Origin: Candidatus Magasanikiibacteriota bacterium
GTDB taxonomy: Bacteria; Patescibacteriota; Patescibacteriia; Magasanikbacterales; GWA2-37-8
Length of the DNA stretch: 64,000 nt
Direction of reading: 5' to 3'
NCBI GenBank assembly: GCA_041665405.1
Contig: JBAYIZ010000006.1
Coordinates: forward strand, 407 to 64,406
Shown here: positions 1 through 64,000 of the stretch, piece by piece
How positions within the stretch are numbered: position 1 is the stretch's first letter
How the letters are laid out: each line of letters begins with the position of its first letter
The notes under the pieces: generated by a model
Seen by the model: the letters and a program-made list of their open reading frames with translations, nothing else
What the model was told of the DNA's origin: nothing
Databases searched by the model: none
Translations under genes and position numbers: made by a program

Positions 1-630
1 TTTATAAACCAGCTCTCGTAATGGCACACCATCAGTAGCCTCCCCGTCTTCCCAAGAATATTTAAATAAACCAGAAAGCTCATCGCGACGAGCCACAAAC
101 ATTTCTCCGTGCTTTTTTACATCATGAGTACCATCCGCTACCACACCTTGACCTCCACTACTAATTTCTGCCAGAATTCTTCCTTTTGGGTCTACTATAA
201 TATTTCCACCATATTTTTGTGGGCGCATTTCAACGATTGAAACATCATAATCTCCTACGTTTAATTCGTGCTGATTTATTGTGCTCTTAACAAATTCCAA
301 TATTTCTTCACGTTTCAGAGGTGTCTTTCTATATCTCATACCATCTTTCTTTTTGGGTTCTAAAAGCACAAACCAATCACTATCTCCAACTTCCGGTAAA
401 ATCTCTTCTGGACTGTTTAATAAATGTTCCAAAGAGCAAATTCTAGGCACGTCATTTGGAAGGCCTAATTTTTGGATCCTGTCCCATCCTGAAAATCTCG
501 AAGCCCCCAATGCGTTTGATAATTCTCTGACATTATCAACTCTATTTTTATCTGGTGTATCCACAGACCCCAAAGCTTTACCCCAAGCGTACATATTAGT
601 TTCGAGTTTTTTGCCAGCGTTTTCATCCAT
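1..630 (-). CDS. hypothetical protein; the C-terminal part runs off the window start
   Basis: My own minus-strand translation starts at ATG 630-628 (MDENAGKKLETNMYAWGK...) and stays open for 210 codons to position 1. It is absent from the supplied track because it is truncated. I recognise no family. Confidence 0.55.
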   Translation of the reverse strand, partial: MDENAGKKLETNMYAWGKALGSVDTPDKNRVDNVRELSNALGASRFSGWDRIQKLGLPNDVPRICSLEHLLNSPEEILPEVGDSDWFVLLEPKKKDGMRYRKTPLKREEILEFVKSTINQHELNVGDYDVSIVEMRPQKYGGNIIVDPKGRILAEISSGGQGVVADGTHDVKKHGEMFVARRDELSGLFKYSWEDGEATDGVPLRELVYK

Positions 631-713
631 ATATATAATATTAAAACTAATTTTAGTATAAACTTTTTAAACACCCTGGTCAACAAGGTAATTCAAATCA
701 AACATTTAAATAA

Positions 714-740
714 GCAAAAAGTGAGCGTTTAAACTCACTT
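714..740 (-). terminator. intrinsic terminator downstream of tRNA-Ser
   Basis: Hairpin AGTGAG-N8-CTCACT (720-739) is followed on the minus strand by a T-run (A-run 716-720 on plus). Confidence 0.55.
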
Positions 741-752
741 CGTTGCGAACTG

Positions 753-838
753 CGGAAGGGGCGGGATTCGAACTCGCGGTGCCTTTCGACACGACAGTTT
801 TCAAGACTGTTGCCGTAAACCACTTGGCTACCCTTCCA
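753..838 (-). tRNA. tRNA-Ser (anticodon UGA)
   Basis: Reverse complement is GGAAGGGTAGCCAAGTGGT...CAGTCTTGAAAACTG...GTTCGAATCCCGCCCCTTCCG. It has a 7-bp acceptor stem GGAAGGG/CCCTTCC, an anticodon loop CU-UGA-AA, a long variable arm typical of Ser, and a TTCGAAT T-loop. Confidence 0.9.
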
Positions 839-878
839 CTGATTACAAGACATAAACTATCACATATATTAATCTAAA

Positions 879-3386
879 TCAACCCCTCTTTATAATTCCT
901 GTCGCCAAACTGGCTACTTTTTTAATTCCCGCCATTAACAACGCCCCACGTGCTTTGGCTACAAAGCCCAACAGTAACGCCGTCAAACCACCAGCTGTAG
1001 TTGTAAAATACATTTTGGATGTTTCGGTTTGTTTATTTTGATCATTCGCTATGCGACTGGCCAGCACTTCATCGCTATAACCAACTACTTTGATATCAGA
1101 CAACGCTCGTGGCAAAATCTGCCAACCGTCTTTACCTTGATTTAATATCCCAATTATTTCCACCTTGTCTCCTTCTTTCAACTCCTGTTTATTAATTTGC
1201 GCTCCTTTTTTGAAATAAACCGCGACCTCGGTCACACCGTCATCTACGTACATCAGCGTGCTTTTTATTTCCGTTATATCACCAGATATTTTTACCAATC
1301 CGCCTAACATTTCCTCTGAGATATCTTCAATTTTCAAATCAATCGGTTCAATAATTTTATTTGTTGATAAAACATTGATTGCATATTTATTTTTTATCCT
1401 GATTCTTTTTACGCCGCCAACGATAGCAGCCTCTCCCCCGACAGAAATGTAATCACCAATTTTTAATTCTGGAAAATCTTTTTTATATTGATAAATTTGA
1501 AAACCGTTTTGATCATCATCGCTAACATAAAAAAATTGTTGACCAAAAGTCTTTGGCTCTACGGTTACTGATCCGCGTACGGACAACCAATTTACTGTCG
1601 TCTTGGCAGAAGTTGTTTTTGTTTCTTTGGTTGCACTTTTTTCTGTTTTTAATACAACTTTATATACTTCTTTATCATTGGGTGATATTAAAATTATTTC
1701 ATCACCATCTTTATCAAAACTAAGATGGTGAACTGCTCTAAAAAATTTTAAAGTTCCTGAAGCCACTATAGTGGTGTTTACTGGTATCTCATATTCCTTG
1801 CCACTTTTATTTTTTATTTTCCAACCAGATATATTTTGTGACTTATCCAAATAATTGGTGAGTTCAATATACTCTTCCATATCTTCTGTACTGGTAGTAT
1901 ACCAACCACTAATTTTCATATTGGCATTAGCCACAGAAAAGTTTGGCCCAACATAAACTTTAAATTCTTTTTTACCAGTTGTACCAGCGCTACTAGAAGC
2001 CGTCACTGAAACCAAATATATTCCTGAAGTGGCAAATGAATGCCCAGATAAATATCCTGTACTACTAAAGTTATCACCAAAATTCCAAAAATAATTTACT
2101 TCGCCACCGCGTGGATCGGCACTACCTTTGACACTAAAGATTCCTATCTCACCCACATCCAAACCATATGGGAAATCATATTTCCAACTAATGTTGACTG
2201 GGTCTTTTGTTTCAACAATATTAGTTTTTGTAGTGGTCGATGTTTTTGTTGTTTTTGTTGTTTTGGTTGATGTGGTTGAAGTAATTATATGTCCGTTGGT
2301 GTTATCATTCGCTGAGCTACCACCACTATTACCGCCAGTATTCAGATTGACGATAGGAACCACTAACTCGTTGGCAGTTCCTAGAGTTATCTTGTTGGTG
2401 ACCGCCCAATCACTATCCGTGCCAGTATCAAAACCGTCTATTTTTCTAATTAACGACTGTCCTTTATCAGTAATAAGTGAGTTGCTTTCACTATAATCAA
2501 TTCTATCCACGACAGCACCATTGTCATCCTTTAATATCACCGAATCACCACCATTATTAAGATAGCCTCCAGTCAACAAATCAACTATTAGCCAGTCATA
2601 ACCACCGATTCTGCCATTTGCTGGTTTACAATTACTATCCGAAGAATCACAAATCAAACCACTAGATAAATCTACTGTACTTGAACTATTATTATATAGC
2701 TCAATCTGTTCGTTTCCCTCAACTGGATCTGATACAATTTCATTTAATTTTATAAAACTCCAATCAAAAATACTGTCAGAAGAGGTAGACATGTCCATAG
2801 TAGAAGACGACTCTGCTGTAGTAGTAGCGGTGGTAGTAGTGAAATTAATATCAACTATTGAATAATTGCTATTTTGTGCACCCACAGTATTGCCAACAGA
2901 ATTTTCCTGCCAATTATCCAAACTATAATTATCTAAAAATGGATTTCTTCTTTCTAATGAAAAATTTGTGGTAGATACATAACTAAACTTTTCTACAAAA
3001 TTATCCATTTCATCCTTTAAACCAATCTCTTCGCTGTTTTCACTCAAACTTGTCCAAGAAGAATCAAATACTGAACCGATAAAATTGGGATGATCTAACA
3101 TAAATATATCGGCGTCCTGACAAATCACCCCATATTCACCAGACAATATCATACTATCAGTTGAAGTCGTCGCCTTGAGATTGTGTTTGGTACTATTTTC
3201 CCAAAATTTCCAATCTTTAATATCAATCGAGTCTGCTCCCCGATTCCAAATCTCAATCCATTCATGAGTGCTCGTTGGATAGGCACCAATCTCATTTATG
3301 ATAATATCCGTATTGGCCGCCAATAATTTTTGCCCAATAAAAAAACTGCCAAATATAAAGACAGCAACCAAAATAAAATATTTCAT
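879..3386 (-). CDS. large secreted surface protein: 3 lamin-tail-like domains, a PKD domain, 2 OB-fold-like domains and a C-terminal membrane anchor
   Basis: N-terminal signal/TM segment is present. LTD-like motifs: IINEI...EWIEIWN...IKDWKF, LNEIVSDP...EQIELYN, EEYIELTN...ISGWKI. PKD-like motif: NYFWNFGDN...GIYLVSVTASS. Thr/Ser-rich linkers are present, and the C-terminus is hydrophobic (GGLTALLLGFVA). Confidence 0.7.
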   Translation of the reverse strand: MKYFILVAVFIFGSFFIGQKLLAANTDIIINEIGAYPTSTHEWIEIWNRGADSIDIKDWKFWENSTKHNLKATTSTDSMILSGEYGVICQDADIFMLDHPNFIGSVFDSSWTSLSENSEEIGLKDEMDNFVEKFSYVSTTNFSLERRNPFLDNYSLDNWQENSVGNTVGAQNSNYSIVDINFTTTTATTTAESSSTMDMSTSSDSIFDWSFIKLNEIVSDPVEGNEQIELYNNSSSTVDLSSGLICDSSDSNCKPANGRIGGYDWLIVDLLTGGYLNNGGDSVILKDDNGAVVDRIDYSESNSLITDKGQSLIRKIDGFDTGTDSDWAVTNKITLGTANELVVPIVNLNTGGNSGGSSANDNTNGHIITSTTSTKTTKTTKTSTTTKTNIVETKDPVNISWKYDFPYGLDVGEIGIFSVKGSADPRGGEVNYFWNFGDNFSSTGYLSGHSFATSGIYLVSVTASSSAGTTGKKEFKVYVGPNFSVANANMKISGWYTTSTEDMEEYIELTNYLDKSQNISGWKIKNKSGKEYEIPVNTTIVASGTLKFFRAVHHLSFDKDGDEIILISPNDKEVYKVVLKTEKSATKETKTTSAKTTVNWLSVRGSVTVEPKTFGQQFFYVSDDDQNGFQIYQYKKDFPELKIGDYISVGGEAAIVGGVKRIRIKNKYAINVLSTNKIIEPIDLKIEDISEEMLGGLVKISGDITEIKSTLMYVDDGVTEVAVYFKKGAQINKQELKEGDKVEIIGILNQGKDGWQILPRALSDIKVVGYSDEVLASRIANDQNKQTETSKMYFTTTAGGLTALLLGFVAKARGALLMAGIKKVASLATGIIKRG

Positions 3387-3435
3387 ACCCCCAATAAAAA
3401 ATATATTAATGGTTTTAATTATATCAAATTTTAAT

Positions 3436-3469
3436 AAAAAAGAAAGCCTCTTATTTAAGAGGCTTTTTC
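3436..3469. terminator. bidirectional hairpin terminator
   Basis: GCCTCTT-attt-AAGAGGC is flanked by an A-run and a T-run. It overlaps the stop codon of the 3451..3900 ORF. Confidence 0.6.
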
Positions 3470-3900
3470 TTTAATTTTTTTAATATGTCCATCGGTTTTT
3501 CTTTGTGCAAATTTCCCAAATAAACACACTTTATTTTTTTAACAAGCACAGCTGGTAATGTTTTTTTAATATCCAACATGATTTCGGTTGGAGCAAACAA
3601 ATACACCGCACTAAATTTTTGTTCACCAGATATTTGTTTCACAAAGTCTTTAACCAAAACTAGAAAATCGCTATGTTTTGATCTCTTCATTTTTTCTATC
3701 TTTGAGCCAGATTCAAACACCAATGATCCACGTCTGCCAAAGTTTTCACGATCAGAATAATGGCTTTTTAATAAAGTGACCTGCCCCGCTTGCGCAATCT
3801 CTCCTTCGCTGGCGATATAAAAATTTGCCGCTTGAGTACCTGATACTACCAATAAGGCACTTTCATTTATAAACTGATGTAATTGTGCTGAAATTTTCAT
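3451..3900 (-). CDS. host-attachment-protein-like (eRF1-fold/Host_attach-like) small protein
   Basis: The 149-aa length and the C-terminal pattern VYLFAPTEIMLDIKKTLPAVLVKKIK...LHKEKPMDILKKL resemble my recollection of the Host_attach family (LVVVAPPRTLGELRK...DLTKHPVDEI). This is from memory only. Confidence 0.4.
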   Translation of the reverse strand: MKISAQLHQFINESALLVVSGTQAANFYIASEGEIAQAGQVTLLKSHYSDRENFGRRGSLVFESGSKIEKMKRSKHSDFLVLVKDFVKQISGEQKFSAVYLFAPTEIMLDIKKTLPAVLVKKIKCVYLGNLHKEKPMDILKKLKKKPLK

Positions 3901-3921
3901 ATAATCAATTCGAGATATGAA

Positions 3922-4905
3922 TTAATTTAATGGTTCAACTAATGGCATATCAGTATTGGCTGGTTTTGGTTTGTATAATTCCGGATCAATTTTGCGGTTA
4001 AAACAAGTACGTTCTGCTTGATGGCTCCAATTCTGGTTGAAGGAATCAAATGGCTTAGGATAGGCCGGAAGAGTGTTGAAATTATTATCACTCACTGTTA
4101 CAAAGTTAGCACACAACTCAAAATTATATTGATTAATAATGCGATATTCATAATCTAGTTTAGTTTGAGGATCGGTCGGTACCACAAAACCAGAGATGCT
4201 GTCGTTTAGCTGTATTACCTCTCCAGGCAATTCAGACTTTTGAGTCCAATAATTTAAAATCTGATTTTGTATTGTCTGCAAATCCTGTATGCGTTGTTCA
4301 TCAAAGCGGCGATTGCGTTGTTCAAATGGAGTGCCTACAACAAAAAATCCGGCCACTACACTTCCCAGCGCCAAAACCAATAAAATCCCTGCCAAAAGTT
4401 TTGGAACACGAGAAATTAATTCTTTGCGTTTCAAATCCCACATATAATATCCAAAGACTGCTCCCGCTACCAACAACACTATCAAAATCTTTAAAAAGAA
4501 ACGGGTAGTAATCTCACCGCTTAAGAAATTATAAACCAGAATAATCAAATCAACAATTATAGTAACTGCGGAAACAAAAAGTGTAAAATACACTAACCAT
4601 TTTCTTAATTTGAATTCGCGCTTTTCTGGATTAGCATATAAATCTTTGGCCAACAACCAGGCTGTTATCAAATATGCCGGCACCGCAATCAATAAAATAG
4701 ATGACGCCACCCGTACCGACTCGGCAATACCAGTATAATAATAATTCAATGCATCAGGAAATAGCGCATTGATATACTGAAGATACAATGTAATAAAACC
4801 AATAACACTCAAATAAAAAGTCAAAATGTTAAATAGGTGCAAAAACACATCTTTTGGTGTACTGCTCGCTTTTACGACACTCGGTTGCATGTTTGAGTTT
4901 TCCAT
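3922..4905 (-). CDS. polytopic membrane protein (DUF5671-like) with a C-terminal extracytoplasmic domain
   Basis: About 6 hydrophobic helices in the first 200 aa are followed by a soluble tail. This architecture is common in CPR genomes. Confidence 0.5.
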   Translation of the reverse strand: MENSNMQPSVVKASSTPKDVFLHLFNILTFYLSVIGFITLYLQYINALFPDALNYYYTGIAESVRVASSILLIAVPAYLITAWLLAKDLYANPEKREFKLRKWLVYFTLFVSAVTIIVDLIILVYNFLSGEITTRFFLKILIVLLVAGAVFGYYMWDLKRKELISRVPKLLAGILLVLALGSVVAGFFVVGTPFEQRNRRFDEQRIQDLQTIQNQILNYWTQKSELPGEVIQLNDSISGFVVPTDPQTKLDYEYRIINQYNFELCANFVTVSDNNFNTLPAYPKPFDSFNQNWSHQAERTCFNRKIDPELYKPKPANTDMPLVEPLN

Positions 4906-5046
4906 AAATTTATTTAATTATATTATAAGTTTATTATACCACAAATATAACTAGCCCACATCATGCTTGTGTGGGATAAATGGCTAACCATTGACAAAAG
5001 ACCGTTTTTATGCTATTATGGCAAGTTAATTTTAATCGTTATAACT

Positions 5047-6873
5047 ATGCGTTTTTCCTCTGTTTTAGTGACAATTTTGCTCTGTTTGGCCATAACATCT
5101 CCAGTAGAAGCAAAAATTGCTCTACCTGTTACACCAACTGGTTTTACCTATCAAGCTGTACCTACAGGCACTCTTTTGAAGTGGAGCAACCAAAAGTCCT
5201 CGATTGGATATTCTTGTCTTGTTTACAGATCAACATCGCCAAAAACCAAAGGAACCATGATAAAAAAACTTTCCTGTAAGAATGGCAACATGCTTGATAT
5301 TAGCGCGAAAAAGAACAAAGTATATTATTATTCAATTCAGGTACAAAATCTAAAATCATTTTCAAAGCTAACCAAAGCGACGAAGTTTGTTCCTAAAAAA
5401 ATATCCACAACAATTTTAAAAAAGGAATTACCAACGCCTAGTGATGTAAAAATATCAGCAACTCCAATTCCAACTACTACTGTTTTAATAAAGACGGCTG
5501 ACATAATCACTCCTCAACCGACAATCAGTGGTGGTGGCGGAGGCGGTGGTGGCGGATCATCTCAACCGGTTGCTACTCCAGAACCAGTTGTGGTTTCGGC
5601 CCCAGTCTCAAAACAGATTCCGCAAACTAATACCACCGTTATATTGGAGGTACCTAGCTCTACAATTGAAACTATAATTCCTTCCTCCACAACATCTACC
5701 ATTGTTGAGACAACATCGACACCTCCAGCACCAATCGTAGATACATCCGAAAAAACAATTTGCTCTTCTGCAAGCCAGAGAGTCGTTTTAATTGTTGATC
5801 CAAATTTAAGCACACAAATTCAATCAAATCTAACACAATTCGAAACTGATTTGTGTAAAGAATATAGTGTAATAGAAAAAACAAAAAAATTTAATAGCCC
5901 TCAGGAGCTGCGTTCCTATTTGAAGGACATTTATGACAAATCTTCTCTTGTTGGAACTATCTTAATTGGTGATTTTCCTCGCGTCTATCAAAATGTTTCA
6001 TTAAGTTTAGATTCACCAGAAGAAGCGCTAAGTCTTCAATATTACGAAGATTTGGATGGAAATTTTAGTACTTCCACAAACTATCAATCTCCAGGAAACC
6101 GTACATATTCTTATGATATTCATGACGGTGATGTTGATTGGGAAATATGGGTTGGTGTTTTGCCGTATTATAATGGTGACATCGATGCGACAGCTGACGC
6201 AATTAATCGCTTCCTTGTAAAAAACCATAATTATCGAACAAACGGGTCTCTCATACCAAGAGCATATGCTGAAATCGACGAACTTTCAGGGGCGAACCCG
6301 AAGGATTTGGCAGAATATGAACAAGCAAGAACATATCTACGTTCTGGCCAATACTCTTGGTCTCCATTCAGTCTCGCTACCACATCCAAAATATATTTTA
6401 ACGGAGATGGTGTCCCTGAGGAATTTTCAATCAGTAACGCCTACAAAGATTTGTCACTAGGTGTGGCTGATTTCACCGAGGTAGGTGCTCATGGTTATTG
6501 GGGTGGGAGCGGAAAAACTGATATCAGCTGGATAAACAATAATCCTATCAAAACAATATTTTATTGGAATGATGCGTGCTCTGTTGGAAATTTAGATTAT
6601 CAAGAAAACTTTTTGTCTTCCGTATTATATAATCAAAACAGCGAGGTTTTGGTAGCCAGAGGTTCGACTAATAGTTCCGGTGGTATGGGTAGTAATACTA
6701 ATGGTTATTTTGGCCACAACATTGCTACATCATTAACAAACGGAGAAAGCATCGGTCAGGCTATAGTCAACCATGTGAATGTTCCTTTGGTATCTCCATA
6801 TAATAAATCAAGAGAATTCCACTTTGCCCTATCTATCATTCTAGGCGACCCAACACTAAAACTAAGACAATAA
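5047..6873 (+). CDS. secreted FN3-like plus gingipain/C25-like cysteine peptidase domain protein
   Basis: An internal ATG at 5047 gives the signal peptide MRFSSVLVTILLCLAITSPVEA. A Gly10 and Thr/Ser/Pro linker follows. A His-Cys dyad context is present (EVGAHGYWGG ... about 30 aa ... NDACSVGNL), as in C25/clostripain-fold proteases. Confidence 0.55.
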   Translation: MRFSSVLVTILLCLAITSPVEAKIALPVTPTGFTYQAVPTGTLLKWSNQKSSIGYSCLVYRSTSPKTKGTMIKKLSCKNGNMLDISAKKNKVYYYSIQVQNLKSFSKLTKATKFVPKKISTTILKKELPTPSDVKISATPIPTTTVLIKTADIITPQPTISGGGGGGGGGSSQPVATPEPVVVSAPVSKQIPQTNTTVILEVPSSTIETIIPSSTTSTIVETTSTPPAPIVDTSEKTICSSASQRVVLIVDPNLSTQIQSNLTQFETDLCKEYSVIEKTKKFNSPQELRSYLKDIYDKSSLVGTILIGDFPRVYQNVSLSLDSPEEALSLQYYEDLDGNFSTSTNYQSPGNRTYSYDIHDGDVDWEIWVGVLPYYNGDIDATADAINRFLVKNHNYRTNGSLIPRAYAEIDELSGANPKDLAEYEQARTYLRSGQYSWSPFSLATTSKIYFNGDGVPEEFSISNAYKDLSLGVADFTEVGAHGYWGGSGKTDISWINNNPIKTIFYWNDACSVGNLDYQENFLSSVLYNQNSEVLVARGSTNSSGGMGSNTNGYFGHNIATSLTNGESIGQAIVNHVNVPLVSPYNKSREFHFALSIILGDPTLKLRQ

Positions 6874-6891
6874 ATTCATAAACTGCAGACT

Positions 6892-6917
6892 TAAAAAGCA
6901 CCTTGATGGTGCTTTTT
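6892..6917. terminator. bidirectional intrinsic terminator between convergent genes
   Basis: AAAAAGCACC-ttgat-GGTGCTTTTTT. Confidence 0.75.
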
Positions 6918-6984
6918 TGTCCGCTCATGATCTTGATCCACTTTTACAACATGGTGTTGTACCGCTCATCTCCCCAGGAAATAA

Positions 6985-7965
6985 TCACCGAATACCAACC
7001 ATTTTTCGCACTGCTTTCATGTTGGTCATAGCTACCTTTTGAGCTTTTTTAGAACCACCAACTAAAATTTTATCCAATTTTTTAGTATCCTTTAATAGTT
7101 TGGCACGTTTTGTCCTAAACGATTCAAAATGGTCAGCAATCGCTTCACCAAGTACTTTTTTCAGGTCACCATAGCGAATGTTTCCTTGTTTTTCGGCTTG
7201 CAAAAATTGGTCATAAATTTTTTTATCACCAAATTCTTTTAGTAATCCAAGCAGATTGGCAACACCTGGAGTAATAGCTCCACCAACCGTGGCTGTAACT
7301 GCCTTTTTTAACTTGTTTTCTATTTCTTCTGGTGTTTCACAGAGTTGAATTACATGCCCAAACCCCAAACTCTTGCTCATCTTCTTTTCTGGTTCCAACA
7401 AACTCATTACTTTTGGAACATTGGTCAACAAGTGTTTAGTCTCAGGGAAAAATTCACCGTATTTATTATTAAACCAACGAGCAATGTCGCGAGTCAACTC
7501 AACATGTTGAACCTGATCCTGTCCAACCGGCACCATGTCGCCTTTATATATCAAAATGTCGGCGGCTTGCAAAATCGGATAAGTAAACAATCCGGCGGTA
7601 GCCGAAATGTGTTGGGCGGTCTTATCTTTGTACTGCGTCATGCGATCCAATTCACCCATTGGTGTCACACAATTAAATACCCAAGCCAATTCAGCATGTT
7701 CTTGCACATGAGATTGTACAAAAAAGGTGGTTTTCTTTGGGTCTATGCCAGCGGCCAATAGTTCGGCAACTGTAATTCGAGTTTGTTCCCTCAATTGATC
7801 GGCTGTTTGTTTGCCAGTCAAAGAATGTAGGTCCGCAACAAAAATATAAAGTTGATATCTACCATAATTTTGCAATTCCACCCAATTTTTTACCGCTCCT
7901 AGATAATTACCAATATGGAGATTGCCGGTCGGCTGAATACCAGAAACGATTACAGGTTTAGACAT
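6985..7965 (-). CDS. trpS: tryptophan--tRNA ligase
   Basis: Class I aaRS motifs are present: a HIGH-like motif (TGNLHIGNYLGA) and KMSKS. The 326-aa length is typical of TrpRS. Confidence 0.93.
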   Translation of the reverse strand: MSKPVIVSGIQPTGNLHIGNYLGAVKNWVELQNYGRYQLYIFVADLHSLTGKQTADQLREQTRITVAELLAAGIDPKKTTFFVQSHVQEHAELAWVFNCVTPMGELDRMTQYKDKTAQHISATAGLFTYPILQAADILIYKGDMVPVGQDQVQHVELTRDIARWFNNKYGEFFPETKHLLTNVPKVMSLLEPEKKMSKSLGFGHVIQLCETPEEIENKLKKAVTATVGGAITPGVANLLGLLKEFGDKKIYDQFLQAEKQGNIRYGDLKKVLGEAIADHFESFRTKRAKLLKDTKKLDKILVGGSKKAQKVAMTNMKAVRKMVGIR

Positions 7966-8033
7966 AAAAAAACAAATATTATTACCTTAGTATTTTAAAC
8001 TACTTTACCTAGACTGTAAATGGCGACAAAAAA

Positions 8034-8513
8034 TTAATAATGATACTGTCGTCCACCAGATATCATAAAGGCTCGGTAAATCTGTTCCCACAAAAACACT
8101 CTCATCATTTGGTGGGTAAAAGTAAAAGCAGAAAAAGATAATTTTAAATTGGCCAATTGCAAAATCGATTGATCTAATCCACGCGGTCCGCCAATAATAA
8201 AAATAATTTCGCTAATCCCTTCATTGGATAGGCCAGATAATTTTTTAGAAAAGTCCACAGACGAAAATTGCTTACCATGCTCGTCCAACACGATAACATA
8301 CGCGCCCTTAGTTTTTTCTAGGGCGTTTTTTATTTTCTCTGCCTCTTTTGTTTTTATAATATCAGACGAGGTTTTTTCATCAAAACTTTCTTCTTTCAAT
8401 TCCAAAATTTCTACTTTTGCAAAAGCCTGTAAGCGTTTTAAATATTCTTCCTCTGCTTCACGCCAAAAACTTTCTTTCAATTTTCCCAAACAAATTAATT
8501 TCAAATGCAACAT
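8034..8513 (-). CDS. rlmH: 23S rRNA (pseudouridine1915-N3)-methyltransferase RlmH (SPOUT)
   Basis: 159 aa. The N-terminus (KLICLGKLKE...) and C-terminus (FTHQMMRVFLWEQIYRA) are typical of RlmH. Confidence 0.85.
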   Translation of the reverse strand: MLHLKLICLGKLKESFWREAEEEYLKRLQAFAKVEILELKEESFDEKTSSDIIKTKEAEKIKNALEKTKGAYVIVLDEHGKQFSSVDFSKKLSGLSNEGISEIIFIIGGPRGLDQSILQLANLKLSFSAFTFTHQMMRVFLWEQIYRAFMISGGRQYHY

Positions 8514-8514
8514 A

Positions 8515-9525
8515 CTATTTCTTAACCAAGTTATTTATAAAACTCTTGCCAGATTCTTCCCAAGAAAATTGTAATGCTTTTTCGCGGCATTTTTCACGTG
8601 ATAAATTCAAACAAGCCATAGCTGCTGTCTTCAAATCATCGTCAATAAATCCGTCTACACCAGGAGTAATAATGTCGCGCGGCCCCATCACATTGTGAGC
8701 TGCCACTGGCACACCACAGGCCAAAGCTTCCAGTATCACCAAACCAAATGTTTCCGTTAAAGAAGGAAAAACAAAAACATCGCAAATGGATAATAAATTT
8801 ACCAAATCCTCACCTTTTTTATATCCAACAAATTTTACTCTGTCTCCATATTCTTTCTCCAGTTCGTGGCGTTGTGGGCCATCGCCTATAACAAGTTTGG
8901 TGCCTGGTAAATCACATTCCAAAAATTCTTTGATGTTTTTTTCAATCGCTACGCGTCCACAAAAAACAAATACCGGAGATGGATAAGAAGCCGTGTCTGT
9001 AACTAAATTGTCTCTGCGTTTAAAAAATTCTGCATCTACTCCCAAAGGGCATATCGTAATATTTTTGAAGCCACGTAACTCCAATTCGCTTTTTAAGCTT
9101 TGAGTACTCACCATTAATGATTCTGACACACTATGAAACCAACGCAAATAGGCGTAGGTGGTATCAAAAAGAAAGCCCGTTCTAATTTTTAAATATAATG
9201 GTACATTGGTGTGATAAGAAGTTGAAAATTTATATTTTTTATGTAGACAAACCAATCTGGCGGCCAGACCTAGTGTCCCCTCAGAAGTAATATGGATAAA
9301 ATCTGGTTTTTCTTCTTCAAGGATCTTCTCAATCTTTTTTTGCGCAAAAACCGCCAGCTTTACCTCTGGATAAAAAAATACTGGAATGCTATGAAACATG
9401 CCTGGATGTATCAGAACTACCTCAAAACCATTTTTTTTGAGAAGTTCGATAGTTCTTTCTAAGGAAACAATCACCCCACTAACCCATGGATGCCAACCAT
9501 CCGTAAAAATAACTATTTTTTTCAT
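8515..9525 (-). CDS. glycosyltransferase family 4 (GT-B, retaining)
   Basis: A C-terminal EX7E-type region is present (FVFPSLTETFGLVILEALACGVPV). Confidence 0.8.
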   Translation of the reverse strand: MKKIVIFTDGWHPWVSGVIVSLERTIELLKKNGFEVVLIHPGMFHSIPVFFYPEVKLAVFAQKKIEKILEEEKPDFIHITSEGTLGLAARLVCLHKKYKFSTSYHTNVPLYLKIRTGFLFDTTYAYLRWFHSVSESLMVSTQSLKSELELRGFKNITICPLGVDAEFFKRRDNLVTDTASYPSPVFVFCGRVAIEKNIKEFLECDLPGTKLVIGDGPQRHELEKEYGDRVKFVGYKKGEDLVNLLSICDVFVFPSLTETFGLVILEALACGVPVAAHNVMGPRDIITPGVDGFIDDDLKTAAMACLNLSREKCREKALQFSWEESGKSFINNLVKK

Positions 9526-9554
9526 ACCAGGTAATTATATATTACTTTGGGGTT

Positions 9555-10769
9555 TTAAAAATTTATAAATTCTTTAAACCTATCTTCAAAAATAGCTTGC
9601 CGTGCCTGACGCATAAGCTCCAACATAAAATGCACATTATGGATGGTAGCCAAACGCAAACCAGTAATTTCTTGTGCTACAAATAAATGGTGTAAATAAG
9701 CGCGAGAATAATTTTTGCAAGTTGAACAAGCGCAGTCTTTACTAATTGGAGAAAAATCTTTGATAAACGCGGAGTTTTTTATATTCAAACGACGTTTCGG
9801 GTCCTCGGCAGTCGTAACAAACAACATACCGTGTCGAGCCAAACGAGTTGGTGCTACACAATCAAACATATCCGCACCACCAGCTACCACTTTGAGCAAA
9901 TCCTCTGGATCCAAACCGACACCCATAGTGTATCGTGGCTTATCTTTTGGTAATAATGGAGTAATCCAATCCAAAATATTTTTGGTAGCTTCCATGTTGT
10001 AGCCAATGCTTTCACCGCCAATTGCGATACCATCAAAATCTAAACTGGCAATATATTTAGCCGATTCTTTGCGCAGATCTTCATGATTGGCACCCTGAAT
10101 AATACCAAATAAAAATTGTTTGTATTCTTTCGGCACTGTCATCCCCGACTTGATCGGGGATCTATCATCACTAGATTCCCGCTTCTGCGGGAATGACAAA
10201 CGCTTATGTTCGTCCACACATCTTTTTGCCCAGCGATGAGTGCGATCCATAGCTTCCTTTGTATATTTATAATCTGCATCATCAGGGGTACATTCATCAA
10301 AAGCCATAATAATATCCGCACCAATCTTGTGTTGGCACAAAGTAGCGGACTCTGGTGTAAAACGATGAGTAGAGCCGTCAATATGAGATTGAAATGTCAC
10401 GCCGTCTTCATCTATTTTTACCAATTTACCTTGATCTTTGGTGTCGCTTTTTTCTTTTTGCAATCCTAATGAAAAAACCTGAAAACCACCAGAATCAGTC
10501 AAAATCGCCCGGTCCCAATTCATAAATTTGTGCAAACCACCAGATTGAGCAACCAAATCTTCACCCGGTCTCAAATGCAAATGATAGTTATTGGCCAAGA
10601 TAATTTTTGGGTCCAAAATAGCTAGGTCGTTTTGATCTAGGGTTTTAACTGTGGCCTGTGTGCCAACTGGCATAAAGACCGGAGTTTCAATATCTCCATG
10701 GTCGGTATGCAAAATACCGGCTCTGGCACCAGTTTTTTTATCTTCGTGGATTAGTTCAAAAAATGACAT
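9555..10769 (-). CDS. tgt: tRNA-guanine transglycosylase (queuine tRNA-ribosyltransferase) carrying a 20-aa in-frame repeat-derived insert
   Basis: Tgt hallmarks are present: TPVFMPVGT, LTDSGGFQV, and the zinc site CxCxxC...H (CACSTCKNYSRAYLHH). Confidence 0.93.
   Translation of the reverse strand: MSFFELIHEDKKTGARAGILHTDHGDIETPVFMPVGTQATVKTLDQNDLAILDPKIILANNYHLHLRPGEDLVAQSGGLHKFMNWDRAILTDSGGFQVFSLGLQKEKSDTKDQGKLVKIDEDGVTFQSHIDGSTHRFTPESATLCQHKIGADIIMAFDECTPDDADYKYTKEAMDRTHRWAKRCVDEHKRLSFPQKRESSDDRSPIKSGMTVPKEYKQFLFGIIQGANHEDLRKESAKYIASLDFDGIAIGGESIGYNMEATKNILDWITPLLPKDKPRYTMGVGLDPEDLLKVVAGGADMFDCVAPTRLARHGMLFVTTAEDPKRRLNIKNSAFIKDFSPISKDCACSTCKNYSRAYLHHLFVAQEITGLRLATIHNVHFMLELMRQARQAIFEDRFKEFINF
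10138..10197. repeat. double-hairpin palindromic mini-element (ATTCCCG family) inside tgt
   Basis: Sequence GTCATCCCCGActtgATCGGGGAT...ATTCCCGCttctGCGGGAATGAC is exactly 60 nt. On the minus strand it is translated as SFPQKRESSDDRSPIKSGMT. Confidence 0.8.
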
Positions 10770-11006
10770 ACTAATTATATTTAAGCCAATACTACGCTAT
10801 TTTGCACAAAAAATCAAGACAAACAAAAAACTTCCTATAAGAAGAAGTTTTTTCTATTCTCATGTCGTTAACAACAACAGGAAAATGGATGCCTGCTTTT
10901 TTGTACCGTGAGCGCAGGCGAATCTCACATATTTTCCTTGCGGCGACTAGCCACGCATTAATCACATGCGCAACTTATCAAGCCGAATTGTGTTGGTACG
11001 GCGCGA

Positions 11007-11420
11007 TCAGCGCGCCTTGGGGGCGGCTGCTTCTCGCAGTTCGGCCAGCTTCCTGTCTACCTTTGGGGTGCCGAGGTGTTGCTTGGCCGCGAACACGAGC
11101 TTTGCGCGGGCAGATTGCACCGCCCTGTTCGAAGGACGACGGCCGGGTGGAGTCAAAGCCACCACCGCCTGCAACATTGCCTCCGTCGTCTGCTCGTCAC
11201 CCTGCTTGTACTCCCTGAGCGTGAACAGGACCTTCTCCACCTTCTCGTGGAGATCCCAGGACTCGCGCCAATACGGCCTGTCTTCGCCGGAATGGAACTT
11301 GTCGAGCATGGAGTGAGCCCTCCTCGACCTGAAGTAGCAAAGGACCAACACAAGCATCGACACGATGTTCACCGCAACACTGATACTGTGCCACATAGAA
11401 ATCCCCACTTCCTTCACCAT
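11007..11420 (-). CDS. small single-pass membrane protein encoded in G+C-rich islet 1
   Basis: The frame has G/C-rich third positions. It has an N-terminal TM segment (ISMWHSISVAVNIVSMLVLVLCYF) and a helical charged tail. The start could be ATG 11420, or ATG 11396 (preceded by AAGGAAGTGG). The track start at 11486 is probably an over-extension. Confidence 0.5.
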   Translation of the reverse strand: MVKEVGISMWHSISVAVNIVSMLVLVLCYFRSRRAHSMLDKFHSGEDRPYWRESWDLHEKVEKVLFTLREYKQGDEQTTEAMLQAVVALTPPGRRPSNRAVQSARAKLVFAAKQHLGTPKVDRKLAELREAAAPKAR

Positions 11421-11571
11421 TGCTGACGAAGATGTTAGCTCTCTAGTTGGCGCGGGATGACACATCCACGCCCTTGCGACAAGCAAGCGGCAGCCCAGCT
11501 ACCTCTACTTTTTCCTTACCAAAAGAAAAACTAGCCGTAGCTTGGCCAAAATATATTTCAAAGAACGTGTA

Positions 11572-11600
11572 AATATAGCACAAAACAACAATTTTGTCAA
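11572..11600 (-). promoter_or_regulatory. sigma70-type promoter reading into G+C-rich islet 1
   Basis: Minus strand reads TTGACA-17 nt-TATATT (TTGACAaaattgttgttttgtgcTATATT). Confidence 0.6.
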
Positions 11601-11678
11601 CAATACTGAAATAATGCACCGCAAACATCCAGCGGCTTTTGATTTTCTCTTACAGGCATGTTAAAATGAAAACTCAAT

Positions 11679-13715
11679 ATGATAAATTTTGAACAAGAAC
11701 TCAACCCGCAACAGCTGGACGTCGTGAAAAATGGCGACGGGCCTTGTTTGGTTTTAGCTGGGGCGGGATCGGGGAAAACTCGCACTATTACTTATCGGGT
11801 TGCCTATTTGTTGGAACAAGGTGTTGGCCCAGAAAATATTTTGTTGGTAACTTTTACCAATCGAGCGGCGAATGAAATGATTGAACGGGTAAGAAATTTG
11901 ATGAGTGGGGATTCCCGTTTGCACGGGAATGACATGCCGTGGTCAGGAACATTTCACCACATTGCCAATAAAATTTTACGACACTACGCACCACATTTAG
12001 GATACAAAAATAATTTTACTGTTTTGGATTCCGACGACAGCCAGGCGTTGATAAAATTGTGTATCAAAGAATTTAAAACCACCGAAAAATTTCCTTCGGC
12101 GAAAGTTGTGGGCGCAATTATTAGTTTTGCTCGTAATTCTCAAAAAAGTATTGAAGAAGTAATTGAAGATAAATTTAATAGCTGGTGGCACCTGTCTAGA
12201 ACTATTGGCGATGTCAGCTCACGATACGAACAAAAGAAAAAAGAATCCAACGCAATGGATTTTGATGATCTACTAATTAATTTTGCATTGTTATTAAACA
12301 CCCCAGCAATTCAAGAAAAGTTTTCCAATCAATTCAAATATATTTTGGTAGATGAGTATCAAGACACCAACAAACTACAAGCGAATATTATTGATAAATT
12401 AGCCAAAATACACCGTAATTTGTTGGTAGTTGGTGATGACGCCCAAAGTATTTATTCTTTCCGTGCGGCTGATATAAAAAATATTTTAAATTTTGAAGAA
12501 AAATATTCTGATGCGAAAATTTTTCGTTTGGAAATAAATTATCGTTCTCACCAAGAAATTTTGTCTTTGGCCAATAATGTTATCGCCAACAATCGTCATC
12601 AATATCCAAAAAAATTAAAAGCAGTAAAAGAAAATGGCATAAAACCAAATTTATATCCAAAAAATGATCAATCCGACGAAGCGAGTTTTATTGTAAAAAA
12701 AATAAATGAACTGATTGAACAAGGAACTCCAGAACACAAAATCGCTGTGCTGTTTCGTGCCGCTCATCATTCTCAAATGCTCGAAATGGAATTAGCCAAA
12801 GCAGGAATCGCTTATGATTATCGTGGCGGTTTGCGATTTTTTGAACGCGCTCACATCAAAGATGTTTTGAGTTATCTCAGAATATTAAATAATTTATCTG
12901 ACACCTCTGCGTGGTTGCGTATTCTCCAACACGAAGAAGGAATCGGACCGTCGGCTGCCAATAAAATTATTTCTGCCGTGCAAAAACTAGAAAAAATTGA
13001 TGACATAAAAAATCTTGGGGAAGTTTTAGGTGGAAAAACCCAAACCGGTTTTAATAATTTCTTAAAAATTTTTAATGCTCTCTTGGAATCGTATATTCCA
13101 GAAAGCAGCCCTGGTGATTTAATCCAATCCATTATCAGTTCGAATTATAGCGACTATTTGGAAGCAGAATTCATAGATAGTGATGACCGAAAAAAGGATT
13201 TGGAACAAATGGCCACCTTTGCCACCAAACACAAAAATTTATCTGATTTTTTGGCCGAATCTAGTTTGCAAGAGTCGTTTGCCCACCCGACATCCAACCA
13301 AACACAGACAAACAACCAAAAAAGGTTGGTGCTTTCCACTATTCATCAGGCCAAAGGACTGGAGTGGGAAGCGGTTTTTATAATCAATGTAGCCAACGAC
13401 GCCTTTCCCAACAGTCGTGCTTTGGCCGAAAGTGAAGGTCTGGAAGAAGAACGCCGTTTGTTTTATGTCGCTATTACTCGTGCCAAAAAACACTTAATTT
13501 TGACTTATCCAATGTCAAATGAGGGTTGGGGCTCCTCGCTGGGCGGTCCAAGCTTGTTTTTGTCTGAAATTAGCCAAGATTTGATTGATGACCACTCATT
13601 ATTATCCTATAAAAGCACTGTTTTTGATAAAAATGAAGAAATTCAATATATTAACGAAGATGAACCAATAAATATCCAACCTGGTAGTTTTTTGCGCAGT
13701 ATTGATGACTTATAA
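11679..13715 (+). CDS. UvrD/PcrA/Rep-family ATP-dependent DNA helicase
   Basis: Walker A motif (AGAGSGKTRT), motif Ia (TFTNRAANEM), DEYQDT, motif VI (VAITRAKK). Confidence 0.92.
   Translation: MINFEQELNPQQLDVVKNGDGPCLVLAGAGSGKTRTITYRVAYLLEQGVGPENILLVTFTNRAANEMIERVRNLMSGDSRLHGNDMPWSGTFHHIANKILRHYAPHLGYKNNFTVLDSDDSQALIKLCIKEFKTTEKFPSAKVVGAIISFARNSQKSIEEVIEDKFNSWWHLSRTIGDVSSRYEQKKKESNAMDFDDLLINFALLLNTPAIQEKFSNQFKYILVDEYQDTNKLQANIIDKLAKIHRNLLVVGDDAQSIYSFRAADIKNILNFEEKYSDAKIFRLEINYRSHQEILSLANNVIANNRHQYPKKLKAVKENGIKPNLYPKNDQSDEASFIVKKINELIEQGTPEHKIAVLFRAAHHSQMLEMELAKAGIAYDYRGGLRFFERAHIKDVLSYLRILNNLSDTSAWLRILQHEEGIGPSAANKIISAVQKLEKIDDIKNLGEVLGGKTQTGFNNFLKIFNALLESYIPESSPGDLIQSIISSNYSDYLEAEFIDSDDRKKDLEQMATFATKHKNLSDFLAESSLQESFAHPTSNQTQTNNQKRLVLSTIHQAKGLEWEAVFIINVANDAFPNSRALAESEGLEEERRLFYVAITRAKKHLILTYPMSNEGWGSSLGGPSLFLSEISQDLIDDHSLLSYKSTVFDKNEEIQYINEDEPINIQPGSFLRSIDDL
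11911..11933. repeat. ATTCCCG palindromic mini-element inside the helicase gene
   Basis: ATTCCCGTttgcACGGGAATGAC, translated as (G)DSRLHGND between helicase motifs Ia and Ib. Confidence 0.7.
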
Positions 13716-13823
13716 AAAAACATAAATACCAACAATAAAACAAAAGGACTTCACTGAGGTCTTTTTTTATTCTAGTTTTCACATTTTTGTGGTATAATAT
13801 ATTCGTAATTAATTTATAATCAT

Positions 13824-14198
13824 GTGGCTGAAATTAAAAAACACATTTTGATTGTGGAGGATGAAAAACCGATGGCCAGAGCGCTCGAATTAAAGCTAAA
13901 TAAGTCCGGATATAATGCTATTGCTGTCTTTGATGGAGAGCAGGCATTGAATGCGCTCAAAAAAGAAAAGTTTGATTTGGTTTTGCTTGATTTAATTATT
14001 CCAAAAATTGACGGGTTCGGTGTTTTAGAAAAATTAAAAGACAATAATAACAAAACACCGGTAATTGTTTCTTCAAATCTTGGTCAGGAGGACGATATTA
14101 CTCGTGCCAAAGGACTTGGCGCCAAAGGATATTATGTAAAATCAAACACTTCTATCGCCGAAGTCATAGTACAAATCAAAAAAATATTAAACGCGTAA
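13824..14198 (+). CDS. single-domain response regulator (CheY/PilH-like receiver)
   Basis: GTG start. Motifs ILIVEDE...DLVLLDLIIP...K are typical of REC domains. It lies directly upstream of pilB. Confidence 0.85.
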   Translation: MAEIKKHILIVEDEKPMARALELKLNKSGYNAIAVFDGEQALNALKKEKFDLVLLDLIIPKIDGFGVLEKLKDNNNKTPVIVSSNLGQEDDITRAKGLGAKGYYVKSNTSIAEVIVQIKKILNA

Positions 14199-14210
14199 AC
14201 AACAAAAAAT

Positions 14211-15863
14211 ATGCAACTCGACGACAACAAAATTGAGAAAATTTTGCTTGACGGCAGTTATATTTCGGCGGATGACCTGAAAAAAGCACAACAATACGCC
14301 AAAGAGCATCATGCTACTTCATTGGTTTATTTACAAAACGAAGGGCTTATTAATCGCAATCTTTTGGGACAAGCAATTGCTGAATCACTTAATGTTGATT
14401 ACGCATCACTACCCGCACAACAACCAACCAAAGAACAAGTTTTGAAAATTCCCGAAGATATTGCCAACAAATATCATATTGTTTTATTTAAAGAAACACC
14501 AAAAGAAGTAGTTGTTGCTACCGACGATCCTGCGGCCACAGATTTATCCAAAGCATTAAAACAAATTTTCAAAACTCAAAAAATTTCTCTGGCTTATTCA
14601 TTGCCCGAAGATATTGATACTGCTTTTATTGCTTACCGCAAAACTTTGGAAACTCGTTTTGGTGATATTATAAAAAAACAAGAACACATTGCTCCGGAAA
14701 TTATTGATGAAATTATTGAAGATGCGATTGCCTACCACGCCTCGGATATTCACTTTGAACCACAAAGTAAAGAAGTGGTAATTCGTTTTCGTGTAGACGG
14801 CGTACTCAACGAAGCCGGCCGTATTCCCAAGGAATATTTTGGCAATGTTTTGAATCGTATCAAGGTACAATCACATTTACCGATCGATGAACATTATTCT
14901 GCTCAAGATGGGGCGATGCGTTTTGTCAAAGAAAACATGACGGCTGATTTGCGCGTGTCTATTTTGCCAACCTTGGACGGAGAAAAAGTGGTAATGCGTT
15001 TGTTGTCTCAATATGTGCGTGGTTTCAATTTACCGGATTTAGGATTATCGCCAGAAAATGAAATACTGTTAGAAAAAGCATACAAAAAACCGTTTGGGAT
15101 GATACTCATTACTGGCCCAACTGGCTCTGGAAAGACCACTTCTCTGTATGCACTACTTCGCATTTTGAATACTCCCAATGTAAACATCACCACCATTGAA
15201 GACCCGGTAGAATATCGAGTAGAAGGTATAAACCAAATTCAGGTTAACCCCAAAACCAATCTCACTTTTGCTGGCGGACTGCGTTCGATTGTACGCCAAG
15301 ATCCAGATATTATTTTGGTTGGTGAAATCCGCGACAATGAAACCGCTGAAATTGCCATCAATGCTTCACTCACAGGTCATTTATTATTATCCACTTTCCA
15401 TGCCAATGATTCTGCTACCGCTGTCCCGCGTTTACTCGACATGAAAATTGAACCATTCTTGTTGGCTTCAACTTTAGAATTACTTATCGCCCAGCGTTTG
15501 GTAAGAAAAATTTGTGAACAATGCAAAGTAAGTTCGGTGATAAAACAAATTGATATCAAAAAAACCGTGCCGGAATTAGCGAGAAAATATTTTACCGGCA
15601 AATCATATACTTTTTATAAAGGTAAAGGTTGTAGCGCGTGTGGCAATACTGGTTACAAAGGACGCCAAGCAATTTTTGAATTTATTCCCATCTCTCCGGA
15701 AATGAAAGAATTAATCTTAAAAAATCCTTCCACTCAAGAAATTTGGAAGGTTGCTCGCAAACAAGGATCAAAAACTTTGTTTGAAGATGGTTTAGAAAAA
15801 GTAAAAAACGGCATCACCACATTACAAGAATTATTACGCGTTGCAGAACCACCAAAATTTTAA
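14211..15863 (+). CDS. pilB: type IV pilus assembly ATPase (GspE/PilB family)
   Basis: Walker A (GPTGSGKTT), Asp box, His box, and a tetracysteine motif (CEQC...CSAC). Confidence 0.92.
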   Translation: MQLDDNKIEKILLDGSYISADDLKKAQQYAKEHHATSLVYLQNEGLINRNLLGQAIAESLNVDYASLPAQQPTKEQVLKIPEDIANKYHIVLFKETPKEVVVATDDPAATDLSKALKQIFKTQKISLAYSLPEDIDTAFIAYRKTLETRFGDIIKKQEHIAPEIIDEIIEDAIAYHASDIHFEPQSKEVVIRFRVDGVLNEAGRIPKEYFGNVLNRIKVQSHLPIDEHYSAQDGAMRFVKENMTADLRVSILPTLDGEKVVMRLLSQYVRGFNLPDLGLSPENEILLEKAYKKPFGMILITGPTGSGKTTSLYALLRILNTPNVNITTIEDPVEYRVEGINQIQVNPKTNLTFAGGLRSIVRQDPDIILVGEIRDNETAEIAINASLTGHLLLSTFHANDSATAVPRLLDMKIEPFLLASTLELLIAQRLVRKICEQCKVSSVIKQIDIKKTVPELARKYFTGKSYTFYKGKGCSACGNTGYKGRQAIFEFIPISPEMKELILKNPSTQEIWKVARKQGSKTLFEDGLEKVKNGITTLQELLRVAEPPKF

Positions 15864-15872
15864 AATACGACC

Positions 15873-17336
15873 ATGGCCAAAATAAAGGAGCCAAAAATTA
15901 TCAAGAAAAAAGATAGTCGGGTATCACGATTTGATACTTTTGGTTTGGGTGAAGAAAAAGAATATTTGGTAGAAAATCTTGGTGTGCTTTTGGCCTCGGG
16001 CATGGATATTATCGACGCTTTGGAATCAATAAAAATTGAAATCCGTTCTAAAATCCTAAAAAAAATAATTACCAACATCCAGGATGATATCAATGGTGGG
16101 TCTAGCTTGTGGGAAGCGTTGGAGAAATCATATCTTCTACCAAAGCATATTATTTCGCTGATAAAAATCGGCGAGTCCAGCGGACAACTCCAAGAAAGTT
16201 TGGCCGTCATTGTCGTTCAACAACAAAAAAACCGTTCGTTCCGTTCCAAAATTCGTTCGGCCATGATGTATCCCGTGTTTGTGATGGCGCTAGCACTGAT
16301 TGTCGGAATTGGAATTTCCTGGTTTATTTTACCGCGTCTAGCGACAGTGTTTTCACAATTAAATTTAGAGCTTCCATTGGTCACGCGAATTCTTATCGGC
16401 TTTGGGTCATTTTTATCTGCTGAGGGTGTTTGGGCCGTTCCCTCTTCTATCGCTACATTGCTAGTAATAATATATTTTATTTTTATTTTCAAACCGACAA
16501 AATTTTTAGGCCAAAAAATATTATTTCATTTACCAGGAATTAAAAAATTGATTTTAGAAATTGAGTTGTCGCGCATGGGGTATATTGTTGGGACATTATT
16601 ACAAGCCGGATTGCCAATAGTGGACACCATCGAATCCCTAAGCGACGCTTCGCCGTTGCATAATTATAAAAAACTATACTCGCAATTAGCTTTGTTTTTG
16701 AAAGATGGAAAATCATTTCAAGAATTTTTTGCCGCTAACAAAAAAATTAAAAAGATGATTCCAATTCCAGTACAAGGATTAATTGTGGTGGGTGAACGCT
16801 CTGGCAGATTGTCAGAAATTTTTCTAAATGTTGGAAAAACCTACGAGGAACGAACCGATTTAACTACGAAAAATTTGAGTGTGATTTTGGAACCAATTTT
16901 ATTGATAGTAGTTTGGCTCGGAGTAGTGGCTGTCGCTCTAGCGGTTATCCTTCCTATATATAGCTTGGTTGGAGGGCTAAACAAAAAACCGGCTGCCCGC
17001 CCACCAAGACCGGTGTCTACTATAATAACAGAAACAAACACCTCTACGATTGCCGTTGTGGATTTTTCTACCTCGACCACCAGCACAATCAAATTACCAA
17101 CCACCCCACCAGAAATAATGGCGGTGCCTGGTACACAAATGGTAACAATTTTGGATACTGGCATCGGCTATCTCAATGTCCGTAGCGAACCATCCACCCA
17201 AGCCAAAATTTTACAAAAGGTAAATGTTGGAACATCTTATCCATATTTAGATAAACAAAATGGTTGGTATAACATCATATTACCAGACGGCCAAATCGGT
17301 TGGGTCAGCGAACGCTACACCAAGCTCGTGCCGTAA
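15873..17336 (+). CDS. pilC: type IV pilus platform protein PilC/GspF fused to a C-terminal bacterial SH3 domain
   Basis: Two T2SSF-like repeats with TM helices, then a Thr/Pro linker and the SH3b-like sequence GYLNVRSEPS...GWYNIILPDGQIGWVSERY. Confidence 0.85.
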   Translation: MAKIKEPKIIKKKDSRVSRFDTFGLGEEKEYLVENLGVLLASGMDIIDALESIKIEIRSKILKKIITNIQDDINGGSSLWEALEKSYLLPKHIISLIKIGESSGQLQESLAVIVVQQQKNRSFRSKIRSAMMYPVFVMALALIVGIGISWFILPRLATVFSQLNLELPLVTRILIGFGSFLSAEGVWAVPSSIATLLVIIYFIFIFKPTKFLGQKILFHLPGIKKLILEIELSRMGYIVGTLLQAGLPIVDTIESLSDASPLHNYKKLYSQLALFLKDGKSFQEFFAANKKIKKMIPIPVQGLIVVGERSGRLSEIFLNVGKTYEERTDLTTKNLSVILEPILLIVVWLGVVAVALAVILPIYSLVGGLNKKPAARPPRPVSTIITETNTSTIAVVDFSTSTTSTIKLPTTPPEIMAVPGTQMVTILDTGIGYLNVRSEPSTQAKILQKVNVGTSYPYLDKQNGWYNIILPDGQIGWVSERYTKLVP

Positions 17337-17760
17337 AGGTTTCACTCTGCTTGAAGTGATGCTGGTGCTCGCTTTTTTTGCCTTGCTCACTAGTATGTCG
17401 GTCCCGATTATAAATTCTTTTCAGGCGGAAAATAGTGTGAATTTAACGACAGCAACGATCACCCAGTCTATTCACCGTGCTATTTTACTATCACAAGGAT
17501 TAATGTTCGATTCAGCTTGGGGGGTGAATTTAACCACTGGAAAAATTACTATTTTCAAAGGCACTTCTTTTGCGGCACGCGATATTTCGTTTGATGAATA
17601 TTATGAAACGCCTGCCAATATTACTATCGCCGGATTAACTGAGATTACTTTTGCTCCGCTCACTGGGCAGCCACAAAACATTGGTACCATCACCATTACT
17701 GCTCCAGACAACGATCCAAGAGAAATAAATATCAACGCCCGGGGAATGGTCGACTACTAA
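17260..17760 (+). CDS. pseudopilin with a prepilin-type N-terminal methylation motif (start uncertain)
   Basis: Motif KG|FTLLEVMLVLAFFALL is present. The only in-frame start upstream is ATG 17260. That gives a 26-aa leader and a 77-nt overlap with pilC. Confidence 0.65.
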   Translation: MVGITSYYQTAKSVGSANATPSSCRKGFTLLEVMLVLAFFALLTSMSVPIINSFQAENSVNLTTATITQSIHRAILLSQGLMFDSAWGVNLTTGKITIFKGTSFAARDISFDEYYETPANITIAGLTEITFAPLTGQPQNIGTITITAPDNDPREININARGMVDY

Positions 17761-17763
17761 TTT

Positions 17764-18234
17764 ATGCAAATATTAAAACAACAAAATAACCGTGGATTTT
17801 CTTTAATCGAAGTTATTCTAGCTAGCTCGGTTTTTGTTTTGTTGGGATTTATGTTGGTGGGTGGAATTGTATATGGCCAAGAAAGCTCGCTCAAAGGAGC
17901 TTTGCGATCCCGAGCGGCCATGTTGGCTGAGGAAGGGCTCGAGGCAGTGCGCAGTATTCGCAACCAAAATTTTTCTGATTTGAACGTTGGTACATTTGGT
18001 CTTTCTACTTCTACTGGACAATGGTCTCTGGTTGTAGCGGCGGAATATTCAGATAATTTTTTACGTGAAATCACTATCACAGACATAGATGTTCACCAAA
18101 AAAAAATTATTTCCAAAGTAATTTGGCTATCAGAAAATAATCTAGAAAATTCTGTTTCATTAACAACTTTTTTGACCGATTGGTCGTTTGTCACTCCTGA
18201 AAATTTGGATTCTGGTGTTTGTTCTACTTCATAA
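17764..18234 (+). CDS. pseudopilin (prepilin-type N-terminal cleavage/methylation domain)
   Basis: MQILKQQNNRG|FSLIEVILASSVFVLL. Confidence 0.8.
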   Translation: MQILKQQNNRGFSLIEVILASSVFVLLGFMLVGGIVYGQESSLKGALRSRAAMLAEEGLEAVRSIRNQNFSDLNVGTFGLSTSTGQWSLVVAAEYSDNFLREITITDIDVHQKKIISKVIWLSENNLENSVSLTTFLTDWSFVTPENLDSGVCSTS

Positions 18235-18236
18235 AT

Positions 18237-18731
18237 ATGAAAAATATTTACAATAAAAAATCTGGTTTTACACTTATCGAAGTTCTGCTATATGTGGGCA
18301 TTACTTCGTTTATGTTGTTAACTATAAACATTTTTATTGCCACTGTTTTACAATCACGGATAAAAAACCAAACTGTTTTGGTAGTTGAAAACAGCGGTGT
18401 TGCTATAATGCAAACTATCATACAGACATTGAGAAATGCGACACAAATAAATATTTCAAATCCACAAACAATTTCCGCCACTATGCCAGACGGCCAACAA
18501 ATAGTTTTTGGCCTAGAAAATCAAGTAATAAATTCAACTCAAAGTGGCACCATTTATCCACTAATACCAAGCGATGTTTCCGCCACCTCGCTACAGTTTA
18601 CTAATCTTGCACCCGCCGAAAAACCCGCTTCAATACAAATAATTTTTAATCTTGAGAACCTTAGTCCCGAAGGCAGAAACGAAACTACTTACTCACAAAC
18701 TTTTTATGATACTGCCACATTACGAAAATAA
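18237..18731 (+). CDS. pseudopilin (prepilin-type N-terminal cleavage/methylation domain)
   Basis: An internal ATG at 18237 gives MKNIYNKKSG|FTLIEVLLYVGITSFML. Confidence 0.8.
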   Translation: MKNIYNKKSGFTLIEVLLYVGITSFMLLTINIFIATVLQSRIKNQTVLVVENSGVAIMQTIIQTLRNATQINISNPQTISATMPDGQQIVFGLENQVINSTQSGTIYPLIPSDVSATSLQFTNLAPAEKPASIQIIFNLENLSPEGRNETTYSQTFYDTATLRK

Positions 18732-19125
18732 TCCAACCGAAAAAAACGGCTTTGTAATATTACTGAGCGTGCTTATCATGGGCTCGGTTGGTTTGGCTGT
18801 GGCATTGTATTTATTATCTGCCGGCCTTACTTCCTCTCAAAACGGCTCAGTTTTAGAATTATCTAATCAGGCGAAAGCTCTCTCGAATGCATGTGCAGAA
18901 ATTGGTTTAGCAAAAATCGCCAACTGTACATCTACTGTTGGAACTTTTGAGACAATCATCGATGAAAGTAAATGTTCATATTCTATAATCCAAACCGGTG
19001 ACAATGGCCGAACTTTGACCAGCCAAGCGACTCAAAATGATTTAACTAGAAAAATTAAGATTGAAGTTGGACAAGTCAGCCCGATAATAACTATTAATTC
19101 ATGGCAAGAAGTCGCTGGTTTTTAA
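18706..19125 (+). CDS. PilX/GspK-like minor pilin candidate (hydrophobic N-terminus, no G|FxxxE site)
   Basis: N-terminus NGFVILLSVLIMGSVGLAVALYLL. It sits within the pilin gene run. The start is uncertain (18652 or 18706). Confidence 0.5.
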   Translation: MILPHYENNPTEKNGFVILLSVLIMGSVGLAVALYLLSAGLTSSQNGSVLELSNQAKALSNACAEIGLAKIANCTSTVGTFETIIDESKCSYSIIQTGDNGRTLTSQATQNDLTRKIKIEVGQVSPIITINSWQEVAGF

Positions 19126-19175
19126 AATAAATACAAACTCTCCAAATTATGATATAATTTGTATGAGAAAATTTT

Positions 19176-20888
19176 ATGAAAAATAAGTTTGGTTTTACAT
19201 TGTTAGAAATTTTATTGGTTGTAGCTACTATGAGTGTGCTGGCAGGTATTGTGATTGTCGCTGTTAATCCCAGCAGACAGCTTGGAGCCGCCCGCAACGC
19301 TACACGCCAAGCGGATATGGGTTCAATTTTGGGTGCGCTTTATCAATATTCACTTGATCATGATAATTTCTTCCCTACCTCTACTGACAACACTTTGAGA
19401 ATGTTGGGCACGAACACGGCTGGATGCGCGATAGATTGTAGTGGGGCGTCCGACCAGGGAGTAGGAGAAACTCCTGCTGTTACCATCACTGACCAGACTC
19501 AAGCAGATTTTCTTCTTGGACCAAAGGCCTCTACATACTATGATTCAACTGGGGGTTATCTAAAACTATCTGCCAATGCTATTTCTGGCACATACACATC
19601 CAATATAAAAAATTCAAATGAATCTTTGGCGATTTGGAATACTCTAGGATGGACAACCAATCGCCCTATTCAAAAAGAACTACCAAATAATGGCCAAACT
19701 GAAACTGGATATCCATCTGGCAACGCCAACATGTCTGACAATGTTTTATTACTACATTTCAACGAACCAAGCGGTGCGGCTAGCTTCACTGATAGCTCAG
19801 GTAATGGTAACGATGCAAGTTGTGGTGGAGTTTGCCCAAACACTATTAACAATGGACTATTTAATAATTCCATAAATTTTTCTGACACCGCAGATGATTA
19901 TTTAGTTGTTGCCGATAGTGATAGTTTAGATCTTACTAATAAGGCGACAATTGAATTTTGGATAAAACCTAGTAAATTAACAATACCTGTTGTTAATGGT
20001 AATCAGTATGCCATAATACTTTATAAAGGCGCTCTTTATGCAAACAGGTCTCTTAATTTTGATAAAATAGCTTTTTGGTTAACAAGTTTTGGACAACATT
20101 ATCTGCGTATATATGTTGGCAATCCTGCGGGAGGGACAAAAATTTTCGACATTAAATATATATCTCCAACCAAGTGGAATCATGTAGTATTTACTTTTGA
20201 TAATGGTACAGCAAAAGCTTATGTTAATGGCATAAAGGGACCTTCCAATTTGGTCGGCACACCAGTTCCTGAGGAAAATAATTTTGGTTTTCCAGCAATG
20301 CAAGCAAATAACCATAATTTATACATAGCTGGAATAATAAGTGATAGATTAGATGCGGCTCTCGATGATGTTGCGATGTATAAACGAGCATTAACTCAAA
20401 CAGAAATTACGGATCATTATATTCGTGGTGCCGCCAGATTAAAATTCCAAACACGATTCTGCCAAGACGAAATTTGTTCCTCCAACCCTGGTTTTATCGG
20501 CCCAGATGGTACATCCAATAGTTATTTTTCTAATTCGCTTAATCCCGCTACACTTAGCGGAATGAATGGACAATATTTTCAATATAAAGCAACCTTGGAA
20601 AGCGATAAAGCTGGAGTTTCCCCAGAATTAAAGACTGTTTCTGCGTCCTACAAAATAGGCAGTGCTGAACCACAAGTAATAGGCACTTTTAGCTCTTCCT
20701 CCACGGCCGAATCCTGTTTAGATCTTTCGCCAGAATTGGTCAGCGACTATTTAAGCGCCATTCCGTTTGATCCAAAATTTGGTAGTCCAGCCAAAACTTA
20801 TTATGCAGTCCAAAAAGGCGCTGGCGGGAGAATGATGATGCAGGCTTGTGGATCGGAAAACGGAGAGAGTATAATAGTGTCACGCTAA
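19176..20888 (+). CDS. large pilin with a LamG/concanavalin-A-like lectin domain (candidate tip adhesin)
   Basis: N-terminus MKNKFG|FTLLEILLVVATMSVLAGIVIVAVNP. The central region is LamG-like (LDLTNKATIEFWIKP...WNHVVFTFDNGTAKAYVNG...LDDVAMYKRALTQTEI). Confidence 0.75.
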   Translation: MKNKFGFTLLEILLVVATMSVLAGIVIVAVNPSRQLGAARNATRQADMGSILGALYQYSLDHDNFFPTSTDNTLRMLGTNTAGCAIDCSGASDQGVGETPAVTITDQTQADFLLGPKASTYYDSTGGYLKLSANAISGTYTSNIKNSNESLAIWNTLGWTTNRPIQKELPNNGQTETGYPSGNANMSDNVLLLHFNEPSGAASFTDSSGNGNDASCGGVCPNTINNGLFNNSINFSDTADDYLVVADSDSLDLTNKATIEFWIKPSKLTIPVVNGNQYAIILYKGALYANRSLNFDKIAFWLTSFGQHYLRIYVGNPAGGTKIFDIKYISPTKWNHVVFTFDNGTAKAYVNGIKGPSNLVGTPVPEENNFGFPAMQANNHNLYIAGIISDRLDAALDDVAMYKRALTQTEITDHYIRGAARLKFQTRFCQDEICSSNPGFIGPDGTSNSYFSNSLNPATLSGMNGQYFQYKATLESDKAGVSPELKTVSASYKIGSAEPQVIGTFSSSSTAESCLDLSPELVSDYLSAIPFDPKFGSPAKTYYAVQKGAGGRMMMQACGSENGESIIVSR

Positions 20889-20920
20889 TAATTCAATTTA
20901 TAAATTAATAATTTTTATAT

Positions 20921-21367
20921 ATGCAAAATCAAAGAGGTTTTACGCTGTTGGAAATTTTGTTGGTGGTAGCGGCGATTGCCATCTTGGCAGGTATCGTCAT
21001 TGTGGCCATCAATCCAGCAAAACAATTGGCAGACACACGCAATGCGCAACGACGAGTGGATGTTAATACTATATTAAACGCCATTTACCAATATGCAATA
21101 GACAATAGAGGAAATATGCCTCCTGACATCACCACTACAAAAACTGAAATTTGTAAAAGTCAAAATGGTAGTGCGTGTGCAGACGCCGCCTTGGTTGATT
21201 TGTCTCCTGTAACTGTCAACGAGGTTTATATTACAGCCATCCCAAGCGATCCTAGCATTGCCACCACAAATGGCACCGGATATTTTATTTCTAAAACTGC
21301 CAATAATCGCATTACTGTTGAAGCAACCGGCGAACCAGCCAGTCAAATTATCTCCGTAACTAGATAA
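20921..21367 (+). CDS. pilA: type IV major pilin (PilA-like)
   Basis: MQNQRG|FTLLEILLVVAAIAILAGIVIVAINP, 148 aa, with a C-terminal Cys pair. Confidence 0.85.
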   Translation: MQNQRGFTLLEILLVVAAIAILAGIVIVAINPAKQLADTRNAQRRVDVNTILNAIYQYAIDNRGNMPPDITTTKTEICKSQNGSACADAALVDLSPVTVNEVYITAIPSDPSIATTNGTGYFISKTANNRITVEATGEPASQIISVTR

Positions 21368-21369
21368 TT

Positions 21370-22734
21370 ATGCCCTCTCCGGCACAAAAAAGAATTGACG
21401 GCGACATCCACATCACCCTATTAATATTAGGGTGGGTGTTTTTGTTAATCAATTTGATGCTGGCCTATTCATTCAAAAATATTTTAGACAGACAATTATC
21501 AATGTTGGTCGGTGGCGCCTTTTTGATGCAGGGACTTTTTCTTTTATTAACTGCCACATACTTTTCTCACACCATAAAAGCGGCCAAAAAAGTTACTGAA
21601 GAATTGGAATTGGCAAAAATAAAAATAGAAACCGAAAAAGCCAAAGATGAGGCACTATTAAACAGCATTGGCGATGGTGTGGTAGCGACTGATAATACTG
21701 GGGCAATTATTTTTATTAACAAAGTCGCCGAAGAAATGTTGTCTTGGACGGGTGCAGTAATAGGAGAAAAATTGGGTGAGATTTCCTTGTTGACTAACGC
21801 CAATGGAGAACATATTTCAATAGAAAAACACCCACTACACCTGAGTTTAGAAACAAAAAAACAAGTAGTTACCAAGGACTATCGATTTGTGCGTGAAGGC
21901 AAAGTGGATCTGGCAGTATACATCAGTGCCACACCAGTAATTCTCAAAGACGAGGTTGTCGGGGCTATCGAAGTTTTCCGTGATATTACCAAAGAAAAAG
22001 AAATAGACCAAGCCAAAAGTGAATTCGTCTCGTTGGCCTCACACCAATTACGCACTCCCCTATCTACTGTAAATTGGTATACAGAAATGTTGTTGGCCGG
22101 TGATGCAGGAAAAATGAATGCTGAACAAAAAAAATATTTGCGCGAAATCTATGATAGTAACAATCGCATGATTGATTTGGTAAACACGTTGCTAAATGTA
22201 TCGCGTATTGAAATGGGGACCTTCAAAGTAAAACCAGAACCAATAAAAATCAGCGAAGTAATAGAATCGCTTTTAAGTGAATTGTCCGTACAAACTTCCC
22301 AACATAAATTAAAAGTGGAAAAAAAGTTTGGCAAGGATGTTCCAACTATCAATGCCGACCCTAGCTTGATTAGAATTATTATACAAAATCTTTTATCCAA
22401 TGCGGTGAAATATACACCCGATGGTGGAAAAATATCCGCCGAAGTGATGCGTCGTCCACACGATGTCATGATTGAAATAAAAGATAGCGGTTATGGTATT
22501 CCAAAAAACCAGCAAGATAAAATTTTTAATAAAATGTTTCGCGCCGAAAATGTGAAGGATAAAATTACGGATGGCAACGGGCTAGGGCTTTATTCCACTA
22601 AAGCAATAGTGGAACAATCCGGTGGAAAAATTTGGTTTGAATCAGAAGAAAACAAAGGCACTTCGTTTTTTGTTACTATTCCGCTAACAGATCCAAAGAA
22701 AAAAATCGGCAAGAAAAATTTATCGGCCTTTTAA
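21370..22734 (+). CDS. membrane sensor histidine kinase with a PAS domain
   Basis: Two TM segments, a PAS-like region, H-box SEFVSLASHQLRTPL, and N/G boxes (NLLSNAVKYT, DSGYGI, GLGLY). Confidence 0.9.
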   Translation: MPSPAQKRIDGDIHITLLILGWVFLLINLMLAYSFKNILDRQLSMLVGGAFLMQGLFLLLTATYFSHTIKAAKKVTEELELAKIKIETEKAKDEALLNSIGDGVVATDNTGAIIFINKVAEEMLSWTGAVIGEKLGEISLLTNANGEHISIEKHPLHLSLETKKQVVTKDYRFVREGKVDLAVYISATPVILKDEVVGAIEVFRDITKEKEIDQAKSEFVSLASHQLRTPLSTVNWYTEMLLAGDAGKMNAEQKKYLREIYDSNNRMIDLVNTLLNVSRIEMGTFKVKPEPIKISEVIESLLSELSVQTSQHKLKVEKKFGKDVPTINADPSLIRIIIQNLLSNAVKYTPDGGKISAEVMRRPHDVMIEIKDSGYGIPKNQQDKIFNKMFRAENVKDKITDGNGLGLYSTKAIVEQSGGKIWFESEENKGTSFFVTIPLTDPKKKIGKKNLSAF

Positions 22735-22772
22735 TTTATTAAAAACTCCTACGGAGCTCGACCCTAGAAATT

Positions 22773-23159
22773 ATGAAAAATACCAAAAAAATTTTAATAG
22801 TGGAAGACGAAAAACCAATCGTCGAAGCTCTCACTATTAAACTTACTAAAGAAGGCTACGAGCCACATTTTGCCACAACTGGAGAAGCTGGGTTGGCTTT
22901 GACAAAAGATCTTCACCCAGACTTAATTTTGTTAGATTTCATTCTGCCAGATATGGACGGCTTGTCATTCCTCAAAACCCTGCGGCTGGATAAATGGGGC
23001 AAATCTGCTCAAGTGCTAATATTGACCAACCTCAGTGATGGCAAAATAGCCGACGAAGTGGCTGAATATGGGGTTTTTGACTATCTGATCAAAGCCGACT
23101 GGCGCCTAGACGATGTGGTGAAGAAGGTGAAAGAAAAAGTAGGCAGAGGAAACAAATAA
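22773..23159 (+). CDS. single-domain response regulator
   Basis: REC motifs ILIVEDE, DLILLDFILPDMDG, and K near the C-terminus. There is no output domain. Confidence 0.88.
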   Translation: MKNTKKILIVEDEKPIVEALTIKLTKEGYEPHFATTGEAGLALTKDLHPDLILLDFILPDMDGLSFLKTLRLDKWGKSAQVLILTNLSDGKIADEVAEYGVFDYLIKADWRLDDVVKKVKEKVGRGNK

Positions 23160-23348
23160 CTCCACAAACAAAAACATCCCGACTAAATCGAGATGTTTTA
23201 TTTTTAAAGCGTTTATATCACTCGCACAATCTGAAAACAAATTTTATTTTCAAATTGCGCGGCGAGTGACATCTACCGCGTCTGCCCCACCGCCCGCTTG
23301 TAGCGAGTGGGGCTACGATGGCTAGTCTCTACAAATTAGCCCTTCCAT

Positions 23349-23822
23349 CTAGAAGGTGCCCGCCCCCAAGGCGAGTTGGACCTCCCATCCGAAGGAGTTC
23401 TTCTCCACGACGTCCTGTTGCCAGCCGACAGGGGCTTTCAGGAAAACGCGGGCACGCCACAGCTTCATACTGACCATCGGACCAGCCCCGTACAACAGCC
23501 CGTCGTTGCCCTTCTGTCCAGAAAGGACCCCGCCGAAGTTGAACGTGAGCCCATCAACGATCACGTCATAGGTGACGCCGTAGGCCATGCCGTAGCCCGA
23601 TACTTGGGTCGGAACCCAGAACTGGGCGAAGTGGGTCGTGTGACCATCCGGCTGGACCAAGTAGAGGCCCATGCCGATGTCGGTGCCGTCCTCAAACCCG
23701 GCGTGTTGCACGAACAGGCCGGCCCCACCAGTCTCCGGACCAGGACCCTCAGCCAGGGCGACTGAAGGAACTGCGAAAAGGACGACGCTCACGATGACGA
23801 AAAACCACGCGATGTGCTTCAT
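23349..23822 (-). CDS. secreted small beta-barrel-like (OMP-like) protein encoded in G+C-rich islet 2
   Basis: ATG 23822 is preceded by GGAG at 7 nt. Signal peptide is MKHIAWFFVIVSVVLFAVPSVALA|EG. It has Gly/aromatic-rich alternating strands and a C-terminal ...LALGAGTF. Third codon positions are G/C-rich. The track start at 23957 lies in the AT-rich leader and is probably spurious. Confidence 0.6.
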   Translation of the reverse strand: MKHIAWFFVIVSVVLFAVPSVALAEGPGPETGGAGLFVQHAGFEDGTDIGMGLYLVQPDGHTTHFAQFWVPTQVSGYGMAYGVTYDVIVDGLTFNFGGVLSGQKGNDGLLYGAGPMVSMKLWRARVFLKAPVGWQQDVVEKNSFGWEVQLALGAGTF

Positions 23823-23994
23823 GGATTTACTCCGAAAACTAGAGTTCATCGGTACCCAGCCGACACACCACGCGACAATCATTGTCGAGAGGTAAGGGTG
23901 ATTATTTATTCCTATATACATTAGAAATACATAATTTCCTTTACCTCTTTGAGACATTATTTATCCATTATAATTTAAAAAGAACTAACTGAAC

Positions 23995-24023
23995 AGTATC
24001 ACACAAAACAATCAAATTGTCAA
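23995..24023 (-). promoter_or_regulatory. sigma70-type promoter reading into G+C-rich islet 2
   Basis: Minus strand reads TTGACAatttgattgttttgtgtGATACT (17-nt spacer). It sits back-to-back with the rpsL promoter. Confidence 0.55.
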
Positions 24024-24031
24024 CATCTCTA

Positions 24032-24060
24032 TTGACAAACCCGCCTAAATATTATATTAT
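24032..24060 (+). promoter_or_regulatory. sigma70-type promoter of the rpsL-rpsG-fusA operon
   Basis: TTGACA-17 nt-TATTAT, about 150 nt upstream of rpsL. Confidence 0.65.
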
Positions 24061-24207
24061 CTACACAGAACTAGTCCTAAACCATCGTATGTATCTGATA
24101 CTTTGGCTAGGGGCGGACCAAAAGAATCGTGGCTGATTATATATGGTCAGTTTTTTTGTTATATTAAATCCGGCAAATCATCTAAGATTAGCCAAATTAA
24201 TTAAATT

Positions 24208-24636
24208 ATGCCTACAGTAAACCAATTGGTTAAAAAGGGTCGCATTAGCAAAGCCCGCAAGACCAAAGTACCGGCATTGCAATTTACCATTGATAACTTG
24301 CACCGCCGAAAAACCGTATTCGCCAAAGGCTGCGCCTTCAAAAGAGGTGTTTGCACTAAGGTATATACAACAACTCCTAAAAAACCTAACTCTGCTTTGC
24401 GTAAAGTCGCCAAAGTTCGTATGAGCAATGGATCAGAAGTTATCGCATATATCCCAGGTGAAGGTCACAATCTACAGGAACACTCTATCGTGCTTTTGCG
24501 CGGTGGTCGTGTAAAAGATCTTCCAGGTGTACGTTACCATATTGTTCGTGGTGTTTATGATGCTCAAGGTATCGAAAAACGCCGCCGCAGTCGCAGTATT
24601 TATGGTACAAAACGTCCAAAAGCAGCAAAGAAATAA
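24208..24636 (+). CDS. rpsL: 30S ribosomal protein S12
   Basis: [12 protein letters not shown]...[18 protein letters not shown]... is canonical S12. Confidence 0.97.
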
Positions 24637-24669
24637 TTTAGTCACCTAAAAATTTGAATTTATTAAAAT

Positions 24670-25146
24670 ATGAGAGGAAAGCAATCAAAACAACGAGTTA
24701 TTGCTCCGGATCCAAAATATGGAAGCGTATTGGTGGCTAAATTCACCAACTTCTTGATGGAACGAGGCAAGAAATCAGTGGCTCAAGATATTTTTTATTC
24801 TGCTATGGATAAAATCGCTACTGATACAAAGAAAGATCCAATCAAAATTTTTGAAGAGGCAATCAATGTCATCCGCCCACAGGTAGAGGTTCGTTCTCGC
24901 CGTGTTGGTGGTGCCAACTACCAAGTACCACTTCCAGTTCGTGGTGAACGTCAAAATGCTTTGGCTTTCCGCTGGATTATCGGTGCTGCTCGCAACAAAA
25001 AAGGCCAACCAATGTTCCAAAAGCTTGCAACTGTATTAATGGATGCTCAACAAAATACTGGTGATGCCGTAAAGAAACGCGATGACGTACATCGCATGGC
25101 CGAAGCCAACAAGGCTTTTGCGCATTTCGCACGCTTTGCTAAATAA
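24670..25146 (+). CDS. rpsG: 30S ribosomal protein S7
   Basis: ...PDPKYGS...VEVRSRRVGGANYQVP... is canonical S7. Confidence 0.97.
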   Translation: MRGKQSKQRVIAPDPKYGSVLVAKFTNFLMERGKKSVAQDIFYSAMDKIATDTKKDPIKIFEEAINVIRPQVEVRSRRVGGANYQVPLPVRGERQNALAFRWIIGAARNKKGQPMFQKLATVLMDAQQNTGDAVKKRDDVHRMAEANKAFAHFARFAK

Positions 25147-25154
25147 AAATTCCG

Positions 25155-25240
25155 CAAAGGGTAACTTTTTCGCTTTTTTTGCCCGCGAGGGCAAAAGGAT
25201 GAGCCTCGGCTCATAACCCGCTCAAAAGTAACCCTTTGCT
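25155..25240 (+). ncRNA. candidate structured RNA / terminator-embedded repeat, copy 1
   Basis: Outer stem is GCAAAGGGT.../...ACCCTTTGC. It encloses the conserved core TTTTTCGCTTTTTTTGCCCGCGAGGGCAAAAGGATGAGCCTCGGCTCATAACCCGCTCAAAAG. Related copies are at 38645 and 48340. Confidence 0.5.
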
Positions 25241-25266
25241 CCATTTTAAATTAACATAACAAACTT

Positions 25267-27342
25267 ATGCCTCGTGAATATTCACTAGACAAAACACGTA
25301 ACATTGGTATTGCAGCTCACATCGACGCTGGTAAAACAACCACCACAGAACGTGTGCTTTTTTATACCGGTAAAAAACACAAAATTGGTGAGGTGCACGA
25401 AGGTGCCGCTGAAATGGACTGGATGGAACAAGAAAAAGAACGTGGTATTACTATTACTTCTGCCGCCACTACTTGTTTCTGGAAAGATCACCGCATCAAC
25501 ATCATCGACACTCCTGGACACGTAGACTTTACCGTAGAAGTAGAGCGCTCTTTGCGCGTGCTTGACGGTGCTGTCGCTGTGTTTGATGGATCTCAAGGTG
25601 TAGAACCACAGTCTGAAACTGTGTGGCACCAAGCTGACAAATATAATGTACCTCGCGTTCCTTTTATTAATAAAATGGATAAGTTGGGTGCAGATTTTTA
25701 TATGTGCATGGACTCAATCCATGAGCGTTTATCAAAAAACGCCTACGCCATTCAGTTACCACTTGGCGCTGATAGTACTTTTGAAGGTTTGATTGATGTG
25801 ATCGAAAGCAAAGCTTACCATTTCGAAGGAAAAAATGGTGAAATTGTTGTTGAGATTCCAATTCCAGCCGACATGGTAGAAAAAGTAAAAGAATATCGCA
25901 CAAAGTTGGTAGAAAAAGTTTCAGAGGCTAGTGACGAATTGATGGAAAAGTATTTGAATGGTCAAGAACTATCTGTCGACGAAATCAAAAAAGCTATCCG
26001 CACTTTAACTTTGAAAAATTTATTGTACCCAGTTATCTGTGGTTCTGCTTTGGCAAACATCGGCGTCCAATTTATGTTGGATGCAGTTGTAAGTTATTTG
26101 CCAGCCCCAACAGATTTGCCTCCAACCAAAGGTATTAATCCTGACACTGATGCTGAAGAAGTTCGCAATCCATCTGATGACGAGCCTTTCTCCGCTTTGG
26201 CTTTCAAGATCATGACCGATCCTTTTGTTGGTAAGTTGGTTTTCTTCCGCGTATACTCAGGACATGTTTCTGCTGGCAGTTATTTGCACAACGCTACAAC
26301 TGGCGAACGCAGTCGTTTGGGTCGCATTGTTCGTATGCATGCCAATCACCGTGAAGATGTGACTGACGTTTACTCTGGTGAAATTGCAGCTGCCATCGGT
26401 CTCAAGGATGTCACTACTGGCGATACTCTTTGTGACGAAGAACATCCAATCGTCTTAGAAAAAATTATCTTCCCAGAACCAGTTATTTCTGTGGCTATCG
26501 AACCAAAAACAAAACAGGACCAAGAGCGTATTGGTATGGCTATGCAGAAATTGGCTGAAGAAGACCCAACCTTCCGCATCAAGACTGATGAAGAAACTTT
26601 GCAAACCATTATTTCCGGCATGGGCGAGTTGCATTTGGACATTATCGTGGATCGCATGAAACGCGAGTTCAAGGTAGAAGCCAATGTTGGTGCCCCTCAG
26701 GTTGCCTACAAAGAAACTATCCGCACTACTGCCGAAGCTGAAGGAAAATACATCAAACAGTCTGGTGGTAAGGGTCAATTTGGCCATTGTTATCTCACTG
26801 TTGAGCCCCAAGAAGCTGGCAAAGGATTCGAGTTTGTCGATGAAATCAAAGGCGGAACAATTCCTCGTGAATTTATCCCTGCCATTGAAAAAGGTGTTAA
26901 AGAATCCCTAACTCGCGGTATTCAAGCTGGTTACCCGGTAGTAGACATCAAAGTAACTGTTACTGATGGCTCATACCATGAGGTGGATTCCTCTGAAATG
27001 GCTTTCAAAATGGCCGGATCGATGGCTTTCCAGACAGCTTGTAAAAAGGCCAACCCGGTGATTATGGAGCCTATTATGAAAGTCGAGGTAGTTACCCCAG
27101 AACAATATATGGGTGACTGCATCGGCGACTTAAACAGTAAACGTGGCCAAATACAAGAAATGTTTGACCGTGGCCAGATGAAGGTTGTGAAGGCAATGGT
27201 GCCTCTTGCGTCCATGTTTGGCTATGTCACCTCTTTGCGCTCTATGTCACAAGGTCGCGCTAGTTCCTCTATGGAATTCGATCACTATGCAGATGTTCCA
27301 GGTAATGTGGCTCAAAACATTGTCGCTGGAAAACAGAAATAA
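25267..27342 (+). CDS. fusA: elongation factor G
   Basis: G-domain motifs [18 protein letters not shown]. 691 aa. Confidence 0.97.
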
Positions 27343-27364
27343 TACACAAATTCAACTAAACAAT

Positions 27365-27394
27365 ACCCACTTTCTAGACGAGGTGGGTTTTTGT
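27365..27394 (+). terminator. intrinsic terminator after fusA
   Basis: ACCCAC-N12-GTGGGT followed by TTTTTG. Confidence 0.7.
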
Positions 27395-27419
27395 TTATCA
27401 AACAATGATAATTACTAAA

Positions 27420-27567
27420 TTTGTATACACTAGTCTATACAAAAGTGGATAAGTGTGTGCACAACTCCACTCTTGTGTGTATAACTTTTAACTGTTCGCC
27501 TTCTTAGCCACCCTTTTCTTGGCTAACCACAAAAGAAACTCTGTTTGTATAGACTAGTGTATACAAA
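27420..27567. repeat. 148-bp unit bounded by perfect 24-nt inverted repeats (MITE-like element or paired operators)
   Basis: TTTGTATACACTAGTCTATACAAA (27420-27443) has its exact reverse complement TTTGTATAGACTAGTGTATACAAA at 27544-27567. Each copy is itself quasi-palindromic around ACTAGT. Confidence 0.6.
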
Positions 27568-27570
27568 TGG

Positions 27571-27599
27571 TTGACAAAACTCCGTTTGTGTGCTATACT
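27571..27599 (+). promoter_or_regulatory. strong sigma70-type promoter of the unassigned transcript
   Basis: TTGACA-17 nt-TATACT, starting 3 nt after the right inverted repeat. Confidence 0.65.
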
Positions 27600-27605
27600 T
27601 AAATT

Positions 27606-27937
27606 GTAGTTCTTTACTACAATTTATATGTCCACTTATCAGTGGACCAAACCCATCGAACTGCTAAATAGAGAAGGGGATTCACAACTGCTGTACAAAT
27701 ATATTGAAGCGGTAGTGGCGAATCCAAACTTCTTGTCCGGTAACCTCAATCTTTGCGTCAATCTGACCTTTTGTGTCAGAATTACGCCTGAGGTATTACC
27801 TTCAAGCGGTCGGGGGTATCACTGTCTTGGTCTATGACAGCTCATCTATATGGTGACTGCTCTGATCATGTACAGCGCCTATAAGGGCAAGAGCCTTAAA
27901 ACTATGTTTATCGGGTTACTATGCCCTTATTTTTTTA
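27606..27937 (+). ncRNA. candidate about 330-nt noncoding RNA (class not recognised)
   Basis: It is bounded by a consensus promoter and a hairpin (AAGGGCA...TGCCCTT) plus T-run. Local hairpins: AAATTGTAG/CTACAATTT, GTCCAC/GTGGAC, CTGAC/GTCAG. Long-range pairing is possible between GCTGTACA (27690-97) and TGTACAGC (27869-76). The only ORF (69 aa) has no SD. Confidence 0.4.
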
Positions 27938-28004
27938 TAAATATTTTTACTTGACTACATCCGCTAATCTGTTATAATTATCCCATTGAAAATAATTAAT
28001 ATAT

Positions 28005-28391
28005 ATGGCCAAAACGACTTTTAGCAAAGAATTTGTTACAAAAATAAAAACCTTACTACTAAAGGAAAAAGAGACCTTGGAAAAAGAACTAGGTAAATTT
28101 TCTCAAAAAAATAGTCGTGTAGCTGGAGATTATAATAGTAATTTCCCAGAATACGGTGACAAAGACGATGAGAATGCCGCTGAAGTTGCAGAATATGCCA
28201 CTGAACTTCCTTTAGAAGAAAGCTTTGAAAAAACTTTGCGCGATAACATCCAAGCCTTAACGCGCTTGGAAAATGATACTTACGGAATTTGCAAGTATTG
28301 CAAAAAACCAATCGATGAAAAACGATTGCTGGCTCGTCCAACTTCCAACGCTTGTATTACTTGTAAAAAAGCCATCACTCAAGAAATCTAA
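28005..28391 (+). CDS. DksA/TraR-family C4 zinc-finger protein
   Basis: C-terminal CKYCKKPI...CITCK. It has its own TTGACT-16-TATAAT promoter at about 27950-27977. Confidence 0.8.
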   Translation: MAKTTFSKEFVTKIKTLLLKEKETLEKELGKFSQKNSRVAGDYNSNFPEYGDKDDENAAEVAEYATELPLEESFEKTLRDNIQALTRLENDTYGICKYCKKPIDEKRLLARPTSNACITCKKAITQEI

Positions 28392-28392
28392 T

Positions 28393-28839
28393 ATGCAAAC
28401 AAAAGCCCGTCAGTTAATTATTTTTATTGGCGGCTTTTTTTTATTTTGTTTTGACCAAATATTAAAGTATTTTTCTTTACATACTCTCTCTGATGGTCAT
28501 GTGTTCTTCAACTTTTTTGGTTGGGGACCTTTTCAAAACCACGGGGTGGCTTTTAGTTTGCCGCTACCAAATACCCTTACTATAATATTCACTGCACCTA
28601 TAATTATAATTTTGTTGTGGTTTTTGATTAAATATTATTTTATTCCATCAAAACTAAATTTTTTTACAGGTCTGACATTAATTTTTTGGGGGGCTTTATC
28701 AAACCTAATCGACCGTGTTGTTTATCATGCGACCATTGATTATTTTGTGTTTGGAAGAGGGGTTATTAATTTGGCTGACATTCTAATCATTTTGGGTTTC
28801 CTTTTTTATTTATTACCATATAAATTTTTTAAACAATAA
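28393..28839 (+). CDS. lspA: lipoprotein signal peptidase (signal peptidase II)
   Basis: An internal ATG at 28393 gives a 148-aa, 4-TM protein with motifs NHGVAFS and NLIDRVVYHATIDYF. The track start at 28273 overlaps the upstream gene. Confidence 0.85.
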   Translation: MQTKARQLIIFIGGFFLFCFDQILKYFSLHTLSDGHVFFNFFGWGPFQNHGVAFSLPLPNTLTIIFTAPIIIILLWFLIKYYFIPSKLNFFTGLTLIFWGALSNLIDRVVYHATIDYFVFGRGVINLADILIILGFLFYLLPYKFFKQ

Positions 28840-28841
28840 CT

Positions 28842-30350
28842 ATGTTCGTCAAACTTCGGTCGGCGGCTCCAGTGGGGTTGAGCTGTTTGCCGGTGGAGGT
28901 GGAGGTTGACATCAACAAGGGACAAACAAATTTTGGAATAATCGGACTCACAGACACTTCAATCCAAGAGGCAAAAGATAGAATTCATTCGGCTATAAAA
29001 AACTCTGGGTATAAATTCCCTTTTAATTTTCGAATTTTAATTAATCTTGCTCCAGCAAATTTGAACAAAGAGGGGTCGGCTTATGATTTGCCGATGGCCG
29101 TAGGAATTGTGATGGCCAGTATTGGGTCTGAAAAAAATATTTCTGACACACTGATGATTGGTGAACTGGCGCTGGATGGTTCTTTGCGTCCTGTAAATGG
29201 GATTTTACCTATTGCTTTATTTGCCAAAGAAAAAAATATTAAAAACTTAATTGTTCCTTTGGAAAATGCGGATGAGGCTGTGTTGATAGAGGGAGTTTGT
29301 GTTTTGCCAGCAAAAAATTTGAAAGAGGTGGCGCAACATATTTTAGACGAATCTTTGATCGCTCCATATACAAAAACACCGGAAACAGCCAACGAAGAAA
29401 TTTTTAGTCTAGACATGTCACAAGTAAAAGGACAGGAATTCACCAAACGAGCGCTGGAAATAGCGGCCAGTGGGGGACATAATATTTTACTTTCTGGTCC
29501 ACCTGGTTCGGGAAAAACATTGTTAGCTCGCACTCTTCCAACAATTTTGCCCCCTCTTATTGAAAAAGAAATACTAGAAATTACTAAAATATATTCTATC
29601 GCCGGACTGCTTCGTGGTGGATTAATTAAAAAGCGCCCCTTTCGTTCGCCCCATCATTCTATTTCAAACGTGGCTCTGGTGGGTGGCGGAAAATATCCGC
29701 GTCCTGGAGAAATTTCTTTAGCCCATCGTGGGGTTTTGTTTTTGGATGAATTTCCAGAATTTAGCAGAAGTGTTTTGGAGGCCTTGAGACAACCGCTCGA
29801 AGATGGAACTATTTCGATTTCACGTGCACGTGGTAGCCTGCAATTTCCCGCTCAATTTATTTTGGTCGCCAGCCAAAATCCTTGTCCGTGTGGATATGCC
29901 AGCGACCCCGATCAGTTTTGCAATTGTTCTGCATCTACACTTTTAAAATATCAAAAGAAAATTAGCGGACCAATATTGGATCGCATTGATTTACATGTAG
30001 AAGTTCCAAGATTAAAATTTGAAAAACTTTCTTCTAATGAAAGTGGGGAGTTGTCTAGCGACATTCGAAAACGAGTAGAGTCGGCTAGGAAAATTCAGGC
30101 GACTCGTTTTTCAAATTTAAATATTATCACCAACGCAGAAATGGGAAATAATGAAATAAAAAAATTCTGTCAGCTAAATTCTGAATCTATAAATTTATTA
30201 GGTGAAGCGGTAGAAAAAATGCATTTGTCTGCTCGCGCTTATAATAGAATTTTGAAAATCTCGCGAACCATCGCAGACCTAGCAGGTGAACAAAATATTT
30301 CTTTAAACCATCTGGCTGAAGCTCTACAGTTTCGGGTGAAAACTCAATAA
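28842..30350 (+). CDS. comM: YifB/ComM-family Mg-chelatase-like AAA+ ATPase
   Basis: Lon-like N-terminal domain, Walker A GPPGSGKT, FLDEFPEF, and the C-terminal ChlI-C region. Confidence 0.9.
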   Translation: MFVKLRSAAPVGLSCLPVEVEVDINKGQTNFGIIGLTDTSIQEAKDRIHSAIKNSGYKFPFNFRILINLAPANLNKEGSAYDLPMAVGIVMASIGSEKNISDTLMIGELALDGSLRPVNGILPIALFAKEKNIKNLIVPLENADEAVLIEGVCVLPAKNLKEVAQHILDESLIAPYTKTPETANEEIFSLDMSQVKGQEFTKRALEIAASGGHNILLSGPPGSGKTLLARTLPTILPPLIEKEILEITKIYSIAGLLRGGLIKKRPFRSPHHSISNVALVGGGKYPRPGEISLAHRGVLFLDEFPEFSRSVLEALRQPLEDGTISISRARGSLQFPAQFILVASQNPCPCGYASDPDQFCNCSASTLLKYQKKISGPILDRIDLHVEVPRLKFEKLSSNESGELSSDIRKRVESARKIQATRFSNLNIITNAEMGNNEIKKFCQLNSESINLLGEAVEKMHLSARAYNRILKISRTIADLAGEQNISLNHLAEALQFRVKTQ

Positions 30351-30427
30351 CTATTATATTGTTTATTTATAAATACAGAGCGGCCTAAACAAAAAGACAC
30401 TCTCACAAAGGTGTCTTTTTAAATTTA

Positions 30428-30949
30428 TTATATACGATCAATCTTGGCCACCTTTATAGACTTTTCCACAAAATATATTTCTACTGGGGCACGTTTTACT
30501 CCAAACTTTTTTACCTGCGCTATCGGGGCATCCATCCAAATATCCATGCGGCCATAACCATAGCGAGGATTCATACGGTCATCTACCGTGAATACTTTAT
30601 CTCCATAAAGAGCCGGGATTTTAATTTTTGTTCCCAACGGCAACCAGTTGGCCGCCACCATACCGTCATAAACATGTTTCCCAGAAGCGGCTATAAACGG
30701 ATCGCTGTCTGTTTGGTCGGGGGTGCTAGAATAAGCAGTTAAAACGGTCATTACAGTTTTACTTGGAAGTTTGACAATTTGGGCTGGTTGAAATAGTTTA
30801 CCTCCTGAGCTTTCTGTGAACAAAAGCTCTGCCCCGCTATTTTTAGCCAAACTATCAGTTTCTGCAGCAATTACTATTACGGGAAAGACGTTTTGTAAAA
30901 GCAAAGAGGCCAAAACAAGTGTAATTTTGATTGTCTGAATTCTTTTCAT
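30428..30949 (-). CDS. secreted 3D-domain (MltA/RlpA-like double-psi barrel) cell-wall protein
   Basis: Signal peptide, then TPDQTDSDPFIAASGKHV...GTKIKIP...FTVDDRMNPRY...MDIWMD (3D domain aspartates). Confidence 0.75.
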   Translation of the reverse strand: MKRIQTIKITLVLASLLLQNVFPVIVIAAETDSLAKNSGAELLFTESSGGKLFQPAQIVKLPSKTVMTVLTAYSSTPDQTDSDPFIAASGKHVYDGMVAANWLPLGTKIKIPALYGDKVFTVDDRMNPRYGYGRMDIWMDAPIAQVKKFGVKRAPVEIYFVEKSIKVAKIDRI

Positions 30950-31105
30950 CTTGCTTTTTGGCTAACCAAAGCCAGTTTTATGAATAAAAAAAGATACCTT
31001 CGTTGGGTACCCCTCCCTTAATACCGCATTATTGTAGGCCAAAAAGGCAAGTTTGTCAACAACGAAGGGGCGTAGTATAATGTAAGATATAATAATCAAA
31101 AATTC

Positions 31106-33946
31106 ATGCCTATCCAATTCTTAAAAATTAAACACCCATTCAATCGCCGTTTAGACGAAGGCAGAGAACCGGAGAACGGTCGTAAACAAAAACTGGGTGG
31201 CAAAAAACTGTTCTCCTTAATTGGAATAATTGTTCTGGCTAGTTTTATATTAGGGACGATAGCGGTCGTCTGGATTAGCAAAGACCTACCAGACCCAAAC
31301 CGCCTCAGCGACCGCCAGGTTGCTCAAAGCACCAAAATATACGATCGCACTGGCGAACATTTGTTATACGAAGTTTATCAAAACCAAAAAAGAACCTTGG
31401 TTGAACTCGACCAAATGTCTTCGTTTTTGCCAAAGGCGGTGGTATCGGTGGAAGATAAAAAATTTTATGAACACAGTGGTATCCGTGTAGTCAGTATTAT
31501 ACGTGCTGGTTTTAACAATTTGATTGGACGAAAGTCTGGGTCTGGGGGGGCATCCACTCTCACTCAACAGTTGATAAAAATAACTATGGTGGGTGATGAA
31601 CGTTCTATTTTTAGAAAAATCAAAGAAGCGGTTTTGGCTTTGCGTTTAGAAAAAAAATATACCAAAGACGAAATCATCAAAATGTATTTAAACGAAATAC
31701 CTTTTGGGTCAACTAATTATGGTGTTGAATCGGCCAGCCAGAGTTATTTTCATAAAAAAGCAAAAGATATCAGTTTGTCCGAATCGGCCACACTGGCGGC
31801 TCTGATTCAAGCCCCCAGTAGATATTTAAACGACATCAACACTTTGCGCAACCGCCGTGACACTATTTTACGTTTAATGAATGAACAAGGATATATTACA
31901 CTAGAAGAAAAAACCCAAGCCCAAAATGAAGCGTTAAGAATATACCGAAGTGGAGGAATTATGGATGCTCCTCATTTTGTATTATATGTAAAACAACTTT
32001 TGGCCGATCAGTTTGGAGAAAAAATAGTTGATGACGGCGGTTTAAAAGTTATTACCACAATTGATTATGAAAAACAAAAGGCGGCTGAAAAAATAGTAAA
32101 AGAAAATGGAGACAAGTTTGCCAAACAATATAATGCCAACAATGCTGCATTGGTAGCTCTCGATCCTAAAACAGGACAAATTTTGGCCATGGTCGGTTCT
32201 CGTGATTTTGAAAACGAAGAAATCGATGGGCAGTTTAATGTGGCCATACTAGGAAAACGCCAGCCGGGCTCATCCTTTAAACCATTTGTTTATGCCGCCG
32301 CTTTTGAAAAAGGATTTACTCCAGACACAGTTGTCTATGACACGGTGACTAATTTTGATCTTGGTGTCGGTGGTAATTACACACCAAAAAACTATGACGG
32401 CAAAGAACACGGGCTAGTTACTTTCCGAAAATCTCTACAAGGTTCTCTAAACATTCCTGCCGTAAAAGCATTATATTTGGTTGGAACAAATGAAACAATA
32501 GAATTTGCCAAACGGTTTGGTTACACAACCTTTACCGGCAACCCAGGACTAACTTTGGTTTTGGGTGGTGCTGAGGTGAATTTGCTTGAACACACCAATG
32601 CTTATGCCACTTTGGCTGACAATGGAGTCTACCACACTCCTGTAAGTATCCTGAAAGTTACCGATCCAAAAGAAAATGTCCTAGTAGAATGGAAAGAAAA
32701 TTCTGGTTCGGAAGCGATAAAACCAGAGCTCGCTGCCACTGTTTCAAACATACTTTCAGATGATCTGGCTCGTGCCTATATGTTTGGTAGAAATGGTTCG
32801 CTCACTTTGCCTGGCAGACCAGTCGCGGCCAAAACTGGTACTACCAATGATTATAAAGATGCCTGGACACTGGGGTATACTCCTTCGCTTGCCGCGGGTG
32901 TTTGGGTGGGAAATACTACTCCCTCAACAATGAAGGGCGGTGGAAATACTTTGGCTGGCCTTATTTGGAATCAATTTATGCGTGAGTCCACAAAAAATAC
33001 TCCTGTAGAAACTTTTCCAATTCCACCAGCAAACGATGCCACCAAACCAGTTCTACGCGGCGCCGATGGTGGAATTAAATTAAAAATAAATACTGTCAGC
33101 GGACGCATTGCTACCCCTTCTACTCCTTCTGCTTTGATTGTCGAAAAAACATATTTGCCACCGCATGACATTTTATATTATGTAAATAAAGACGATCCTC
33201 GTGGACCCGCGCTTATAAATCCTTTCTCAGACCCTCAATATCAAAACTGGGAAAATTCCTTAGCCGACTGGGTACAAAGAGAAAATAATGCTGGGCGCGA
33301 AGTGTCTTTTGAAGAACCTCCGACTGAATACGACGATGTAAATTATAGCCCTGAACTAATACCCCAAGTACAAATTATTTCACCCACTTCTAATGAAATC
33401 ATAAATGGCCGACAAATTGATATTGAAATAAAAGCCACTGCCCCCCGGGGAATAAAGCAGGTGTTTTACACCATAGACAAAGAACAGATTGGATCTAGTG
33501 AACAATTTCCTTTTAGCTTTTCCTATACACTTACAAAACTTTATTCTGAGCAACATGTTTTAAAGGTGTCCGCCATAGACGACCAGGGTAATGCCGGTCA
33601 AGCACAGGTGGTTTTTTTGACTAACACCCCTTATGACCCAGCTACTTTTAGTTGGACAGAAGAAGCTGGTATCAAGTTGGTAAAAGAAGATTTTCCACGA
33701 ACAATCCAAATCAAGCCGGTTCGTTGGGATGATATTAAAAATATCAAAATTCAACTTATCAACTCCAAAGGGGTGACAAAAAATATTTTTGATTTTAACC
33801 ACAAAGAAGATTCTTTGACCGACACTGGATTGCTCGAGTTTGTCTGGAAAACCTATCCTGGTGTCGGACAATACACACTCAAAGCAACCTTGTTAAACAA
33901 TGGGGGACAGACTGAAGAAAAAAGCATTATGGTTGAAATAAAATAA
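31106..33946 (+). CDS. bifunctional class A penicillin-binding protein (glycosyltransferase/transpeptidase) with C-terminal Ig-like domains
   Basis: GT51 motifs EDKKFYEHSG and GASTLTQQL. Transpeptidase motifs SSFKP, SLN, KTGT. Confidence 0.93.
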   Translation: MPIQFLKIKHPFNRRLDEGREPENGRKQKLGGKKLFSLIGIIVLASFILGTIAVVWISKDLPDPNRLSDRQVAQSTKIYDRTGEHLLYEVYQNQKRTLVELDQMSSFLPKAVVSVEDKKFYEHSGIRVVSIIRAGFNNLIGRKSGSGGASTLTQQLIKITMVGDERSIFRKIKEAVLALRLEKKYTKDEIIKMYLNEIPFGSTNYGVESASQSYFHKKAKDISLSESATLAALIQAPSRYLNDINTLRNRRDTILRLMNEQGYITLEEKTQAQNEALRIYRSGGIMDAPHFVLYVKQLLADQFGEKIVDDGGLKVITTIDYEKQKAAEKIVKENGDKFAKQYNANNAALVALDPKTGQILAMVGSRDFENEEIDGQFNVAILGKRQPGSSFKPFVYAAAFEKGFTPDTVVYDTVTNFDLGVGGNYTPKNYDGKEHGLVTFRKSLQGSLNIPAVKALYLVGTNETIEFAKRFGYTTFTGNPGLTLVLGGAEVNLLEHTNAYATLADNGVYHTPVSILKVTDPKENVLVEWKENSGSEAIKPELAATVSNILSDDLARAYMFGRNGSLTLPGRPVAAKTGTTNDYKDAWTLGYTPSLAAGVWVGNTTPSTMKGGGNTLAGLIWNQFMRESTKNTPVETFPIPPANDATKPVLRGADGGIKLKINTVSGRIATPSTPSALIVEKTYLPPHDILYYVNKDDPRGPALINPFSDPQYQNWENSLADWVQRENNAGREVSFEEPPTEYDDVNYSPELIPQVQIISPTSNEIINGRQIDIEIKATAPRGIKQVFYTIDKEQIGSSEQFPFSFSYTLTKLYSEQHVLKVSAIDDQGNAGQAQVVFLTNTPYDPATFSWTEEAGIKLVKEDFPRTIQIKPVRWDDIKNIKIQLINSKGVTKNIFDFNHKEDSLTDTGLLEFVWKTYPGVGQYTLKATLLNNGGQTEEKSIMVEIK

Positions 33947-33950
33947 AAAT

Positions 33951-33987
33951 AAAAAAAACGCCGCATTTATTCTTGCGGCGTTTTTTT
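33951..33987. terminator. bidirectional intrinsic terminator
   Basis: AAAAAAAACGCCGCA-N8-TGCGGCGTTTTTTT lies between convergent genes. Confidence 0.8.
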
Positions 33988-33990
33988 ATA

Positions 33991-34440
33991 TTATTTTTTT
34001 ATATTATCCAGCACAGTAATCATGGCCAGTGCGGTGTTGGCCGCTTCAACACCACGATTGTCTTTCACTTGAGTAGATCTGTCTATGGCGTCCTGGATAT
34101 CATATACCGCTAATACTTCAAAAATTACAGGAACCTCAAATTCCAAAGACAAATTCATACACGCTCGCGCGCACTCGTTGGCAACTAACTCGAAATGATA
34201 GGTTTTGCCTTTGTGTATAGCCCCAAAGGTGATTATCACATCATAGATGTTTTTCTCGGCCAGCTTTTTTACGGCCAATGGTATTTCAAATGAGCCTGGA
34301 ACTCGAAATATTTCTATTTGGGAAGCTTCCACCCCTTTACGCAACAGGGTTTCAACACAGTGTTTTTCCAAGTTTCCGACAATTTCTTCCCAGAAAGCCC
34401 CACTCACTATTACAATTTTTAGTTCTTTTTCTGCCTTCAT
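33991..34440 (-). CDS. ribH: 6,7-dimethyl-8-ribityllumazine synthase
   Basis: 149 aa. VPGSFEIPLAVKKL and G...HFE...V patterns are typical of RibH. Confidence 0.85.
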   Translation of the reverse strand: MKAEKELKIVIVSGAFWEEIVGNLEKHCVETLLRKGVEASQIEIFRVPGSFEIPLAVKKLAEKNIYDVIITFGAIHKGKTYHFELVANECARACMNLSLEFEVPVIFEVLAVYDIQDAIDRSTQVKDNRGVEAANTALAMITVLDNIKK

Positions 34441-34452
34441 AAAAGATAAAAA

Positions 34453-35034
34453 TTATTTTTCTAAAAACTTTTTTAAATATTTACCCAAAATGTCTGTTTC
34501 AATGTTTATTGAATCGCCAATTTTAATATCATGTAACATTGTCTTTTCCCATGTGAAGGGAATAATTCCAACCGTAAAAAACTTTGTATCTACGGAAATT
34601 ACTGTAAAAGAAATCCCGTTGATTGCGACTGATCCTTTTTTTACCACAAACTCTAAAACGTCACCAGGTGCTTTTATTTTTAACAAATGACTGTTGCCAT
34701 CACTTTCGATGGTTTGAACTGTCCCAACCCCATCCACGTGTCCTTGAACCACATGCCCAGACAAAAACGTGTTTACAGTTGCTGGTAGTTCGAAATTTAC
34801 CGTGTCTTTTATTTTTAATTTACCCAACATGGTTTTTTTCTGAGTTTCTGGCATTATTTCAACCAAAAAACTTTTTTTGCTTGGTTTTTTTACTATCGTC
34901 AAACAAACACCATTGATTGAAACGCTAGTTCCTTTTTTTAGTTTGTTACAAAAACTTTGGTCAGCAGAAAAAACAAACGACACGCCGTTCGTTTTTTCCA
35001 ACTTTCCCAAATTTTCTATAATTCCTGTAAACAT
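34453..35034 (-). CDS. ribE: riboflavin synthase alpha chain
   Basis: MFTGIIE N-terminus, with duplicated lumazine-binding repeats (SINGVCLT / AINGISFT). Confidence 0.9.
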   Translation of the reverse strand: MFTGIIENLGKLEKTNGVSFVFSADQSFCNKLKKGTSVSINGVCLTIVKKPSKKSFLVEIMPETQKKTMLGKLKIKDTVNFELPATVNTFLSGHVVQGHVDGVGTVQTIESDGNSHLLKIKAPGDVLEFVVKKGSVAINGISFTVISVDTKFFTVGIIPFTWEKTMLHDIKIGDSINIETDILGKYLKKFLEK

Positions 35035-35047
35035 AAAGAAAAAAACA

Positions 35048-36172
35048 TTATTGTCTTATCGGCATCACTATATAAACAAAACTGTCGTCGTTGGTTGGTA
35101 CAAAGAGACACGGGCTGTCTGCGTTTATCATTTTCAGCATACTGGTTTCTGATTTAATATTATTTAAACCATCCAAAACATATCGGTGGTTCAACATAAT
35201 AGCATTGTCGTCGCCGTTTGTTTCCGCACTTATTTCAGAACTATATTCACCCGTCTGGGAAGAAGTGGAGGAAAGTTTTACGACGCCTTCTTTACTACTA
35301 ATTATACAAGATATAGCGTTTACACCTATTGTGGTAAACAAACTGGCCATTTTAATTTCTTTACTCATCTTTCCAGTATCAAACATCGCAGATGTTTTGA
35401 ATTCTTTTGGTATAATTTGTGCATAGTCTGGATAATTTCCTTCTACTAAGCGAGAAACTAGTTGAATATTACCGTAGTGCATAGCAATTTGATTCTCTCC
35501 AACTAATATTCTAACGTTTTTTTCTTTTTCTTCATTATCCGCTAACGACAGTATGTGGATTATTTCTTGAGCAGTTCTACCCGGAACAATAATTTTAAAA
35601 TCTCCTTCTCCTTGTTGAATTTTAATTTTCTTTTCAGCCAATCTATAACTATCTGTAGCCGCCAATATTAAACCGGCATAATATGAAGTATTAAATCCAA
35701 AATACATTCCTGATAATTCCGGTCTTATTTCTGATTTAGCCAAAGAGGAAACAGTTTGTCCTAGTCCGCTCTTTAGTTGTTCTGCATCAAACAAAAATCC
35801 ATTTCCATCACTTACAGAAGGAATAACTGGAAATTCGTCAGCTGGTATTCCTTTTATTTTCGTTGATGATTTTCCACAGGTTATAACTAGCTCATTTTCT
35901 TTTAATTCCATTTCAATCTTTTCGTCAGAAAGTAAACTAACAAATTCACTAAGTGTTTTGGAAGGAACTGTAAACGAACCAGATTCATCCACTTTTGATC
36001 TCACGTGAGCAACTATTGCCAATTCTAGATTGGTTGCAATTATTTCTGTTTTTTGATCATCTGCTTTAATCAATATATTTCCCAGTATTGGAAGATTCAC
36101 ATTTTTATTTGCTATCCCTCCTACTATAGAAAGTGCTTTCGATAAATTATCTTTTGTACAAGTTATTTTCAT
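35048..36172 (-). CDS. dnaN: DNA polymerase III beta sliding clamp
   Basis: 374 aa, three-domain clamp pattern, located downstream of dnaA. Confidence 0.92.
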   Translation of the reverse strand: MKITCTKDNLSKALSIVGGIANKNVNLPILGNILIKADDQKTEIIATNLELAIVAHVRSKVDESGSFTVPSKTLSEFVSLLSDEKIEMELKENELVITCGKSSTKIKGIPADEFPVIPSVSDGNGFLFDAEQLKSGLGQTVSSLAKSEIRPELSGMYFGFNTSYYAGLILAATDSYRLAEKKIKIQQGEGDFKIIVPGRTAQEIIHILSLADNEEKEKNVRILVGENQIAMHYGNIQLVSRLVEGNYPDYAQIIPKEFKTSAMFDTGKMSKEIKMASLFTTIGVNAISCIISSKEGVVKLSSTSSQTGEYSSEISAETNGDDNAIMLNHRYVLDGLNNIKSETSMLKMINADSPCLFVPTNDDSFVYIVMPIRQ

Positions 36173-36447
36173 AAAGGATGGTGCGGGTTACATTATTTAA
36201 TTAAGTATATATATAAAATAATAATAGTAATAAGGCTGTGGAAAGGGTTAATAAGTCGTTTTTTGTTTTCAAATTAGCCAAGTTTAAGGTGAATAATTTT
36301 TTAACAGTTTGGTATAAAAGTGTGTGTGAAAAACGATTTATTTAAGTTTATTTATTTTCTGTTGATAAGTGGTTGACTTGTTCTTTTTATATTAACAACT
36401 TATTAACATTCTTTGCACACCATTTAGCGAAGAAAAAAAACCATGTT
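36173..36447. other. oriC candidate, part 1 (dnaA-dnaN spacer): AT-rich unwinding region plus degenerate DnaA boxes
   Basis: 275-nt noncoding spacer. AT-only tract at 36205-36232. TGTTGATAA (36360-68, 8/9 match to TGTGGATAA) and TGTGGAAAG (36237-45). Confidence 0.55.
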
Positions 36448-37842
36448 TTAGATATTATTGATATATAAACGCTGTCTTATTAATTCTAGTTCTTGTTTTA
36501 GTTTTAAATCATTATCTATTTCTTTGGTAATTTTTTCGTTGGCATGCATCGCTGTGGTGTGATCGCGTCCGCCCAGCTCATCGCCAATGGAAGGGAAAGA
36601 CATTTTAAGATCATTACGCAAAATATACATAATAATCTGGCGAGGATAAGAGAGCTTCTTTTCTCGGCTTTTACCACAAACATTTTCGGTGGAAACATTG
36701 AAAAAGGTGCAAACAGTCTCTATGGTCTGTTGTGATGTGACTGAACGTCTAGCCGAAGCAGAATCAAAACTAGAAAGAATTGATTTTACTGATTCGGCTG
36801 TCGGGGCCATATTTTTTAATTGATGATAAGCAATAATTTTATTTAGGGCGCCTTCAAGCTCACGAATGTTGCTCTGAACAATAGTAGCAACTGTATTTAG
36901 GGTTTTGTCGTCCAAAACAAAATTCTTTTCTTGGCACTTTTTGCCCAAAATAGCGACACGTGTTTCAAAATCAGGGGCAGAAACATCCACAATCATTCCC
37001 CACTCGAAGCGAGATTTGAGGCGATCCTCAAGGGCAGGGATGGCTTTTGGTGGGCGGTCAGAAGTTAAAATTACCTGCTTGTTTGCCTGGTGGAGCTCGT
37101 TAAAAGTATGAAAAAACGATTCTTGGCTGGCATCTTTGCCAGCGATGAACTGAATATCATCAATTAACAAAGCGTCGATAGTACGATAGCGGTTTTGGAA
37201 GTCTCTCGCTCCACCACTACGCAAAGAAGTAATAAAATCGTTGGTAAATTTCTCAGCACTAACATACAAGATATTGGTTTGAGGGTTTTTTTTCAACAAT
37301 TCATTGCCAACCGCCTGTAAAAGATGGGTTTTCCCCAAACCTACACCACCGTAGATAAACAGTGGATTGTAGGCCTCACCAGGACGGTCTGCCACTGCCT
37401 TGGCGGCGGTGAAAGCCAATTCGGAGCCTTTGCCAACCACAAAACTATCAAAATTGTATTTTGGGTTAATGGTAAATCCATGAGAAGCGACAGATTGGTG
37501 ACTAGTTTGTTGAGAGTATGAAGGTGTTTTTTCGTTTTCATGAGATACCGACGGGGAAGGAGGGGTGTTTATTGGTTGTTCCACAACATTTTTGATATTT
37601 TCGATCTTGTATTCCATCCTTCTAATAGGAAGGGCGGTGACCCTCTCTAAAGATTGGATGATTTGGTGGTGGTGTTTTTTTTCAATCCACGCCTGATTAA
37701 AGGTGTTTGGGACGCAGACAATAACATGGCCTTCTTGAAAACTAACAATACCAGTATTTTTGAACCAGGTGTTAAAATTCGCTTTGGAAATGGTTAATTC
37801 TAATTCAGATAAAACAGCCTGCCAAATTTCATTATTAGTCAT
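36448..37842 (-). CDS. dnaA: chromosomal replication initiator DnaA
   Basis: AAA+ Walker A GGVGLGKTHL, a sensor region, and the C-terminal DnaA signature (GGRDHTTAMHA). Confidence 0.96.
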   Translation of the reverse strand: MTNNEIWQAVLSELELTISKANFNTWFKNTGIVSFQEGHVIVCVPNTFNQAWIEKKHHHQIIQSLERVTALPIRRMEYKIENIKNVVEQPINTPPSPSVSHENEKTPSYSQQTSHQSVASHGFTINPKYNFDSFVVGKGSELAFTAAKAVADRPGEAYNPLFIYGGVGLGKTHLLQAVGNELLKKNPQTNILYVSAEKFTNDFITSLRSGGARDFQNRYRTIDALLIDDIQFIAGKDASQESFFHTFNELHQANKQVILTSDRPPKAIPALEDRLKSRFEWGMIVDVSAPDFETRVAILGKKCQEKNFVLDDKTLNTVATIVQSNIRELEGALNKIIAYHQLKNMAPTAESVKSILSSFDSASARRSVTSQQTIETVCTFFNVSTENVCGKSREKKLSYPRQIIMYILRNDLKMSFPSIGDELGGRDHTTAMHANEKITKEIDNDLKLKQELELIRQRLYINNI

Positions 37843-38017
37843 AGATTGATAGTTTTATAAAACTTTTATGTTATTTTAGCACAGAAACACATCTATTAAA
37901 ACGTCGGAAATTAGCTAAAAGTGCAAAATATGTGGATAAACTGGGGATACTGTGGATTGTTGACTAAAAGCCGTTTATATGGTAATATATTCAACATAAT
38001 ACATTAAATAAAAAGGT
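37843..38017. other. oriC candidate, part 2 / dnaA promoter region with DnaA boxes
   Basis: Perfect TGTGGATAA at 37931-37939 and TGTGGATTG at 37951-37959. Confidence 0.6.
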
Positions 38018-38197
38018 ATGGCAACTAAACGAACTTATCAACCAAGTAAAAAACATCGTGCAAAAGCACACGGATTCATGGAAAGAATGTCCACAAAGAA
38101 TGGACGGACAGTACTTTCTAGACGTCGTGCCAAGGGGCGCAAGAAGCTAACAGTGTCAGATGAAAAATCTGGAAAATTGTTAAGAAAAGCCAAATAA
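38018..38197 (+). CDS. rpmH: 50S ribosomal protein L34 with a C-terminal extension
   Basis: My own translation: [59 protein letters not shown] (59 aa). It is below the track cutoff. A hairpin terminator follows at 38202-38227. Confidence 0.9.
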
Positions 38198-38245
38198 TCT
38201 TAAACCCCCGATTGAATCGGGGTTTTTATTTGGTATAATATTGTT

Positions 38246-38641
38246 ATGTATAGAAAAGAAAACCATTTGACCAAGGTGCGAGATTTCAATCTCGTTTTAA
38301 AACAAGGATATTGGATAAATGATCTGTTTTTTAGTTTAAAAGTATTAGACTTAGCCAAAAAAGAGGCTTATTTTCCACCCAAAGAAGATAAGGATAAGTT
38401 CAAAAAACAGCTTAAGTTAGCGGTGAATGTTGGGTTAAAGGTGTCTAAAAGTGCTGTTGTGCGCAATCGGGCAAAAAGGCAGGTTGTGGAGGTGTTGAGG
38501 GCGATGATGGCCAAAGATGAAATATTGGAAGGGTATTATTTGTTTTTTGTGGCGAAGCCGAATATCAAGGAGAAAAGTTTTGCTGAGATAAGCGATGAAG
38601 TGAAACTATTATTGCAAAAGGCAAACGTGCTAAAGAGGTAA
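38246..38641 (+). CDS. rnpA: ribonuclease P protein component
   Basis: Position after rpmH. The RNR motif context is present (VVRNRAKRQVVEVLR). Confidence 0.85.
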   Translation: MYRKENHLTKVRDFNLVLKQGYWINDLFFSLKVLDLAKKEAYFPPKEDKDKFKKQLKLAVNVGLKVSKSAVVRNRAKRQVVEVLRAMMAKDEILEGYYLFFVAKPNIKEKSFAEISDEVKLLLQKANVLKR

Positions 38642-38644
38642 TTT

Positions 38645-38739
38645 AAAAAACTTTTATTTTATTTCGCTTTTTTTGCCCGCGAGGGCAAAAGGATGAAGCC
38701 GCGGCTTCATAACCCGCTCAATTAAAATAAAAGTTTTTT
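38645..38739 (+). ncRNA. candidate structured RNA / terminator-embedded repeat, copy 2
   Basis: A 17-bp outer stem (AAAAAACTTTTATTTTA/TAAAATAAAAGTTTTTT) encloses the core TTTCGCTTTTTTTGCCCGCGAGGGCAAAAGGATGAAGCCGCGGCTTCATAACCCGCTCAA. Confidence 0.5.
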
Positions 38740-38744
38740 AAATT

Positions 38745-39020
38745 ATGCCTAAAAACCTTCTTTATTACATTAAACAAGCAACTATATTTTTGGGAATGCC
38801 GATTGTTTTTTTGATTTGGGTTTATCAAAAAACATTTTCGCCGGATCATGGGCCGTTGAAAAGATTTTTTCCTTATGGGTATTGTCGGTTTTATCCTAGT
38901 TGTAGTGAATATGGAAAACAATCTATAAAAAAACACGGCCTGTTTGTTGGAACAATCAAGGCCGGGTGGAGATTGCTAAGATGTAATCCATGGAATAAAG
39001 GGGGGATGGATTTGCCGTGA
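38745..39020 (+). CDS. yidD: membrane protein insertion efficiency factor YidD
   Basis: YQKTFSP...CRFYPSCSEYGKQSIKKHG...G...RLLRCNPW is the canonical YidD pattern. Confidence 0.9.
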   Translation: MPKNLLYYIKQATIFLGMPIVFLIWVYQKTFSPDHGPLKRFFPYGYCRFYPSCSEYGKQSIKKHGLFVGTIKAGWRLLRCNPWNKGGMDLP

Positions 39021-39022
39021 TT

Positions 39023-39069
39023 GTCATTCCCGTGAAAGCTTGTCCCCACGAAAGTGGGGACGGGAATCC
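39023..39069. repeat. nested-hairpin palindromic mini-element (ATTCCCG family), intergenic
   Basis: GTCATTCCCGtgaaagcttGTCCCCACgaaaGTGGGGACGGGAATCC lies between the convergent stops of yidD and the DUF167 gene. Confidence 0.75.
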
Positions 39070-39073
39070 GTTC

Positions 39074-39301
39074 CTAATTTTCAATCTCAATCATTTTATT
39101 TTTGCTCGTGTTGCCGGACACGATTTTTATTTTGCTTTTTGAAATATTAAAATAATCGGCGAGTAATTTTATTAAGGCGTCGTTCGCTTTTCCATCGACG
39201 GGTGGAGCGGTGAGTTTTATTTTTAAAGTGCCATCGGACATTTTTCCGATGACTTCATTTTTTGAAGAGCGGGGGAGGACGCGGATTTTTAATTTTGGCA
39301 T
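39074..39301 (-). CDS. DUF167/YggU-family protein
   Basis: 75 aa. ...LKIKLTAPPVDGKANDALIKLLADYF...I..G..S..K is typical of UPF0235. Confidence 0.8.
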   Translation of the reverse strand: MPKLKIRVLPRSSKNEVIGKMSDGTLKIKLTAPPVDGKANDALIKLLADYFNISKSKIKIVSGNTSKNKMIEIEN

Positions 39302-39431
39302 ATGTTTTACGCTTTTGTAATATGAATTTTCTTGCGCTCAGACTTGCACCGAATTTATATTACTACAGACAGCCTAGTTTGGTTCTCGGTGCTTCAGACA
39401 ATTCGCGCGGCGAAAATTAATATTAAAAAAG

Positions 39432-40280
39432 CTATTTGTTATTCCTGATGTCTTTTAAAATTTGCAAATCTTCGCGGACTTTGTCGTGTTCGGTTTCTAA
39501 GTAGTAATTTATTTTTTGAAGTCGTTTGTTTGTCAACAGAGCCTCAAAACCCGTCTTGCCAATTAGGCCTTCGCCTAAATGTTCATGACGATCTTTGTGT
39601 CCGCCTAGCTCTATTTTGCTGTCGTTGCAGTGAGACATTTTTAGCTTGTCTATACCGATTAGTTGATCAAATTTTTTGAATGTTTCTTCAACTGCTTTTG
39701 GGGTGCGAATGTCATATCCTGAGGCAAAACCATGTTGGGTATCATAGCAGACACCGATATCATATTTTTTTAATTTTTTATGATTTATAATTTCGGCAAT
39801 TTCTTCAAAAGTGTCACCAATAATTGCGCCGGCACCAGCAGAAATTTCTATTAAAAATTGGGCGCTGCCTTTGTAGCCATTTAGCATTTTTTCTAAACCG
39901 TCTACGAGCTGTGTCAGTCCTTCTTTTTCGCCAAGGTCTTTGTAACTACCTAGATGAGCCATAACATACGCCGCGCCAAGTAGAGAAGCGCGTTCGAGCT
40001 CTTCACGAACAACAGTGATTGACCCATGTTTGATTCGTGGGTTGGCACTGGCGAAGTTTATAAAATATGGGGCGTGAACCACCCATTCTTTTTGGTTATA
40101 TTCCTTGCACAAACCTCTGAATTCGTCGGCAAGTTTCTTGTTTAACGGTGCGACAAAACCACCCTGTGGAGAACGGGTAAATATTTGAAAAACTTCACAG
40201 CCAAGAGCGGCCGAGTTTTTTGGGGCGTTGGTTAGTCCGCCAGCGATAGAGACGTGGGCGCCAAAATACATAGACAACAA
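39432..40280 (-). CDS. nfo: deoxyribonuclease IV (AP endonuclease family 2)
   Basis: TIM-barrel Nfo motifs: HAPYFINFAS, HLGSY, and H..D/E metal ligands through the C-terminus. Confidence 0.88.
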   Translation of the reverse strand: MLSMYFGAHVSIAGGLTNAPKNSAALGCEVFQIFTRSPQGGFVAPLNKKLADEFRGLCKEYNQKEWVVHAPYFINFASANPRIKHGSITVVREELERASLLGAAYVMAHLGSYKDLGEKEGLTQLVDGLEKMLNGYKGSAQFLIEISAGAGAIIGDTFEEIAEIINHKKLKKYDIGVCYDTQHGFASGYDIRTPKAVEETFKKFDQLIGIDKLKMSHCNDSKIELGGHKDRHEHLGEGLIGKTGFEALLTNKRLQKINYYLETEHDKVREDLQILKDIRNNK

Positions 40281-40394
40281 GTTAAAACAGTGTTAAAATT
40301 AATCTACTTGTTTGTGAAACATGAAGTCAAACAGATATTGATATAATAACACAATATTCGAAATAATAAAAAATTAATTATTAATAATGAACAT

Positions 40395-40841
40395 ATGGAA
40401 GACACCTGCAAAGTGTGTGGTGGAAGGCATAAAACCGGCGAGTGTACCGAAAAATCGTCCAAAAAAGAAGGAAACAAAAAACGCGAACTATTTAAAGACG
40501 CCATCTGCAAAAAAATAGAAGAAAAGCTTGCCAAAATAAACTTTGGAAGTTATGATGCCGCCGAAAATTATGGTGGTGGTGATAGCGTAGACCTGTACGA
40601 TGAAGCCGACAACATAGAAGAGGTGTTAGACGAAGCAGAAGAGACTATTGATTTAGCATACAAAGAAGACTGGTCAACAGACAAGCTAATAGCAGAATTA
40701 AACAAAATAATAGTAAAGATAGACACCGAGCCCCAGGAAAAACACCTTAGCTTTGTTTCATATGGTATGGAAGAAAAACCGCTTTCGTATTATGTAGACA
40801 TAAGTGAAGAAGTGGAAAGTCACTACGGGAAACGCGGCTAG
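40395..40841 (+). CDS. hypothetical acidic protein with an N-terminal CxxC...H....C knuckle-like motif
   Basis: The motif is CKVCGGRHKTGEC. No family recognised. Confidence 0.4.
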   Translation: MEDTCKVCGGRHKTGECTEKSSKKEGNKKRELFKDAICKKIEEKLAKINFGSYDAAENYGGGDSVDLYDEADNIEEVLDEAEETIDLAYKEDWSTDKLIAELNKIIVKIDTEPQEKHLSFVSYGMEEKPLSYYVDISEEVESHYGKRG

Positions 40842-40845
40842 TTTT

Positions 40846-42840
40846 ATGAATCTTTTTTCAGGAATTAAAATTTTAGATCTCACGCGCGTTTTTAGCGGGC
40901 CTTTTGCGACCAGGCATTTTTCTGATTTTGGGGCAGAGGTGATCAAGATAGAGCCATCACAAGGAGATGACAGCCGAAAATTTCCGCCACACATTGGCAA
41001 TTGGAGCGGATATTTTGAGATTTTAAATAGGAACAAAAAATCTATTATATTGGATTTAAAAAACGACAAAGACTTGGAGAAGTTTTATAAGCTTTGCAAA
41101 AACTGCGATGTAGTGGTTGAAAATTTTTCGCCCGATGTTGCCAAAAGATTGAAAATCGATTATCAAACAATCGCAAAAATAAACTCGAACGTTATTTACG
41201 CCTCTATTTCTGGTGTCAGCGAAAATATTGTAAAAAAATATTATGATGTTATCGCGCAGGCTGAGTCTGGGTTGATATCGCTCAACGGAGAATGTGAGGA
41301 CATGAAAAATGCAACATCAGTCGTAGATGCATTTTCTGGCATGAAGTTGGCCTTTGCCATTTCATCGGCCTTGTATGGTAGAGAAAAAACAAAAAGAGGC
41401 TGTAAAATTAATGTTTCTATGAAAGGGACGGCTTTTGATCTGCTCGAACAAAACCTCATCAACACTTCAGTAACAAATATAAATCCAAAAAAAGTAGGAA
41501 ATATGGATAGTGCCATTGCACCATTTGGCGTGTTCAAAACAAAGAACGGGGCGGTAGTGGTTGCGATCGGGAACAATGATCAATGGGAAAGATTTGAAGC
41601 ATTTTTGTTAAAGCACGGACCCAAAAGAATTTTTAAACACTTTGCAACAAATATTCTTAGACTTAAAAATATTCAAAATTTAAAAACAGAAATAGAGCAG
41701 GTATTTTCTCTATATTTATCAAAAAATATAATAAAAATACTTGAAGAAAAAAATATACCATGCGGACAAGTAAAAACCATGCGCGACGTAATTAATGATG
41801 AGGAAAACTACGAGGAAAATTTGTTGGAAAAAATAAAGCACCCTATAGTGGGAGATATTGTGGTTCCAACTGGAGGTATATTTTTCTCAAAATTTAAAAA
41901 AGAAAAATATCGAATAGCCCCAGCTCTAAACATGGAATATAAGGAATATAAACAGGAACACACGAGCCAAGTGGTTGAATTACTTAACAAGTGTTTTCCT
42001 AATAAAAAAGTTACTGAAAAATCTTTCTTGTGGAAACACTTTGATAAATTTTTTAATAATAAATCAGTCGGCATAGTCGCACTCGAAGAGGGTGTGGTAT
42101 GTGCGTTTGTGTGTTTTACTCCAATTGCTATTGTAAATGGAGAAAATATTTATAATCATTTTTATTCTTGCGCGATTCAAGCCACTCACCCAGATTTCAG
42201 GCGCCAGGGGATTGTTTCCAAACTTACATTGATGGTTGAAGACAAACTTGGCCCCGCCGTTGAATATATAGGATTTTCCAATAGCGAAGGGGTTAAAATC
42301 GATAAATTTTCAAAAAAAATTAACTACGAAATTTTAGGACAAATGGCCACTAAATATGTTGTTTCGTTGCCATATTTTTCAAATTTTCATATAAAACAAA
42401 TAGACGAAATTAATTTCCAACCGAAATCTCAACACAACACAAGTGGGTTTCTTATATTGAAGAATAATGAATACTTAAAATGGAGATACAAAAATAACCC
42501 CAAAAATATATACGAATATTTTGAAATATCTAAAGAAGACGTTGTCGCCGGTTATATTATTTGTAAAAACAGCAAGTTGAAATACGAAGTTAACGAAGTG
42601 GCATTGTTTGAAAACAAAGAAAAGACATACAAAGAGGCTATTAAAGCATTTTCAAAATTTTCAATTAACAGGGGAAAGTTTTTTGTTTCTTATTCATATT
42701 TACAAAATAAATTTTGGAAGCAATGTTTTCCATTACTATCGTTTACAAAAAAAATCAACATTTATTTCACTATAAAGACCGCGGACACCAACCTAGAAGA
42801 TGTTGATAAGTGGAGAATTCAAGGCGGAGATGTCCAATAA
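40846..42840 (+). CDS. family III CoA-transferase (CaiB/BaiF-like) fused to a GNAT/FemAB-like acyltransferase domain
   Basis: An internal ATG at 40846 gives MNLFSGIKILDLTRVFSGPFATRHFSDFGAEVIKIEP, the CoA_transf_3 N-terminus. The C-terminal half has a GNAT-like FRRQGIVSKL motif. Confidence 0.65.
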   Translation: MNLFSGIKILDLTRVFSGPFATRHFSDFGAEVIKIEPSQGDDSRKFPPHIGNWSGYFEILNRNKKSIILDLKNDKDLEKFYKLCKNCDVVVENFSPDVAKRLKIDYQTIAKINSNVIYASISGVSENIVKKYYDVIAQAESGLISLNGECEDMKNATSVVDAFSGMKLAFAISSALYGREKTKRGCKINVSMKGTAFDLLEQNLINTSVTNINPKKVGNMDSAIAPFGVFKTKNGAVVVAIGNNDQWERFEAFLLKHGPKRIFKHFATNILRLKNIQNLKTEIEQVFSLYLSKNIIKILEEKNIPCGQVKTMRDVINDEENYEENLLEKIKHPIVGDIVVPTGGIFFSKFKKEKYRIAPALNMEYKEYKQEHTSQVVELLNKCFPNKKVTEKSFLWKHFDKFFNNKSVGIVALEEGVVCAFVCFTPIAIVNGENIYNHFYSCAIQATHPDFRRQGIVSKLTLMVEDKLGPAVEYIGFSNSEGVKIDKFSKKINYEILGQMATKYVVSLPYFSNFHIKQIDEINFQPKSQHNTSGFLILKNNEYLKWRYKNNPKNIYEYFEISKEDVVAGYIICKNSKLKYEVNEVALFENKEKTYKEAIKAFSKFSINRGKFFVSYSYLQNKFWKQCFPLLSFTKKINIYFTIKTADTNLEDVDKWRIQGGDVQ

Positions 42841-42876
42841 AAAAACCACCGACTAAGCGGTGGTTTTTTGATATTA

Positions 42877-44157
42877 TTATTTCAATATTTTTTCTTTCAG
42901 CCAGGCGACCACTTTTTTGTTTTGAATAGTGGCGGCTAGAGTGTCTAGGACTTCTTGGCGCTTGAGAGCCTCTTCTACTTTTGGATCGTTCTTGTATGTT
43001 ACTTTGATAAGTTCGATTTCTTTGTTGAGTTCTTCTTTTTCTACTTTGATATTGTTTTCTTTGGCGATCTGACGAGAAATAATGGCGGCCTTCACGCGAG
43101 TGAGAGCACGCTCGGCAAAATCATTGGCAATTTCTTCCTCAGTCTTTTTTACATCCTTCAAATATTTTTCAAATTCTATTCCTTGTTCCTGCAAACTGTT
43201 TTTTAATTCATAAAACATTTTTTGTTTTTCTGAAGTTATCAAAACATCTGGCACCTCACTAAACTCACTGGCCAAAATTACTTTTTCCAAAAGTTCCGCT
43301 TCGATGCGTTGGTCTTCTTTGCTCTCCGCTTCTTGTTTTAGGTTGGTCATCAAAATGTCTTTCAAAGCCTCAACGCTTTTTTGTCCAAGCTTGGCGGCAA
43401 GCTCGTCGTTGATTTCTGGGTATTCGATTGAATATACTTCGTTTACCTTGATATTGAAATCAACATTTTTTCCAGCCAAATGTTTTTGGTAATGTTCGTC
43501 TGGAAATTTTAGAGAAAATTCTTTAACTTCATCTTTTTTCAAACCAACCAATTGTTCAGCAAATCCTGGAATATAGTGTGGTTCGTTCAAATATACTTGA
43601 TGTTTTGGAGCTTGACCACCCTCAACACCCACTTTGTCGATAGACATGTTCATCGCTACTTCTACCTTATCTTCTTTGGTAGCGGAGCCTTCCTTGATCA
43701 CTTCTATCGCTTGCATTTTGCGCAAGTTGTCCAACACGTCATTAATTTCTTTGTCTCCAACCACCACTTCTTTTTTCTTGGCATTAATTTTTGTTAAGTC
43801 AGCCAATTTTACAGAAGGCAAAAGTGCGGCCACAGCTTTGAAAACAAAATCATTGTTTGGAGCCATTTTTTCAATAGTAATTTCTGGCATACCAACAGTT
43901 TCTAACTTTTCTGCCTTTACTGCTTCAAAAAAATTCTTTTCAACAATGGACTGTAACGCTTCTTCCAAAATTTTAATCTCACCAAGAGATTGTTTCACAA
44001 TATCATAAGGAGCTTTGCCTGGACGGAAACCGTGAATGGCGGCGCGCTGGGAAAGACGACCGGCGGCATCCTCCATGTTTTTTTGGTAATCGGTAGGAGT
44101 GACAGTGATCACCAGTTCTACTTGTGATTTTGGTAGTTGTTTTAAAACGTGAGCCAT
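42877..44157 (-). CDS. tig: trigger factor
   Basis: The internal start MAHVLKQLPKSQVELVITV... and GFRPGKAP (ribosome-binding signature) are present. The track start at 44202 is probably an extension. Confidence 0.9.
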   Translation of the reverse strand: MAHVLKQLPKSQVELVITVTPTDYQKNMEDAAGRLSQRAAIHGFRPGKAPYDIVKQSLGEIKILEEALQSIVEKNFFEAVKAEKLETVGMPEITIEKMAPNNDFVFKAVAALLPSVKLADLTKINAKKKEVVVGDKEINDVLDNLRKMQAIEVIKEGSATKEDKVEVAMNMSIDKVGVEGGQAPKHQVYLNEPHYIPGFAEQLVGLKKDEVKEFSLKFPDEHYQKHLAGKNVDFNIKVNEVYSIEYPEINDELAAKLGQKSVEALKDILMTNLKQEAESKEDQRIEAELLEKVILASEFSEVPDVLITSEKQKMFYELKNSLQEQGIEFEKYLKDVKKTEEEIANDFAERALTRVKAAIISRQIAKENNIKVEKEELNKEIELIKVTYKNDPKVEEALKRQEVLDTLAATIQNKKVVAWLKEKILK

Positions 44158-44271
44158 ATATGTATGATTAAAAATACTTCGCAATATTATCTTAAAACAC
44201 AAAAAAAGTCAATTTTATGGCTGTGGTATTGCTTTTTTGAGGATGTTGGTGTATATTTTTTAAATCCACCC

Positions 44272-44529
44272 GTGGCCAGGTCGTGTTATATAGACACAGC
44301 CTCGGCGACTATAGCGAAAGAGGGGAAACCATGGCGCGAGCCAAACCGGCAACGGACACGTGTTGAGGTACATGTTCGATTCCAGTTCAACCTCAGGCCG
44401 CAACAACGGGCTGAGGAGGCCACGCAGAAGGCCAAGAAGTGGCAGAGGGACAACCCGGGCTGGGGCTGTGATCCCAACCCCACGACGATCGGCAACGGCT
44501 ACGCTACCTTCAGGGCTCGTCGCACCTGA
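44272..44529 (+). pseudogene. G+C-rich islet 3 ORF with unresolved start (possibly frameshifted or a gene fragment)
   Basis: G/C-rich third positions mark this frame from about 44380 to TGA 44527-29 (...QQRAEEATQKAKKWQRDNPGWGCDPNPTTIGNGYATFRARRT). The only SD+ATG (GAGGGG-N6-ATG 44331) is in another frame and stops after 11 codons. The in-frame candidates are GTG 44272, or the AT-rich extension at 44149. Confidence 0.3.
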
Positions 44530-44660
44530 CGACGATCAACCTCTTCGACGCACACCCCCAGTCGAGCACAAGTTGCTCCTGGGGGCGGGGCTTAGATGAA
44601 ATTATCCTTCCTGTCCTAAGTAGAAAAAATATTTTCTTTTTAGGACAAGGATAATTTCTT

Positions 44661-44698
44661 AAAATAAAAAATCTCGACGTTATGGTCGAGATTTTTTT
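44661..44698. terminator. bidirectional intrinsic terminator
   Basis: AAAAAATCTCGAC-gttatg-GTCGAGATTTTTTT. Confidence 0.75.
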
Positions 44699-44707
44699 GT
44701 GTTTGAG

Positions 44708-44731
44708 GATTCCCGCTTTCGCGGGAATGAC
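44708..44731. repeat. ATTCCCG palindromic mini-element, intergenic
   Basis: GATTCCCGCtttcGCGGGAATGAC, about 20 nt from the hppA stop. Confidence 0.75.
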
Positions 44732-44752
44732 AACACACGAAGAATGGTGTTT

Positions 44753-46747
44753 TTATTTTAGTAATAACCCTACAATTAACAGTGCTACGATATTAGCCAC
44801 CTTTATCATCGGATTGATAGATGGACCAGCAGTGTCTTTATATGGATCACCAACAGTGTCACCAGTGACAGCGGCTTGATGTGCAAAAGAACCCTTGCCA
44901 CCATAATTTCCAAGTTCAATATATTTTTTTGCATTATCCCAAGCGGCACCACCAGTAGTCATAGAAATAGCTACGAAAATACCAGTGACAATTGTTCCTA
45001 CCAACAAACCACCCAACGCTTCGATACCCAAGAAGTAACCAACCAAAATTGGCACGACCACAGGAATCAAAGATGGCACAATCATTTGTCCGATAGCTCC
45101 TTTGGTAACAATATCTACAGCTTTGCCGTAGTCTGGTTTTCCAGTGCCCTCCATAATTCCAGCGATTTCACGGAACTGACGACGAACTTCTTCAACTACT
45201 TGTCCGGCAACTTTACCAACAGATTCCATCAACATAGCACCAAACAAATATGGCAACAAACCACCAATAAATAATCCAACTAAAACTTTTGGATCATTAA
45301 TTAAAAATTGATATGAATCAGGAAGCTTGTGAGTGAAGTCAGCAAACAAAACTAGTGAAGCCAAACCAGCAGAGGCAATCGCATATCCTTTGGTCACAGC
45401 TTTGGTAGTATTACCAACTGCGTCTAGAGGATCAGTAACATTGCGTACGTCTTGAGACAGCTCAGCCATCTCTGCGATACCACCAGCATTATCAGTGATA
45501 GGTCCAAAAGCATCAATAGTAACGATAATACCAGCCAAAGACAACATACTAACTGCGGCCACAGCCACGCCGTACAAACCAGCTAAATAGTGAGAACCCA
45601 TCATGGCGGCCATAATCAAAAGTACTGGCAAAGCAGTGGACTTCATGGAAACAGCCAAACCAGCAATCACATTGGTACCATGACCAGTAGTACTAGCTTT
45701 GGCAATATGTTGAACTGGAGAATATTTTGTTGAAGTATAATAATCTGTCAAAGCTACCATCAAAGCAGTGAGTACCAAACCGATAATAGCACAATAAAAA
45801 ATGTTCATTACACTATATCCAACCAAACCACTCATCAACCATTTTGTAGCTGGATAAAAACCAATCAAAGCAATTACGCCAGCGGCAATTAATCCCTTGT
45901 ACAATGCTTTCATTACATTTTTGTCTTCACCTAATCGGATGAAGAATGTTCCTAATATAGAAGCGACGATAGAAATACCACCAAGCACAATTGGATAAAC
46001 TGCAACTTTATCATTGCTTGGGAAAAGTAATCCGCCCAAAATCATTGCGGCGATAGTAGTGATAGCATAAGTTTCAAAAAGATCGGCGGCCATACCAGCA
46101 CAGTCACCAACATTGTCCCCGACGTTGTCGGCAATCACAGCTGGATTGCGTGGATCATCTTCTGGAATTCCTTTTTCTACTTTGCCAACCAAGTCTGCAC
46201 CCACATCAGCGGCTTTGGTAAAGATACCACCACCGATACGAGCAAAAATTGAAATTAAACTTCCGCCAAAACCTAAACCAATCAAAGCGGACAAATCATG
46301 TGTTAAATAATAAAAACCAGAAACACCGAGTAGCCCCAAACCAGAAACTAACAAGCCAGTAACCGAACCACCTTTTACAGCCACATCAAGCGCTGGTTTG
46401 AAACCTTTTTTTGCGGCCTCAGCAGTACGCACGTTGGCTTTGACCGAAACCAACATACCAATAGTACCTGCCAAGCCAGAAAATACTGCACCCACTACGA
46501 AACCAAAAGCAGTAATCCAATCGATAGATAGTCCTAATAAAATAAAAACGATTACAGCGACATAAGCGATTGTCTTGTATTGTCGAGAAAGATAAGCTTT
46601 GGCACCATCTTGGATGGCACGAGCGATTGCCTGCATGCGATCATCGCCAGCTGGCTGTTTGAGAACCCAACGAATAAGCACACCGCCGTAAATGATGGCG
46701 ATAAGTGCTGGTAAAATTCCGCCTAACACTATAATCATAAGTGTCAA
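44753..46747 (-). CDS. hppA: membrane-bound proton/sodium-translocating pyrophosphatase
   Basis: 664 aa and polytopic. Signature motifs GGG(I/L)(F/Y)[24 protein letters not shown] and AAWDNAKK are present. Confidence 0.95.
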
Positions 46748-46843
46748 AGTTAAGATTTAAAAATTAAATTAAGAAGCAACGATGATTGGCTACAAGGTTG
46801 CCTCAGCCGATATCTTATGATAAAATAGCCCAATCGTCAAGGT

Positions 46844-48190
46844 ATGAAATATAACCTTTTATTAAAAATTTTGCGCTTTTTAGTGCATATTAAGCGATTC
46901 TCCTGGTGGATAGGTTCCGGCCTGTTTTTTGTGTCATCCGAGTTTATTGGGAAAACTTACCGGTTTTTTGCTTATTTTGGATTTAAAATCAATTTCTATT
47001 TAAAAAAAATAGGAATCGGTGGTGAGGCGGGATTGATAGCTCGCGACATTATTCAGCCCATAATTTTTATTTTATTGTTTATAGTAGCTATCCCACAAAC
47101 CAAACTTTTTACCCAAAAGAACGTTTTTTTGCCAGGCCAAAAAACACTAGCATTTAATTTGTTTGGTGGAACAGAAGAATATGAATTCGAGGAAGTGTCT
47201 GCCGAAGCCCCCCAGAGCAACATTACCCCTACTTACAATTGGAGAGCAGGTATAATTAGTGCAGATAATATTTCGAACCAATCCGAGCCAATAATTTTTG
47301 ATCAGGATTTGGCGGGGACATATGCTGGCGGTATGGCAATAAACAAACCACATATCATGACCGGAAGTATCACAACTGGTGGTTCTGGTAGAAAACAGAC
47401 GGTGGATTATGTGGTAGTGGCCGGCGATTCTCTCAGTGGTATTGCTAGTCGGTTTGGAGTGAACGTTGCCACTATTTTATGGGAAAATGGTCTGACATCA
47501 AAGGCTACATTAAAATTGGGACAAAAAATTAGTATTCCTCCTGCTAGTGGCGTGATGCATGTGGTGAAAAAGGGAGATACGCTTTTGAGAATTGCGAAAG
47601 TATACGGTGCCAAAGTTGAAGACATTGTTCAATTTAATAATTTGGATGAAGGCGGAAAAGATTTGCGTATTGGAGAAAAAATAATGGTGCCAGGTGGTGT
47701 GAAGGCAGAAGCAAAAGTGGCAGTGACGACGGTGAAGAATGGGAAAACTTATGTGACCGAACAAACAAGTTATAGTGCGGTGATTCGTCCGCCGGCTTCT
47801 TCACGTTCGGCTAGTGCGTCTGGTTTTGTGTGGCCGTCTGGAGTGAAAACTATTACTCAGTATTTTGGTTGGAAACACAATGGCCTAGATATTGCCGGTC
47901 CTTTTGAAACACCAAACTATGCCGCCAAAGCGGGCACGGTAGAATTTGCACAGTGTGGATGGAATCGCGGCTATGGTTGTTATGTGCAGATTAATCATGG
48001 CAATGGCGTGAAGACTTTGTATGGACACCACTCTCGTTTGTTAGTGTCGGCAGGTGAATATGTTGAGGCTGGACAGGTGATTGGTTTGATGGGCAATACT
48101 GGAAATGTACGCGGACGCACGGGTATTCATTTGCATTTTGAGGTGCAGGTGAATGGTGTGAGAGTGAATCCACTGGGGTATGTGAGATAG
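46844..48190 (+). CDS. LysM-domain M23 peptidoglycan metalloendopeptidase
   Basis: Two LysM repeats (YVVVAGDSLSGIA, HVVKKGDTLLRIA). M23 motifs HNGLDIA and GNTGNVRGRTGIHLHFEV. Confidence 0.9.
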   Translation: MKYNLLLKILRFLVHIKRFSWWIGSGLFFVSSEFIGKTYRFFAYFGFKINFYLKKIGIGGEAGLIARDIIQPIIFILLFIVAIPQTKLFTQKNVFLPGQKTLAFNLFGGTEEYEFEEVSAEAPQSNITPTYNWRAGIISADNISNQSEPIIFDQDLAGTYAGGMAINKPHIMTGSITTGGSGRKQTVDYVVVAGDSLSGIASRFGVNVATILWENGLTSKATLKLGQKISIPPASGVMHVVKKGDTLLRIAKVYGAKVEDIVQFNNLDEGGKDLRIGEKIMVPGGVKAEAKVAVTTVKNGKTYVTEQTSYSAVIRPPASSRSASASGFVWPSGVKTITQYFGWKHNGLDIAGPFETPNYAAKAGTVEFAQCGWNRGYGCYVQINHGNGVKTLYGHHSRLLVSAGEYVEAGQVIGLMGNTGNVRGRTGIHLHFEVQVNGVRVNPLGYVR

Positions 48191-48241
48191 TAAAAACTTT
48201 GACTTTTTATTTAAAAGTGGTATTATTTGAATACAAAATTT

Positions 48242-48312
48242 GGTACCGTTGCCAAGCAGTAAGGCAGAGCTCTGCAAAAGCTCTATGCGTGGGTGCAATT
48301 CCCACCGGTACC
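48242..48312 (+). tRNA. tRNA-Cys (anticodon GCA)
   Basis: Acceptor stem GGTACCG/CGGTACC, anticodon stem GAGCT/AGCTC with loop CU-GCA-AA, T-arm GTGGG-TGCAATT-CCCAC. A TTGACT-16-TATTAT promoter lies upstream. Confidence 0.85.
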
Positions 48313-48339
48313 TCGAAATAGCAGTAGTGCTGTAGAACA

Positions 48340-48437
48340 AACATCCCAGACAATGACTTTTTCGCTTTTTTCGACCGCGAGGTCGAAAGGATGAGCCTCG
48401 GCTCATAACCCGCTCAAAAGTAATTGTCTGGGATGTT
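48340..48437 (+). ncRNA. candidate structured RNA / terminator-embedded repeat, copy 3
   Basis: A 15-bp perfect outer stem (AACATCCCAGACAAT/ATTGTCTGGGATGTT) is followed by a T7 run. It encloses the core TTTTTCGCTTTTTTCGACCGCGAGGTCGAAAGGATGAGCCTCGGCTCATAACCCGCTCAAAAG. Confidence 0.55.
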
Positions 48438-48453
48438 TTTTTGTACCATAAAA

Positions 48454-48482
48454 TTGACTTTGTGTTTTTTATCAAGTAAAAT
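48454..48482 (+). promoter_or_regulatory. sigma70-type promoter reading into G+C-rich islet 4
   Basis: TTGACT-17 nt-TAAAAT. The composition switches to G+C-rich about 6 nt downstream. Confidence 0.6.
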
Positions 48483-48576
48483 ATTTTTGTGTCCCAAACG
48501 ACCGACGGTTCGCCGTTCGGTCACAACGACCACTTGCACCGCTCATCGGTGGTGGTCTCGAAAAGGAGAGAGAGCC

Positions 48577-48798
48577 ATGCGTGTGCTTCCCTCGATCCTG
48601 AACCAGAGCCGGAGACGGAGCGACAATTCCGCCGATTGCGGGCAGGTCGCGAGCTCCGAGGCCGACTTCATCCACAGGCAACTGCTCGAGCATGGCTTCT
48701 GCTCGGACATGAAGGAGGGCGCCGTCGGCACCGCCAACATGGTCGGCATCGTCTGTTCGACCGCGGCCGGCCGCGGAGCAGTAGTCCTCCTGGTGTAG
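48577..48798 (+). CDS. 73-aa protein of unknown function encoded in G+C-rich islet 4
   Basis: AAGGAG sits 8 nt before the ATG. By my codon-by-codon read, G/C at codon position 3 is very high in this frame only. Sequence: MRVLPSILNQSRRRSDNSADCGQVASSEADFIHRQLLEHGFCSDMKEGAVGTANMVGIVCSTAAGRGAVVLLV. Confidence 0.55.
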   Translation: MRVLPSILNQSRRRSDNSADCGQVASSEADFIHRQLLEHGFCSDMKEGAVGTANMVGIVCSTAAGRGAVVLLV

Positions 48799-48827
48799 GG
48801 CTCAGCTTCGTACGAGACAACCAGTGC

Positions 48828-48881
48828 GGCCGGACCGGGAGCTCCTTCGGGGGTTTCTGGTCCGGCCGTCGTTTCCTTTTT
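48828..48881 (+). terminator. GC-rich hairpin terminator after the islet 4 ORF
   Basis: GGCCGGACC...GGTCCGGCC (9 bp), followed by gtcgTTTCCTTTTTATT. Confidence 0.55.
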
Positions 48882-48962
48882 ATTATATTTAATACTCAAA
48901 GCGGGTATTTTTTTATTGCTCAAAAAAGGGTTTGCGTGTAAAATAAGAACGAATAATATTTT

Positions 48963-51638
48963 ATGTCAAAATTTGTAATTATTGATGGGAACGCTATTGT
49001 GCATCGTGCTTATCACGCTTTGCCTCCGATGAACACCAAAGACGGGGTGATGGTGAATGCGGTGTATGGATTTACTTCCATGTTGCTCAAGGTTTGGAAA
49101 GATTTGAGGCCCACGCATTTGTGTGTGAGTTTTGATGTGGCCGGTGGGACTTTTCGTCATGAGAAATTTGAGCAATACAAAGGTACGCGCGTGAAGGCGG
49201 ATCAGGAATTGTATGATCAGATGCCTTTGGTGCATGAAGTGGTGGAGGCGTTTAGTATTCCGATTTATGAAATGAAAGGGTATGAGGCGGATGATGTGAT
49301 TGGAACTGTGGTGCGTAGGATTGAAAACGAAGTGGACGAGGTGTATATTGTGACGGGTGATATGGACACCCTGCAATTGGTGGATGAAAAAATAAAAGTT
49401 TATACTTTGCGCAAAGGCATGAGCGATATTGTGATATATAATCCAGAAGAAGTAAAAAAGCGTTTTGGTTTTGGACCGGAATTGGTAATAGATTACAAAG
49501 CTTTGCGCGGAGATCCTTCGGATAATATTCCGGGGGTGCCTGGAATTGGTGAAAAAACAGCGACGGATTTGATTTTGAAATTTGGTGATTTGAAAGAAAT
49601 ATATAAAGTGGTAAACGCAGAAAAAGATAAAAAGAAAAGTGATTTATTTAGTTCGTCGGTTTTGAATAAATTATCGCAGGGTGAAAAAAGTGCACAGATG
49701 AGTTATGAATTGGCGACGATAGATTGTGCCGTACCGGGTTTGAATTTTAGTTTGGAAAATTGTGCGATGAGTGAATTTGATCATGATAAAATTTTGAAAT
49801 TATTTCAGAAATTTGAGTTTGTGTCTTTGATGAAACGGATTCCTGGGTTTGATAAGTATGATGTGGTGGAACCAGAAAAAACTACGACAGTAAAAAGCAA
49901 GAAAATGGCTGAATTAAATTTTAAAGAACTAGGGAATAAAAGCGAGGCAAAAGAATTGGTGGAGAAAATAAAAAAGAACGGGCAGTTTGCCTGTCGGGCG
50001 GCGATGAGTGGGAAAGATGTTTTGACCAGTGACTTTTTTGGGTTGGTGGTGATTGTGGAAAGTGAAGGGTATTTTGTTAAAAATAATTTGGTGGAAGAAT
50101 TTTTGCCGATTTTTGACGATGAAAAAATTGAATTGGTGGGGCATGATTTGAAACAATTGGTGAAGGTTTTATTATTGCAAAAACAGGAAATAAAAAACTC
50201 TTTGTTTGATGTAATGGTGGGGTCGTATCTGCTCAACCCAGGCAGTCGTGCTCATGATAGTGCCAGTGTGGTGTTGAAAATATTGGATAAAGAATTAAAG
50301 GTGGGTAGTGGGCAAGAAAGTTTATTCGGGGTAGATGCAAAAGCGTTGGCGGCGGAGTTATATTTAATATTACAAACTGTTGAAAAAATTAAAACTGAAT
50401 TGAACAAGACAGATAATTTGGGTTTGTTACAAAAAATAGAAATGCCGTTACTTTTGGTGTTGGCACAGATGGAATTAAATGGGATTGCGGTGGATTTGGA
50501 GATGCTCCAAAAATTATCGGTAGAAGTAAATGATAGTATTAAAAAAGTTTCCAAAAAGATTTTTGATTTAGCCGGAATGGAATTTAATATTTCTTCACCG
50601 TTGCAATTGAGGGAAGTATTATTTGAAAAACTGGATATTCCTGTCGAGGGAATAAAAAAAGGCAAGACCGGTTTATCTACTTCGGCTGAACAATTGGAAA
50701 AAATGCACGGGCTACATCCGATTATTAAAGAAATTGAAATTTATCGTGAGTTGGCTAAATTGCAAAATACTTATGTGGACGTATTACCGACTTTGATTAA
50801 TAAAAAAACAGGACGAATTCACACCACCTTTAATCAGGCGGTGACGGCCACCGGCAGGCTGTCTAGTTCTGAACCGAATTTACAGAACATTCCAATTCGT
50901 ACCGAGATCGGTCGTGAAGTGCGCAAGGCGTTTGTGTCTGAAAAGGGTAACGTGTTGATTAGTGCAGATTACTCACAGATTGAATTGCGAATTGTGGCTT
51001 CGATGGCGCAAGACAAACGGATGATGGAAATTTTTGAAAAAGATTTAGATATTCATAGAGCCACAGCGGCGGCGATCAATGGAGTTCCGCTAGAAGAAGT
51101 CACCAAAGAAATGCGTCGCGCGGCCAAAGAAATTAATTTTGGTGTGTTGTATGGTATGGGAACATACGGTCTAAGTTGGCGCGCGGAAATTTCTCATGCT
51201 CAGGCGAAAGAATTTATCCAAAAATATTTTGAACAATTTAGCGGGGTAAAGCAGTATATAGATCAGACATTGGAATTCACTAAGACAGAAGGATATTGTG
51301 AAACGCTATTTGGGCGCCGAAGATATTTGCCAGAATTGAGATCACAAAATTTTCAGATGCGCAGTGCGGCCGAACGCATGGCGATTAACCACCCTATCCA
51401 AGGCACAGCTGCCGATCTGATCAAGATGGCGATGATTGAAGTGGGAAAAAAATTGAAAGAATATCCAGAGGTAAGAATGCTTTTGCAAGTACACGACGAA
51501 TTGGTGTTAGAAGTGAAAAAAGGTGAAGAAGAAAAGATCGGCAAGATTCTCAAAGAGACGATGGAAAATGTGGTGAAGCTGAGGGTGCCGGTAAAGGTAG
51601 AGGTGAACATCGGACATAGTTGGGGGGAGATGAAATAA
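48963..51638 (+). CDS. polA: DNA polymerase I
   Basis: 5'-nuclease domain, central domain, and family A polymerase motifs (DYSQIELR, RRAAKEINFGVLYG, QVHDELV). Confidence 0.95.
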   Translation: MSKFVIIDGNAIVHRAYHALPPMNTKDGVMVNAVYGFTSMLLKVWKDLRPTHLCVSFDVAGGTFRHEKFEQYKGTRVKADQELYDQMPLVHEVVEAFSIPIYEMKGYEADDVIGTVVRRIENEVDEVYIVTGDMDTLQLVDEKIKVYTLRKGMSDIVIYNPEEVKKRFGFGPELVIDYKALRGDPSDNIPGVPGIGEKTATDLILKFGDLKEIYKVVNAEKDKKKSDLFSSSVLNKLSQGEKSAQMSYELATIDCAVPGLNFSLENCAMSEFDHDKILKLFQKFEFVSLMKRIPGFDKYDVVEPEKTTTVKSKKMAELNFKELGNKSEAKELVEKIKKNGQFACRAAMSGKDVLTSDFFGLVVIVESEGYFVKNNLVEEFLPIFDDEKIELVGHDLKQLVKVLLLQKQEIKNSLFDVMVGSYLLNPGSRAHDSASVVLKILDKELKVGSGQESLFGVDAKALAAELYLILQTVEKIKTELNKTDNLGLLQKIEMPLLLVLAQMELNGIAVDLEMLQKLSVEVNDSIKKVSKKIFDLAGMEFNISSPLQLREVLFEKLDIPVEGIKKGKTGLSTSAEQLEKMHGLHPIIKEIEIYRELAKLQNTYVDVLPTLINKKTGRIHTTFNQAVTATGRLSSSEPNLQNIPIRTEIGREVRKAFVSEKGNVLISADYSQIELRIVASMAQDKRMMEIFEKDLDIHRATAAAINGVPLEEVTKEMRRAAKEINFGVLYGMGTYGLSWRAEISHAQAKEFIQKYFEQFSGVKQYIDQTLEFTKTEGYCETLFGRRRYLPELRSQNFQMRSAAERMAINHPIQGTAADLIKMAMIEVGKKLKEYPEVRMLLQVHDELVLEVKKGEEEKIGKILKETMENVVKLRVPVKVEVNIGHSWGEMK

Positions 51639-51683
51639 AATTAAAAAAATCGACCACACAAAGTAGTCGGTTTTTTTGTTTGT

Positions 51684-53282
51684 TTATTTTTTTATACTTC
51701 TCAACATTATTCTTTTAAAATCTTGCGCAATTTCATAACGCAAGCCTTTTCTATTTAAGTTAACCTTGTTTCTAAGAGTTTCTAAGTATGTTTTATGTTC
51801 TGAACTTGTTAAGTATTCTCGCATGATTTCATCCCTTAATTTTGCCCAATCCTCAGAGTTTTTAAGCCATTGTTTTTCTAGAGGGACACCTAATGTTTTG
51901 TACATTTTTGCTGGATCCATTACGCTATGCATAGTATCATGTTTTCTAAAAAGTTTTGGATTCTCTCGGGCGTTTTTTTCTTTTTCAAACATGTTACTAT
52001 ACATACCAAAATCGATAGTTCCAACGATAGGTGTCCAAATATTTATACGGTAGTTGGTTTGAGGATTTTTTTTCATAAATGTAAGCATGGTCTTCTTTAT
52101 TTCATCTTTTGTATATCGAAAATGTTCGGGTAACCCTAAGATTAGCAAGGTTCTCACCATGAGAAATTTTTTTGCAGAATTAATAAACTCTGTAGCCACT
52201 TCAAGACTATCGCCTTTTGCTAAATCTTTTCTATTGCCGATAACATCTTCTACACCAACGGCAATTTCAATACAGCCAGCTTCAGCCATTTCTTTAAATT
52301 TTCTTAAACCCTCAAACTGCTTGACGCTCATAAAAGCAACCCACCCCATCTTATTTTTATGTTGCTGATTGAAGTGTTTCATAAAATTTATAAAATCTTC
52401 AAAGTGTTTCGGGTTGGCATTTAGTAAGGCATCACGTACAAAAACAAAATCCTTACCTTGTTTATAAAGTTTTTTTATTTCATTTTTGGCTGTGTCAAGA
52501 CAAGACACATATCCACCATAAAAAGAATCACTAGTGCAGAAAGTGCATTTATGAATACATCCGGCGCTAGTAGCTGTCGAACCGGCATTTTTGAAGTGTT
52601 TGTCTAATTCTAAAAAAGGCATTTTATTTATTTGAGAGCCATCGGTAGAAGCCGCTACAGGTATCAATATCTCAAGAGCATTGTTTTCTGTTAGCCGAGG
52701 AAAATTTTTACCAGTTTTTTTAGTGTTTTCAACAATACATAAATTTGTGTTTGTATCCTTTGTTGTATACGCAATTGAGCCTATTTTTTTCAAAGGAACC
52801 CCTAACGATAGAGCCAACATTGGCAATTCTCCTTGTCCGGTACAACAAATATCTATCCCAGTAATTTCTGGGTGTTGTAAAATCCATTTATAATCAAGCG
52901 CAAAATGTTCAGCCCCTCCGATTACTGTTTTTTGAGGATACTTGTTTTTTATTTTACGACACAACTCAAAGGATTCATTTATACTAGTAGACTGACTACT
53001 AATGCCAATAATTTCGGATTGTTGAATAAGATTTTCCATTGCGGACGTTTTTTGGTCTTGAAGATATGCTATGTCCACCGATATGCCAAATTTTTTTAAG
53101 TATCCAGCTATTCTTTTGATGCCGAGATTTTCTAATCTTAAATGATATTCGTCGGCTTCATATTTGGATTCGGTTATGTTGCCGTCAATAAGTAGAACCC
53201 TTTTTCTGGGTAGTTTTTTGTTGAAAGCCATTTTTTGCAGAGCATTCAATGAAATAATTTGTGTTGTTGTCGAAGTTTCCAT
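51684..53282 (-). CDS. B12-binding-domain radical SAM enzyme (class B rSAM)
   Basis: N-terminal Rossmann-like B12-binding region, then CIHKCTFC (CX3CX2C). 532 aa. Confidence 0.75.
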   Translation of the reverse strand: METSTTTQIISLNALQKMAFNKKLPRKRVLLIDGNITESKYEADEYHLRLENLGIKRIAGYLKKFGISVDIAYLQDQKTSAMENLIQQSEIIGISSQSTSINESFELCRKIKNKYPQKTVIGGAEHFALDYKWILQHPEITGIDICCTGQGELPMLALSLGVPLKKIGSIAYTTKDTNTNLCIVENTKKTGKNFPRLTENNALEILIPVAASTDGSQINKMPFLELDKHFKNAGSTATSAGCIHKCTFCTSDSFYGGYVSCLDTAKNEIKKLYKQGKDFVFVRDALLNANPKHFEDFINFMKHFNQQHKNKMGWVAFMSVKQFEGLRKFKEMAEAGCIEIAVGVEDVIGNRKDLAKGDSLEVATEFINSAKKFLMVRTLLILGLPEHFRYTKDEIKKTMLTFMKKNPQTNYRINIWTPIVGTIDFGMYSNMFEKEKNARENPKLFRKHDTMHSVMDPAKMYKTLGVPLEKQWLKNSEDWAKLRDEIMREYLTSSEHKTYLETLRNKVNLNRKGLRYEIAQDFKRIMLRSIKK

Positions 53283-53288
53283 AGTATT

Positions 53289-53978
53289 TTATTTTTTACA
53301 CACAATCAAAGCGGTGTTGGTGCGCAAGAATTTGAGTTCGACTTTGAATCCGACATTCTTTAACCATTTAATCTGATCTTCAATTGGAGCAAGATCGTTT
53401 AAGAACATGTGGTGGTATGCCCACTCGGTCAAAGTTTTTTTGTCTGTCGCATTTTCCACCAAGTGATGAAAGTGCAAAGCGTTATTAAGCGCGGCGGTAT
53501 GTTTGTCTTGGTAAGTCACCAAATCTCCAAAAATAAATACGCCGCCTGATTTAAGCAAAGAATATATTTTTTTGAATAATTTCTTTTTACCGGCTGTGTT
53601 TTGGTGATGAATGCCGATTACTGAAACTATTAAATCATATTTAATATCAAATTTAATTTTGGAGTAATCACCATAAACATATTTTACATTTTTGCCAAGT
53701 TTTTTCTTGGCACTGTTTATCATTTGTCTGGAGAAATCCACCACCGTTAGTTTGCTATTTGGTAGAACATCTTTTATTAATTTGCTAGTAAGACCAGTAC
53801 CAACTCCAAGATCCAACATTTTAATATTTTTGTTCACAAAAGCTTTTTTTGCGTAATTCAAAATATTATAATGAATTTCTAAGTGGTGCGGAATGGAATT
53901 TACAATATCTCGGTCATATTTGTTTAATGAATAATGGTCGTAATTCAACTGAGACGGTTTTACATTGGTTGTTTTCAT
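53289..53978 (-). CDS. class I SAM-dependent methyltransferase
   Basis: Motif I MLDLGVGTGLTS, followed by post-I/II acidic residues. Confidence 0.8.
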   Translation of the reverse strand: MKTTNVKPSQLNYDHYSLNKYDRDIVNSIPHHLEIHYNILNYAKKAFVNKNIKMLDLGVGTGLTSKLIKDVLPNSKLTVVDFSRQMINSAKKKLGKNVKYVYGDYSKIKFDIKYDLIVSVIGIHHQNTAGKKKLFKKIYSLLKSGGVFIFGDLVTYQDKHTAALNNALHFHHLVENATDKKTLTEWAYHHMFLNDLAPIEDQIKWLKNVGFKVELKFLRTNTALIVCKK

Positions 53979-53980
53979 AT

Positions 53981-55336
53981 TTATGAGGTTATTTTATTTA
54001 TAGCGACGATCAACCGTTCGATATCATTGTTTGTATTGCATAGAGCGATAGAGGCGCGAATTAGGGCTGGAATGGTTTTGACGTTGCCATGTTTAACTGA
54101 ATCGACAATGGCATTATCGTTCTTTATTCCTAAAAGTTTTCGTATTACGTGATAGGTACAGAAACTTCCCGCTCTTACACCGATTCCGTATTCGCTATTA
54201 AGTCTTTCGGCCACTTCGTTGGAATCCATATTTTTTATACGAAACGGTATAACGGTTCCTAATTTTTCTTTTTTAACAAACATTTCTACGTTGGGGTTTT
54301 TCTTTAGTGCATCAAACAGTTTGTTTGTTAAAGTTGATTCATACTGACAAATTTTATCTATGCCAATTTTTTTGAGTTGCTCAAGTGCAATAGCCATGGT
54401 AACCGCACCGATAGCATTAGGCGTGCCTGGATCGTGTGCGAGTTGATTTCTGTATCGCAAGAACTCGCCAGTTTTTGTTATGTAAGGAAGATTACCGCCA
54501 CCAATTTGATAAGGTAAAAAAGAATCAAGAAAGTTTTTTGGTCCGATTAAGAAACCTCCGCCATATGGGGCGTAAAACTTATGACCAGAAGCGGCCAAAA
54601 AATCTATTCCCATTTCTTTCATATCCAATTTGTGATGTTGTAAAAATTGGCAGGCGTCAACCAGAAAATATGCGCCATATCGGTGAGCAAGCATTCCAAT
54701 TTTTTTAATATCAGGACAATATCCCGTAACATTTGAAGAAGCAGTAAGAACTAATACTTTGATATGATTTTTTTTGAGTAAATTTTCTATTATGTCTAAA
54801 TCAAATTCAAAATTTTCATTAACATCATATTGTAATACTTGGCGACGTCCTAAGTATTGAATTTGTTCGTTGACGCTATCCATTTCTCCAAAAGTATTTT
54901 GTTGTCCACCCAAAGCTTTGATACCTTCAGATTTTATCCAAGGCAACCAAGATGAACTATGCTCAATAGACGACACAGCGATTTTTCCTTTTAGGAAAGA
55001 AAAAAAGTGGGCGGCTGTATTGATTGCCCCAGTAGTATTATTGGTAAACAAAACATATGAATCAGACGGAGCATTAACAAAGGATTTGATTATCTCGCGA
55101 CTGTTTTCATATACATCGGTGGAGATTTTTGATTTTTTCCCCGCGCCACGATGTACCGATCCGTAGCTAGTTATGTATTTTGATAGTCCGCGTTCGACTG
55201 TTTTAAGGGGAGGAGTGGTGGCAGCATTGTCCAAGTTCACATAATCAACTTTTCCTAAAATTGAGGTTGTGACTGCGTATTTTAGGATTTTGGTTGAAAA
55301 CAGTTTGGTAGGGTCAATTTGGCTTGGTTTGTTCAT
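53981..55336 (-). CDS. class V aminotransferase / cysteine desulfurase-like PLP enzyme
   Basis: The PLP-lysine context ASGHKFYAPYGGGFLIG is present. The fold-type I pattern runs throughout. Confidence 0.8.
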   Translation of the reverse strand: MNKPSQIDPTKLFSTKILKYAVTTSILGKVDYVNLDNAATTPPLKTVERGLSKYITSYGSVHRGAGKKSKISTDVYENSREIIKSFVNAPSDSYVLFTNNTTGAINTAAHFFSFLKGKIAVSSIEHSSSWLPWIKSEGIKALGGQQNTFGEMDSVNEQIQYLGRRQVLQYDVNENFEFDLDIIENLLKKNHIKVLVLTASSNVTGYCPDIKKIGMLAHRYGAYFLVDACQFLQHHKLDMKEMGIDFLAASGHKFYAPYGGGFLIGPKNFLDSFLPYQIGGGNLPYITKTGEFLRYRNQLAHDPGTPNAIGAVTMAIALEQLKKIGIDKICQYESTLTNKLFDALKKNPNVEMFVKKEKLGTVIPFRIKNMDSNEVAERLNSEYGIGVRAGSFCTYHVIRKLLGIKNDNAIVDSVKHGNVKTIPALIRASIALCNTNNDIERLIVAINKITS

Positions 55337-55485
55337 ATATGCTATTTGTTATTAAATAACGCGTTATAATAGCATTTTTTACACATTCCGTCAATCATTT
55401 GGGACACACAAACTTGACAAAAGATAGTAAATAAGCTAAAATACAGAATATATTATTCCGTGTCGTAAATTATTGACAACTAAAT

Positions 55486-56220
55486 ATGGAAAATTTGAAT
55501 ATTCTAAAAGAACTCGGTTTAGACGACCAAGAAGCGAGTGTATATATGGCTTTATTAAAATTGGGTGGATCTCAAGCCAGTGTTGTAGCCAAAGATGTTG
55601 GCATTAAACGGACAACAGTTTACCCTGTTTTGCAGGCGTTGGCGGCCAAAGGGATGGTAAATGTTTATTTTCGAAAAAACCGCCATTTCTATTATGCTCA
55701 AAAACCAAATAGAGTGGTGGGTATTTTCAAAAAGAAAATAGAATCATTTGAAAGTATTATTCCAATGTTGGAACTAGTTGAAAAAAAACAAGTGATGGCC
55801 ACGGGTTTGCGCTTTATTGAAACAGTTGAAGAATTAAAACAATTTTATAACGGAATTTTAGATGAGTATAAAGGGAAGCAATATCTGGCAATTGGAAATA
55901 CGGCGGCATGGGAGGGATTGGAACCAGAATTTTTTGTAAACTTTCGTAGACAAAGAGCAGAAAATAAAATTAAAACGAAATTACTATTAACATTTAATTC
56001 TGTCGAAATAAATCCAATAGAAACCTCGCTATTAAGAGAGTGGAAATATCTTCCTGAAAAATATAAATTTCAAAGTACGATAGATATTTTTAATGATAAA
56101 ATTTTGATTGTGAGTCCGGAGCTAAGTTCGTTGGCGGTGGTGATCGCGGTGCCGGCGATGACGGATATTTTTAAATCTGTTTTTGAGATGTTGTGGCAGA
56201 TGTTGCCGGAGGTGAAATAA
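55486..56220 (+). CDS. TrmB-family winged-HTH transcriptional regulator (paralog 1, short form)
   Basis: N-terminus LKELGLDDQEASVYMALLKLGGSQASVVAKDVGIKRTTVYPVLQALAAKGMV. A TTGACA-17-TAAAAT promoter lies at about 55413-55441. Confidence 0.8.
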   Translation: MENLNILKELGLDDQEASVYMALLKLGGSQASVVAKDVGIKRTTVYPVLQALAAKGMVNVYFRKNRHFYYAQKPNRVVGIFKKKIESFESIIPMLELVEKKQVMATGLRFIETVEELKQFYNGILDEYKGKQYLAIGNTAAWEGLEPEFFVNFRRQRAENKIKTKLLLTFNSVEINPIETSLLREWKYLPEKYKFQSTIDIFNDKILIVSPELSSLAVVIAVPAMTDIFKSVFEMLWQMLPEVK

Positions 56221-56226
56221 TTAAAA

Positions 56227-56261
56227 CAAAAAACCGATTGCAATATGCAGTCGGTTTTTTT
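56227..56261 (+). terminator. conserved terminator shared by the TrmB-like modules (copy 1)
   Basis: AAAAAACCGATTGCaataTGCAGTCGGTTTTTTT. Near-identical copies are at 61129 and 63042. Confidence 0.8.
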
Positions 56262-56269
56262 AGTTTATT

Positions 56270-57910
56270 TTACTCAATAAAAAGATTTTCCGTAGAATAA
56301 TTATTTTTTATTAATTTATCATTTATTAAAACTTTTATAATTTCATCAACCACTGAATTAAAATCATCTGGAATTGTATCAAAGAATTCTATCTTTTTTA
56401 ATGATTCGGTTAATTCGCGCTCAGGTATCCCAACATGAGATGAGGCAATATTTATTACCTCTTTTTCTTGTTTTTTCCATATCGCGACGGATTGATTCCA
56501 CACCTTCTTAATTTTTTCAATCTCTTTGGTTTTTTGTTGTAGTAATTTATTGTTTACAATCAATACATCATATAGGATAGGATAATCGTTTGTGGTTTTT
56601 AAAATATTTATATTTGAAAGTTCAAGCGCTTTTTCAAGCCATGGCTCCCAAATAATTCCAGCTTCAATATTACCCGCGATAATTCCAGCTCCAATTTCAG
56701 AGCATTGCATATCTTTAATTTTTACATCTTTAGAGGTCATCCCTTCTTTTTGGAGAATATATGAGAGAAAAAATTCCGCCACCGATCCTTTTTCGAGTCC
56801 TATGGTTTTACCTTTTAATTCAATTACGGATTTTATATTTGACTGTGCAACTAACGCATCGCCACCGACGGAGCGATTCAATACCTTTACTATTCTAAGA
56901 TCTGTTATTTTTGAGTGTAATTCGATGGCTTTATCTAGGGTAACATTTATTGCGTCTAGCTTTCCTTGCTCCCACAGCTCAACTTTTTTCTTGTTATCTT
57001 CAAAATTGATTTGTTCCACATCAAGCGACTCGTCGATAAACAGACCGCTATCTTTTGCATAGTAAAGGGGGGTGTTTCCAGACCAAATATATAATCCCAT
57101 TTTGAAAACATCAGTATCAGTAACAATCCCTTCTTCCAAGCTCGCCTTGATTGATTCTGAACGAATAATGTAACTGATGAACTTTTTTAGTTTTATAAAA
57201 TCTTCATGGAATCTGATTTCAGGTTTTCGTGGTCGTTTGATATTTACTTTTACTACCTGTTTGACAGTTCCTGGATTTAGTCCTAAGACAATAATTCTAT
57301 CCGCTAAGTATATTGCTTCATCAATGTCATGGGTGACTAAAATCATTGTTTTTTGTTCTTCTTCCCATAGTCTTGCTAAAAATTCTTGCATTTGAGATCT
57401 CGTTTGTACATCAAGAGCGCCAAAAGGTTCGTCAAATGCAATTAGGTCAGTCTGTTGTGCTATTGCTCTGGCAATAGCGATTCTTTGTTGCATGCCTCCT
57501 GAAAGCTTGTTGGGGAAATAATCTTTGACCTTGTAAAGGCCAACTCGTTTAAGTAATTTGTTAGTTTCAGTACGTACTTCAGTCTCAGACATATTTTTAC
57601 CGTAAAATCCAATGGCAATATTTTCGAAAACATTCAACCAAGGAAAATTAGAGTATTGCTGAGAAACTAATGCAATTCTATTATTTTCTAAATATTTGGA
57701 GCTGTCTAAACCATTGATTTTTATATTTCCTTCGAATACAGTGTCCAAACCTGTTACGCATTTTAAAATAGTGCTTTTACCTGAGCCGCTTGGGCCAACT
57801 ATACACACTATCTCCCCCTTTTTTATATCAAAAGAGATATCATTTATTGCGATAAAAGATTTATTTTCGCGATCATAATAATGTTTAGTTAGTTTGTGGA
57901 CTTCAATCAT
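56270..57910 (-). CDS. ABC transporter ATPase (NitT/TauT-type) fused to a C-terminal periplasmic-binding-protein-like domain
   Basis: An internal ATG at 57910 gives MIEVHKLTKHY... Walker A GPSGSGKST, signature LSGGMQQR, Walker B LIAFDEP. About 300 further aa resemble an NMT1/SsuA-like fold. Confidence 0.8.
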   Translation of the reverse strand: MIEVHKLTKHYYDRENKSFIAINDISFDIKKGEIVCIVGPSGSGKSTILKCVTGLDTVFEGNIKINGLDSSKYLENNRIALVSQQYSNFPWLNVFENIAIGFYGKNMSETEVRTETNKLLKRVGLYKVKDYFPNKLSGGMQQRIAIARAIAQQTDLIAFDEPFGALDVQTRSQMQEFLARLWEEEQKTMILVTHDIDEAIYLADRIIVLGLNPGTVKQVVKVNIKRPRKPEIRFHEDFIKLKKFISYIIRSESIKASLEEGIVTDTDVFKMGLYIWSGNTPLYYAKDSGLFIDESLDVEQINFEDNKKKVELWEQGKLDAINVTLDKAIELHSKITDLRIVKVLNRSVGGDALVAQSNIKSVIELKGKTIGLEKGSVAEFFLSYILQKEGMTSKDVKIKDMQCSEIGAGIIAGNIEAGIIWEPWLEKALELSNINILKTTNDYPILYDVLIVNNKLLQQKTKEIEKIKKVWNQSVAIWKKQEKEVINIASSHVGIPERELTESLKKIEFFDTIPDDFNSVVDEIIKVLINDKLIKNNYSTENLFIE

Positions 57911-57914
57911 AATT

Positions 57915-58664
57915 TTAAATTTTGTATTTGAAGATGTGTGGGTATAGTTTTTTGAAAATATAATCTGAGAAAAAACCAATTATTCCAATGACAACGATTC
58001 CGACATATAAATCCGGTATATTAGAAAACCTTTGTGCTTCCTTGATCATGTGACCAATACCAGAATTTGCGGCAACCAACTCTGCAATTACGAGATAAGT
58101 CCAACACCACCCCAATGTTATTCGGGAATTATTAAATAATTGCGGAGCGATACTCGATAGTTTTATCTTTAGCACTTTATATTTACTAAAATTTAAGGTA
58201 TGAGATAAATCTAGATATTCTTTAGGAACATTATTTAAATCATCTATTACTAATAAGATAAGTTGAAAAAAAGTGCCAATGAATAAAAGTGATATTTTAG
58301 CACCTTCTCCTATACCAAAAAATAAAATTGTTAATGGGATTAAGGCTGGCACGGGTAAATATCTAATAAAGTCTATATATGGCGAAAGTAAATCGTGTAG
58401 TTTTTTCCACGAACTCATCAATAGCGCGAGCGAAAGAGCAATAACAAAAGCTAACAAGAACGCTACTAAAACTCGAAAAATAGAAATACCAATATCTAAC
58501 ACAAAGGATTTTTCTAAAAACAATTTTTGTGTCGCTGTTAAAAAATCCTGTATTGTCGGAAAGAATATGGGGTTTATAAGTTTAATCCATGAACCCAAAA
58601 TCCACAGTGATAATAAAATCACTATGGAAATTGGGAAGATATAATTTCCTCTAAACAGTTTCAT
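57915..58664 (-). CDS. ABC transporter permease (NitT/TauT family)
   Basis: 6-TM BPD_transp_1-type protein with an EAA-like loop. It lies between the SBP and ATPase genes. Confidence 0.85.
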   Translation of the reverse strand: MKLFRGNYIFPISIVILLSLWILGSWIKLINPIFFPTIQDFLTATQKLFLEKSFVLDIGISIFRVLVAFLLAFVIALSLALLMSSWKKLHDLLSPYIDFIRYLPVPALIPLTILFFGIGEGAKISLLFIGTFFQLILLVIDDLNNVPKEYLDLSHTLNFSKYKVLKIKLSSIAPQLFNNSRITLGWCWTYLVIAELVAANSGIGHMIKEAQRFSNIPDLYVGIVVIGIIGFFSDYIFKKLYPHIFKYKI

Positions 58665-58676
58665 GGAGATATTAAT

Positions 58677-59678
58677 TTACTTATAACTTGTAATTGTCTT
58701 GTCTGATAATTTATCGCTTGATTTTACCCTTACTCCTGCCGAGTTGTTGCTTTCTAAAATATTACCCACAAGATCAAAAGTTAAATAAGCATTGTTGACT
58801 TGTTTCTTGTCAAACAATTTTTGATTATCTTCTAGCGTCAGCCAACTAACTCCTGATTTGATATCATTCATTTCAGCCTTATCTACACCAAAGGCGTCAG
58901 CCATAATTTGCATTGATTCATCTGGATTCTTTTGCCAATAATCGACAGCTGAAAACCAACCATCCGAAATCTTTTTAAGAACTTCTTGGTCGTTTTTAAC
59001 TAAATTTTCTGAGGCAAATAATAAATCGACAATTAAACCTGGTGTATCTGCACTTGAAACCAATATCTTTGCTCCGGCTCTTTTATCTGCGCTAATAGAT
59101 AAATAAGGTTCATAAGTAGCAGCAACATCTACCTGGCTCGCAACAAATGCATTTCCTGCGTCTGCTGAAGGAAGGTCTTTGAAGCTTACATCTGCCAAGC
59201 TTAATCCTTCTTTATTTAACAAATATTGTAAGATGAAATAAGGAGGAAAACCAGGTTCAGCGGCGACTGTTTTACCTTTTAAGTCTTTCAGTTCTGAAAT
59301 GTTACTAGAAACAACCACGCCATCGCCACCATGTGATTCGTCTATAGCAAGGAATCCAACCCCTGGAGGTTCATTACCTTCTACAGCTTGAAAAATATCA
59401 TACGTTGCAGCGTACATGTCGATCTGTCCGCTGTTCATAGCGGCCCTAAGATCACCGATTGATTCAATTCGAACCAAATTTACATCTACATCATTAAAAA
59501 AATTTTTTTCTTTTGCTAAGTATAGCGGTGCATATCCAGGAAATGTAACCATCCCGATAGTAACTGATTTTTTAGATTGTAGATTTTTTGTGTCATTCTT
59601 GTTACTTTGTGTAAAAACAATTACTAACACAACCACGACGAATAGGGCAACGATTGTCCTGATGATTTTCTTATTCAT
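58677..59678 (-). CDS. ABC transporter substrate-binding protein (NMT1/THI5/SsuA-like)
   Basis: N-terminal anchor or signal sequence, type 2 PBP pattern, first gene of the operon. Confidence 0.8.
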   Translation of the reverse strand: MNKKIIRTIVALFVVVVLVIVFTQSNKNDTKNLQSKKSVTIGMVTFPGYAPLYLAKEKNFFNDVDVNLVRIESIGDLRAAMNSGQIDMYAATYDIFQAVEGNEPPGVGFLAIDESHGGDGVVVSSNISELKDLKGKTVAAEPGFPPYFILQYLLNKEGLSLADVSFKDLPSADAGNAFVASQVDVAATYEPYLSISADKRAGAKILVSSADTPGLIVDLLFASENLVKNDQEVLKKISDGWFSAVDYWQKNPDESMQIMADAFGVDKAEMNDIKSGVSWLTLEDNQKLFDKKQVNNAYLTFDLVGNILESNNSAGVRVKSSDKLSDKTITSYK

Positions 59679-59809
59679 ACTTTTTATGTTAATTAAGGAA
59701 TTATTTGATTATGTGTTTATTGTAGCATTTTTTTTGGCAGTTGAAAAACAGCGGTAGACGTTAACATTGTTAACAGAACATAATATCACAAAACTAAGGT
59801 TTTGTCAAT

Positions 59810-59909
59810 GGTGTCACTTGACTTATGGTGACACTTATGATATGATAGTATTGCCTCTGTAAAGAGCAAAAACAACACAGTGTGTCACTGGTATGGTGAC
59901 AAATGTGAC
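59810..59909. promoter_or_regulatory. GTGTCAC/GTGACA(C) operator cluster overlapping the promoter of TrmB-like paralog 2
   Basis: GGTGTCACttgacttatGGTGACAC (IR, 59810-59833) overlaps TTGACT-17-TATGAT. A second set is GTGTCACtggtatgGTGACAaatGTGACA (59882-59909). Confidence 0.55.
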
Positions 59910-59948
59910 AAAAACCATGTTATTCTATAATTTTTATCCACACCATTT

Positions 59949-61118
59949 ATGCTGATAAAAGACCTCCAATCTATCGGTTTTACCAAGAATCTATCTGAGG
60001 TTTATTTGTCTTTAGCCCAATTGGGAGGCCAGGCCAAAGCTGGGGAAATCATCAAAAAGACAGGTTTACACCGAAATATCGTTTATATTTGTTTAGACAA
60101 ACTAATAGAAAAGCAATTATTAACTAAAACCGAAGAACGCGGTGTTACTATTTATAAAACACTAGATCCAGCCCGACTAATGAATGAAATTCGAGAAAAA
60201 GAACAATTAACAACAAATATTATTGAAGAAATTGAAGCATTAAAAAAGCATCCAGACACTCAAGAAATAATTGTCCACGAAGGTTTGGAAGGTTTTAGAA
60301 ATTTCAATCTCTATACTTTGAAAAAAATCGAAGAAGGTGGCACATTGCAAGTGCTTGGTTCCATTGGAGATAAATGGTTTGAATACATGGGTGAAGAAAA
60401 GTACAAAGAATATATAAAAATACAAAACAAGAAAAAAATTAAGTGGGAGATGATTACTTATTTTGATTCAAAACGCGACAAACAATTTATTAATGACTAT
60501 CCAGAATTATGCGAGGTAAAATTATTACCGCAGACATATGATAATCCGGCCAGCATTTATATTTTTGGAGATACAATTTCAATAAATATTTTTACCGAAC
60601 CATTTTCGGTGATTGAAATAAAAAATCGCGCGGTGGCGGATGTATATAGAAATTATTTTAGTTTGTTGTGGAACCAAGAAGTGTTTACCTATCGCGGTTG
60701 GGATGCGATTGATAAAATTTTGTGTGCGAATTTGGAAGATGGATTTACTTATGATGTTTTTGGGGCAACATATGGTGTGGGTACAAAAGAGGAACAAGAT
60801 CGCGTGTTGGAATTTTTTATGGAGAACCACAGAAAGACCGCACACTTTAAACCAAATAGACGATTGATATTTTTTGAACAAGATCGTGAGCAGGCGGCTA
60901 AAGAAGTTTCTCCGTTGGATGCAGACACTCGTAAAAATGTTCGTTTGCGTTTTCTGTCAGACAAATATTTTTCGCCGATGGAGACACATTTGTTTAAAGA
61001 TAAAGTAATTTTAATTTTTTCTTTTGGCGAACCAATCGCGACAGTTTATACCAATCCAAAAATAATTGAAGTTTACAAAAAACAATTTGAGTTGTGGTGG
61101 GGGATGTCGGTGGAATAA
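59949..61118 (+). CDS. TrmB-like wHTH regulator with a large C-terminal domain (paralog 2)
   Basis: N-terminus LQSIGFTKNLSEVYLSLAQLGGQAKAGEIIKKTGLHRNIVYICLDKLIEKQLL. It shares GLHRN(I/L)VY and (L/F)WNQE with paralog 3. Confidence 0.75.
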   Translation: MLIKDLQSIGFTKNLSEVYLSLAQLGGQAKAGEIIKKTGLHRNIVYICLDKLIEKQLLTKTEERGVTIYKTLDPARLMNEIREKEQLTTNIIEEIEALKKHPDTQEIIVHEGLEGFRNFNLYTLKKIEEGGTLQVLGSIGDKWFEYMGEEKYKEYIKIQNKKKIKWEMITYFDSKRDKQFINDYPELCEVKLLPQTYDNPASIYIFGDTISINIFTEPFSVIEIKNRAVADVYRNYFSLLWNQEVFTYRGWDAIDKILCANLEDGFTYDVFGATYGVGTKEEQDRVLEFFMENHRKTAHFKPNRRLIFFEQDREQAAKEVSPLDADTRKNVRLRFLSDKYFSPMETHLFKDKVILIFSFGEPIATVYTNPKIIEVYKKQFELWWGMSVE

Positions 61119-61128
61119 AATTTAAAAA

Positions 61129-61162
61129 CAAAAAACCGATTGCAGATTGCAGTCGGTTTTTT
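61129..61162 (+). terminator. conserved TrmB-module terminator (copy 2)
   Basis: AAAAAACCGATTGCagatTGCAGTCGGTTTTTTG. Confidence 0.8.
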
Positions 61163-61308
61163 GATAACTTCTTGAGCTCAACAAGATGTTGGAGTGAATG
61201 AGCGGTCACTACCAGCCGCGTGACTTTTTGTTTTACCGGTAGTCACAAACCGGATGATCCCAGACCCCTCATCAGCGGACCATTGAATTGTCCTGAAACT
61301 TTGCACCT

Positions 61309-61707
61309 CTACGCCTGTTCGCGACAGGGCAGGCATTCGTAGCCCACCCAAAGGCCGTTGGCAAAGGTGAAGTCGAAGTCCCAGCGGTTGTCACCACCGT
61401 ACCAGCAGAGGCTGGCAGTGTATTTGAATCCATTGGGGGCGAGAAGAGTGGTGCCAGTGAGCACGATCTTCTTCTTACGCATTTTCATCGGAATCTGGTC
61501 TTGGTGGTCAAGCAGTTGCTGGCCGTCACGCACTCCAAGGACGCCATTCCGACGACGTGCGCGTTCGCGCAATTCGGAGCCCTTGATGCATTCCTCGCCA
61601 CGCTTGAGGCACGACTCGATCCGGAGCTTGTTGATGTGAAGATCTGCAATTGGATCACAGTCTTCCACAACCTTAAACTCCACCCTGTTCCAAACGAATG
61701 TATTCAC
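61309..61707 (-). CDS. 132-aa cytoplasmic protein of unknown function encoded in G+C-rich islet 5
   Basis: The GTG start is preceded by AAGGAGG at 6 nt. The frame is open across the whole G+C-rich segment. No signal peptide and no family recognised. Confidence 0.6.
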   Translation of the reverse strand: MNTFVWNRVEFKVVEDCDPIADLHINKLRIESCLKRGEECIKGSELRERARRRNGVLGVRDGQQLLDHQDQIPMKMRKKKIVLTGTTLLAPNGFKYTASLCWYGGDNRWDFDFTFANGLWVGYECLPCREQA

Positions 61708-61775
61708 CTTTCACCTCCTTGCGGTTCTGACAGGTTGGTTGCTCTGAAGAGAGCAATTGTTGTTAACAACTCAAT

Positions 61776-61804
61776 AAAATATCATATTTCACTTTATTGG
61801 TCAA
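61776..61804 (-). promoter_or_regulatory. sigma70-type promoter reading into G+C-rich islet 5
   Basis: Minus strand reads TTGACC-17 nt-TATTTT. It is homologous to the islet 6 promoter. Confidence 0.5.
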
Positions 61805-61865
61805 TCATTTTATCCCTAAAATTAGCAAAAAAATCAGATAAAAGCTGACAAAATTATGTTGGGGG

Positions 61866-61894
61866 TTGACTTTTTGGCTAAATTCATATAAAAT
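61866..61894 (+). promoter_or_regulatory. promoter of TrmB-like paralog 3
   Basis: TTGACT-17 nt-TAAAAT, followed by the shared TCATAAATAATATGAcAAT-ATG leader. Confidence 0.6.
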
Positions 61895-61918
61895 AATCAT
61901 CATAAATAATATGACAAT

Positions 61919-63031
61919 ATGTTAGAACAAAAACTAGAAAAACTTGGTTTTGGAAAAAACGAAGTGAAAGTATATCTAGCTCTTTTTGATTTGGGTAAAT
62001 GTAAAGCCAAACAAATCATTGATAACACAGGTCTTCATCGTAATCTTGTCTACACGGCACTTGATGATTTGATTGGAAAGAAATTAATTTCAAAAGTCGA
62101 GAGTAATGGAATTTTTTTATTTTGGGTTAATAGCCCTGAACTTTTGAACGAAATAATAGAAGAAAAAGCTATAACGGCAAAAGAAGTGATTGAACAATTA
62201 AAAAAGAAAAGCGCCAGTCAACCTCGTGAGATATTAATTTATGAAGGTGAAGAGGGTGTGAAGAAAAGTCGCACCAAAGTTTTAACATATGGAAAAGGAG
62301 ATACATTTTATATGTTAGGAACAAAAGCGAGTTTCTCGCCTTCGATGGAAAAATTTTCAAAGGAGTTTGATTCGCTAAGAATTAAAAAGGGAATTTATTC
62401 AAAAATTTTAGTCGAACATGATGTGAATAAAGATGAACTTAAACATCTTAATAAAATGCCACTTAGTGAAGCCAAGCACCTTCCTCTTGATTTGGAAATG
62501 CCTATTTGGTTTTCAGTTATTCAAGATTATTTGGAAATTGGCATCCCAGGCGTTGATCCACTGATTTTTTCGATAAAAAATAAAGCGGTGGCTGGGGCAA
62601 TAAAAAAATTTATAGATTTTTTCTGGAATCAAGAATCCGAAGTTGTTACAGGCGCAAAGGCTTTACAAGAGATTATGTTGGAATCCATTGATTATGGTGA
62701 GTTGAAAGGTATCGGCGCAAAAGGCAATTTTTTTGAAAATTATCCGGGATTTTTTAATGATATAAAAAAGCGAGCAGTAATGAAACAAGGACTGGTCTGG
62801 AGAAACATTGTTGATCCAAGTATGAAAGGGCATGAGATTACAAAATTTTTGTGGACTAAAACAAAATATAATTTATCCGATACAAAAAATCCCAATGTTG
62901 TTTGGTTGTATGGCCCGAAAGCTGTGATTATAAATTGGGCGGATAAAGAACCTGTGATGTTTGTTTCTACAAATAAGGCGCTAGTGCAAAGTTATAATGA
63001 TTATTTTGAGGAGATGTGGGGTAAAGATTAA
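61919..63031 (+). CDS. TrmB-like wHTH regulator with a large C-terminal domain (paralog 3)
   Basis: N-terminus MLEQKLEKLGFGKNEVKVYLALFDLGKCKAKQIIDNTGLHRNLVYTALDDLIGKKLI. Confidence 0.75.
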   Translation: MLEQKLEKLGFGKNEVKVYLALFDLGKCKAKQIIDNTGLHRNLVYTALDDLIGKKLISKVESNGIFLFWVNSPELLNEIIEEKAITAKEVIEQLKKKSASQPREILIYEGEEGVKKSRTKVLTYGKGDTFYMLGTKASFSPSMEKFSKEFDSLRIKKGIYSKILVEHDVNKDELKHLNKMPLSEAKHLPLDLEMPIWFSVIQDYLEIGIPGVDPLIFSIKNKAVAGAIKKFIDFFWNQESEVVTGAKALQEIMLESIDYGELKGIGAKGNFFENYPGFFNDIKKRAVMKQGLVWRNIVDPSMKGHEITKFLWTKTKYNLSDTKNPNVVWLYGPKAVIINWADKEPVMFVSTNKALVQSYNDYFEEMWGKD

Positions 63032-63041
63032 CACTAAGAAC

Positions 63042-63075
63042 AAAAAACCGATTGCGATATGCAGTCGGTTTTTTA
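63042..63075 (+). terminator. conserved TrmB-module terminator (copy 3)
   Basis: AAAAAACCGATTGCgataTGCAGTCGGTTTTTTA. Confidence 0.8.
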
Positions 63076-63168
63076 ATTACTTCTTGAACCAAAATGATTT
63101 AGTTCGAAAAGTAGCTGCGCGTCTTTTTGACCGGGACGCGCAACCGGGTGAGAGGGTGGAACCGGACG

Positions 63169-63660
63169 TCACAGGAATGCGATTCCCAGTGACGGCTGGA
63201 ACAGCAACGAGTAATCGCCGCCATCCAGGGTCTTCGCCAGTCCAAATGCCATGGACAGCGACAGACCGTTTCCGATTCCGTAGGCCAGGCCGGTGCCCAG
63301 ACCAACCAAGTCGGAAGACGGCTTGCCGCCGTAACCGACATTGCGCTGGTAGAGCACGCTGGCCTGGGTGGACCAACGATCAGTCAGTCCCAGCGACACA
63401 CCTGCAGAGAGGCGTGGGCTGGGCTTGCAACTGTCGTTGGGGGTGGCCAGCCCGATTCCGCCCGCGATGGACACCTTGTTGGAGACCTTCTCCGACAGCG
63501 AGATGTCGTAGCGGGTGGAGGCCGAGGCGGGGGTGAGCCCGTCCTTCAGGAGGACGACGTAGCCCTCCCGGATGTTGAAGACCGGGGTCAGGGCGCTGGC
63601 CGAAGCCGAGACACCGCTCAGAACCACGGCCACCAGGACGATCAGGGTGGAGATCTTCAT
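63169..63660 (-). CDS. secreted small beta-barrel-like (OMP-like) protein encoded in G+C-rich islet 6
   Basis: GAGGTG lies 4 nt before the ATG. Signal peptide is MKISTLIVLVAVVLSGVSASASA|L. The protein has Gly-rich alternating strands and a C-terminal ...QPSLGIAFL. Confidence 0.6.
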   Translation of the reverse strand: MKISTLIVLVAVVLSGVSASASALTPVFNIREGYVVLLKDGLTPASASTRYDISLSEKVSNKVSIAGGIGLATPNDSCKPSPRLSAGVSLGLTDRWSTQASVLYQRNVGYGGKPSSDLVGLGTGLAYGIGNGLSLSMAFGLAKTLDGGDYSLLFQPSLGIAFL

Positions 63661-63736
63661 GGGACACCTCTGCAGACCAGAAGGCCTGCCATCTGCATTA
63701 GTCAGTCAGGTTGCATTTGCGAACCCATACTGCTTT

Positions 63737-63786
63737 TGCCAGACGAAATAGTTCACAATAGATCTTATGGACTATTTCGTCTGGCA
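63737..63786 (-). promoter_or_regulatory. 16-bp perfect hairpin in the 5' leader of the islet 6 gene
   Basis: TGCCAGACGAAATAGT-N18-ACTATTTCGTCTGGCA lies between the promoter (63829-57) and the ATG (63660). No T-run follows it. Confidence 0.5.
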
Positions 63787-63828
63787 GTTGTAAAGAACAG
63801 TGTTACGGGTTATTGATCGTAACAAGCC

Positions 63829-63857
63829 AGTATATCATATATTTGTATACTTGTCAA
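63829..63857 (-). promoter_or_regulatory. sigma70-type promoter reading into G+C-rich islet 6
   Basis: Minus strand reads TTGACA-17 nt-TATACT. Confidence 0.6.
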
Positions 63858-63920
63858 GGGTTTTTTGGCTAAAACTAGCTAAAAACAAGCATAAATAAGG
63901 ATGACAAAAAAATCATAAAC

Positions 63921-63949
63921 TTGACAAATTTGGCTAATCATAGTATAAT
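63921..63949 (+). promoter_or_regulatory. promoter of TrmB-like paralog 4
   Basis: TTGACA-17 nt-TATAAT, followed by the shared TCATAAATAATATGAtAAT-ATG leader. Confidence 0.6.
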
Positions 63950-63975
63950 AATATTGTCATAAATAATATGATAAT

Positions 63976-64000
63976 ATGTTAGAAAACGAGCTTTTAAAAC
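63976..64000 (+). CDS. start of a fourth TrmB-like paralog (truncated by the window end)
   Basis: ATG TTA GAA AAC GAG CTT TTA AAA gives MLENELLK, compared with MLEQKLEK in paralog 3. The upstream region is homologous. Confidence 0.5.

Follow-up and report, generated by a model that had tools for sequence, protein, structure and literature searches.

An in-frame doublet of Ssn-related hairpin repeats in the tgt gene of a Magasanikiibacteriota bacterium

Anatomy and family of the element

In the stretch of Magasanikiibacteriota DNA analyzed here (64,000 nucleotides of one contig; the window), the gene for tRNA guanosine(34) transglycosylase (tgt) contains a double hairpin across which the reading frame stays open, and this raises the questions of what the element is, where it came from, and how it is accommodated in an essential gene. 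An earlier note on this DNA had described the hairpins as 60 nt read through in frame, and both the sequence and the 404-aa open reading frame agreed with that description. The features of the locus are as follows (SRM, Ssn-related motif; NTS, Neisseria Transformation Sequence).

9555 to 10769, minus strand: tgt, 404 aa, the host gene (TIGR00430, E=6e-149)
10137 to 10198, no strand assigned: the whole doublet of head-to-head SRM/NTS-type units with TGTCAT ends outward (from sequence, folds, and an empty 94%-identical ortholog)
10137 to 10162, plus strand: left SRM unit TGTCATCCCCGActtgATCGGGGATC (exact match to the published SRM search pattern; fold)
10163 to 10173, no strand assigned: spacer TATCATCACTA of 11 nt between the units, encoding part of SSDDR
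10174 to 10198, minus strand (the tgt sense strand): right SRM unit TGTCATTCCCGCagaaGCGGGAATC (match to the NTS consensus)

The 60-nt core extends from GTCAT to ATGAC (10138-10197) and reaches 62 nt (10137-10198) with its T/A ends, in the layout T-GTCAT-CCCCGA-cttg-ATCGGGG-ATC-tatcatcacta-GAT-TCCCGC-ttct-GCGGGA-ATGAC-A. It comprises two inverted hairpin units of ~26 nt, each with TGTCAT, an 8-bp stem, and ATC. In the left unit, which lies on the plus strand and thus antisense to tgt, positions 10141-10148 pair with 10154-10161 around a loop at 10149-10153; in the right unit, 10175-10182 pair with 10187-10194 around a loop at 10183-10186. Hairpin prediction was positive on either DNA strand (z-scores of -6.3 and -5.9), and none of 200 shuffles folded as well as the doublet. 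At 53%, the G+C content of the element exceeded that of the remaining tgt sequence (39%) and that of the window (38%), which agrees with the local G+C richness noticed before. Rfam had no match at the element, the gathering-level hits in the whole window being two tRNAs only.

SsnA is a GIY-YIG single-strand nuclease, and the SRM family includes the NTS (Chenal et al. 2025, PMC11893778). The dRS3 repeat (ATTCCC-N8-GGGAAT) is embedded in the 28-nt NTS CGTCATTCCCGCGMAVGCGGGAATCYRG, whose palindrome is ATTCCCGC-N4-GCGGGAAT; SsnA requires nucleotides upstream (a GTCAT leader, HGTCWY) and, most critically for binding, a cytosine directly after the palindrome on its 3' side, and loop identity is dispensable for cleavage (PMC11893778). 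The enzyme cuts only single-stranded DNA, a few nucleotides upstream of the motif, and has no known joining activity; mobilization of SRMs by Ssn has not been demonstrated by anyone (PMC11893778). The ssn gene (cd10448 GIY-YIG) is typically flanked by SRMs, and Rickettsia is among the SRM-rich genera; Patescibacteria are absent from the text of that paper (PMC11893778).

Aligned with the Neisseria NTS consensus, the right tgt unit agreed at 25/27 positions and differed at two loop positions only (0.00 such matches expected), and a second unit in the window, at 44708, likewise matched at 25/27 (0.00 expected). All five units found in the window began with TGTCAT, every one had a perfect 8-bp stem in a G+C-rich palindrome, and every one ended in ...GGRAT-C. 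The published degenerate SRM pattern was matched exactly by the left tgt unit and by the units in uvrD and at 44708; the right tgt unit departed from it solely in its loop (AGAA) and the unit at 39022 by its long loop. Counting the window only, there were 5 units in 64 kb, versus 0.00 to 0.23 expected. The resemblance of the right unit to the NTS, together with the GTCAT leaders and the 3' cytosine in both units, indicated that the element is an SRM doublet. The dRS3 resemblance claimed earlier was thus borne out and extends to the longer NTS; what had been missed is that the element is a head-to-head SRM doublet, tied to a GIY-YIG nuclease family present in the lineage. Judged by its motifs, the doublet belongs to the SRM family, known as dRS3/NTS in Neisseria, and is a candidate Ssn substrate. 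The doublet is a clear instance of an already familiar class of selfish repeat, with the host and the setting new, and does not amount to a new system.

The features shared with the SRM/NTS and SsnA system are the GTCAT leader, the 8-bp palindrome of the CCCGC/GCGGG type, the 4-nt loop, the C after the palindrome, the multicopy state and, in related genomes, the placement of units on both sides of a single-domain GIY-YIG gene of ~95 aa. The differences are that Patescibacteria are a new host phylum with respect to the published work and that the window copy is a tight in-frame doublet in an essential gene, whereas the repeats described there surround genes (PMC11893778); in addition, positions 1-77450 of the contig lack ssn. 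Compared with dRS3, the right tgt unit and the units in uvrD and at 44708 have the perfect core (at 10175, 11911, and 44709), whereas the left tgt unit has ATCCCC...GGGGAT. Moreover, in Neisseria, for which it was defined, dRS3 is a marker of variable regions and of the places where prophages integrate, whereas the host here is a Patescibacterium with no prophage genes near the copies.

The insert in Tgt

The tgt frame reads ...HKRL-SFPQKRESSDDRSPIKSGMT-VPKEYKQFLFGIIQG through the element, which codes for Tgt residues 191-210 (SFPQKRESSDDRSPIKSGMT, 20 residues); from the open frame we infer that the insert is translated. The NCBIfam model TIGR00430 aligned to Tgt as two pieces (4-191 and 214-402), skipping residues 192-213, and the nearest ortholog, the 94%-identical P0001 (loci L001 and L002), has the six residues NTSYHG opposite RL, the 20 residues, and VPKE of the window protein. 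Z. mobilis Tgt lacks any counterpart. These comparisons upheld the earlier proposal of an insertion relative to orthologs. PDB Tgt entries matched the protein at 3e-96, and the Zn-site Cys/His and catalytic Asp columns of the alignment were invariant. A partial Tgt in the JGI collection (P0002, 99% identical) has the identical 20 residues; the window contig is from an ENA assembly, and the presence of the same insert in an independent sample indicates that the doublet is not an assembly artifact.

In an AlphaFold model, residues 193-218 formed a coil with a pLDDT of ~46 to 64, between a helix (167-192) and a strand (219-225), in keeping with the tolerant loop that had been postulated. Helix-to-strand loops of TIM barrels lie on the face opposite the catalytic face. 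In the model, the insert occupies such a loop of the (beta/alpha)8 barrel and hence, by this general geometry, is placed opposite the catalytic face. No NCBIfam model, of Rickettsia palindromic elements (RPEs) or otherwise, matched the insert or comparable insert peptides at E<=10.

The same site is a hot spot, occupied by an insert of at least 8 aa in approximately 24 of the 121 Patescibacterial Tgt orthologs. The hot spot inserts are unrelated in sequence, each fitting the hairpin variant of its own genome, and the insert-bearing relatives L086, L087, and L214 share the flanks ...KKL and ...MT-xP, a pattern equally compatible with a single old insertion that has since turned over and with recent transposition. 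A search of genome contigs for the locus with Tgt as the query returned almost exclusively Firmicutes and no Patescibacterial DNA. At the DNA level, the doublet has the terminal inverted repeats TGTCATYCCCG...CGGGRATGACA expected of a miniature inverted-repeat element (MITE). It has no target-site duplication, its flanks AAGCGTT and GTGCCG being without a direct repeat, and, by comparison with the nearest ortholog, ~22 nt of the target present at the empty site have been replaced, such that the insertion is not clean.

Other copies, doublets elsewhere, and the ssn gene

Three further SRM loci were found in the window.

11910 to 11934, minus strand: single SRM unit TGTCATTCCCGTgcaaACGGGAATC, in frame in uvrD/pcrA (11679-13715, plus strand), read as DSRLHGND (pattern match)
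39022 to 39068, plus strand: intergenic SRM unit whose loop contains another, nested hairpin, TCCCCACgaaaGTGGGGA, in the gap between convergent yidD and DUF167 genes (sequence, fold)
44708 to 44732, minus strand: intergenic SRM unit TGTCATTCCCGCgaaaGCGGGAATC, downstream of the H+-PPase gene and beside a terminator-like hairpin (pattern and NTS match)

The motif ATTCCCG-N6-CGGGAAT occurred perfectly at 10175, 11911, and 44709, with 0.23 occurrences expected by chance in the 64-kb window, and TGTCATYCCCG-N6-CGGGRATC occurred three times, versus 0.00 expected. The earlier note had listed recurrences at 11911, 39023, and 44708 with a 4-nt interval: those at 11911 and 44709 are perfect, the one at 39023 is a variant form that contains a nested hairpin (GTCATTCCCG-tgaaagcttg-TCCCCACgaaaGTGGGGA-CGGGAATC), and the interval has to be corrected to N6, the N4 form being that of ATTCCCGC-N4-GCGGGAAT. 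In all, the 64 kb held five units at four loci, and the following 9 kb of the contig held none. Matches with two mismatches at 15684 and 49527 looked like chance. The site of the uvrD unit is occupied in relative L087 and empty in L088, and between the window and L087 the stem differs by a compensatory change from T-A to C-G that leaves the 8-bp stem perfect, indicating that the hairpin has been kept over time. G+C-rich noncoding stretches near two of the SRM copies were dissimilar to each other and matched no Pfam or Rfam family, and no integrase, transposase, or prophage genes were found adjoining the window copies.

Paired units also occur well beyond this contig. Metagenomes contained at least 120 outward doublets, and viral contigs held 8 outward versus 0 inward doublets, indicating that the doublet is a preferred arrangement; prophage-type viral contigs also held 16 same-orientation tandem pairs. 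In 82 metagenomic doublets the spacers were 2 to 20 nt. Selection of doublets for lengths divisible by 3 was considered and rejected (15/82). A 255-kb contig (contig_21410) has an ssn gene flanked by units of the TGTCATYCTGAG type and, in addition, doublets of that type in frame in tgt (at the same hot spot as in the window), uvrB, and uvrD. The tgt gene of L088 has a doublet at a different hot spot, and in-frame residence recurs in low-GC contigs, with doublets in ligA, in polA, and in genes for a GT9 glycosyltransferase and an enzyme of the ATP-grasp type. Read-through of such repeats does, as had been supposed, usually yield peptides of the SFPRKRES type. A strict match between the SRM variants of a genome and the flanks of its ssn gene was rejected, as L141 has a CCCG-type doublet and CCGAG-type ssn flanks.

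NCBI-named Ssn-like GIY-YIG proteins of 96 aa occur in Magasanikbacteria, Parcubacteria, Minisyncoccia, Gracilibacteria, and Absconditicoccaceae. The ssn gene is SRM flanked in the Magasanikbacteria relatives L141, L210, L211, and L212 and also in L213; in L141, L210, L211, and L213 the left flank is TGTCAT...GGATCCCTT and the right flank AAGGGAT...ATGACA. With GTCAT outward, these hairpins have the end geometry of the tgt doublet. In L210, L211, and L212, the cassette lies in a gap between nfo and DUF167 that is syntenic with a gap without ssn in the window.

39432 to 40280, minus strand: nfo (AP endonuclease 2), bordering the empty site
39302 to 39431, no strand assigned: empty site, the 130-bp gap between nfo and DUF167, holding the SRM-flanked ssn (GIY-YIG) cassette in L210, L211, and L212
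39074 to 39301, minus strand: DUF167, bordering the empty site

The window nfo, DUF167, tig, and dnaA genes are 66 to 73% identical to those of Ca. Magasanikbacteria RIFOXYC2_FULL_42. Pattern and tblastn searches of the window and of loci L003, L084, and L239, the queries being consensus sequences and 30 real proteins, gave no ssn; the queries included a consensus of small GIY-YIG proteins, 75 to 83% identical to thousands of PF01541 proteins, and a real Magasanikbacteria protein encoded next to a doublet. The ssn gene was absent from contig positions 1-77450 (77 kb; the window, L239, and L084).

Origin of the doublet

Several other explanations of the doublet were weighed. That the palindrome is a product of chance or of assembly was refuted: its short length was the only point in favor, against 3 to 5 copies where 0.00 to 0.23 were expected, the 0/200 shuffles, and the identical insert from a second source. 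It is very improbable that the Tgt loop was selected as protein, for contact with a partner or tRNA, with palindromy secondary. The hot spot, with inserts of at least 8 aa in ~24/121 orthologs, and the open frame would fit such an adaptation; against it stand the 94%-identical ortholog without an insert, the unrelated hot spot inserts that follow each genome's hairpin variant, the same DNA motif in intergenic DNA and uvrD, the low-confidence coil, and lengths divisible by 3 that are not in excess (15/82), the last identifying the DNA element as the primary object. The earlier comparison with Rickettsia holds as an analogy, not as homology. RPEs, in ten families of ~100 to 150 bp each with a conserved encoded peptide, lie in frame in unrelated housekeeping genes in a manner compatible with the protein fold (PMC10969869), and they resemble the tgt element in being palindromic in-frame repeats tolerated as extra surface peptide; Rickettsia is, in addition, SRM rich (PMC11893778). 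A spread of RPE families to Patescibacteria is nonetheless very unlikely, as the element is 60 nt, whereas RPEs are ~150 bp with family-specific peptides and another host, and no sequence similarity was demonstrated, the inserts having no NCBIfam match at E<=10.

A pair of inverted extragenic palindromes mobilized by a RAYT transposase (Y1, IS200/IS605-like), that is, a REP/REPIN, has equal architecture, with two inverted hairpins and a short spacer forming a composite nonautonomous element, and its small protein gene is likewise flanked by the same hairpins. RAYT-associated REPs have a conserved 5' GTAG-type tetranucleotide leader. The units here carry the SRM leader GTCAT instead, the right one matches the NTS at 25/27, the gene flanked in this lineage encodes a nuclease of the GIY-YIG family in place of a Y1 transposase, no Y1_Tnp domain is among the Pfam entries listed for L003, L084, and L239, and REPs are extragenic by definition; this origin is most unlikely, even though the Ssn paper itself draws the REPIN parallel (PMC11893778). 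Extremely unlikely is an attachment or recombination site, not itself mobile, of a site-specific recombinase, like dRS3 with the filamentous-prophage recombinase. dRS3 is reported as a phage recombinase target (PMC11893778), and the 16 tandem SRM pairs are in prophage-type contigs, but the window copies have no adjoining integrase, transposase, or prophage genes, and integration at a site in an essential gene would kill the gene.

We consider it probable, at roughly three in four, that the element is a nonautonomous, MITE- or REPIN-like SRM doublet, the gene-less ends of an SRM-ssn-SRM unit that were inserted in tgt and tolerated. The doublet would represent the two ends of such a cassette minus the gene, whose end geometry it has; the variant of contig_21410 both flanks ssn and forms intragenic doublets. 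It would have arrived in tgt by the process, whichever it is, that disseminates SRMs; most likely, we infer, Ssn nicks single-stranded DNA, which is then repaired or recombined. It would have persisted as a disordered loop of 20 residues harmless to Tgt at this place, its peptide sequence set by the DNA palindrome and not selected as protein, and each strand would keep one Ssn site when the gene is single stranded, as in replication or transformation. Like MITEs such as the Correia elements of Neisseria, the doublet is short, gene-less, and multicopy, has terminal inverted repeats, and can form in-frame fusions with host ORFs; unlike them, it lacks a target-site duplication, and its presumed parent is not a classical DDE-transposase insertion sequence. 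Against this account stand the absence of ssn from contig positions 1-77450 and the empty nfo-DUF167 site, the modest SRM density on the contig, target replacement without a target-site duplication, the flanks common to insert-bearing relatives, the loop by which the right unit departs from the SRM pattern, and the lack of a known joining activity in SsnA.

A broader proposal, which we regard as doubtful, is that SRM-ssn-SRM cassettes and gene-less doublets constitute a distinct class of mobile elements, driven by a GIY-YIG nuclease and not by a transposase, that colonizes loops of essential genes and is renewed by homing-like gene conversion. In Patescibacteria, the loops so colonized may be those of tgt, uvrD, uvrB, ligA, and polA, all in DNA/RNA metabolism. 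Homing-like renewal would explain the differing yet perfect hairpin variants at orthologous sites, as well as the compensatory stem substitutions and the target replacement without target-site duplication. If this proposal is true, intragenic hairpins could also serve, under the control of Ssn, as checkpoints for single-stranded DNA that enters these naturally competent, genome-reduced bacteria.

With the SRM doublet in tgt, the range of the Ssn/SRM system, itself described only recently, comes to include the Candidate Phyla Radiation, and its hairpins are found not only around genes but also, as tight in-frame doublets with RPE-like behavior, within essential genes. In Patescibacterial proteins, SRM inserts account for many odd length variants and for peptides like SFPRKRES, VIPAKAGIQ, and DSRLRGND, and they should be flagged as repeat derived in annotation and structure prediction. 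The 94%-identical tgt alleles with and without the insert and the occupied and empty ssn sites between nfo and DUF167 are natural test substrates that bear on the role of Ssn outside Neisseria and on whether Ssn nucleases mobilize their own repeats.

The tgt element and its repeat family

The earlier note had described a 60-nt double hairpin translated within tgt; the element was borne out by the sequence and the fold scores, and its read-through is predicted from an open frame of 404 aa (ORF 9555-10769, minus strand), identified as Tgt (TIGR00430, E = 6e-149; PDB Tgt structures, 3e-96). The element is exactly 60 nt from GTCAT to ATGAC (10138-10197), has a G+C content of 53% versus 39% in the rest of tgt, and is read as the peptide SFPQKRESSDDRSPIKSGMT. 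Two 8-bp hairpins were predicted per DNA strand (z = -6.3 and -5.9), and 0 of 200 shuffles folded equally well. Five units at four loci were found in the 64 kb, two of them in tgt, one in uvrD/pcrA and two intergenic. The genic copies are as follows.

Repeat units within genes of the window
10137-10198, doublet in tgt: T-GTCAT-CCCCGA-cttg-ATCGGGG-ATC-tatcatcacta-GAT-TCCCGC-ttct-GCGGGA-ATGAC-A
11911, single unit in uvrD/pcrA, in frame, encoded peptide DSRLHGND

The claimed recurrence of the core held at 11911 and 44709, where further perfect copies occur against a chance expectation of 0.23, but their spacing is ATTCCCG-N6-CGGGAAT and not N4 as claimed, and the copy at 39023 is only a variant with a nested second hairpin in its loop. 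The longer pattern TGTCATYCCCG-N6-CGGGRATC occurred three times in the window versus 0.00 expected.

The dRS3 repeat (ATTCCC-N8-GGGAAT) belongs to a 28-nt oriented hairpin, the Neisseria Transformation Sequence (NTS), CGTCATTCCCGCGMAVGCGGGAATCYRG (Chenal et al. 2025, PMC11893778), and NTS-like Ssn-related motifs (SRMs), which typically flank ssn genes, are found in many phyla (PMC11893778). SsnA, a 94-aa single-domain GIY-YIG protein, binds SRMs as single-stranded DNA only and cuts a few nucleotides upstream of the motif; nucleotides upstream of the palindrome weigh most for cutting and the C directly 3' of it weighs most for binding, while the loop is dispensable (PMC11893778). The right-hand tgt unit agreed with the NTS, which includes dRS3, at 25/27 positions, with both mismatches in the loop, and the dRS3-type resemblance noted earlier was thus confirmed. 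The 44705 unit also agreed at 25/27 positions, three window units matched the published degenerate SRM pattern exactly, and all five share TGTCAT, an 8-bp stem and ATC. Given these matches, the 60-nt element reads as two inverted SRM units with GTCAT leaders outward and 11 nt between them, and by every testable sequence criterion it would be placed in the SRM/NTS/dRS3 family. The element acts like Rickettsia palindromic elements (RPEs) and like the paired inverted hairpins of REPIN/BIME doublets, yet is a member of neither, since length, leader and associated protein differ. The earlier comparison with RPEs therefore stood for behavior, as an in-frame palindromic insert, but not for membership; the insert matched no RPE-type model.

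Several other stretches of the contig were observed. Adjoining the SRM at 44708, between tig and an H+-PPase gene, about 350 nt of noncoding DNA (44255-44605) has 50% G+C in a 38% genome and a minus-strand fold z of -4.7; it had no match in Rfam, tRNA/tmRNA or Pfam searches and may be a fragment of foreign origin or a housekeeping RNA that has diverged. Overlapping, oddly composed ORFs are all that the 900-bp tgt-uvrD gap (10780-11680; 49% G+C) contains, and it had no Pfam or Rfam match and no similarity to the other G+C-rich stretches; only about 90 bp lie upstream of tgt in the sister strain (L001). At window positions 25164-25231, 38658-38725 and 48356-48423 and in two related loci (L001:5499-5558 and L087:4673-4729), intergenic spacers share a core of about 60 nt, TTCGCTTTTTTTGCCCGCGAGGGCAAAAGGATGAGCCTCGGCTCATAACCCGCTCAA; these spacers are rpsG-fusA in two genomes, rnpA-yidD and the one that follows tRNA-Cys. 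RNAalifold gave this conserved core a three-way junction with two conserved hairpins and conserved junction bases; the sequence of the closing stem changes from copy to copy but keeps pairing, with compensatory changes in 15/33 pairs. It matched no Rfam family and is a candidate for a small structured RNA of a new kind or, alternatively, for another type of mobile hairpin element. A terminator-like hairpin, AAAAAACCGATTGCnnATTGCAGTCGGTTTTTT, is present four times (51637-51689, 56221-56273, 61123-61175 and 63035-63087) in a region of clustered TrmB-family regulator paralogs and an ABC transporter. Just outside the window, in contig DNA upstream of its start (L239:13725-14720), is a gene with a weak LAGLIDADG_3 match; LAGLIDADG-type homing endonucleases are typical of rRNA insertions in CPR bacteria.

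Insertion into a Tgt loop

The best named matches of the host Tgt were Magasanikbacteria or "Patescibacteria group," and nfo, DUF167, tig and dnaA of the window are 66-73% identical to those of Ca. Magasanikbacteria RIFOXYC2_FULL_42, whose local gene order also agrees; these similarities identify the host as a Patescibacterium. The nearest Tgt (P0001, 94% identical, from the empty-site loci L001 and L002) reads ...EHNK-NTSYHG-YKQ versus ...EHKRL-[20 aa]-VPKE-YKQ in the window, and more distant orthologs also have an NTSYHG-like sequence there. The Tgt family model aligned in two pieces (residues 4-191 and 214-402), and the Z. mobilis Tgt has no counterpart of the insert. The proposed 20-aa insertion was thereby upheld. 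An assembly artifact was ruled out, since a partial Tgt from the JGI collection (P0002, 99% identical) carries the identical insert.

In an AlphaFold model of Tgt (mean pLDDT, 85), residues 193-218, which separate helix 167-192 from strand 219-225, form a coil with a pLDDT of about 46-64. The insert is thus predicted to occupy a disordered loop, in keeping with the earlier suggestion of a tolerated site. Helix-to-strand loops of a (beta/alpha)8 barrel lie on the face opposite the catalytic one, and from this general geometry the loop would be on the noncatalytic face. The catalytic Asp and Zn-site Cys/His columns of the alignment are invariant. The insertion was not clean: about 22 nt of empty-site sequence was replaced by about 82 nt, and comparison of the filled and empty-site alleles revealed no target-site duplication at tgt. 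The alignments and the model support an insertion in a tolerant Tgt loop.

Nuclease cassettes and doublets in related DNA

No ssn-like gene was found in the window and added contig DNA (contig positions 1-77450 of 97589). A small GIY-YIG protein is encoded as well at four of the 80 doublet loci retrieved from metagenomes. Among these four is L141, a 222-kb contig assigned by NCBI to Ca. Magasanikbacteria; the JGI sample it comes from also yielded the empty-site tgt allele L001. Its 96-aa gene is bracketed by TGTCATTCCGAGCGAAGCCGAGGAATCC and, on the other side, GGATTCCTCGGCTTCGCTCGGAATGACA, with GTCAT outward. A search with the product of this gene returned close homologs that NCBI names as Magasanikbacteria, Parcubacteria, Minisyncoccia, Gracilibacteria and Absconditicoccaceae. 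Outward TGTCAT hairpins also flank ssn in all three further Patescibacterial ssn loci retrieved (L210, L211/L212 and L213), where the inner ends of the units are conserved (...GGATCCCTTA and TTAAGGGAT...) and the right unit overlaps the ssn stop codon. In three Magasanikbacteria loci (L210, 9872-10330; L211; L212), the cassette lies between nfo and DUF167; the syntenic window gap (39302-39431; 130 bp) is empty, and the cassette is therefore a presence/absence polymorphism within the candidate lineage. On either side of the L141 cassette (1990-2440) is one copy of an imperfect direct repeat, about 34 nt long, AATTTATACAAATTAT...(G/T)TTCAC; the first copy ends precisely where the left TGTCAT begins, and the second begins 3 nt past the right ATGACA. 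A long stretch of target may have been duplicated here, or the target may itself be a repeat. Just upstream of tgt in L087 (9520-10050), a 480-bp G+C-rich segment lies between inverted SRM units TGTCATTCCCGCAAAAGCGGGAATC and GATTCCCGCTTTCGCGGGAATAAC; its ORF had no Pfam match, and it looks like non-ssn cargo between SRM ends.

Metagenomes were scanned with GTCATYCCCG-N6-CGGGRATC, N2-20, GATYCCCG-N6-CGGGRATGAC, and at least 120 stretches had the doublet architecture. On a 255-kb Patescibacterial contig (contig_21410), ssn is flanked by TGTCATYCTGAG-type units, and in-frame doublets of the same variant occur in uvrB, uvrD and tgt, the last at the window's own hotspot (EHxKL|xxKQ). In L088, the CCCG-type doublet in tgt is at a hotspot other than the window's, following GLQKEK, and is read as VIPAKAGIQTLDSRLHGND; a second such doublet is in uvrD. 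Of 121 Patescibacterial Tgt orthologs, about 24 have an insert of at least 8 aa at the window hotspot; two other hotspots have such inserts in 14 and 4 orthologs, and many of the inserts include the telltale peptides VILS..., VIP..., ...LGMT and ...GND. Further in-frame CCCG-type doublets were found on low-GC metagenomic contigs in LigA, DNA polymerase I, an ATP-grasp enzyme, a GT9 glycosyltransferase and a TPR protein. Among the 82 metagenomic doublets listed, lengths were not enriched in multiples of three (15/82) and most positions were intergenic; hence, the DNA element is primary, and only in-frame, stop-free copies survive inside genes. Viral contigs contained 8 outward doublets, 16 tandem pairs and no inward doublets, even with a looser inward pattern, so doublet orientation is not random. 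Other recurrent insert peptides, ...PLTPPFKKEGDALPPLMKRGT... and SPNPSLDKRGVALPPLTKRGT, occupy two hotspots in the Tgt orthologs P0037, P0054 and P0117 (alignment A1, columns about 440-470 and 300-330); these peptides suggest that genes of Patescibacteria contain read-through copies of another palindromic repeat family as well, one unrelated to the first.

In L087 (Tgt 80% identical to that of the window), the uvrD unit is placed and oriented as in the window; L088 has GMKQKL there instead. Besides loop differences, the two occupied copies are set apart by a compensatory change from T-A to C-G, and the 8-bp stems are perfect in both. At the tgt hotspot, L086 and L087 carry a CCGAG-type variant (GGATTCCTCGGTTTCGCTCGGAATGAC), as flanks ssn in L141, and share the flanks ...KKL and ...MT-xP with the window. 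Such a pattern would be expected if a preferred site had been hit repeatedly, and equally if a single old insertion had its hairpins overwritten by the currently active variant. Since L141 contains both variant types, SRM variants are not strictly one per genome.

Origin of the doublet

We propose that the doublet would be a derivative of an SRM-ssn-SRM cassette, with both ends retained and the gene absent, and that Ssn action on single-stranded DNA may take part in its spread or maintenance. The insert peptide would be a neutral passenger, and the intragenic hairpins would still be Ssn sites. The role suggested for Ssn is weighed against by the fact that no joining activity of the protein is known (PMC11893778). 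Also counting against this origin are the positions of the two cut sites, which would fall on opposite strands, unlike those of IS200/IS605, the lack of a duplication at tgt, and the failure to find the nuclease gene in the contig DNA searched. The repeat family, its nuclease and in-frame palindromic inserts have already been published; new here is that the element occurs in this host phylum, takes the form of a tight doublet and is found repeatedly inside essential genes.

Follow-up and report, generated by a model that had tools for sequence, protein, structure and literature searches.

The window analysed here, a 64,000-nt stretch of contig JBAYIZ010000006.1 from a Candidatus Magasanikbacteria (CPR) metagenome-assembled genome (MAG), is core chromosome around oriC (dnaA, dnaN, rnpA) and also encodes type IV pilus machinery. 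Six islets, I1 to I6, break its even composition, with 54-63% G+C vs 38% in the background (z 4.6-6.5): 10900-11510 (I1, 57% G+C), 23245-23895 (I2, 59%), 44265-44600 (I3, 60%), 48488-48885 (I4, 63%), 61190-61750 (I5, 54%) and 63081-63740 (I6, 61%). A G+C scan of the window bears out the six segments picked by an earlier, sequence-only reading, and exactly six stand out: non-islet 300-nt windows average 0.375 G+C (sd 0.045) and do not exceed 0.487, islet maxima are 0.58-0.66, and the 150-nt islet flanks have 26-38% G+C. High G+C extends over the transcribed body, from the UTR to the terminator hairpin, while promoter and leader are AT-rich. The boundaries are very sharp; at I4, the G+C-rich stretch begins ~7 nt past the -10 box. 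An islet-vs-islet comparison reveals no sequence common to the different islets.

Islet ORFs have GC3 values of 0.63-0.82 vs 0.23-0.43 in 34 native genes, and each islet has one GC3-rich frame with strong three-base periodicity and GC3 well above GC2; the frame is recognisable from its third positions, unlike those of the neighbours, and a coding signal is present, as the sequence-only reading held. Codon usage is opposite to that of the residents: AAG makes up 91% vs 17%, ATC 92% vs 21% and TTC 84% vs 18%. None of the sampled Patescibacteria uses this AAG/GAG/AGG dialect, not even the G+C-richer L033 and L012; AGG is in excess in I1 and I3. The amino-acid composition is shifted as well, and all three codon positions and the UTRs resemble a genome of ~60% G+C. 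GC3 is not raised in the genes for ribosomal proteins and EF-G (0.34-0.39), so the islet GC3 is not an expression-linked codon bias. The islet units are real; protein coding was tested directly for I6, and for the other five we infer it from codon periodicity.

Each islet forms a full, autonomous transcription unit with a sigma-70-type promoter, a short leader, a Shine-Dalgarno (SD) site, an ORF and a terminator, and occupies an intergenic slot among housekeeping genes. The four SD-spacer-start strings quoted earlier, AAGGAGG-6-GTG, AAGGAG-8-ATG, GGAG-7-ATG and GAGGTG-4-ATG, are all found, and in a promoter scan the islet promoters rank near the top for their regions, apart from the I3 site, which is not listed. 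Cassette I1 (10830..11600, minus strand) runs from its promoter (11600-11572, TTGACA-17-TATATT, 11/12 in the scan) through an AT-rich leader, a G+C-rich 5'UTR, the ORF (11007-11396, 129 aa, GC3 0.77) and a G+C-rich 3'UTR to a T-tailed hairpin (~10833-10860); uvrD is divergent and tgt convergent. Its protein is predicted to have an N-terminal membrane helix and a helical domain. In L049 the I1 slot is occupied by a 104-aa gene that is unrelated, has ordinary G+C and follows a similarly placed promoter. Cassette I2 (23171..24023, minus strand), back to back with the rpsL promoter, comprises a promoter (24023-23995, 10/12), a 100-nt AT-rich leader, an ORF (23349-23822, 157 aa, GC3 0.78), a G+C-rich 3'UTR and a bidirectional terminator (23171-23199). 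The product is a putative beta-rich protein with an AxA signal peptide and C-terminal GTF, and its structure model is too weak for classification; in L049 the slot is empty (174 nt).

Cassette I3 (44229..44660, plus strand), with tig divergent and an H+-PPase gene convergent, has a promoter read by eye (44229-44257, TTGCTT-17-TATATT), a GC3-rich frame that stops at 44529, a GC hairpin and an AT-rich hairpin terminator (~44598-44660). Its proposed 66-aa ORF is not tenable: the ATG at 44331 lies one base off the GC3-rich frame and meets a stop after 11 codons, and the sole in-frame start, GTG 44272, lacks an SD and yields an 85-aa product. The claim of one small ORF (66-163 aa) per islet thus holds for a single GC3-rich ORF in each and lapses for this 66-aa one. 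I3 is thus frameshifted, decaying or oddly initiated, and could be a pseudogene. Its slot is empty in L005, L007, L011, L013 and L022 and has other small genes in L006, L010, L008 and L012; in L004, it holds a diverged homologue (KQWLCDNPDW vs KKWQRDNPGW, matched by eye and not recovered by tblastn) whose G+C is 46% and whose terminator hairpin is that of the window copy. Cassette I4 (48454..48880, plus strand) has a promoter (48454-48482, TTGACT-17-TAAAAT, 10/12), a 5'UTR with two hairpins, a 73-aa ORF (48577-48798) and a G+C-rich intrinsic terminator (48826-48869). Its slot, which extends from tRNA-Cys/ncRNA to polA, is unoccupied in L004, L009, L013 and L022; the window, L008 and L010 each have a different small gene there, with a TTGACT promoter of its own, and L012 has two G+C-rich genes. 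Between tRNA-Cys and I4 there is a conserved structured element of 105 nt.

The last two cassettes, both on the minus strand, alternate with TrmB-like wHTH paralogues that are AT-rich like the native genes (GC3 0.27-0.35) and lie on the plus strand at 59949-61118 (389 aa) and 61919-63031 (370 aa), with a third starting at 63977 and running past the window end (650 aa in L001). I5 (61138..61804), divergent from the 61919-63031 gene, consists of a promoter (61804-61776, TTGACC-17-TATTTT, 9/12), SD AAGGAGG followed by GTG, an ORF without a signal peptide (61309-61707, 132 aa, GC3 0.67), a pseudoknot-like 3' motif (61220-61253) and a terminator (61138-61170). I6 (63042..63857), divergent from the third paralogue, has a promoter (63857-63829, TTGACA-17-TATACT, 11/12), a conserved leader with hairpins, an ORF (63169-63660, 163 aa, GC3 0.82), a 3' motif (63116-63147) and a terminator (63042-63074). 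Both divergent promoters are flanked by TAGCCAAA boxes, and the TrmB-like paralogues are likely regulators of I5 and I6. In L003 the I5+TrmB2 unit is missing, and the order is TrmB1-I6-TrmB3. I5 and I6 each end in a repeated terminator and a common structured 3' motif, which shows covariation and is confined to TrmB-associated cassettes, with none at I1-I4. The reported lack of integrase, transposase and direct repeats is therefore right for mobility genes, none being present in 30 ORFs tested, and needs amending for the repeats after I5 and I6. The I5 3'UTR is ~85% similar (by eye) to that of the OMP-like genes of L010/L013, whose ORFs are unrelated.

A TTGACA/TTGACT/TTGACC promoter had been assigned to every islet; I1 and I4-I6 conform, and I3 has TTGCTT and no TTGAC box. 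The third of three supposedly look-alike islet promoters, TTGACAaaactccg..., sits at 27571-27599, upstream of a 69-aa ORF with ordinary G+C rather than of an islet. Comparison with the empty slots of relatives places the promoters of I2, I3 and I4 within the inserts, and at I6 promoter and leader travel together with the gene among relatives, which leaves the idea that the islets were placed under resident promoters unsupported. In relatives, the slots themselves are either empty, as at I2, I3 and I4, or filled with other small promoter-bearing genes, the two outcomes that the sequence-only reading had envisaged, and the islets are present in some relatives and absent from others. Cargo exchange is hinted at in two slots, I1 (the L049 gene) and I5 (an OMP-type 3'UTR on an unrelated ORF).

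None of the six ORFs has a match in Pfam, NCBIfam, PHROGs or PADLOC, and viral scans gave none for the four queried, I1 among them. For I2 and I6, searches of 5.8 billion proteins and, exhaustively, of 1.84 billion representatives found no match beyond the clade, and no islet protein has a homologue beyond it in protein databases, metagenome contigs or viral contigs. On these searches, the islet families are restricted to this lineage, and the suggested high-GC donor, perhaps a host, did not turn up. No sampled relative has an orthologue of I1, I2 or I4, and none is known for I5.

I6, by contrast, belongs to a family present in five related genomes, with relatives in L003 (78% identity, same slot), L044 (53%, same TrmB partner and leader) and L010/L013 (27-30%); three copies have the same TrmB-like partner and leader. 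Substitutions are concentrated at third positions, and dN/dS of 0.23-0.27 indicates purifying selection. Islet proteins seem to evolve quickly, their dN being several times that of adjacent genes. The family's dS, 0.6 to >2, is similar to that of housekeeping genes (0.7-2.7), and synonymous codons at conserved residues are randomised between clades, with an observed identity of 0.60-0.70 vs 0.61-0.64 expected at saturation. Despite this saturation, the family retains GC3 of 0.63-0.82 next to the AT-rich TrmB genes; a rough two-rate model based on flank dS predicts GC3 <=0.5. Two other islet families, in L045/L048, have the same persistence pattern, and the flanks of the three position-conserved families have dS of 0.4-2. 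The description 'recently captured, unameliorated' fails for I6, and these three families come close to vertical inheritance with the same G+C in relatives, the pattern that the sequence-only reading had set against its own proposal. Judging from these families, the islets as a class are not recent arrivals, and some are long inherited. Since the I6 family stays G+C-rich through saturation, some force must slow or oppose amelioration, and candidates are GC-biased recombination and selection that acts on the transcript or its codons. The L004 I3 homologue and the L003 I6 have G+C clearly below that of the window copies.

The explanation given an even chance is that the islets are long-lived, moron-like accessory cassettes, probably foreign and from a high-GC source, with turnover at hot-spot slots. 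That they are ultimately foreign is plausible because of composition, reversed codon usage and presence/absence among relatives; since no islet protein has a donor homologue, the case for horizontal origin is a compositional one. G+C-rich blocks would have been transferred horizontally from at least one donor outside Patescibacteria with ~60% G+C, genome streamlining would have cut each down to one functional gene, and each cassette would have acquired or retained a promoter of local type. Cassettes would then spread, be lost or have their ORFs swapped through recombination at the slots, and their products may function on the surface of the cell, plausibly where it touches a host cell. The long persistence of high GC3 fits poorly with transfer and neutral amelioration, six out of six precise single-gene units with AT-rich, insert-borne promoters are unlike random fragment integration, the I6 model is of moderate confidence, and I3 is perhaps a pseudogene.

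Recent capture of unameliorated genes from a high-GC donor, maybe the host of an epibiont, behind resident promoters and by an unspecified mechanism, is unlikely. The ~60% G+C-like composition of all codon positions and UTRs would fit it, as would the empty I2, I3 and I4 slots, the missing I5 of L003, the lack of I1, I2 and I4 orthologues, the different gene behind a similarly located promoter in the L049 I1 slot and the OMP-type 3'UTR on the unrelated I5 ORF. Inferred GC-to-AT changes are in excess on the L003, L044, L010 and L013 branches, but a saturated, G+C-rich outgroup biases this polarisation test in that very direction. Against recent capture, the promoters belong to the inserts, the three position-conserved families are still G+C-rich at flank dS of 0.4-2, and neither the 5.8-billion and 1.84-billion protein searches nor metagenome or viral contigs contain a donor.

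It is similarly doubtful that the islets are native, lineage-specific genes with no need of a foreign origin, their G+C having been made and kept by transcript selection (for stability or structure, resistance to AU-directed RNases, or deliberately rare codons in genes for secreted proteins) or by GC-biased gene conversion, which would act at recombination hot spots. The match of the G+C-rich block to the transcribed body, the survival of GC3 through saturation beside AT-rich partners and the clade-specific orphan proteins would suit native genes; slots that are hot spots of recombination and turnover would suit conversion, but the very sharp boundaries are unlike conversion-tract gradients. 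The AGG excess of I1 and I3 could come from native AGA by third-position A-to-G change. Against native genes, amino-acid composition is shifted too, the ordinary GC3 of ribosomal-protein and EF-G genes excludes an expression-linked codon bias as the cause, and the lower G+C of the L004 I3 homologue and the L003 I6 points to decay rather than maintenance. We know of no precedent for protein genes kept 20-25 G+C points above their own genome.

That the islets are structured non-coding RNAs with fortuitous ORFs is very improbable: a G+C-rich intergenic stretch after a promoter is the classic signature of such RNAs in AT-rich genomes, and stable UTR hairpins and the covarying I5/I6 3' motif are present, but there is no Rfam family match, the islets lack mutual similarity, and periodicity, SD sites and start codons, signal peptides and the mostly third-position substitutions of the I6 family speak for coding. 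An assembly or binning chimera, in which G+C-rich reads of another organism were joined into a CPR contig, might explain sharp junctions in a MAG and is effectively refuted by the I6 and I2 junctions recurring at 100% identity in independent contigs L001 (JGI) and L002/L051 (Logan), L051 confirming that of I2, by orthologous islets in matching contexts in other MAGs from other samples, and by tidy units with local-type promoters and terminators.

The cassettes of the favoured reading can be compared with several known systems. Phage morons, such as lambda lom and bor, are independent promoter-ORF-terminator units of deviant composition between conserved genes. Like them, the islets have their own promoter, one ORF and their own terminator, lie between genes adjacent in relatives and differ in composition from their neighbours; unlike them, they are located in the cellular core chromosome around oriC rather than a prophage, in a presumed monoderm CPR bacterium, no phage genes lie near them, and they have no PHROG or viral-contig match. 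As a rule, acquired genes and orphan genes have a higher A+T content than the rest of the genome. Horizontally acquired islets in the Lawrence-Ochman amelioration framework similarly combine atypical G+C and codon usage, patchy distribution and orphan products, but the present islets are 20-25 points more G+C-rich, come with neither mobility genes nor a donor and persist through synonymous saturation rather than ameliorating. Integron gene cassettes are likewise small, mostly orphan single-ORF units that vary between relatives, and in I5, I6 and related OMP-like cassettes the ORF is directly followed by a shared structured element. However, each islet has a promoter of its own, the islets are scattered or alternate with regulator genes instead of forming head-to-tail arrays, the window has no integrase or attI, and the I5/I6 3' motif is not readable as an attC R''/R' GTTRRRY pair.

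The remaining comparison, with small outer-membrane beta-barrels (OmpX/Ail/NspA/OmpA-N), covers I6 only. Lambda lom encodes an Ail/Lom-type 8-stranded barrel. The I6 model (pLDDT 63, two sequences as input) consists of a signal helix and eight strands, and among PDB structures it is closest to Ail, NspA, OmpX and the OmpA transmembrane domain (TM 0.54-0.59, probability 1.0), which would tie it to the lom moron. I6 is thus predicted to be a secreted, 8-stranded OmpX/Ail-like barrel, apparently sharing the Sec signal peptide and eight antiparallel amphipathic strands of that class; against Pfam OMP_b-brl (PF13505), it scores 19.4 bits, below the 28.7-bit threshold. Its lineage is regarded as monoderm (PMC12102498) and is expected to have no outer membrane or BAM machinery, so the predicted I6 product would be something that a single-membrane cell should not need. 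As in outer-membrane barrels, an aromatic residue is found at or next to the C terminus in the I6 family (..YRF in L010/L013).

Six segments alone rise above the compositional background of the window, with the islets at 54-63% G+C against 38%: 300-nt windows outside them have a mean of 0.375 (sd 0.045) and a maximum of 0.487, the islet peaks reach 0.58-0.66 (z 4.6-6.5), and the flanks are at 26-38% G+C. Each islet holds one ORF (I1, 11007-11396, minus strand; I2, 23349-23822, minus; I3, 44272-44529, plus; I4, 48577-48798, plus; I5, 61309-61707, minus; I6, 63169-63660, minus), its frame marked by a third-codon-position G+C (GC3) of 0.63-0.82 against 0.23-0.43 in 34 native genes. Codon use is inverted with respect to the resident genes (AAG 91% vs 17%, ATC 92% vs 21%, TTC 84% vs 18%), and TTA, CTA and ATA are never used in the islet ORFs. 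The first and second codon positions are also raised, as are the UTRs (49-61%). Sliding-window G+C, GC3 and codon counts thus bear out the sequence-only reading in its description of six G+C-rich segments each with one GC3-marked ORF, and the Shine-Dalgarno strings that it quoted are found in the sequence. Its 66-aa ORF in islet 3 was an error, being out of frame with its ATG: the good Shine-Dalgarno sequence and the ATG open an 11-codon frame ending in TGA (44331-44366, plus strand), and the GC3-rich frame (44272-44529, plus strand), which has a homologue in the related locus L004, has no ATG. This could reflect a frameshift, decay or unusual initiation.

The islets lie among housekeeping genes. 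The window, at 38.4% G+C overall, carries tgt, uvrD and a type IV pilus cluster (PilB, PilC); rpsL, rpsG, fusA, a class A PBP gene, dnaN, dnaA and rnpA; tig, the genes for an H+-pyrophosphatase (PPase) and an M23/LysM peptidase, tRNA-Cys and polA; and an ABC transporter and several TrmB-like regulator genes in an array. Cumulative GC skew is lowest at about 36 kb, adjoining dnaA and dnaN, and the window is therefore core chromosome spanning a CPR replication origin; dnaN, dnaA and rnpA occupy about 35000-38700 at this minimum. I1-I4 are oriented with replication; I5 and I6 face it head-on. The islet neighbours are tgt, uvrD, rpsL, tig, the PPase gene, polA, dnaA and dnaN, not (pro)phage genes, and no integrase or transposase was found among the 30 window ORFs tested.

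Between genes that are adjacent in relatives, the islets form autonomous promoter-ORF-terminator units, in which the G+C-rich block is the transcribed body and the promoter and leader are AT-rich. Their promoters rank among the best sigma-70-like sites of their regions, although not all are of the TTGAC type claimed for every islet: that of I3 is TTGCTT-17-TATATT. One of three promoters described as look-alikes (27571-27599) serves no islet and drives a 69-aa ORF of ordinary G+C. The latter (27628-27837) belongs to a seventh small promoter-leader-ORF unit (27571-27930, plus strand; about 43% G+C) between fusA and a dksA-like gene; the promoter is similar to the I1 and I2 promoters, and the unit may be a slot gene of the same kind, either older or native. 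In an all-against-all blastn, the six islets have no sequence in common except the 3' terminator region of I5 and I6, and a common mobile-element signature is rejected on this ground.

A species-level genome scan with trigger factor yielded about 30 related loci, in which the order polA - M23 - PPase - tig is conserved, and comparison of the intergenic slots reveals patchy presence at syntenic sites, the slots of I1-I5 being empty or otherwise filled in some relatives. The I4 slot (tRNA-Cys to polA) is empty in L004, L009, L013 and L022, is occupied in the window, in L008 and in L010 by three different small genes, every one behind a TTGACT-17-TAnAAT promoter of its own, and holds two G+C-rich genes in L012. 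The I3 slot (PPase-tig) is empty in L005, L007, L011, L013 and L022; in L004 it holds a homologue of I3 that has diverged, is at only 46% G+C and carries the same AT-rich terminator hairpin; in L006 and L010 it is taken by other genes for small membrane proteins, and in L008 and L012 by other G+C-rich genes. In L049 the I2 slot (response regulator gene to rpsL) is an empty 174 nt, and the I1 slot (tgt-uvrD) contains an unrelated 104-aa gene of ordinary G+C with a similarly placed promoter. L003 reads TrmB1 (94% identical) - I6 - TrmB3, with no I5, and the unit of I5 and the paralogue TrmB2 is therefore an indel. The islets had been taken to be wired behind resident promoters; this is not supported, since the promoter lies within the insert at every available empty site, and the cassettes are thus self-contained. 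Further G+C-rich islets were seen in relatives (L044 1963-2529, plus strand; L012 7121-7550; L033 201-850), one islet of the relatives being a second OMP-like gene, with a beta-rich product that has a signal peptide. Islets of 67-70% G+C stand in genomes of 49-54%, so that islets are always G+C-richer than their own genome.

The age of the cassettes can be judged from three families. I6 has homologues in L003 (78% identity, same slot), L044 (53%; one and the same contig as L008) and L010/L013 (27-30%). The gene lies downstream of polA in L044, L010 and L013; in the window, L003 and L044, a divergently oriented TrmB-like gene is its partner. Promoter, leader hairpins and TAGCCAAA boxes are common to the copies in the window and in L044, and the similar divergence of their TrmB partners (51% identity) and of the predicted barrels that they accompany (53%) fits co-inheritance. 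The dS within the family, 0.6 to >2, resembles that of the polA, PPase and M23 genes between the same genomes (0.7-2.7); at conserved amino acids, the observed between-clade codon difference of 0.60-0.70 is no smaller than for random choice (expected 0.61-0.64). Despite this divergence, GC3 is 0.63-0.82 in every member (five genomes) vs 0.27-0.35 in the adjacent TrmB genes. Likewise, L045 and L048 have two islet genes in common, one of 51% identity with GC3 of 0.80 and 0.70 and one of 86% identity with GC3 of 0.68 and 0.73, between flanks with dS of 0.4-0.9 and GC3 of 0.14-0.23. After such divergence a rough two-rate amelioration model would predict GC3 of about 0.5 or less; therefore the proposal of recent, unameliorated capture fails for the I6 family and the two L045/L048 families, to which the conclusion on age is limited. 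Signs of decay appear in some lineages, with GC3 at 0.65 in the L003 copy of I6 vs 0.82 in the window and the L004 homologue of I3 down to 46% G+C. A test of ongoing amelioration by polarised third-position substitutions was discarded as biased because the outgroup was saturated and G+C-rich.

Where the G+C-richness comes from admits several readings. A foreign origin is most simply argued from all three codon positions and the UTRs, which fit a genome of about 60% G+C; the searches turned up no donor, and islets as foreign cargo are plausible but unproven. Alternatively, the composition may be generated or held within the lineage, as the persistence of GC3 and the coincidence of the G+C-rich block with the transcribed body would favor, but the boundaries are sharper than conversion tracts would give, and we know of no precedent. 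We consider it improbable that the G+C-richness is a maintained functional property, not a residue of transfer, of clade-wide effector cassettes, among them those for OmpX/Ail-like barrels, whose products or transcripts act on or in a G+C-rich diderm host, or, in a weaker form, that an unrecognised force (transcript-level selection or GC-biased conversion at the slots) holds these genes 20-25 G+C points above the genome over evolutionary time. Such host-directed molecules might be barrels destined for the outer membrane of the host, or nucleic acid passed on to it.

Other explanations were weighed and set aside. G+C-richer Patescibacteria are rejected as donors on their codon dialect: L033 and L012 (GC3 0.61-0.64) use AAA at 68-82%, GAA at 67-70% and AGG at 5% or less, and G+C-richer Patescibacteria prefer CGC, whereas the islets prefer AAG and GAG, with I1 and I3 rich in AGG. 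A phage origin is rejected, four viral-contig scans having come back empty. The codon bias of highly expressed genes is no cause, as rpsL, rpsG and fusA have GC3 of only 0.34-0.39. Nor are the islets structured non-coding RNAs: Rfam searches of the whole window at the gathering threshold and around islet 4 at an E-value threshold returned two tRNAs only, and the coding signal is strong, with I6 showing a dN/dS of 0.23-0.27 across five family members and changes concentrated at third positions; the islets are genes, not RNAs. Assembly chimeras are dismissed, the I6 and I2 junctions being reproduced exactly by independent JGI and Logan contigs. The observation is genuine, and it is a striking one.

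The encoded products are orphans. The six ORFs gave nothing above threshold against Pfam, NCBIfam, PHROGs and PADLOC, and neither did some of the relatives' islet ORFs against Pfam, PHROGs or PADLOC, except for DUF3865 in one distant islet. A search of 5.8 billion proteins returned one homologue of I6 (78% identity) and none of I2, for which an exhaustive HMMER pass over 1.84 billion representatives also found nothing credible; an I6-family profile scan of metagenomes added one further locus only, from a related genome. The check by best-hit taxonomy yielded no homologue outside the clade for I6 or I2 and no family match for the six ORFs. Exact-sequence look-ups of I1 and I5 returned nothing, probably because gene callers chose other starts. 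I6 has an AxA signal peptide, and its AlphaFold (AF2) model, built from an alignment of two sequences (pLDDT 63), comprises the signal helix and eight beta strands; the best PDB matches in Foldseek are Ail, NspA, OmpX and the OmpA transmembrane domain (TM 0.54-0.59). Against the OMP_b-brl family (PF13505) the sequence scores 19.4 bits (E = 1.3e-3), below the 28.7-bit cut-off and so outside the family by sequence. The I6 homologues in L010 and L013 have ..YRF at the C terminus. The I2 product, likewise beta-rich with a signal peptide, has a C-terminal F; its structure model (pLDDT 49) has no meaningful fold matches and is of too low a quality for classification. I2 and I5 bear no similarity to the I6 family and are rejected as its diverged members. 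I1 has a single N-terminal membrane helix, and the products of I3, I4 and I5 are small proteins without an assigned type.

I5 and I6 form a sub-class. A 3'UTR motif, common to them and to the OMP-like genes of L003, L010, L013 and L044 (two genes), occurs in the window at 61220-61253 and 63116-63147 (both minus strand) and in L003 at 1153-1181, L013 at 545-579 and L044 at 2531-2562. It would form a putative H-type pseudoknot: helix A pairs CCGGT with ACCGG, with the compensatory variant CCAGT/ACTGG, and helix B has four complementary versions (TGTGAC/GTCACG, GCGCGTC/GACGCGC, GCGCAT/ATGCGC and GCGCGC/GCGCGC). A conserved ..AAGAAG and then the terminator follow on the 3' side. In a structure-aware scan of 810 kb the motif was found solely at TrmB-associated/OMP-like cassettes (10 overlapping hits at seven sites, of which three represent one I6 copy as present in L001, in L002 and in the window itself; shuffles gave 0-2), and an attC-like 3' element as a general cassette hallmark is rejected on account of this confinement. 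The I5 3'UTR is about 85% similar (by eye) to that of the L010/L013 barrel genes and its ORF is unrelated, which suggests that the ORF was replaced within a conserved expression frame; the idea of cargo placed into a resident slot draws support at I5 alone. The TrmB-like wHTH array (55486-56220, 59949-61118, 61919-63031 and 63977-64000, continuing in L001) encodes paralogues of 244, 389, 370 and 650 aa, which contain between one and three copies of a C-terminal domain about 130 aa long; they have no sequence relative in the PDB. The TAGCCAAA boxes flank the divergent promoters of the TrmB-like genes, and a bidirectional terminator, AAAAAACCGAYTGCA..TGCARTCGGTTTTTT, is repeated after three paralogues (56228-56260, 61138-61170 and 63042-63074) and is present in L003 and L013 too.

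Among known systems, phage morons and genomic islets of atypical composition come closest. A moron is likewise an autonomous promoter-ORF-terminator unit between genes adjacent in relatives, but lies in a (pro)phage, whereas the islets stand among core genes with no PHROG or viral-contig match. Integron cassettes have attC at every 3' end together with IntI and attI; among the window ORFs tested there is no integrase, and the islets share a structured 3' motif at I5 and I6 only and no other sequence. With horizontally acquired islets they share deviant base composition and codon usage and patchy presence, but without a donor homologue, and the I6 family and the two L045/L048 families, old yet GC3-rich, differ from a recent arrival. 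The islets are unusual in four respects: their bias runs towards G+C, their composition persists, turnover proceeds slot by slot in the core genome of a CPR bacterium, and a presumed monoderm encodes a predicted barrel of outer-membrane type; the literature treats Patescibacteria as monoderm (PMC12102498).

At fixed intergenic hot spots, the clade carries small orphan genes that evolve fast and turn over readily, several of them with products predicted to be secreted. CPR/Patescibacteria are thought to be epibionts, and to our knowledge almost none of the molecules that they use on hosts are known. As composition alone marks the cassettes, it points to a small number of testable candidates for surface or host-interaction factors, one of them a predicted outer-membrane-type barrel in a lineage regarded as lacking an outer membrane. 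The cassettes also bear on the reliability of equating atypical G+C with recent transfer: here atypical composition outlives synonymous saturation, and either amelioration stalls for very long or composition is selected gene by gene. Even if they are ordinary old transfers, they offer a useful caution for HGT detection in MAGs.

Other elements lie near the slots. A structured element of about 105 nt (48334-48443, plus strand), conserved among relatives, separates tRNA-Cys from islet 4. It consists of a long outer stem, which runs into a stretch of T, and of two inner hairpins that surround the conserved core TTTTCGCTTTTTT..AAAGGATG..ATAACCCGCTCAAA; it recurs in L004, L008, L013 and L022, and twice in L009, where one copy lies in the PPase-tig slot. 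Six copies show compensatory double changes at 19 of 38 predicted pairs, and Rfam gave no family match, only chance miRNA hits; the element resembles a multi-copy small RNA, or an RNA-like repeat, of the clade, hitherto undescribed. A 24-nt palindrome, GTCATTCCCG-NNNNN-CGGGAATC, occurs at 10174-10197, 11910-11933 and 44708-44731 (all minus strand; three copies vs 0.08 expected) and in many copies in L004, L008, L019, L021, L029, L030 and L033. Two copies lie inside the tgt and uvrD frames, which they leave uninterrupted while adding about eight residues, reminiscent of Rickettsia palindromic elements; the others are intergenic, by cassette slots. These REP-like hairpins are rejected as cassette ends, being scattered, inside tgt and uvrD, and not bounding the islets. 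The region from the M23 peptidase gene to tRNA-Cys has an AT-rich insert in L005 (at about 250-1000 on the minus strand of the locus); two LAGLIDADG-like motifs (LGFLYADGS and VRGYFDGDG) stand in the protein that it encodes, and it looks like a free-standing homing-endonuclease-like gene.

Follow-up and report, generated by a model that had tools for sequence, protein, structure and literature searches.

The closest described counterparts of the locus analyzed here are the morons of phages, such as gene 15 of HK97 and the lom and bor genes of lambda (as defined in PMC3594210). HK97 gp15 and P22 SieA are small moron-encoded proteins of the inner membrane, which block the entry of phage DNA (PMC3594210). 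Our locus, termed here "islet 1", is a GC-rich segment between the tgt gene and the gene of a UvrD-type helicase in the chromosome of a low-GC member of the CPR/Patescibacteria (Ca. Magasanikbacteria); the window referred to below is the whole stretch of 64,000 nucleotides that was analyzed. Islet 1 resembles a phage moron in that it comprises a single gene with a putative promoter and terminator of its own, placed between genes that are adjacent in relatives, in that its GC content deviates from the surroundings, and in that the unit is missing at this position in relatives. Its predicted product is a small membrane protein, as is HK97 gp15, and the fold class predicted for a sibling islet (islet 6, an Ail/OmpX-type barrel) is that of lambda Lom. 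Unlike a moron, islet 1 resides in a cellular chromosome between housekeeping genes, with no phage, integrase, transposase or recombinase genes in the annotation within +/-10 kb, and no PHROG family resembles it in sequence; it lacks the property that defines a moron, i.e. location in the genome of a phage or prophage. We consider it likely that islet 1 was acquired laterally as a single-gene unit complete in itself, with the build of a phage "moron" but a location in a CPR chromosome.

Several other described systems share some of these features. Flexible genomic islands were reportedly described by Rodriguez-Valera and colleagues, and the amelioration model is said to be due to Lawrence and Ochman. 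Islet 1 is similar to acquired ORFans and flexible islets in its atypical composition, patchy presence and lack of homologs, in the differing cargo found at one conserved locus, and in the amelioration exhibited by islet 6. It differs from flexible islets in containing just one gene, in its very strong GC contrast, in the occurrence of six islets within 64 kb, and in the presence of host-type promoters arranged back-to-back with promoters of the host. Altogether it can be grouped with the ORFan islets that were acquired laterally and occupy a variable locus of the replacement type, and it is a known sort of laterally acquired orphan gene at a spot that varies among relatives. Integron cassettes are also compact single-ORF units of foreign composition and are often ORFans, but islet 1 has its own putative promoter and is not part of an array; we rejected an integron cassette, because there is no integrase nearby and no attC-like structure (a repeat search for an imperfect palindrome of this type at the 3' end of islet 1 showed only short hairpins). 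Small hydrophobic toxins of type I toxin-antitoxin systems are likewise membrane-anchored, equipped with a structured leader and encoded by stand-alone intergenic units, but the islet 1 product (129-137 aa) is much longer and carries a large soluble tail, and neither an antisense promoter nor an antisense RNA was detected at islet 1.

The window belongs to a 97.6-kb MEGAHIT contig of an ENA metagenome, and its proteins are also present in an NCBI MAG assigned to Candidatus Magasanikbacteria. It has a GC content of 38%, as opposed to 57% in the segment 10941-11541, which bears out the suggestion of an earlier note on this DNA that a GC-rich islet lies between tgt (9555-10769, minus strand) and the helicase gene (11679-13715, plus strand). 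The neighborhood further includes genes for a glycosyltransferase, a response regulator, TrpRS and type IV pilus proteins. To define the borders of the islet, we compared the locus with relatives obtained in a metagenome scan with the helicase protein (22 loci, 28-95% identity), 13 of which have kept the divergent tgt/helicase pair. In six of the relatives (L083, L086, L087, L088, L089 and L096) the start codons of tgt and helicase are only 64-74 bp apart, and the spacer of this empty site reads ...TTTAAGCTAATTCTATGCCATTTTGCGCAAAAAATCAAG|GTGTGTTAAAATGAAAATTCAAT. The window carries the left conserved block, which contains the putative tgt promoter (...AAAAAATCAAG), up to position 10818, and the right block, which contains the helicase -10 element (GGCATGTTAAAATG...), from position 11655. 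The empty sites therefore delimit a lineage-specific insert of about 836 bp at approximately 10819-11654, which strengthens the idea of an "islet" but makes it wider than the extent of 10900-11610 proposed earlier. In addition to the GC-rich core (~10907-11500), the insert comprises about 90 bp of AT-rich sequence on the left, with a terminator hairpin, and about 150 bp of AT-rich sequence on the right, with the putative islet promoter and a new -35 element for the helicase gene. Thus, the borders of islet 1 differ from the points at which the GC content changes, and the AT-rich promoter and terminator regions came along with the core; a source of these AT-rich ends was found neither in the window nor in the relatives.

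The two junctions lie within or next to the promoters of the flanking genes. The left one is located one base past the -35 element (TTGATT, 10817-10812) of a tgt promoter, TTGATT-17-TAGTAT at 10789-10817 on the minus strand, which we infer from the sequence and from its conservation in the junction alignment; it is present in all relatives and matches 8 of the 12 consensus positions, i.e. fewer than the threshold of our consensus scan. The right junction lies immediately before the conserved -10 element of the predicted helicase promoter (TTGATT-17-TAAAAT, 11639-11667, plus strand; identified by the consensus scan and the junction alignment), so that the -10 element belongs to the conserved block and the -35 element to the inserted DNA. 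In our own reading of these alignments, the tgt and helicase promoters would overlap in the empty site, and the insert would have parted them and replaced the lost -35 element of the helicase gene.

Analysis of the remaining relatives reveals that other sequences occupy the same spacer. In the closest relative (L099), which shows 87-89% nucleotide identity to the window in both flanking genes, the homology ends at 10818 and begins again at 11679, and the spacer contains a low-GC ORF on the plus strand, about 185 aa long, which is joined to the start of the helicase. The insert of this relative is located just downstream of the helicase promoter, whereas those of L084 and L085 are located at the islet 1 junction. 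The L084 insert (~495 bp, ~50% GC) has the same layout as islet 1, with a minus-strand ORF of 99 aa, a TTGACA-17-TATGAT promoter and a GC hairpin, but the encoded proteins are unrelated; only promoter-like and terminator-like stretches can be aligned between the two (33 nt, 79% identity, E 0.02), which may reflect convergence on the consensus. The L085 insert (~1370 bp) is of low GC content and contains three plus-strand ORFs, and the more distant L090, L092 and L094 possess at this place a plus-strand ORF of about 185 aa that is weakly similar to the one in L099. The inserts of L084, L085 and L099 are unrelated, therefore the tgt/helicase spacer is a variable slot, and the locus appears to exchange its cargo repeatedly. 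The ancestral spacer was either empty or occupied by the fast-evolving ORF of about 185 aa; in both cases islet 1 is lineage-specific. Exact-protein look-ups with the helicase and the ORF variants, aimed at presence or absence at the strain level, returned only the same context, and a search of genome contigs with the tgt protein found no close relative, all matches being to distant tgt genes of Firmicutes-like type.

A transposon or MITE was rejected as an explanation for islet 1, because repeat searches and the junction alignment detected neither terminal inverted repeats nor target-site duplications at 10819/11654. As there is also no second copy of islet 1 in the window or in the related loci, we regard transposition as less likely than recombination in the flanks or illegitimate insertion followed by selection.

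With respect to signals for expression, a consensus scan of the islet region found two promoters, compared to 0.6 expected. In addition to the helicase promoter mentioned above, it recovered exactly the TTGACA-17-TATATT motif that had been noticed earlier at 11572-11600 on the minus strand: a sigma-70-type sequence with a TG extension, which matches 11 of 12 consensus positions and lies back-to-back with the helicase promoter at a distance of 38 bp. On the other side of the islet, just upstream of the tgt -35 element, an inverted repeat at 10825-10853 (minus strand) forms a predicted intrinsic terminator, AAAAAACTTC...GAAGTTTTTT, whose arms are 100% complementary, with T-runs on both strands and a 12-bp stem in the MFE fold. 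At the level of consensus sequences, the islet 1 ORF thus appears to have its own promoter and its own terminator. The ORF itself (11007-11420, minus strand; 137 aa from ATG 11420 or 129 aa from ATG 11396) ends in an unusual manner: as reported in the earlier note, its TGA stop codon (11009-11007) is found in the loop of a perfect 6-bp hairpin, GGCGCG-CTGAT-CGCGCC, at 11000-11016 on the minus strand, seen in both sequence and fold. In shuffled sequences, a hairpin of this kind encloses a fixed codon about 2% of the time, and the hairpin is not a terminator by itself, since it lacks a U-tract.

The predicted protein looks like a bitopic (single-pass) membrane protein with a charged helical tail. 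Its hydropathy profile (Kyte-Doolittle, 19-residue windows) has a maximal mean of 2.27 for residues 12-30, encoded by 11331-11387 on the minus strand, and exceeds 1.6 solely for windows starting at residues 7-15; there is exactly one hydrophobic segment of membrane-spanning length, followed by RSRR, and the tail contains 21 K/R and 14 D/E residues. A single-sequence AlphaFold2 model (mean pLDDT 71.6) is all-helical, with helices at residues 4-43, 48-70, 76-89, 99-116 and 118-132, and agrees with hydropathy on the single N-terminal transmembrane helix and charged helical tail recognized before. Because RSRR follows the helix, the positive-inside rule places the tail in the cytoplasm, and the protein would be anchored by its N-terminal helix, with a short N-terminus outside and about 100 residues, arranged as a basic tail of four helices, on the cytoplasmic side.

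Searches for homologs of this protein remained without result. Among about 15 billion proteins there is no homolog: a word-indexed search of 5.8 billion clusters and a full phmmer search of 1.84 billion representatives yielded nothing but the protein itself, in identical form and from the organism studied here; all copies of the ORF that we found are identical, with no diverged homolog among them. There was no match for the protein in Pfam, NCBIfam, PHROGs, PADLOC and the PDB sequences, no match for the islet at the DNA or protein level in IMG/VR and in phage and plasmid records, and nothing better than E=1 when the model was compared with the PDB by Foldseek. Since no homolog appeared in any of the protein, phage, plasmid and family searches, the protein is classified as an ORFan. 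No donor lineage of islet 1 could be identified in the protein or DNA collections searched, which is odd if the transfer was recent and originated from well-sampled high-GC bacteria.

Islet 1 is one of six GC-rich islets in the window (10941-11541, 23221-23881, 44261-44621, 48481-48901, 61181-61661 and 63081-63741), numbered here from left to right. Each of them contains one small ORF with a coding-type GC periodicity, and no sequence is common between the islets. In islets 1, 2, 5 and 6 the ORF is on the minus strand and is preceded by a TTGACA-type, TG-extended promoter, arranged back-to-back, at a distance of 30-60 bp, with the promoter that serves the following host gene on the plus strand, while islet 4 is equipped with a promoter on the plus strand and a GC terminator of 20 bp. 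Islets 2 and 6 also encode proteins that are ORFans outside this lineage. Islet 6, however, has an ortholog within it, 78% identical and located at the syntenic place of a related contig (L105), which allows its evolution to be followed: the dN/dS ratio is 0.23, and among third positions 35 that are G or C in the window are A or T in the related contig, as opposed to 9 in the reverse direction, with GC3 of 0.82 and 0.65, respectively. Judging from these substitutions, islet 6 is a selected gene of GC-rich origin that drifts toward the composition of its host, and the combination of drift and selection supports a foreign origin of the islets as a class. The structural model of its product comprises a signal peptide and eight beta strands and matches the barrels of Ail, NspA, OmpX and OmpA (E ~6e-5, TM 0.55-0.59), which suggests an 8-stranded barrel of the Ail/OmpX type, as is characteristic of the outer membrane in diderms. 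Among eight islet ORFs examined, five have a membrane-spanning or signal-type hydrophobic segment. Taken together, the siblings support the view that islet 1 is a member of a turnover-prone set of foreign single genes, at least some of which are functional. A close relative (L097) possesses a further GC-rich islet downstream of the helicase gene, with an ORF of 88 aa predicted to form a two-helix membrane protein; at this position the window has only 108 bp.

An alternative reading of islet 1 is that of a neutral captured fragment, integrated illegitimately (e.g. after DNA uptake), inert, and with an ORF that is either a relic or accidental. The absence of homologs agrees with such a fragment, as does the fact that GC-rich DNA keeps reading frames open: stop triplets are depleted in islet 1 (26 in all frames, compared to 38 +/- 5 expected), and seven frames of at least 71 codons are open on both strands, in line with the earlier count of at least five overlapping ORFs. 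Gene callers also hesitate over this locus. Those of JGI, NCBI and Logan all pick the same minus-strand frame with four different starts (137, 129, 100 and 152 aa), but the ENA caller skipped it; no clear Shine-Dalgarno motif precedes ATG 11420, while ATG 11396 has AAGGAAGTGGGG just 5' of it, and TTG 11486 is a further alternative start. We nevertheless consider a neutral fragment unlikely. The ORF is complete and correctly oriented, with a promoter matching 11 of 12 consensus positions before it and a terminator after it; its frame extends without interruption from 11498 down to the TGA (11009-11007), and an open frame of 163 codons occurs in just 3.6% of composition-matched shuffles of islet 1. 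The frame also displays coding periodicity, with GC1/GC2/GC3 of 0.58/0.47/0.74, and islet 6, as a sibling, shows clear purifying selection. We assume that the islet 1 gene is expressed and useful.

According to another interpretation, islet 1 is a gene of a structured non-coding RNA and the ORF is incidental. GC-rich RNAs are conspicuous in AT-rich genomes, the segment has a putative promoter and terminator, and its untranslated ends are predicted to fold beyond the level of shuffled sequences. The 5' leader (11421-11565, minus strand), which is long and includes an extended hairpin at the AT/GC boundary (11490-11548), has a fold z-score of -3.7, with none of 200 shuffles as stable, and the region 10815-11020, which encompasses the structured 3' UTR (10854-11006, minus strand), has a z-score of -3.5. 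A known RNA family was rejected, because Rfam contains none that matches islet 1 at the gathering threshold (the best sub-threshold match, Phe_leader, overlaps the terminator and scores 28.7 bits, where 55 would be required). A periodicity of three bases is evident in the core of the segment, whose translation is protein-like and includes a transmembrane helix, and the segment is missing from relatives, unlike conserved RNAs; we regard an RNA gene as very improbable.

The earlier note had also pointed to an 11-mer, TTTTTTGTACC, shared by the left edges of islets 1 and 4, which would suggest a site-specific mobile cassette with a common border or attachment motif. The recurrence itself is real: after correction of the coordinates by one base, exact matches are found at 10897-10907 and 48437-48447 and nowhere else in the window, both of them to the left of a GC-rich core, and 13 sites match when one mismatch is tolerated, compared to 4.7 expected. 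As a border signal, however, the motif does not hold. In the window, 3368 distinct 11-mers are present in two or more copies, and twelve random AT-rich zones of 120 nt share an 11-mer in 95% of trials (3.4 pairs on average), so that a coincidence of this kind is at chance level. Moreover, TTTTTTGTACC is missing from four of the six islets, its copy in islet 4 is the T-tail of a terminator hairpin, and in islet 1 it is internal, within the 3' UTR and about 80 bp to the right of the true left border of the insert (10818|10819). Considering also the lack of terminal inverted repeats, target duplications and a nearby recombinase gene, a mobile cassette is hardly credible.

It could further be argued that a different frame, or the plus strand, encodes the real gene, as the plus strand of islet 1 contains open frames of 154, 121 and 105 codons. 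All six frames were scored with a codon model, for which the ORFs of the four other clear islets served as the training set. The minus-strand frame of the ORF is the sole one with a positive score (+17.2 bits), while the five others range from -0.6 to -112, with -28, -0.6 and -112 bits for the three plus-strand frames, and the islet-trained model describes the ORF better than the host codon model by 102 bits. This frame is also the only one with GC3>GC1>GC2, which is the usual coding pattern in a GC-rich genome, and its GC3 (0.77) stands against 0.34 in tgt and the helicase gene. The positional GC of the long plus-strand frames mirrors that of an antisense strand, Pfam searches with the translations of the alternative frames gave no match, and the consensus scan found no plus-strand promoter within the islet. 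Accordingly, the original choice of frame is upheld by the frame statistics, in which no other frame performs better, and another coding frame is scarcely conceivable; the assignment of the frame stands, with the start codon ambiguous. An assembly chimera, in which high-GC reads were joined into a low-GC contig, might account for the sharp jump of composition in a metagenome assembly but can practically be dismissed, since contigs from ENA MEGAHIT, JGI (1053 bp) and Logan (1563 bp) are 100% identical across both junctions, the NCBI MAG encodes the identical protein, and analogous islets exist in relatives.

The preferred reading, i.e. that of a laterally acquired single-gene unit, can be formulated as the following scenario. 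A piece of about 836 bp would have entered the short spacer that separates the divergent tgt and helicase promoters, either as an addition or as a replacement, and there the insert would supply the helicase promoter with a new -35 element, so that both housekeeping genes would stay expressed. Transcription of the islet would start about 7 nt downstream of its -10 element, near 11565, and the transcript would pass through the structured leader of about 150 nt, the ORF of 129-137 codons, the GC hairpin with the stop codon and the structured 3' UTR, to end at the hairpin 10825-10853, just before the tgt promoter. As to the role of the protein, we can offer only a tentative suggestion, based on the analogy to HK97 gp15 and P22 SieA: it might be a strain-specific accessory factor at the cytoplasmic face of the membrane, which, e.g., blocks the entry of phages or foreign DNA.

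A broader and rather doubtful extension of this scenario concerns the islets as a class. The lineage might repeatedly capture small GC-rich genes from a high-GC diderm host or from the phages of that host, thereby maintaining an envelope-biased toolkit for interactions, of which islet 1 would be a part. The lineage would perhaps use its own DNA-uptake machinery for this purpose, and the single-gene units would be placed beside its own promoters at a density of about one per 10 kb. The envelope bias is suggested by the single-pass anchor of islet 1 and by the OmpX/Ail-like barrels predicted in islets 2 and 6. The phylum to which the chromosome belongs is regarded as monoderm (PMC12102498). As a monoderm has no outer membrane, the barrels would perhaps be delivered to the envelope of the host organism or used at the contact between epibiont and host.

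Considered alone, islet 1 is simply another orphan gene of lateral origin, and what makes it valuable is its comparison with relatives: the empty sites delimit the insert with single-base precision, and they indicate how a foreign gene can fit between overlapping divergent promoters, apparently silencing neither. What is more unusual is the density of GC-rich, envelope-biased single-gene islets, including those for OMP-like barrels, in a CPR genome. Our literature searches turned up no account of GC-rich islets with single genes in genomes of CPR bacteria, and we regard this density as a lead. Should the class prove to be real and widespread in CPR, it would provide a cheap route to strain-specific envelope genes, and such genes probably govern the interactions of the uncultured CPR bacteria with their hosts and phages.

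Among the GC-rich, single-ORF segments of the window (islets 1-6), islet 6 (63081-63741; ORF 63169-63660, minus strand) encodes a product with a signal peptide followed by an eight-stranded barrel, which in Foldseek matches Ail, NspA, OmpX and OmpA-TM. According to this model, a CPR genome encodes a protein with the predicted fold of a diderm outer-membrane barrel. An ortholog is present at the syntenic location in the related contig L105 (643-1128); the two proteins are 78% identical and the dN/dS of the pair is 0.23. The third-position differences between them exhibit a strong G/C-to-A/T asymmetry, a pattern that we read as amelioration. The product of islet 2 (23221-23881; ORF 23349-23822, minus strand), an ORFan of 157 aa, may be another OMP-like barrel, because its sequence is beta-rich, carries a signal peptide and ends in Phe. 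The minus-strand promoter of islet 2 (24023-23995) lies back-to-back with that of the next gene (24032-24060), and its stop codon is held in a hairpin (23341-23356), as in islet 1.

Islets 5 (61181-61661) and 6 are each preceded by a 54-nt bidirectional terminator (61123-61175 and 63035-63087, respectively), the two copies being near-identical (91% identity), and each is followed by a similar start of a plus-strand gene. Terminator, islet and gene start constitute a repeated module, set among genes at 59949-61118, 61919-63031 and from ~63960; the counterpart of the first of these in L105 is a TrmB-family gene. The ortholog of islet 6 in L105 occupies the place held by islet 5 in the window, an arrangement suggestive of either a duplication or an insertion in the lineage of the window. 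Islet 5 itself encodes a Cys-rich protein of 132 aa and has a good Shine-Dalgarno sequence. Islet 3 (44261-44621) encodes a basic protein, putatively of ~55 aa. Islet 4 (48481-48901), which adjoins tRNA-Cys, encodes a protein of 73 aa whose hydrophobic segment lies at the C-terminus; the islet is equipped with a promoter of its own (48454-48482) and a 20-bp GC terminator (48826-48869). The ORFs of islets 3, 4 and 5 have no match in Pfam, PHROG or PADLOC.

The flanks of the slot between tgt and the helicase gene (10770-10818 and 11655-11678) were compared with the empty sites of five related loci (L083, L086, L087, L089 and L096), in which the tgt and helicase promoters overlap inside 64-74 bp. 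The -10 element of the helicase lies only ~11 nt before the ATG, which implies that its mRNA would be nearly leaderless. Shine-Dalgarno sequences are present in several islet ORFs, whereas none is visible at the host genes tgt and helicase. Four other relatives (L099, at 3408-4000, L090, L092 and L094) carry a low-GC plus-strand ORF of ~185 aa immediately before the helicase; in L099 it overlaps the helicase start codon. Its copies are fast-evolving, only weakly similar to each other and without a Pfam match; the slot may ancestrally have held this ORF. A candidate homing-endonuclease-like gene, with a weak match to LAGLIDADG_3, was observed ~10 kb from islet 1, at or just outside the left end of the window (21108-21215 of its contig, L001).

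The close relative L097 possesses a GC-rich islet (1141-1486) between the helicase and a response-regulator gene, with a minus-strand ORF for a two-helix membrane protein of 88 aa and a GC hairpin, CCCCCGAC...GTCGGGGG. Since the window has only 108 bp at this site, the comparison of the two sequences shows that islets are gained and lost between near relatives.
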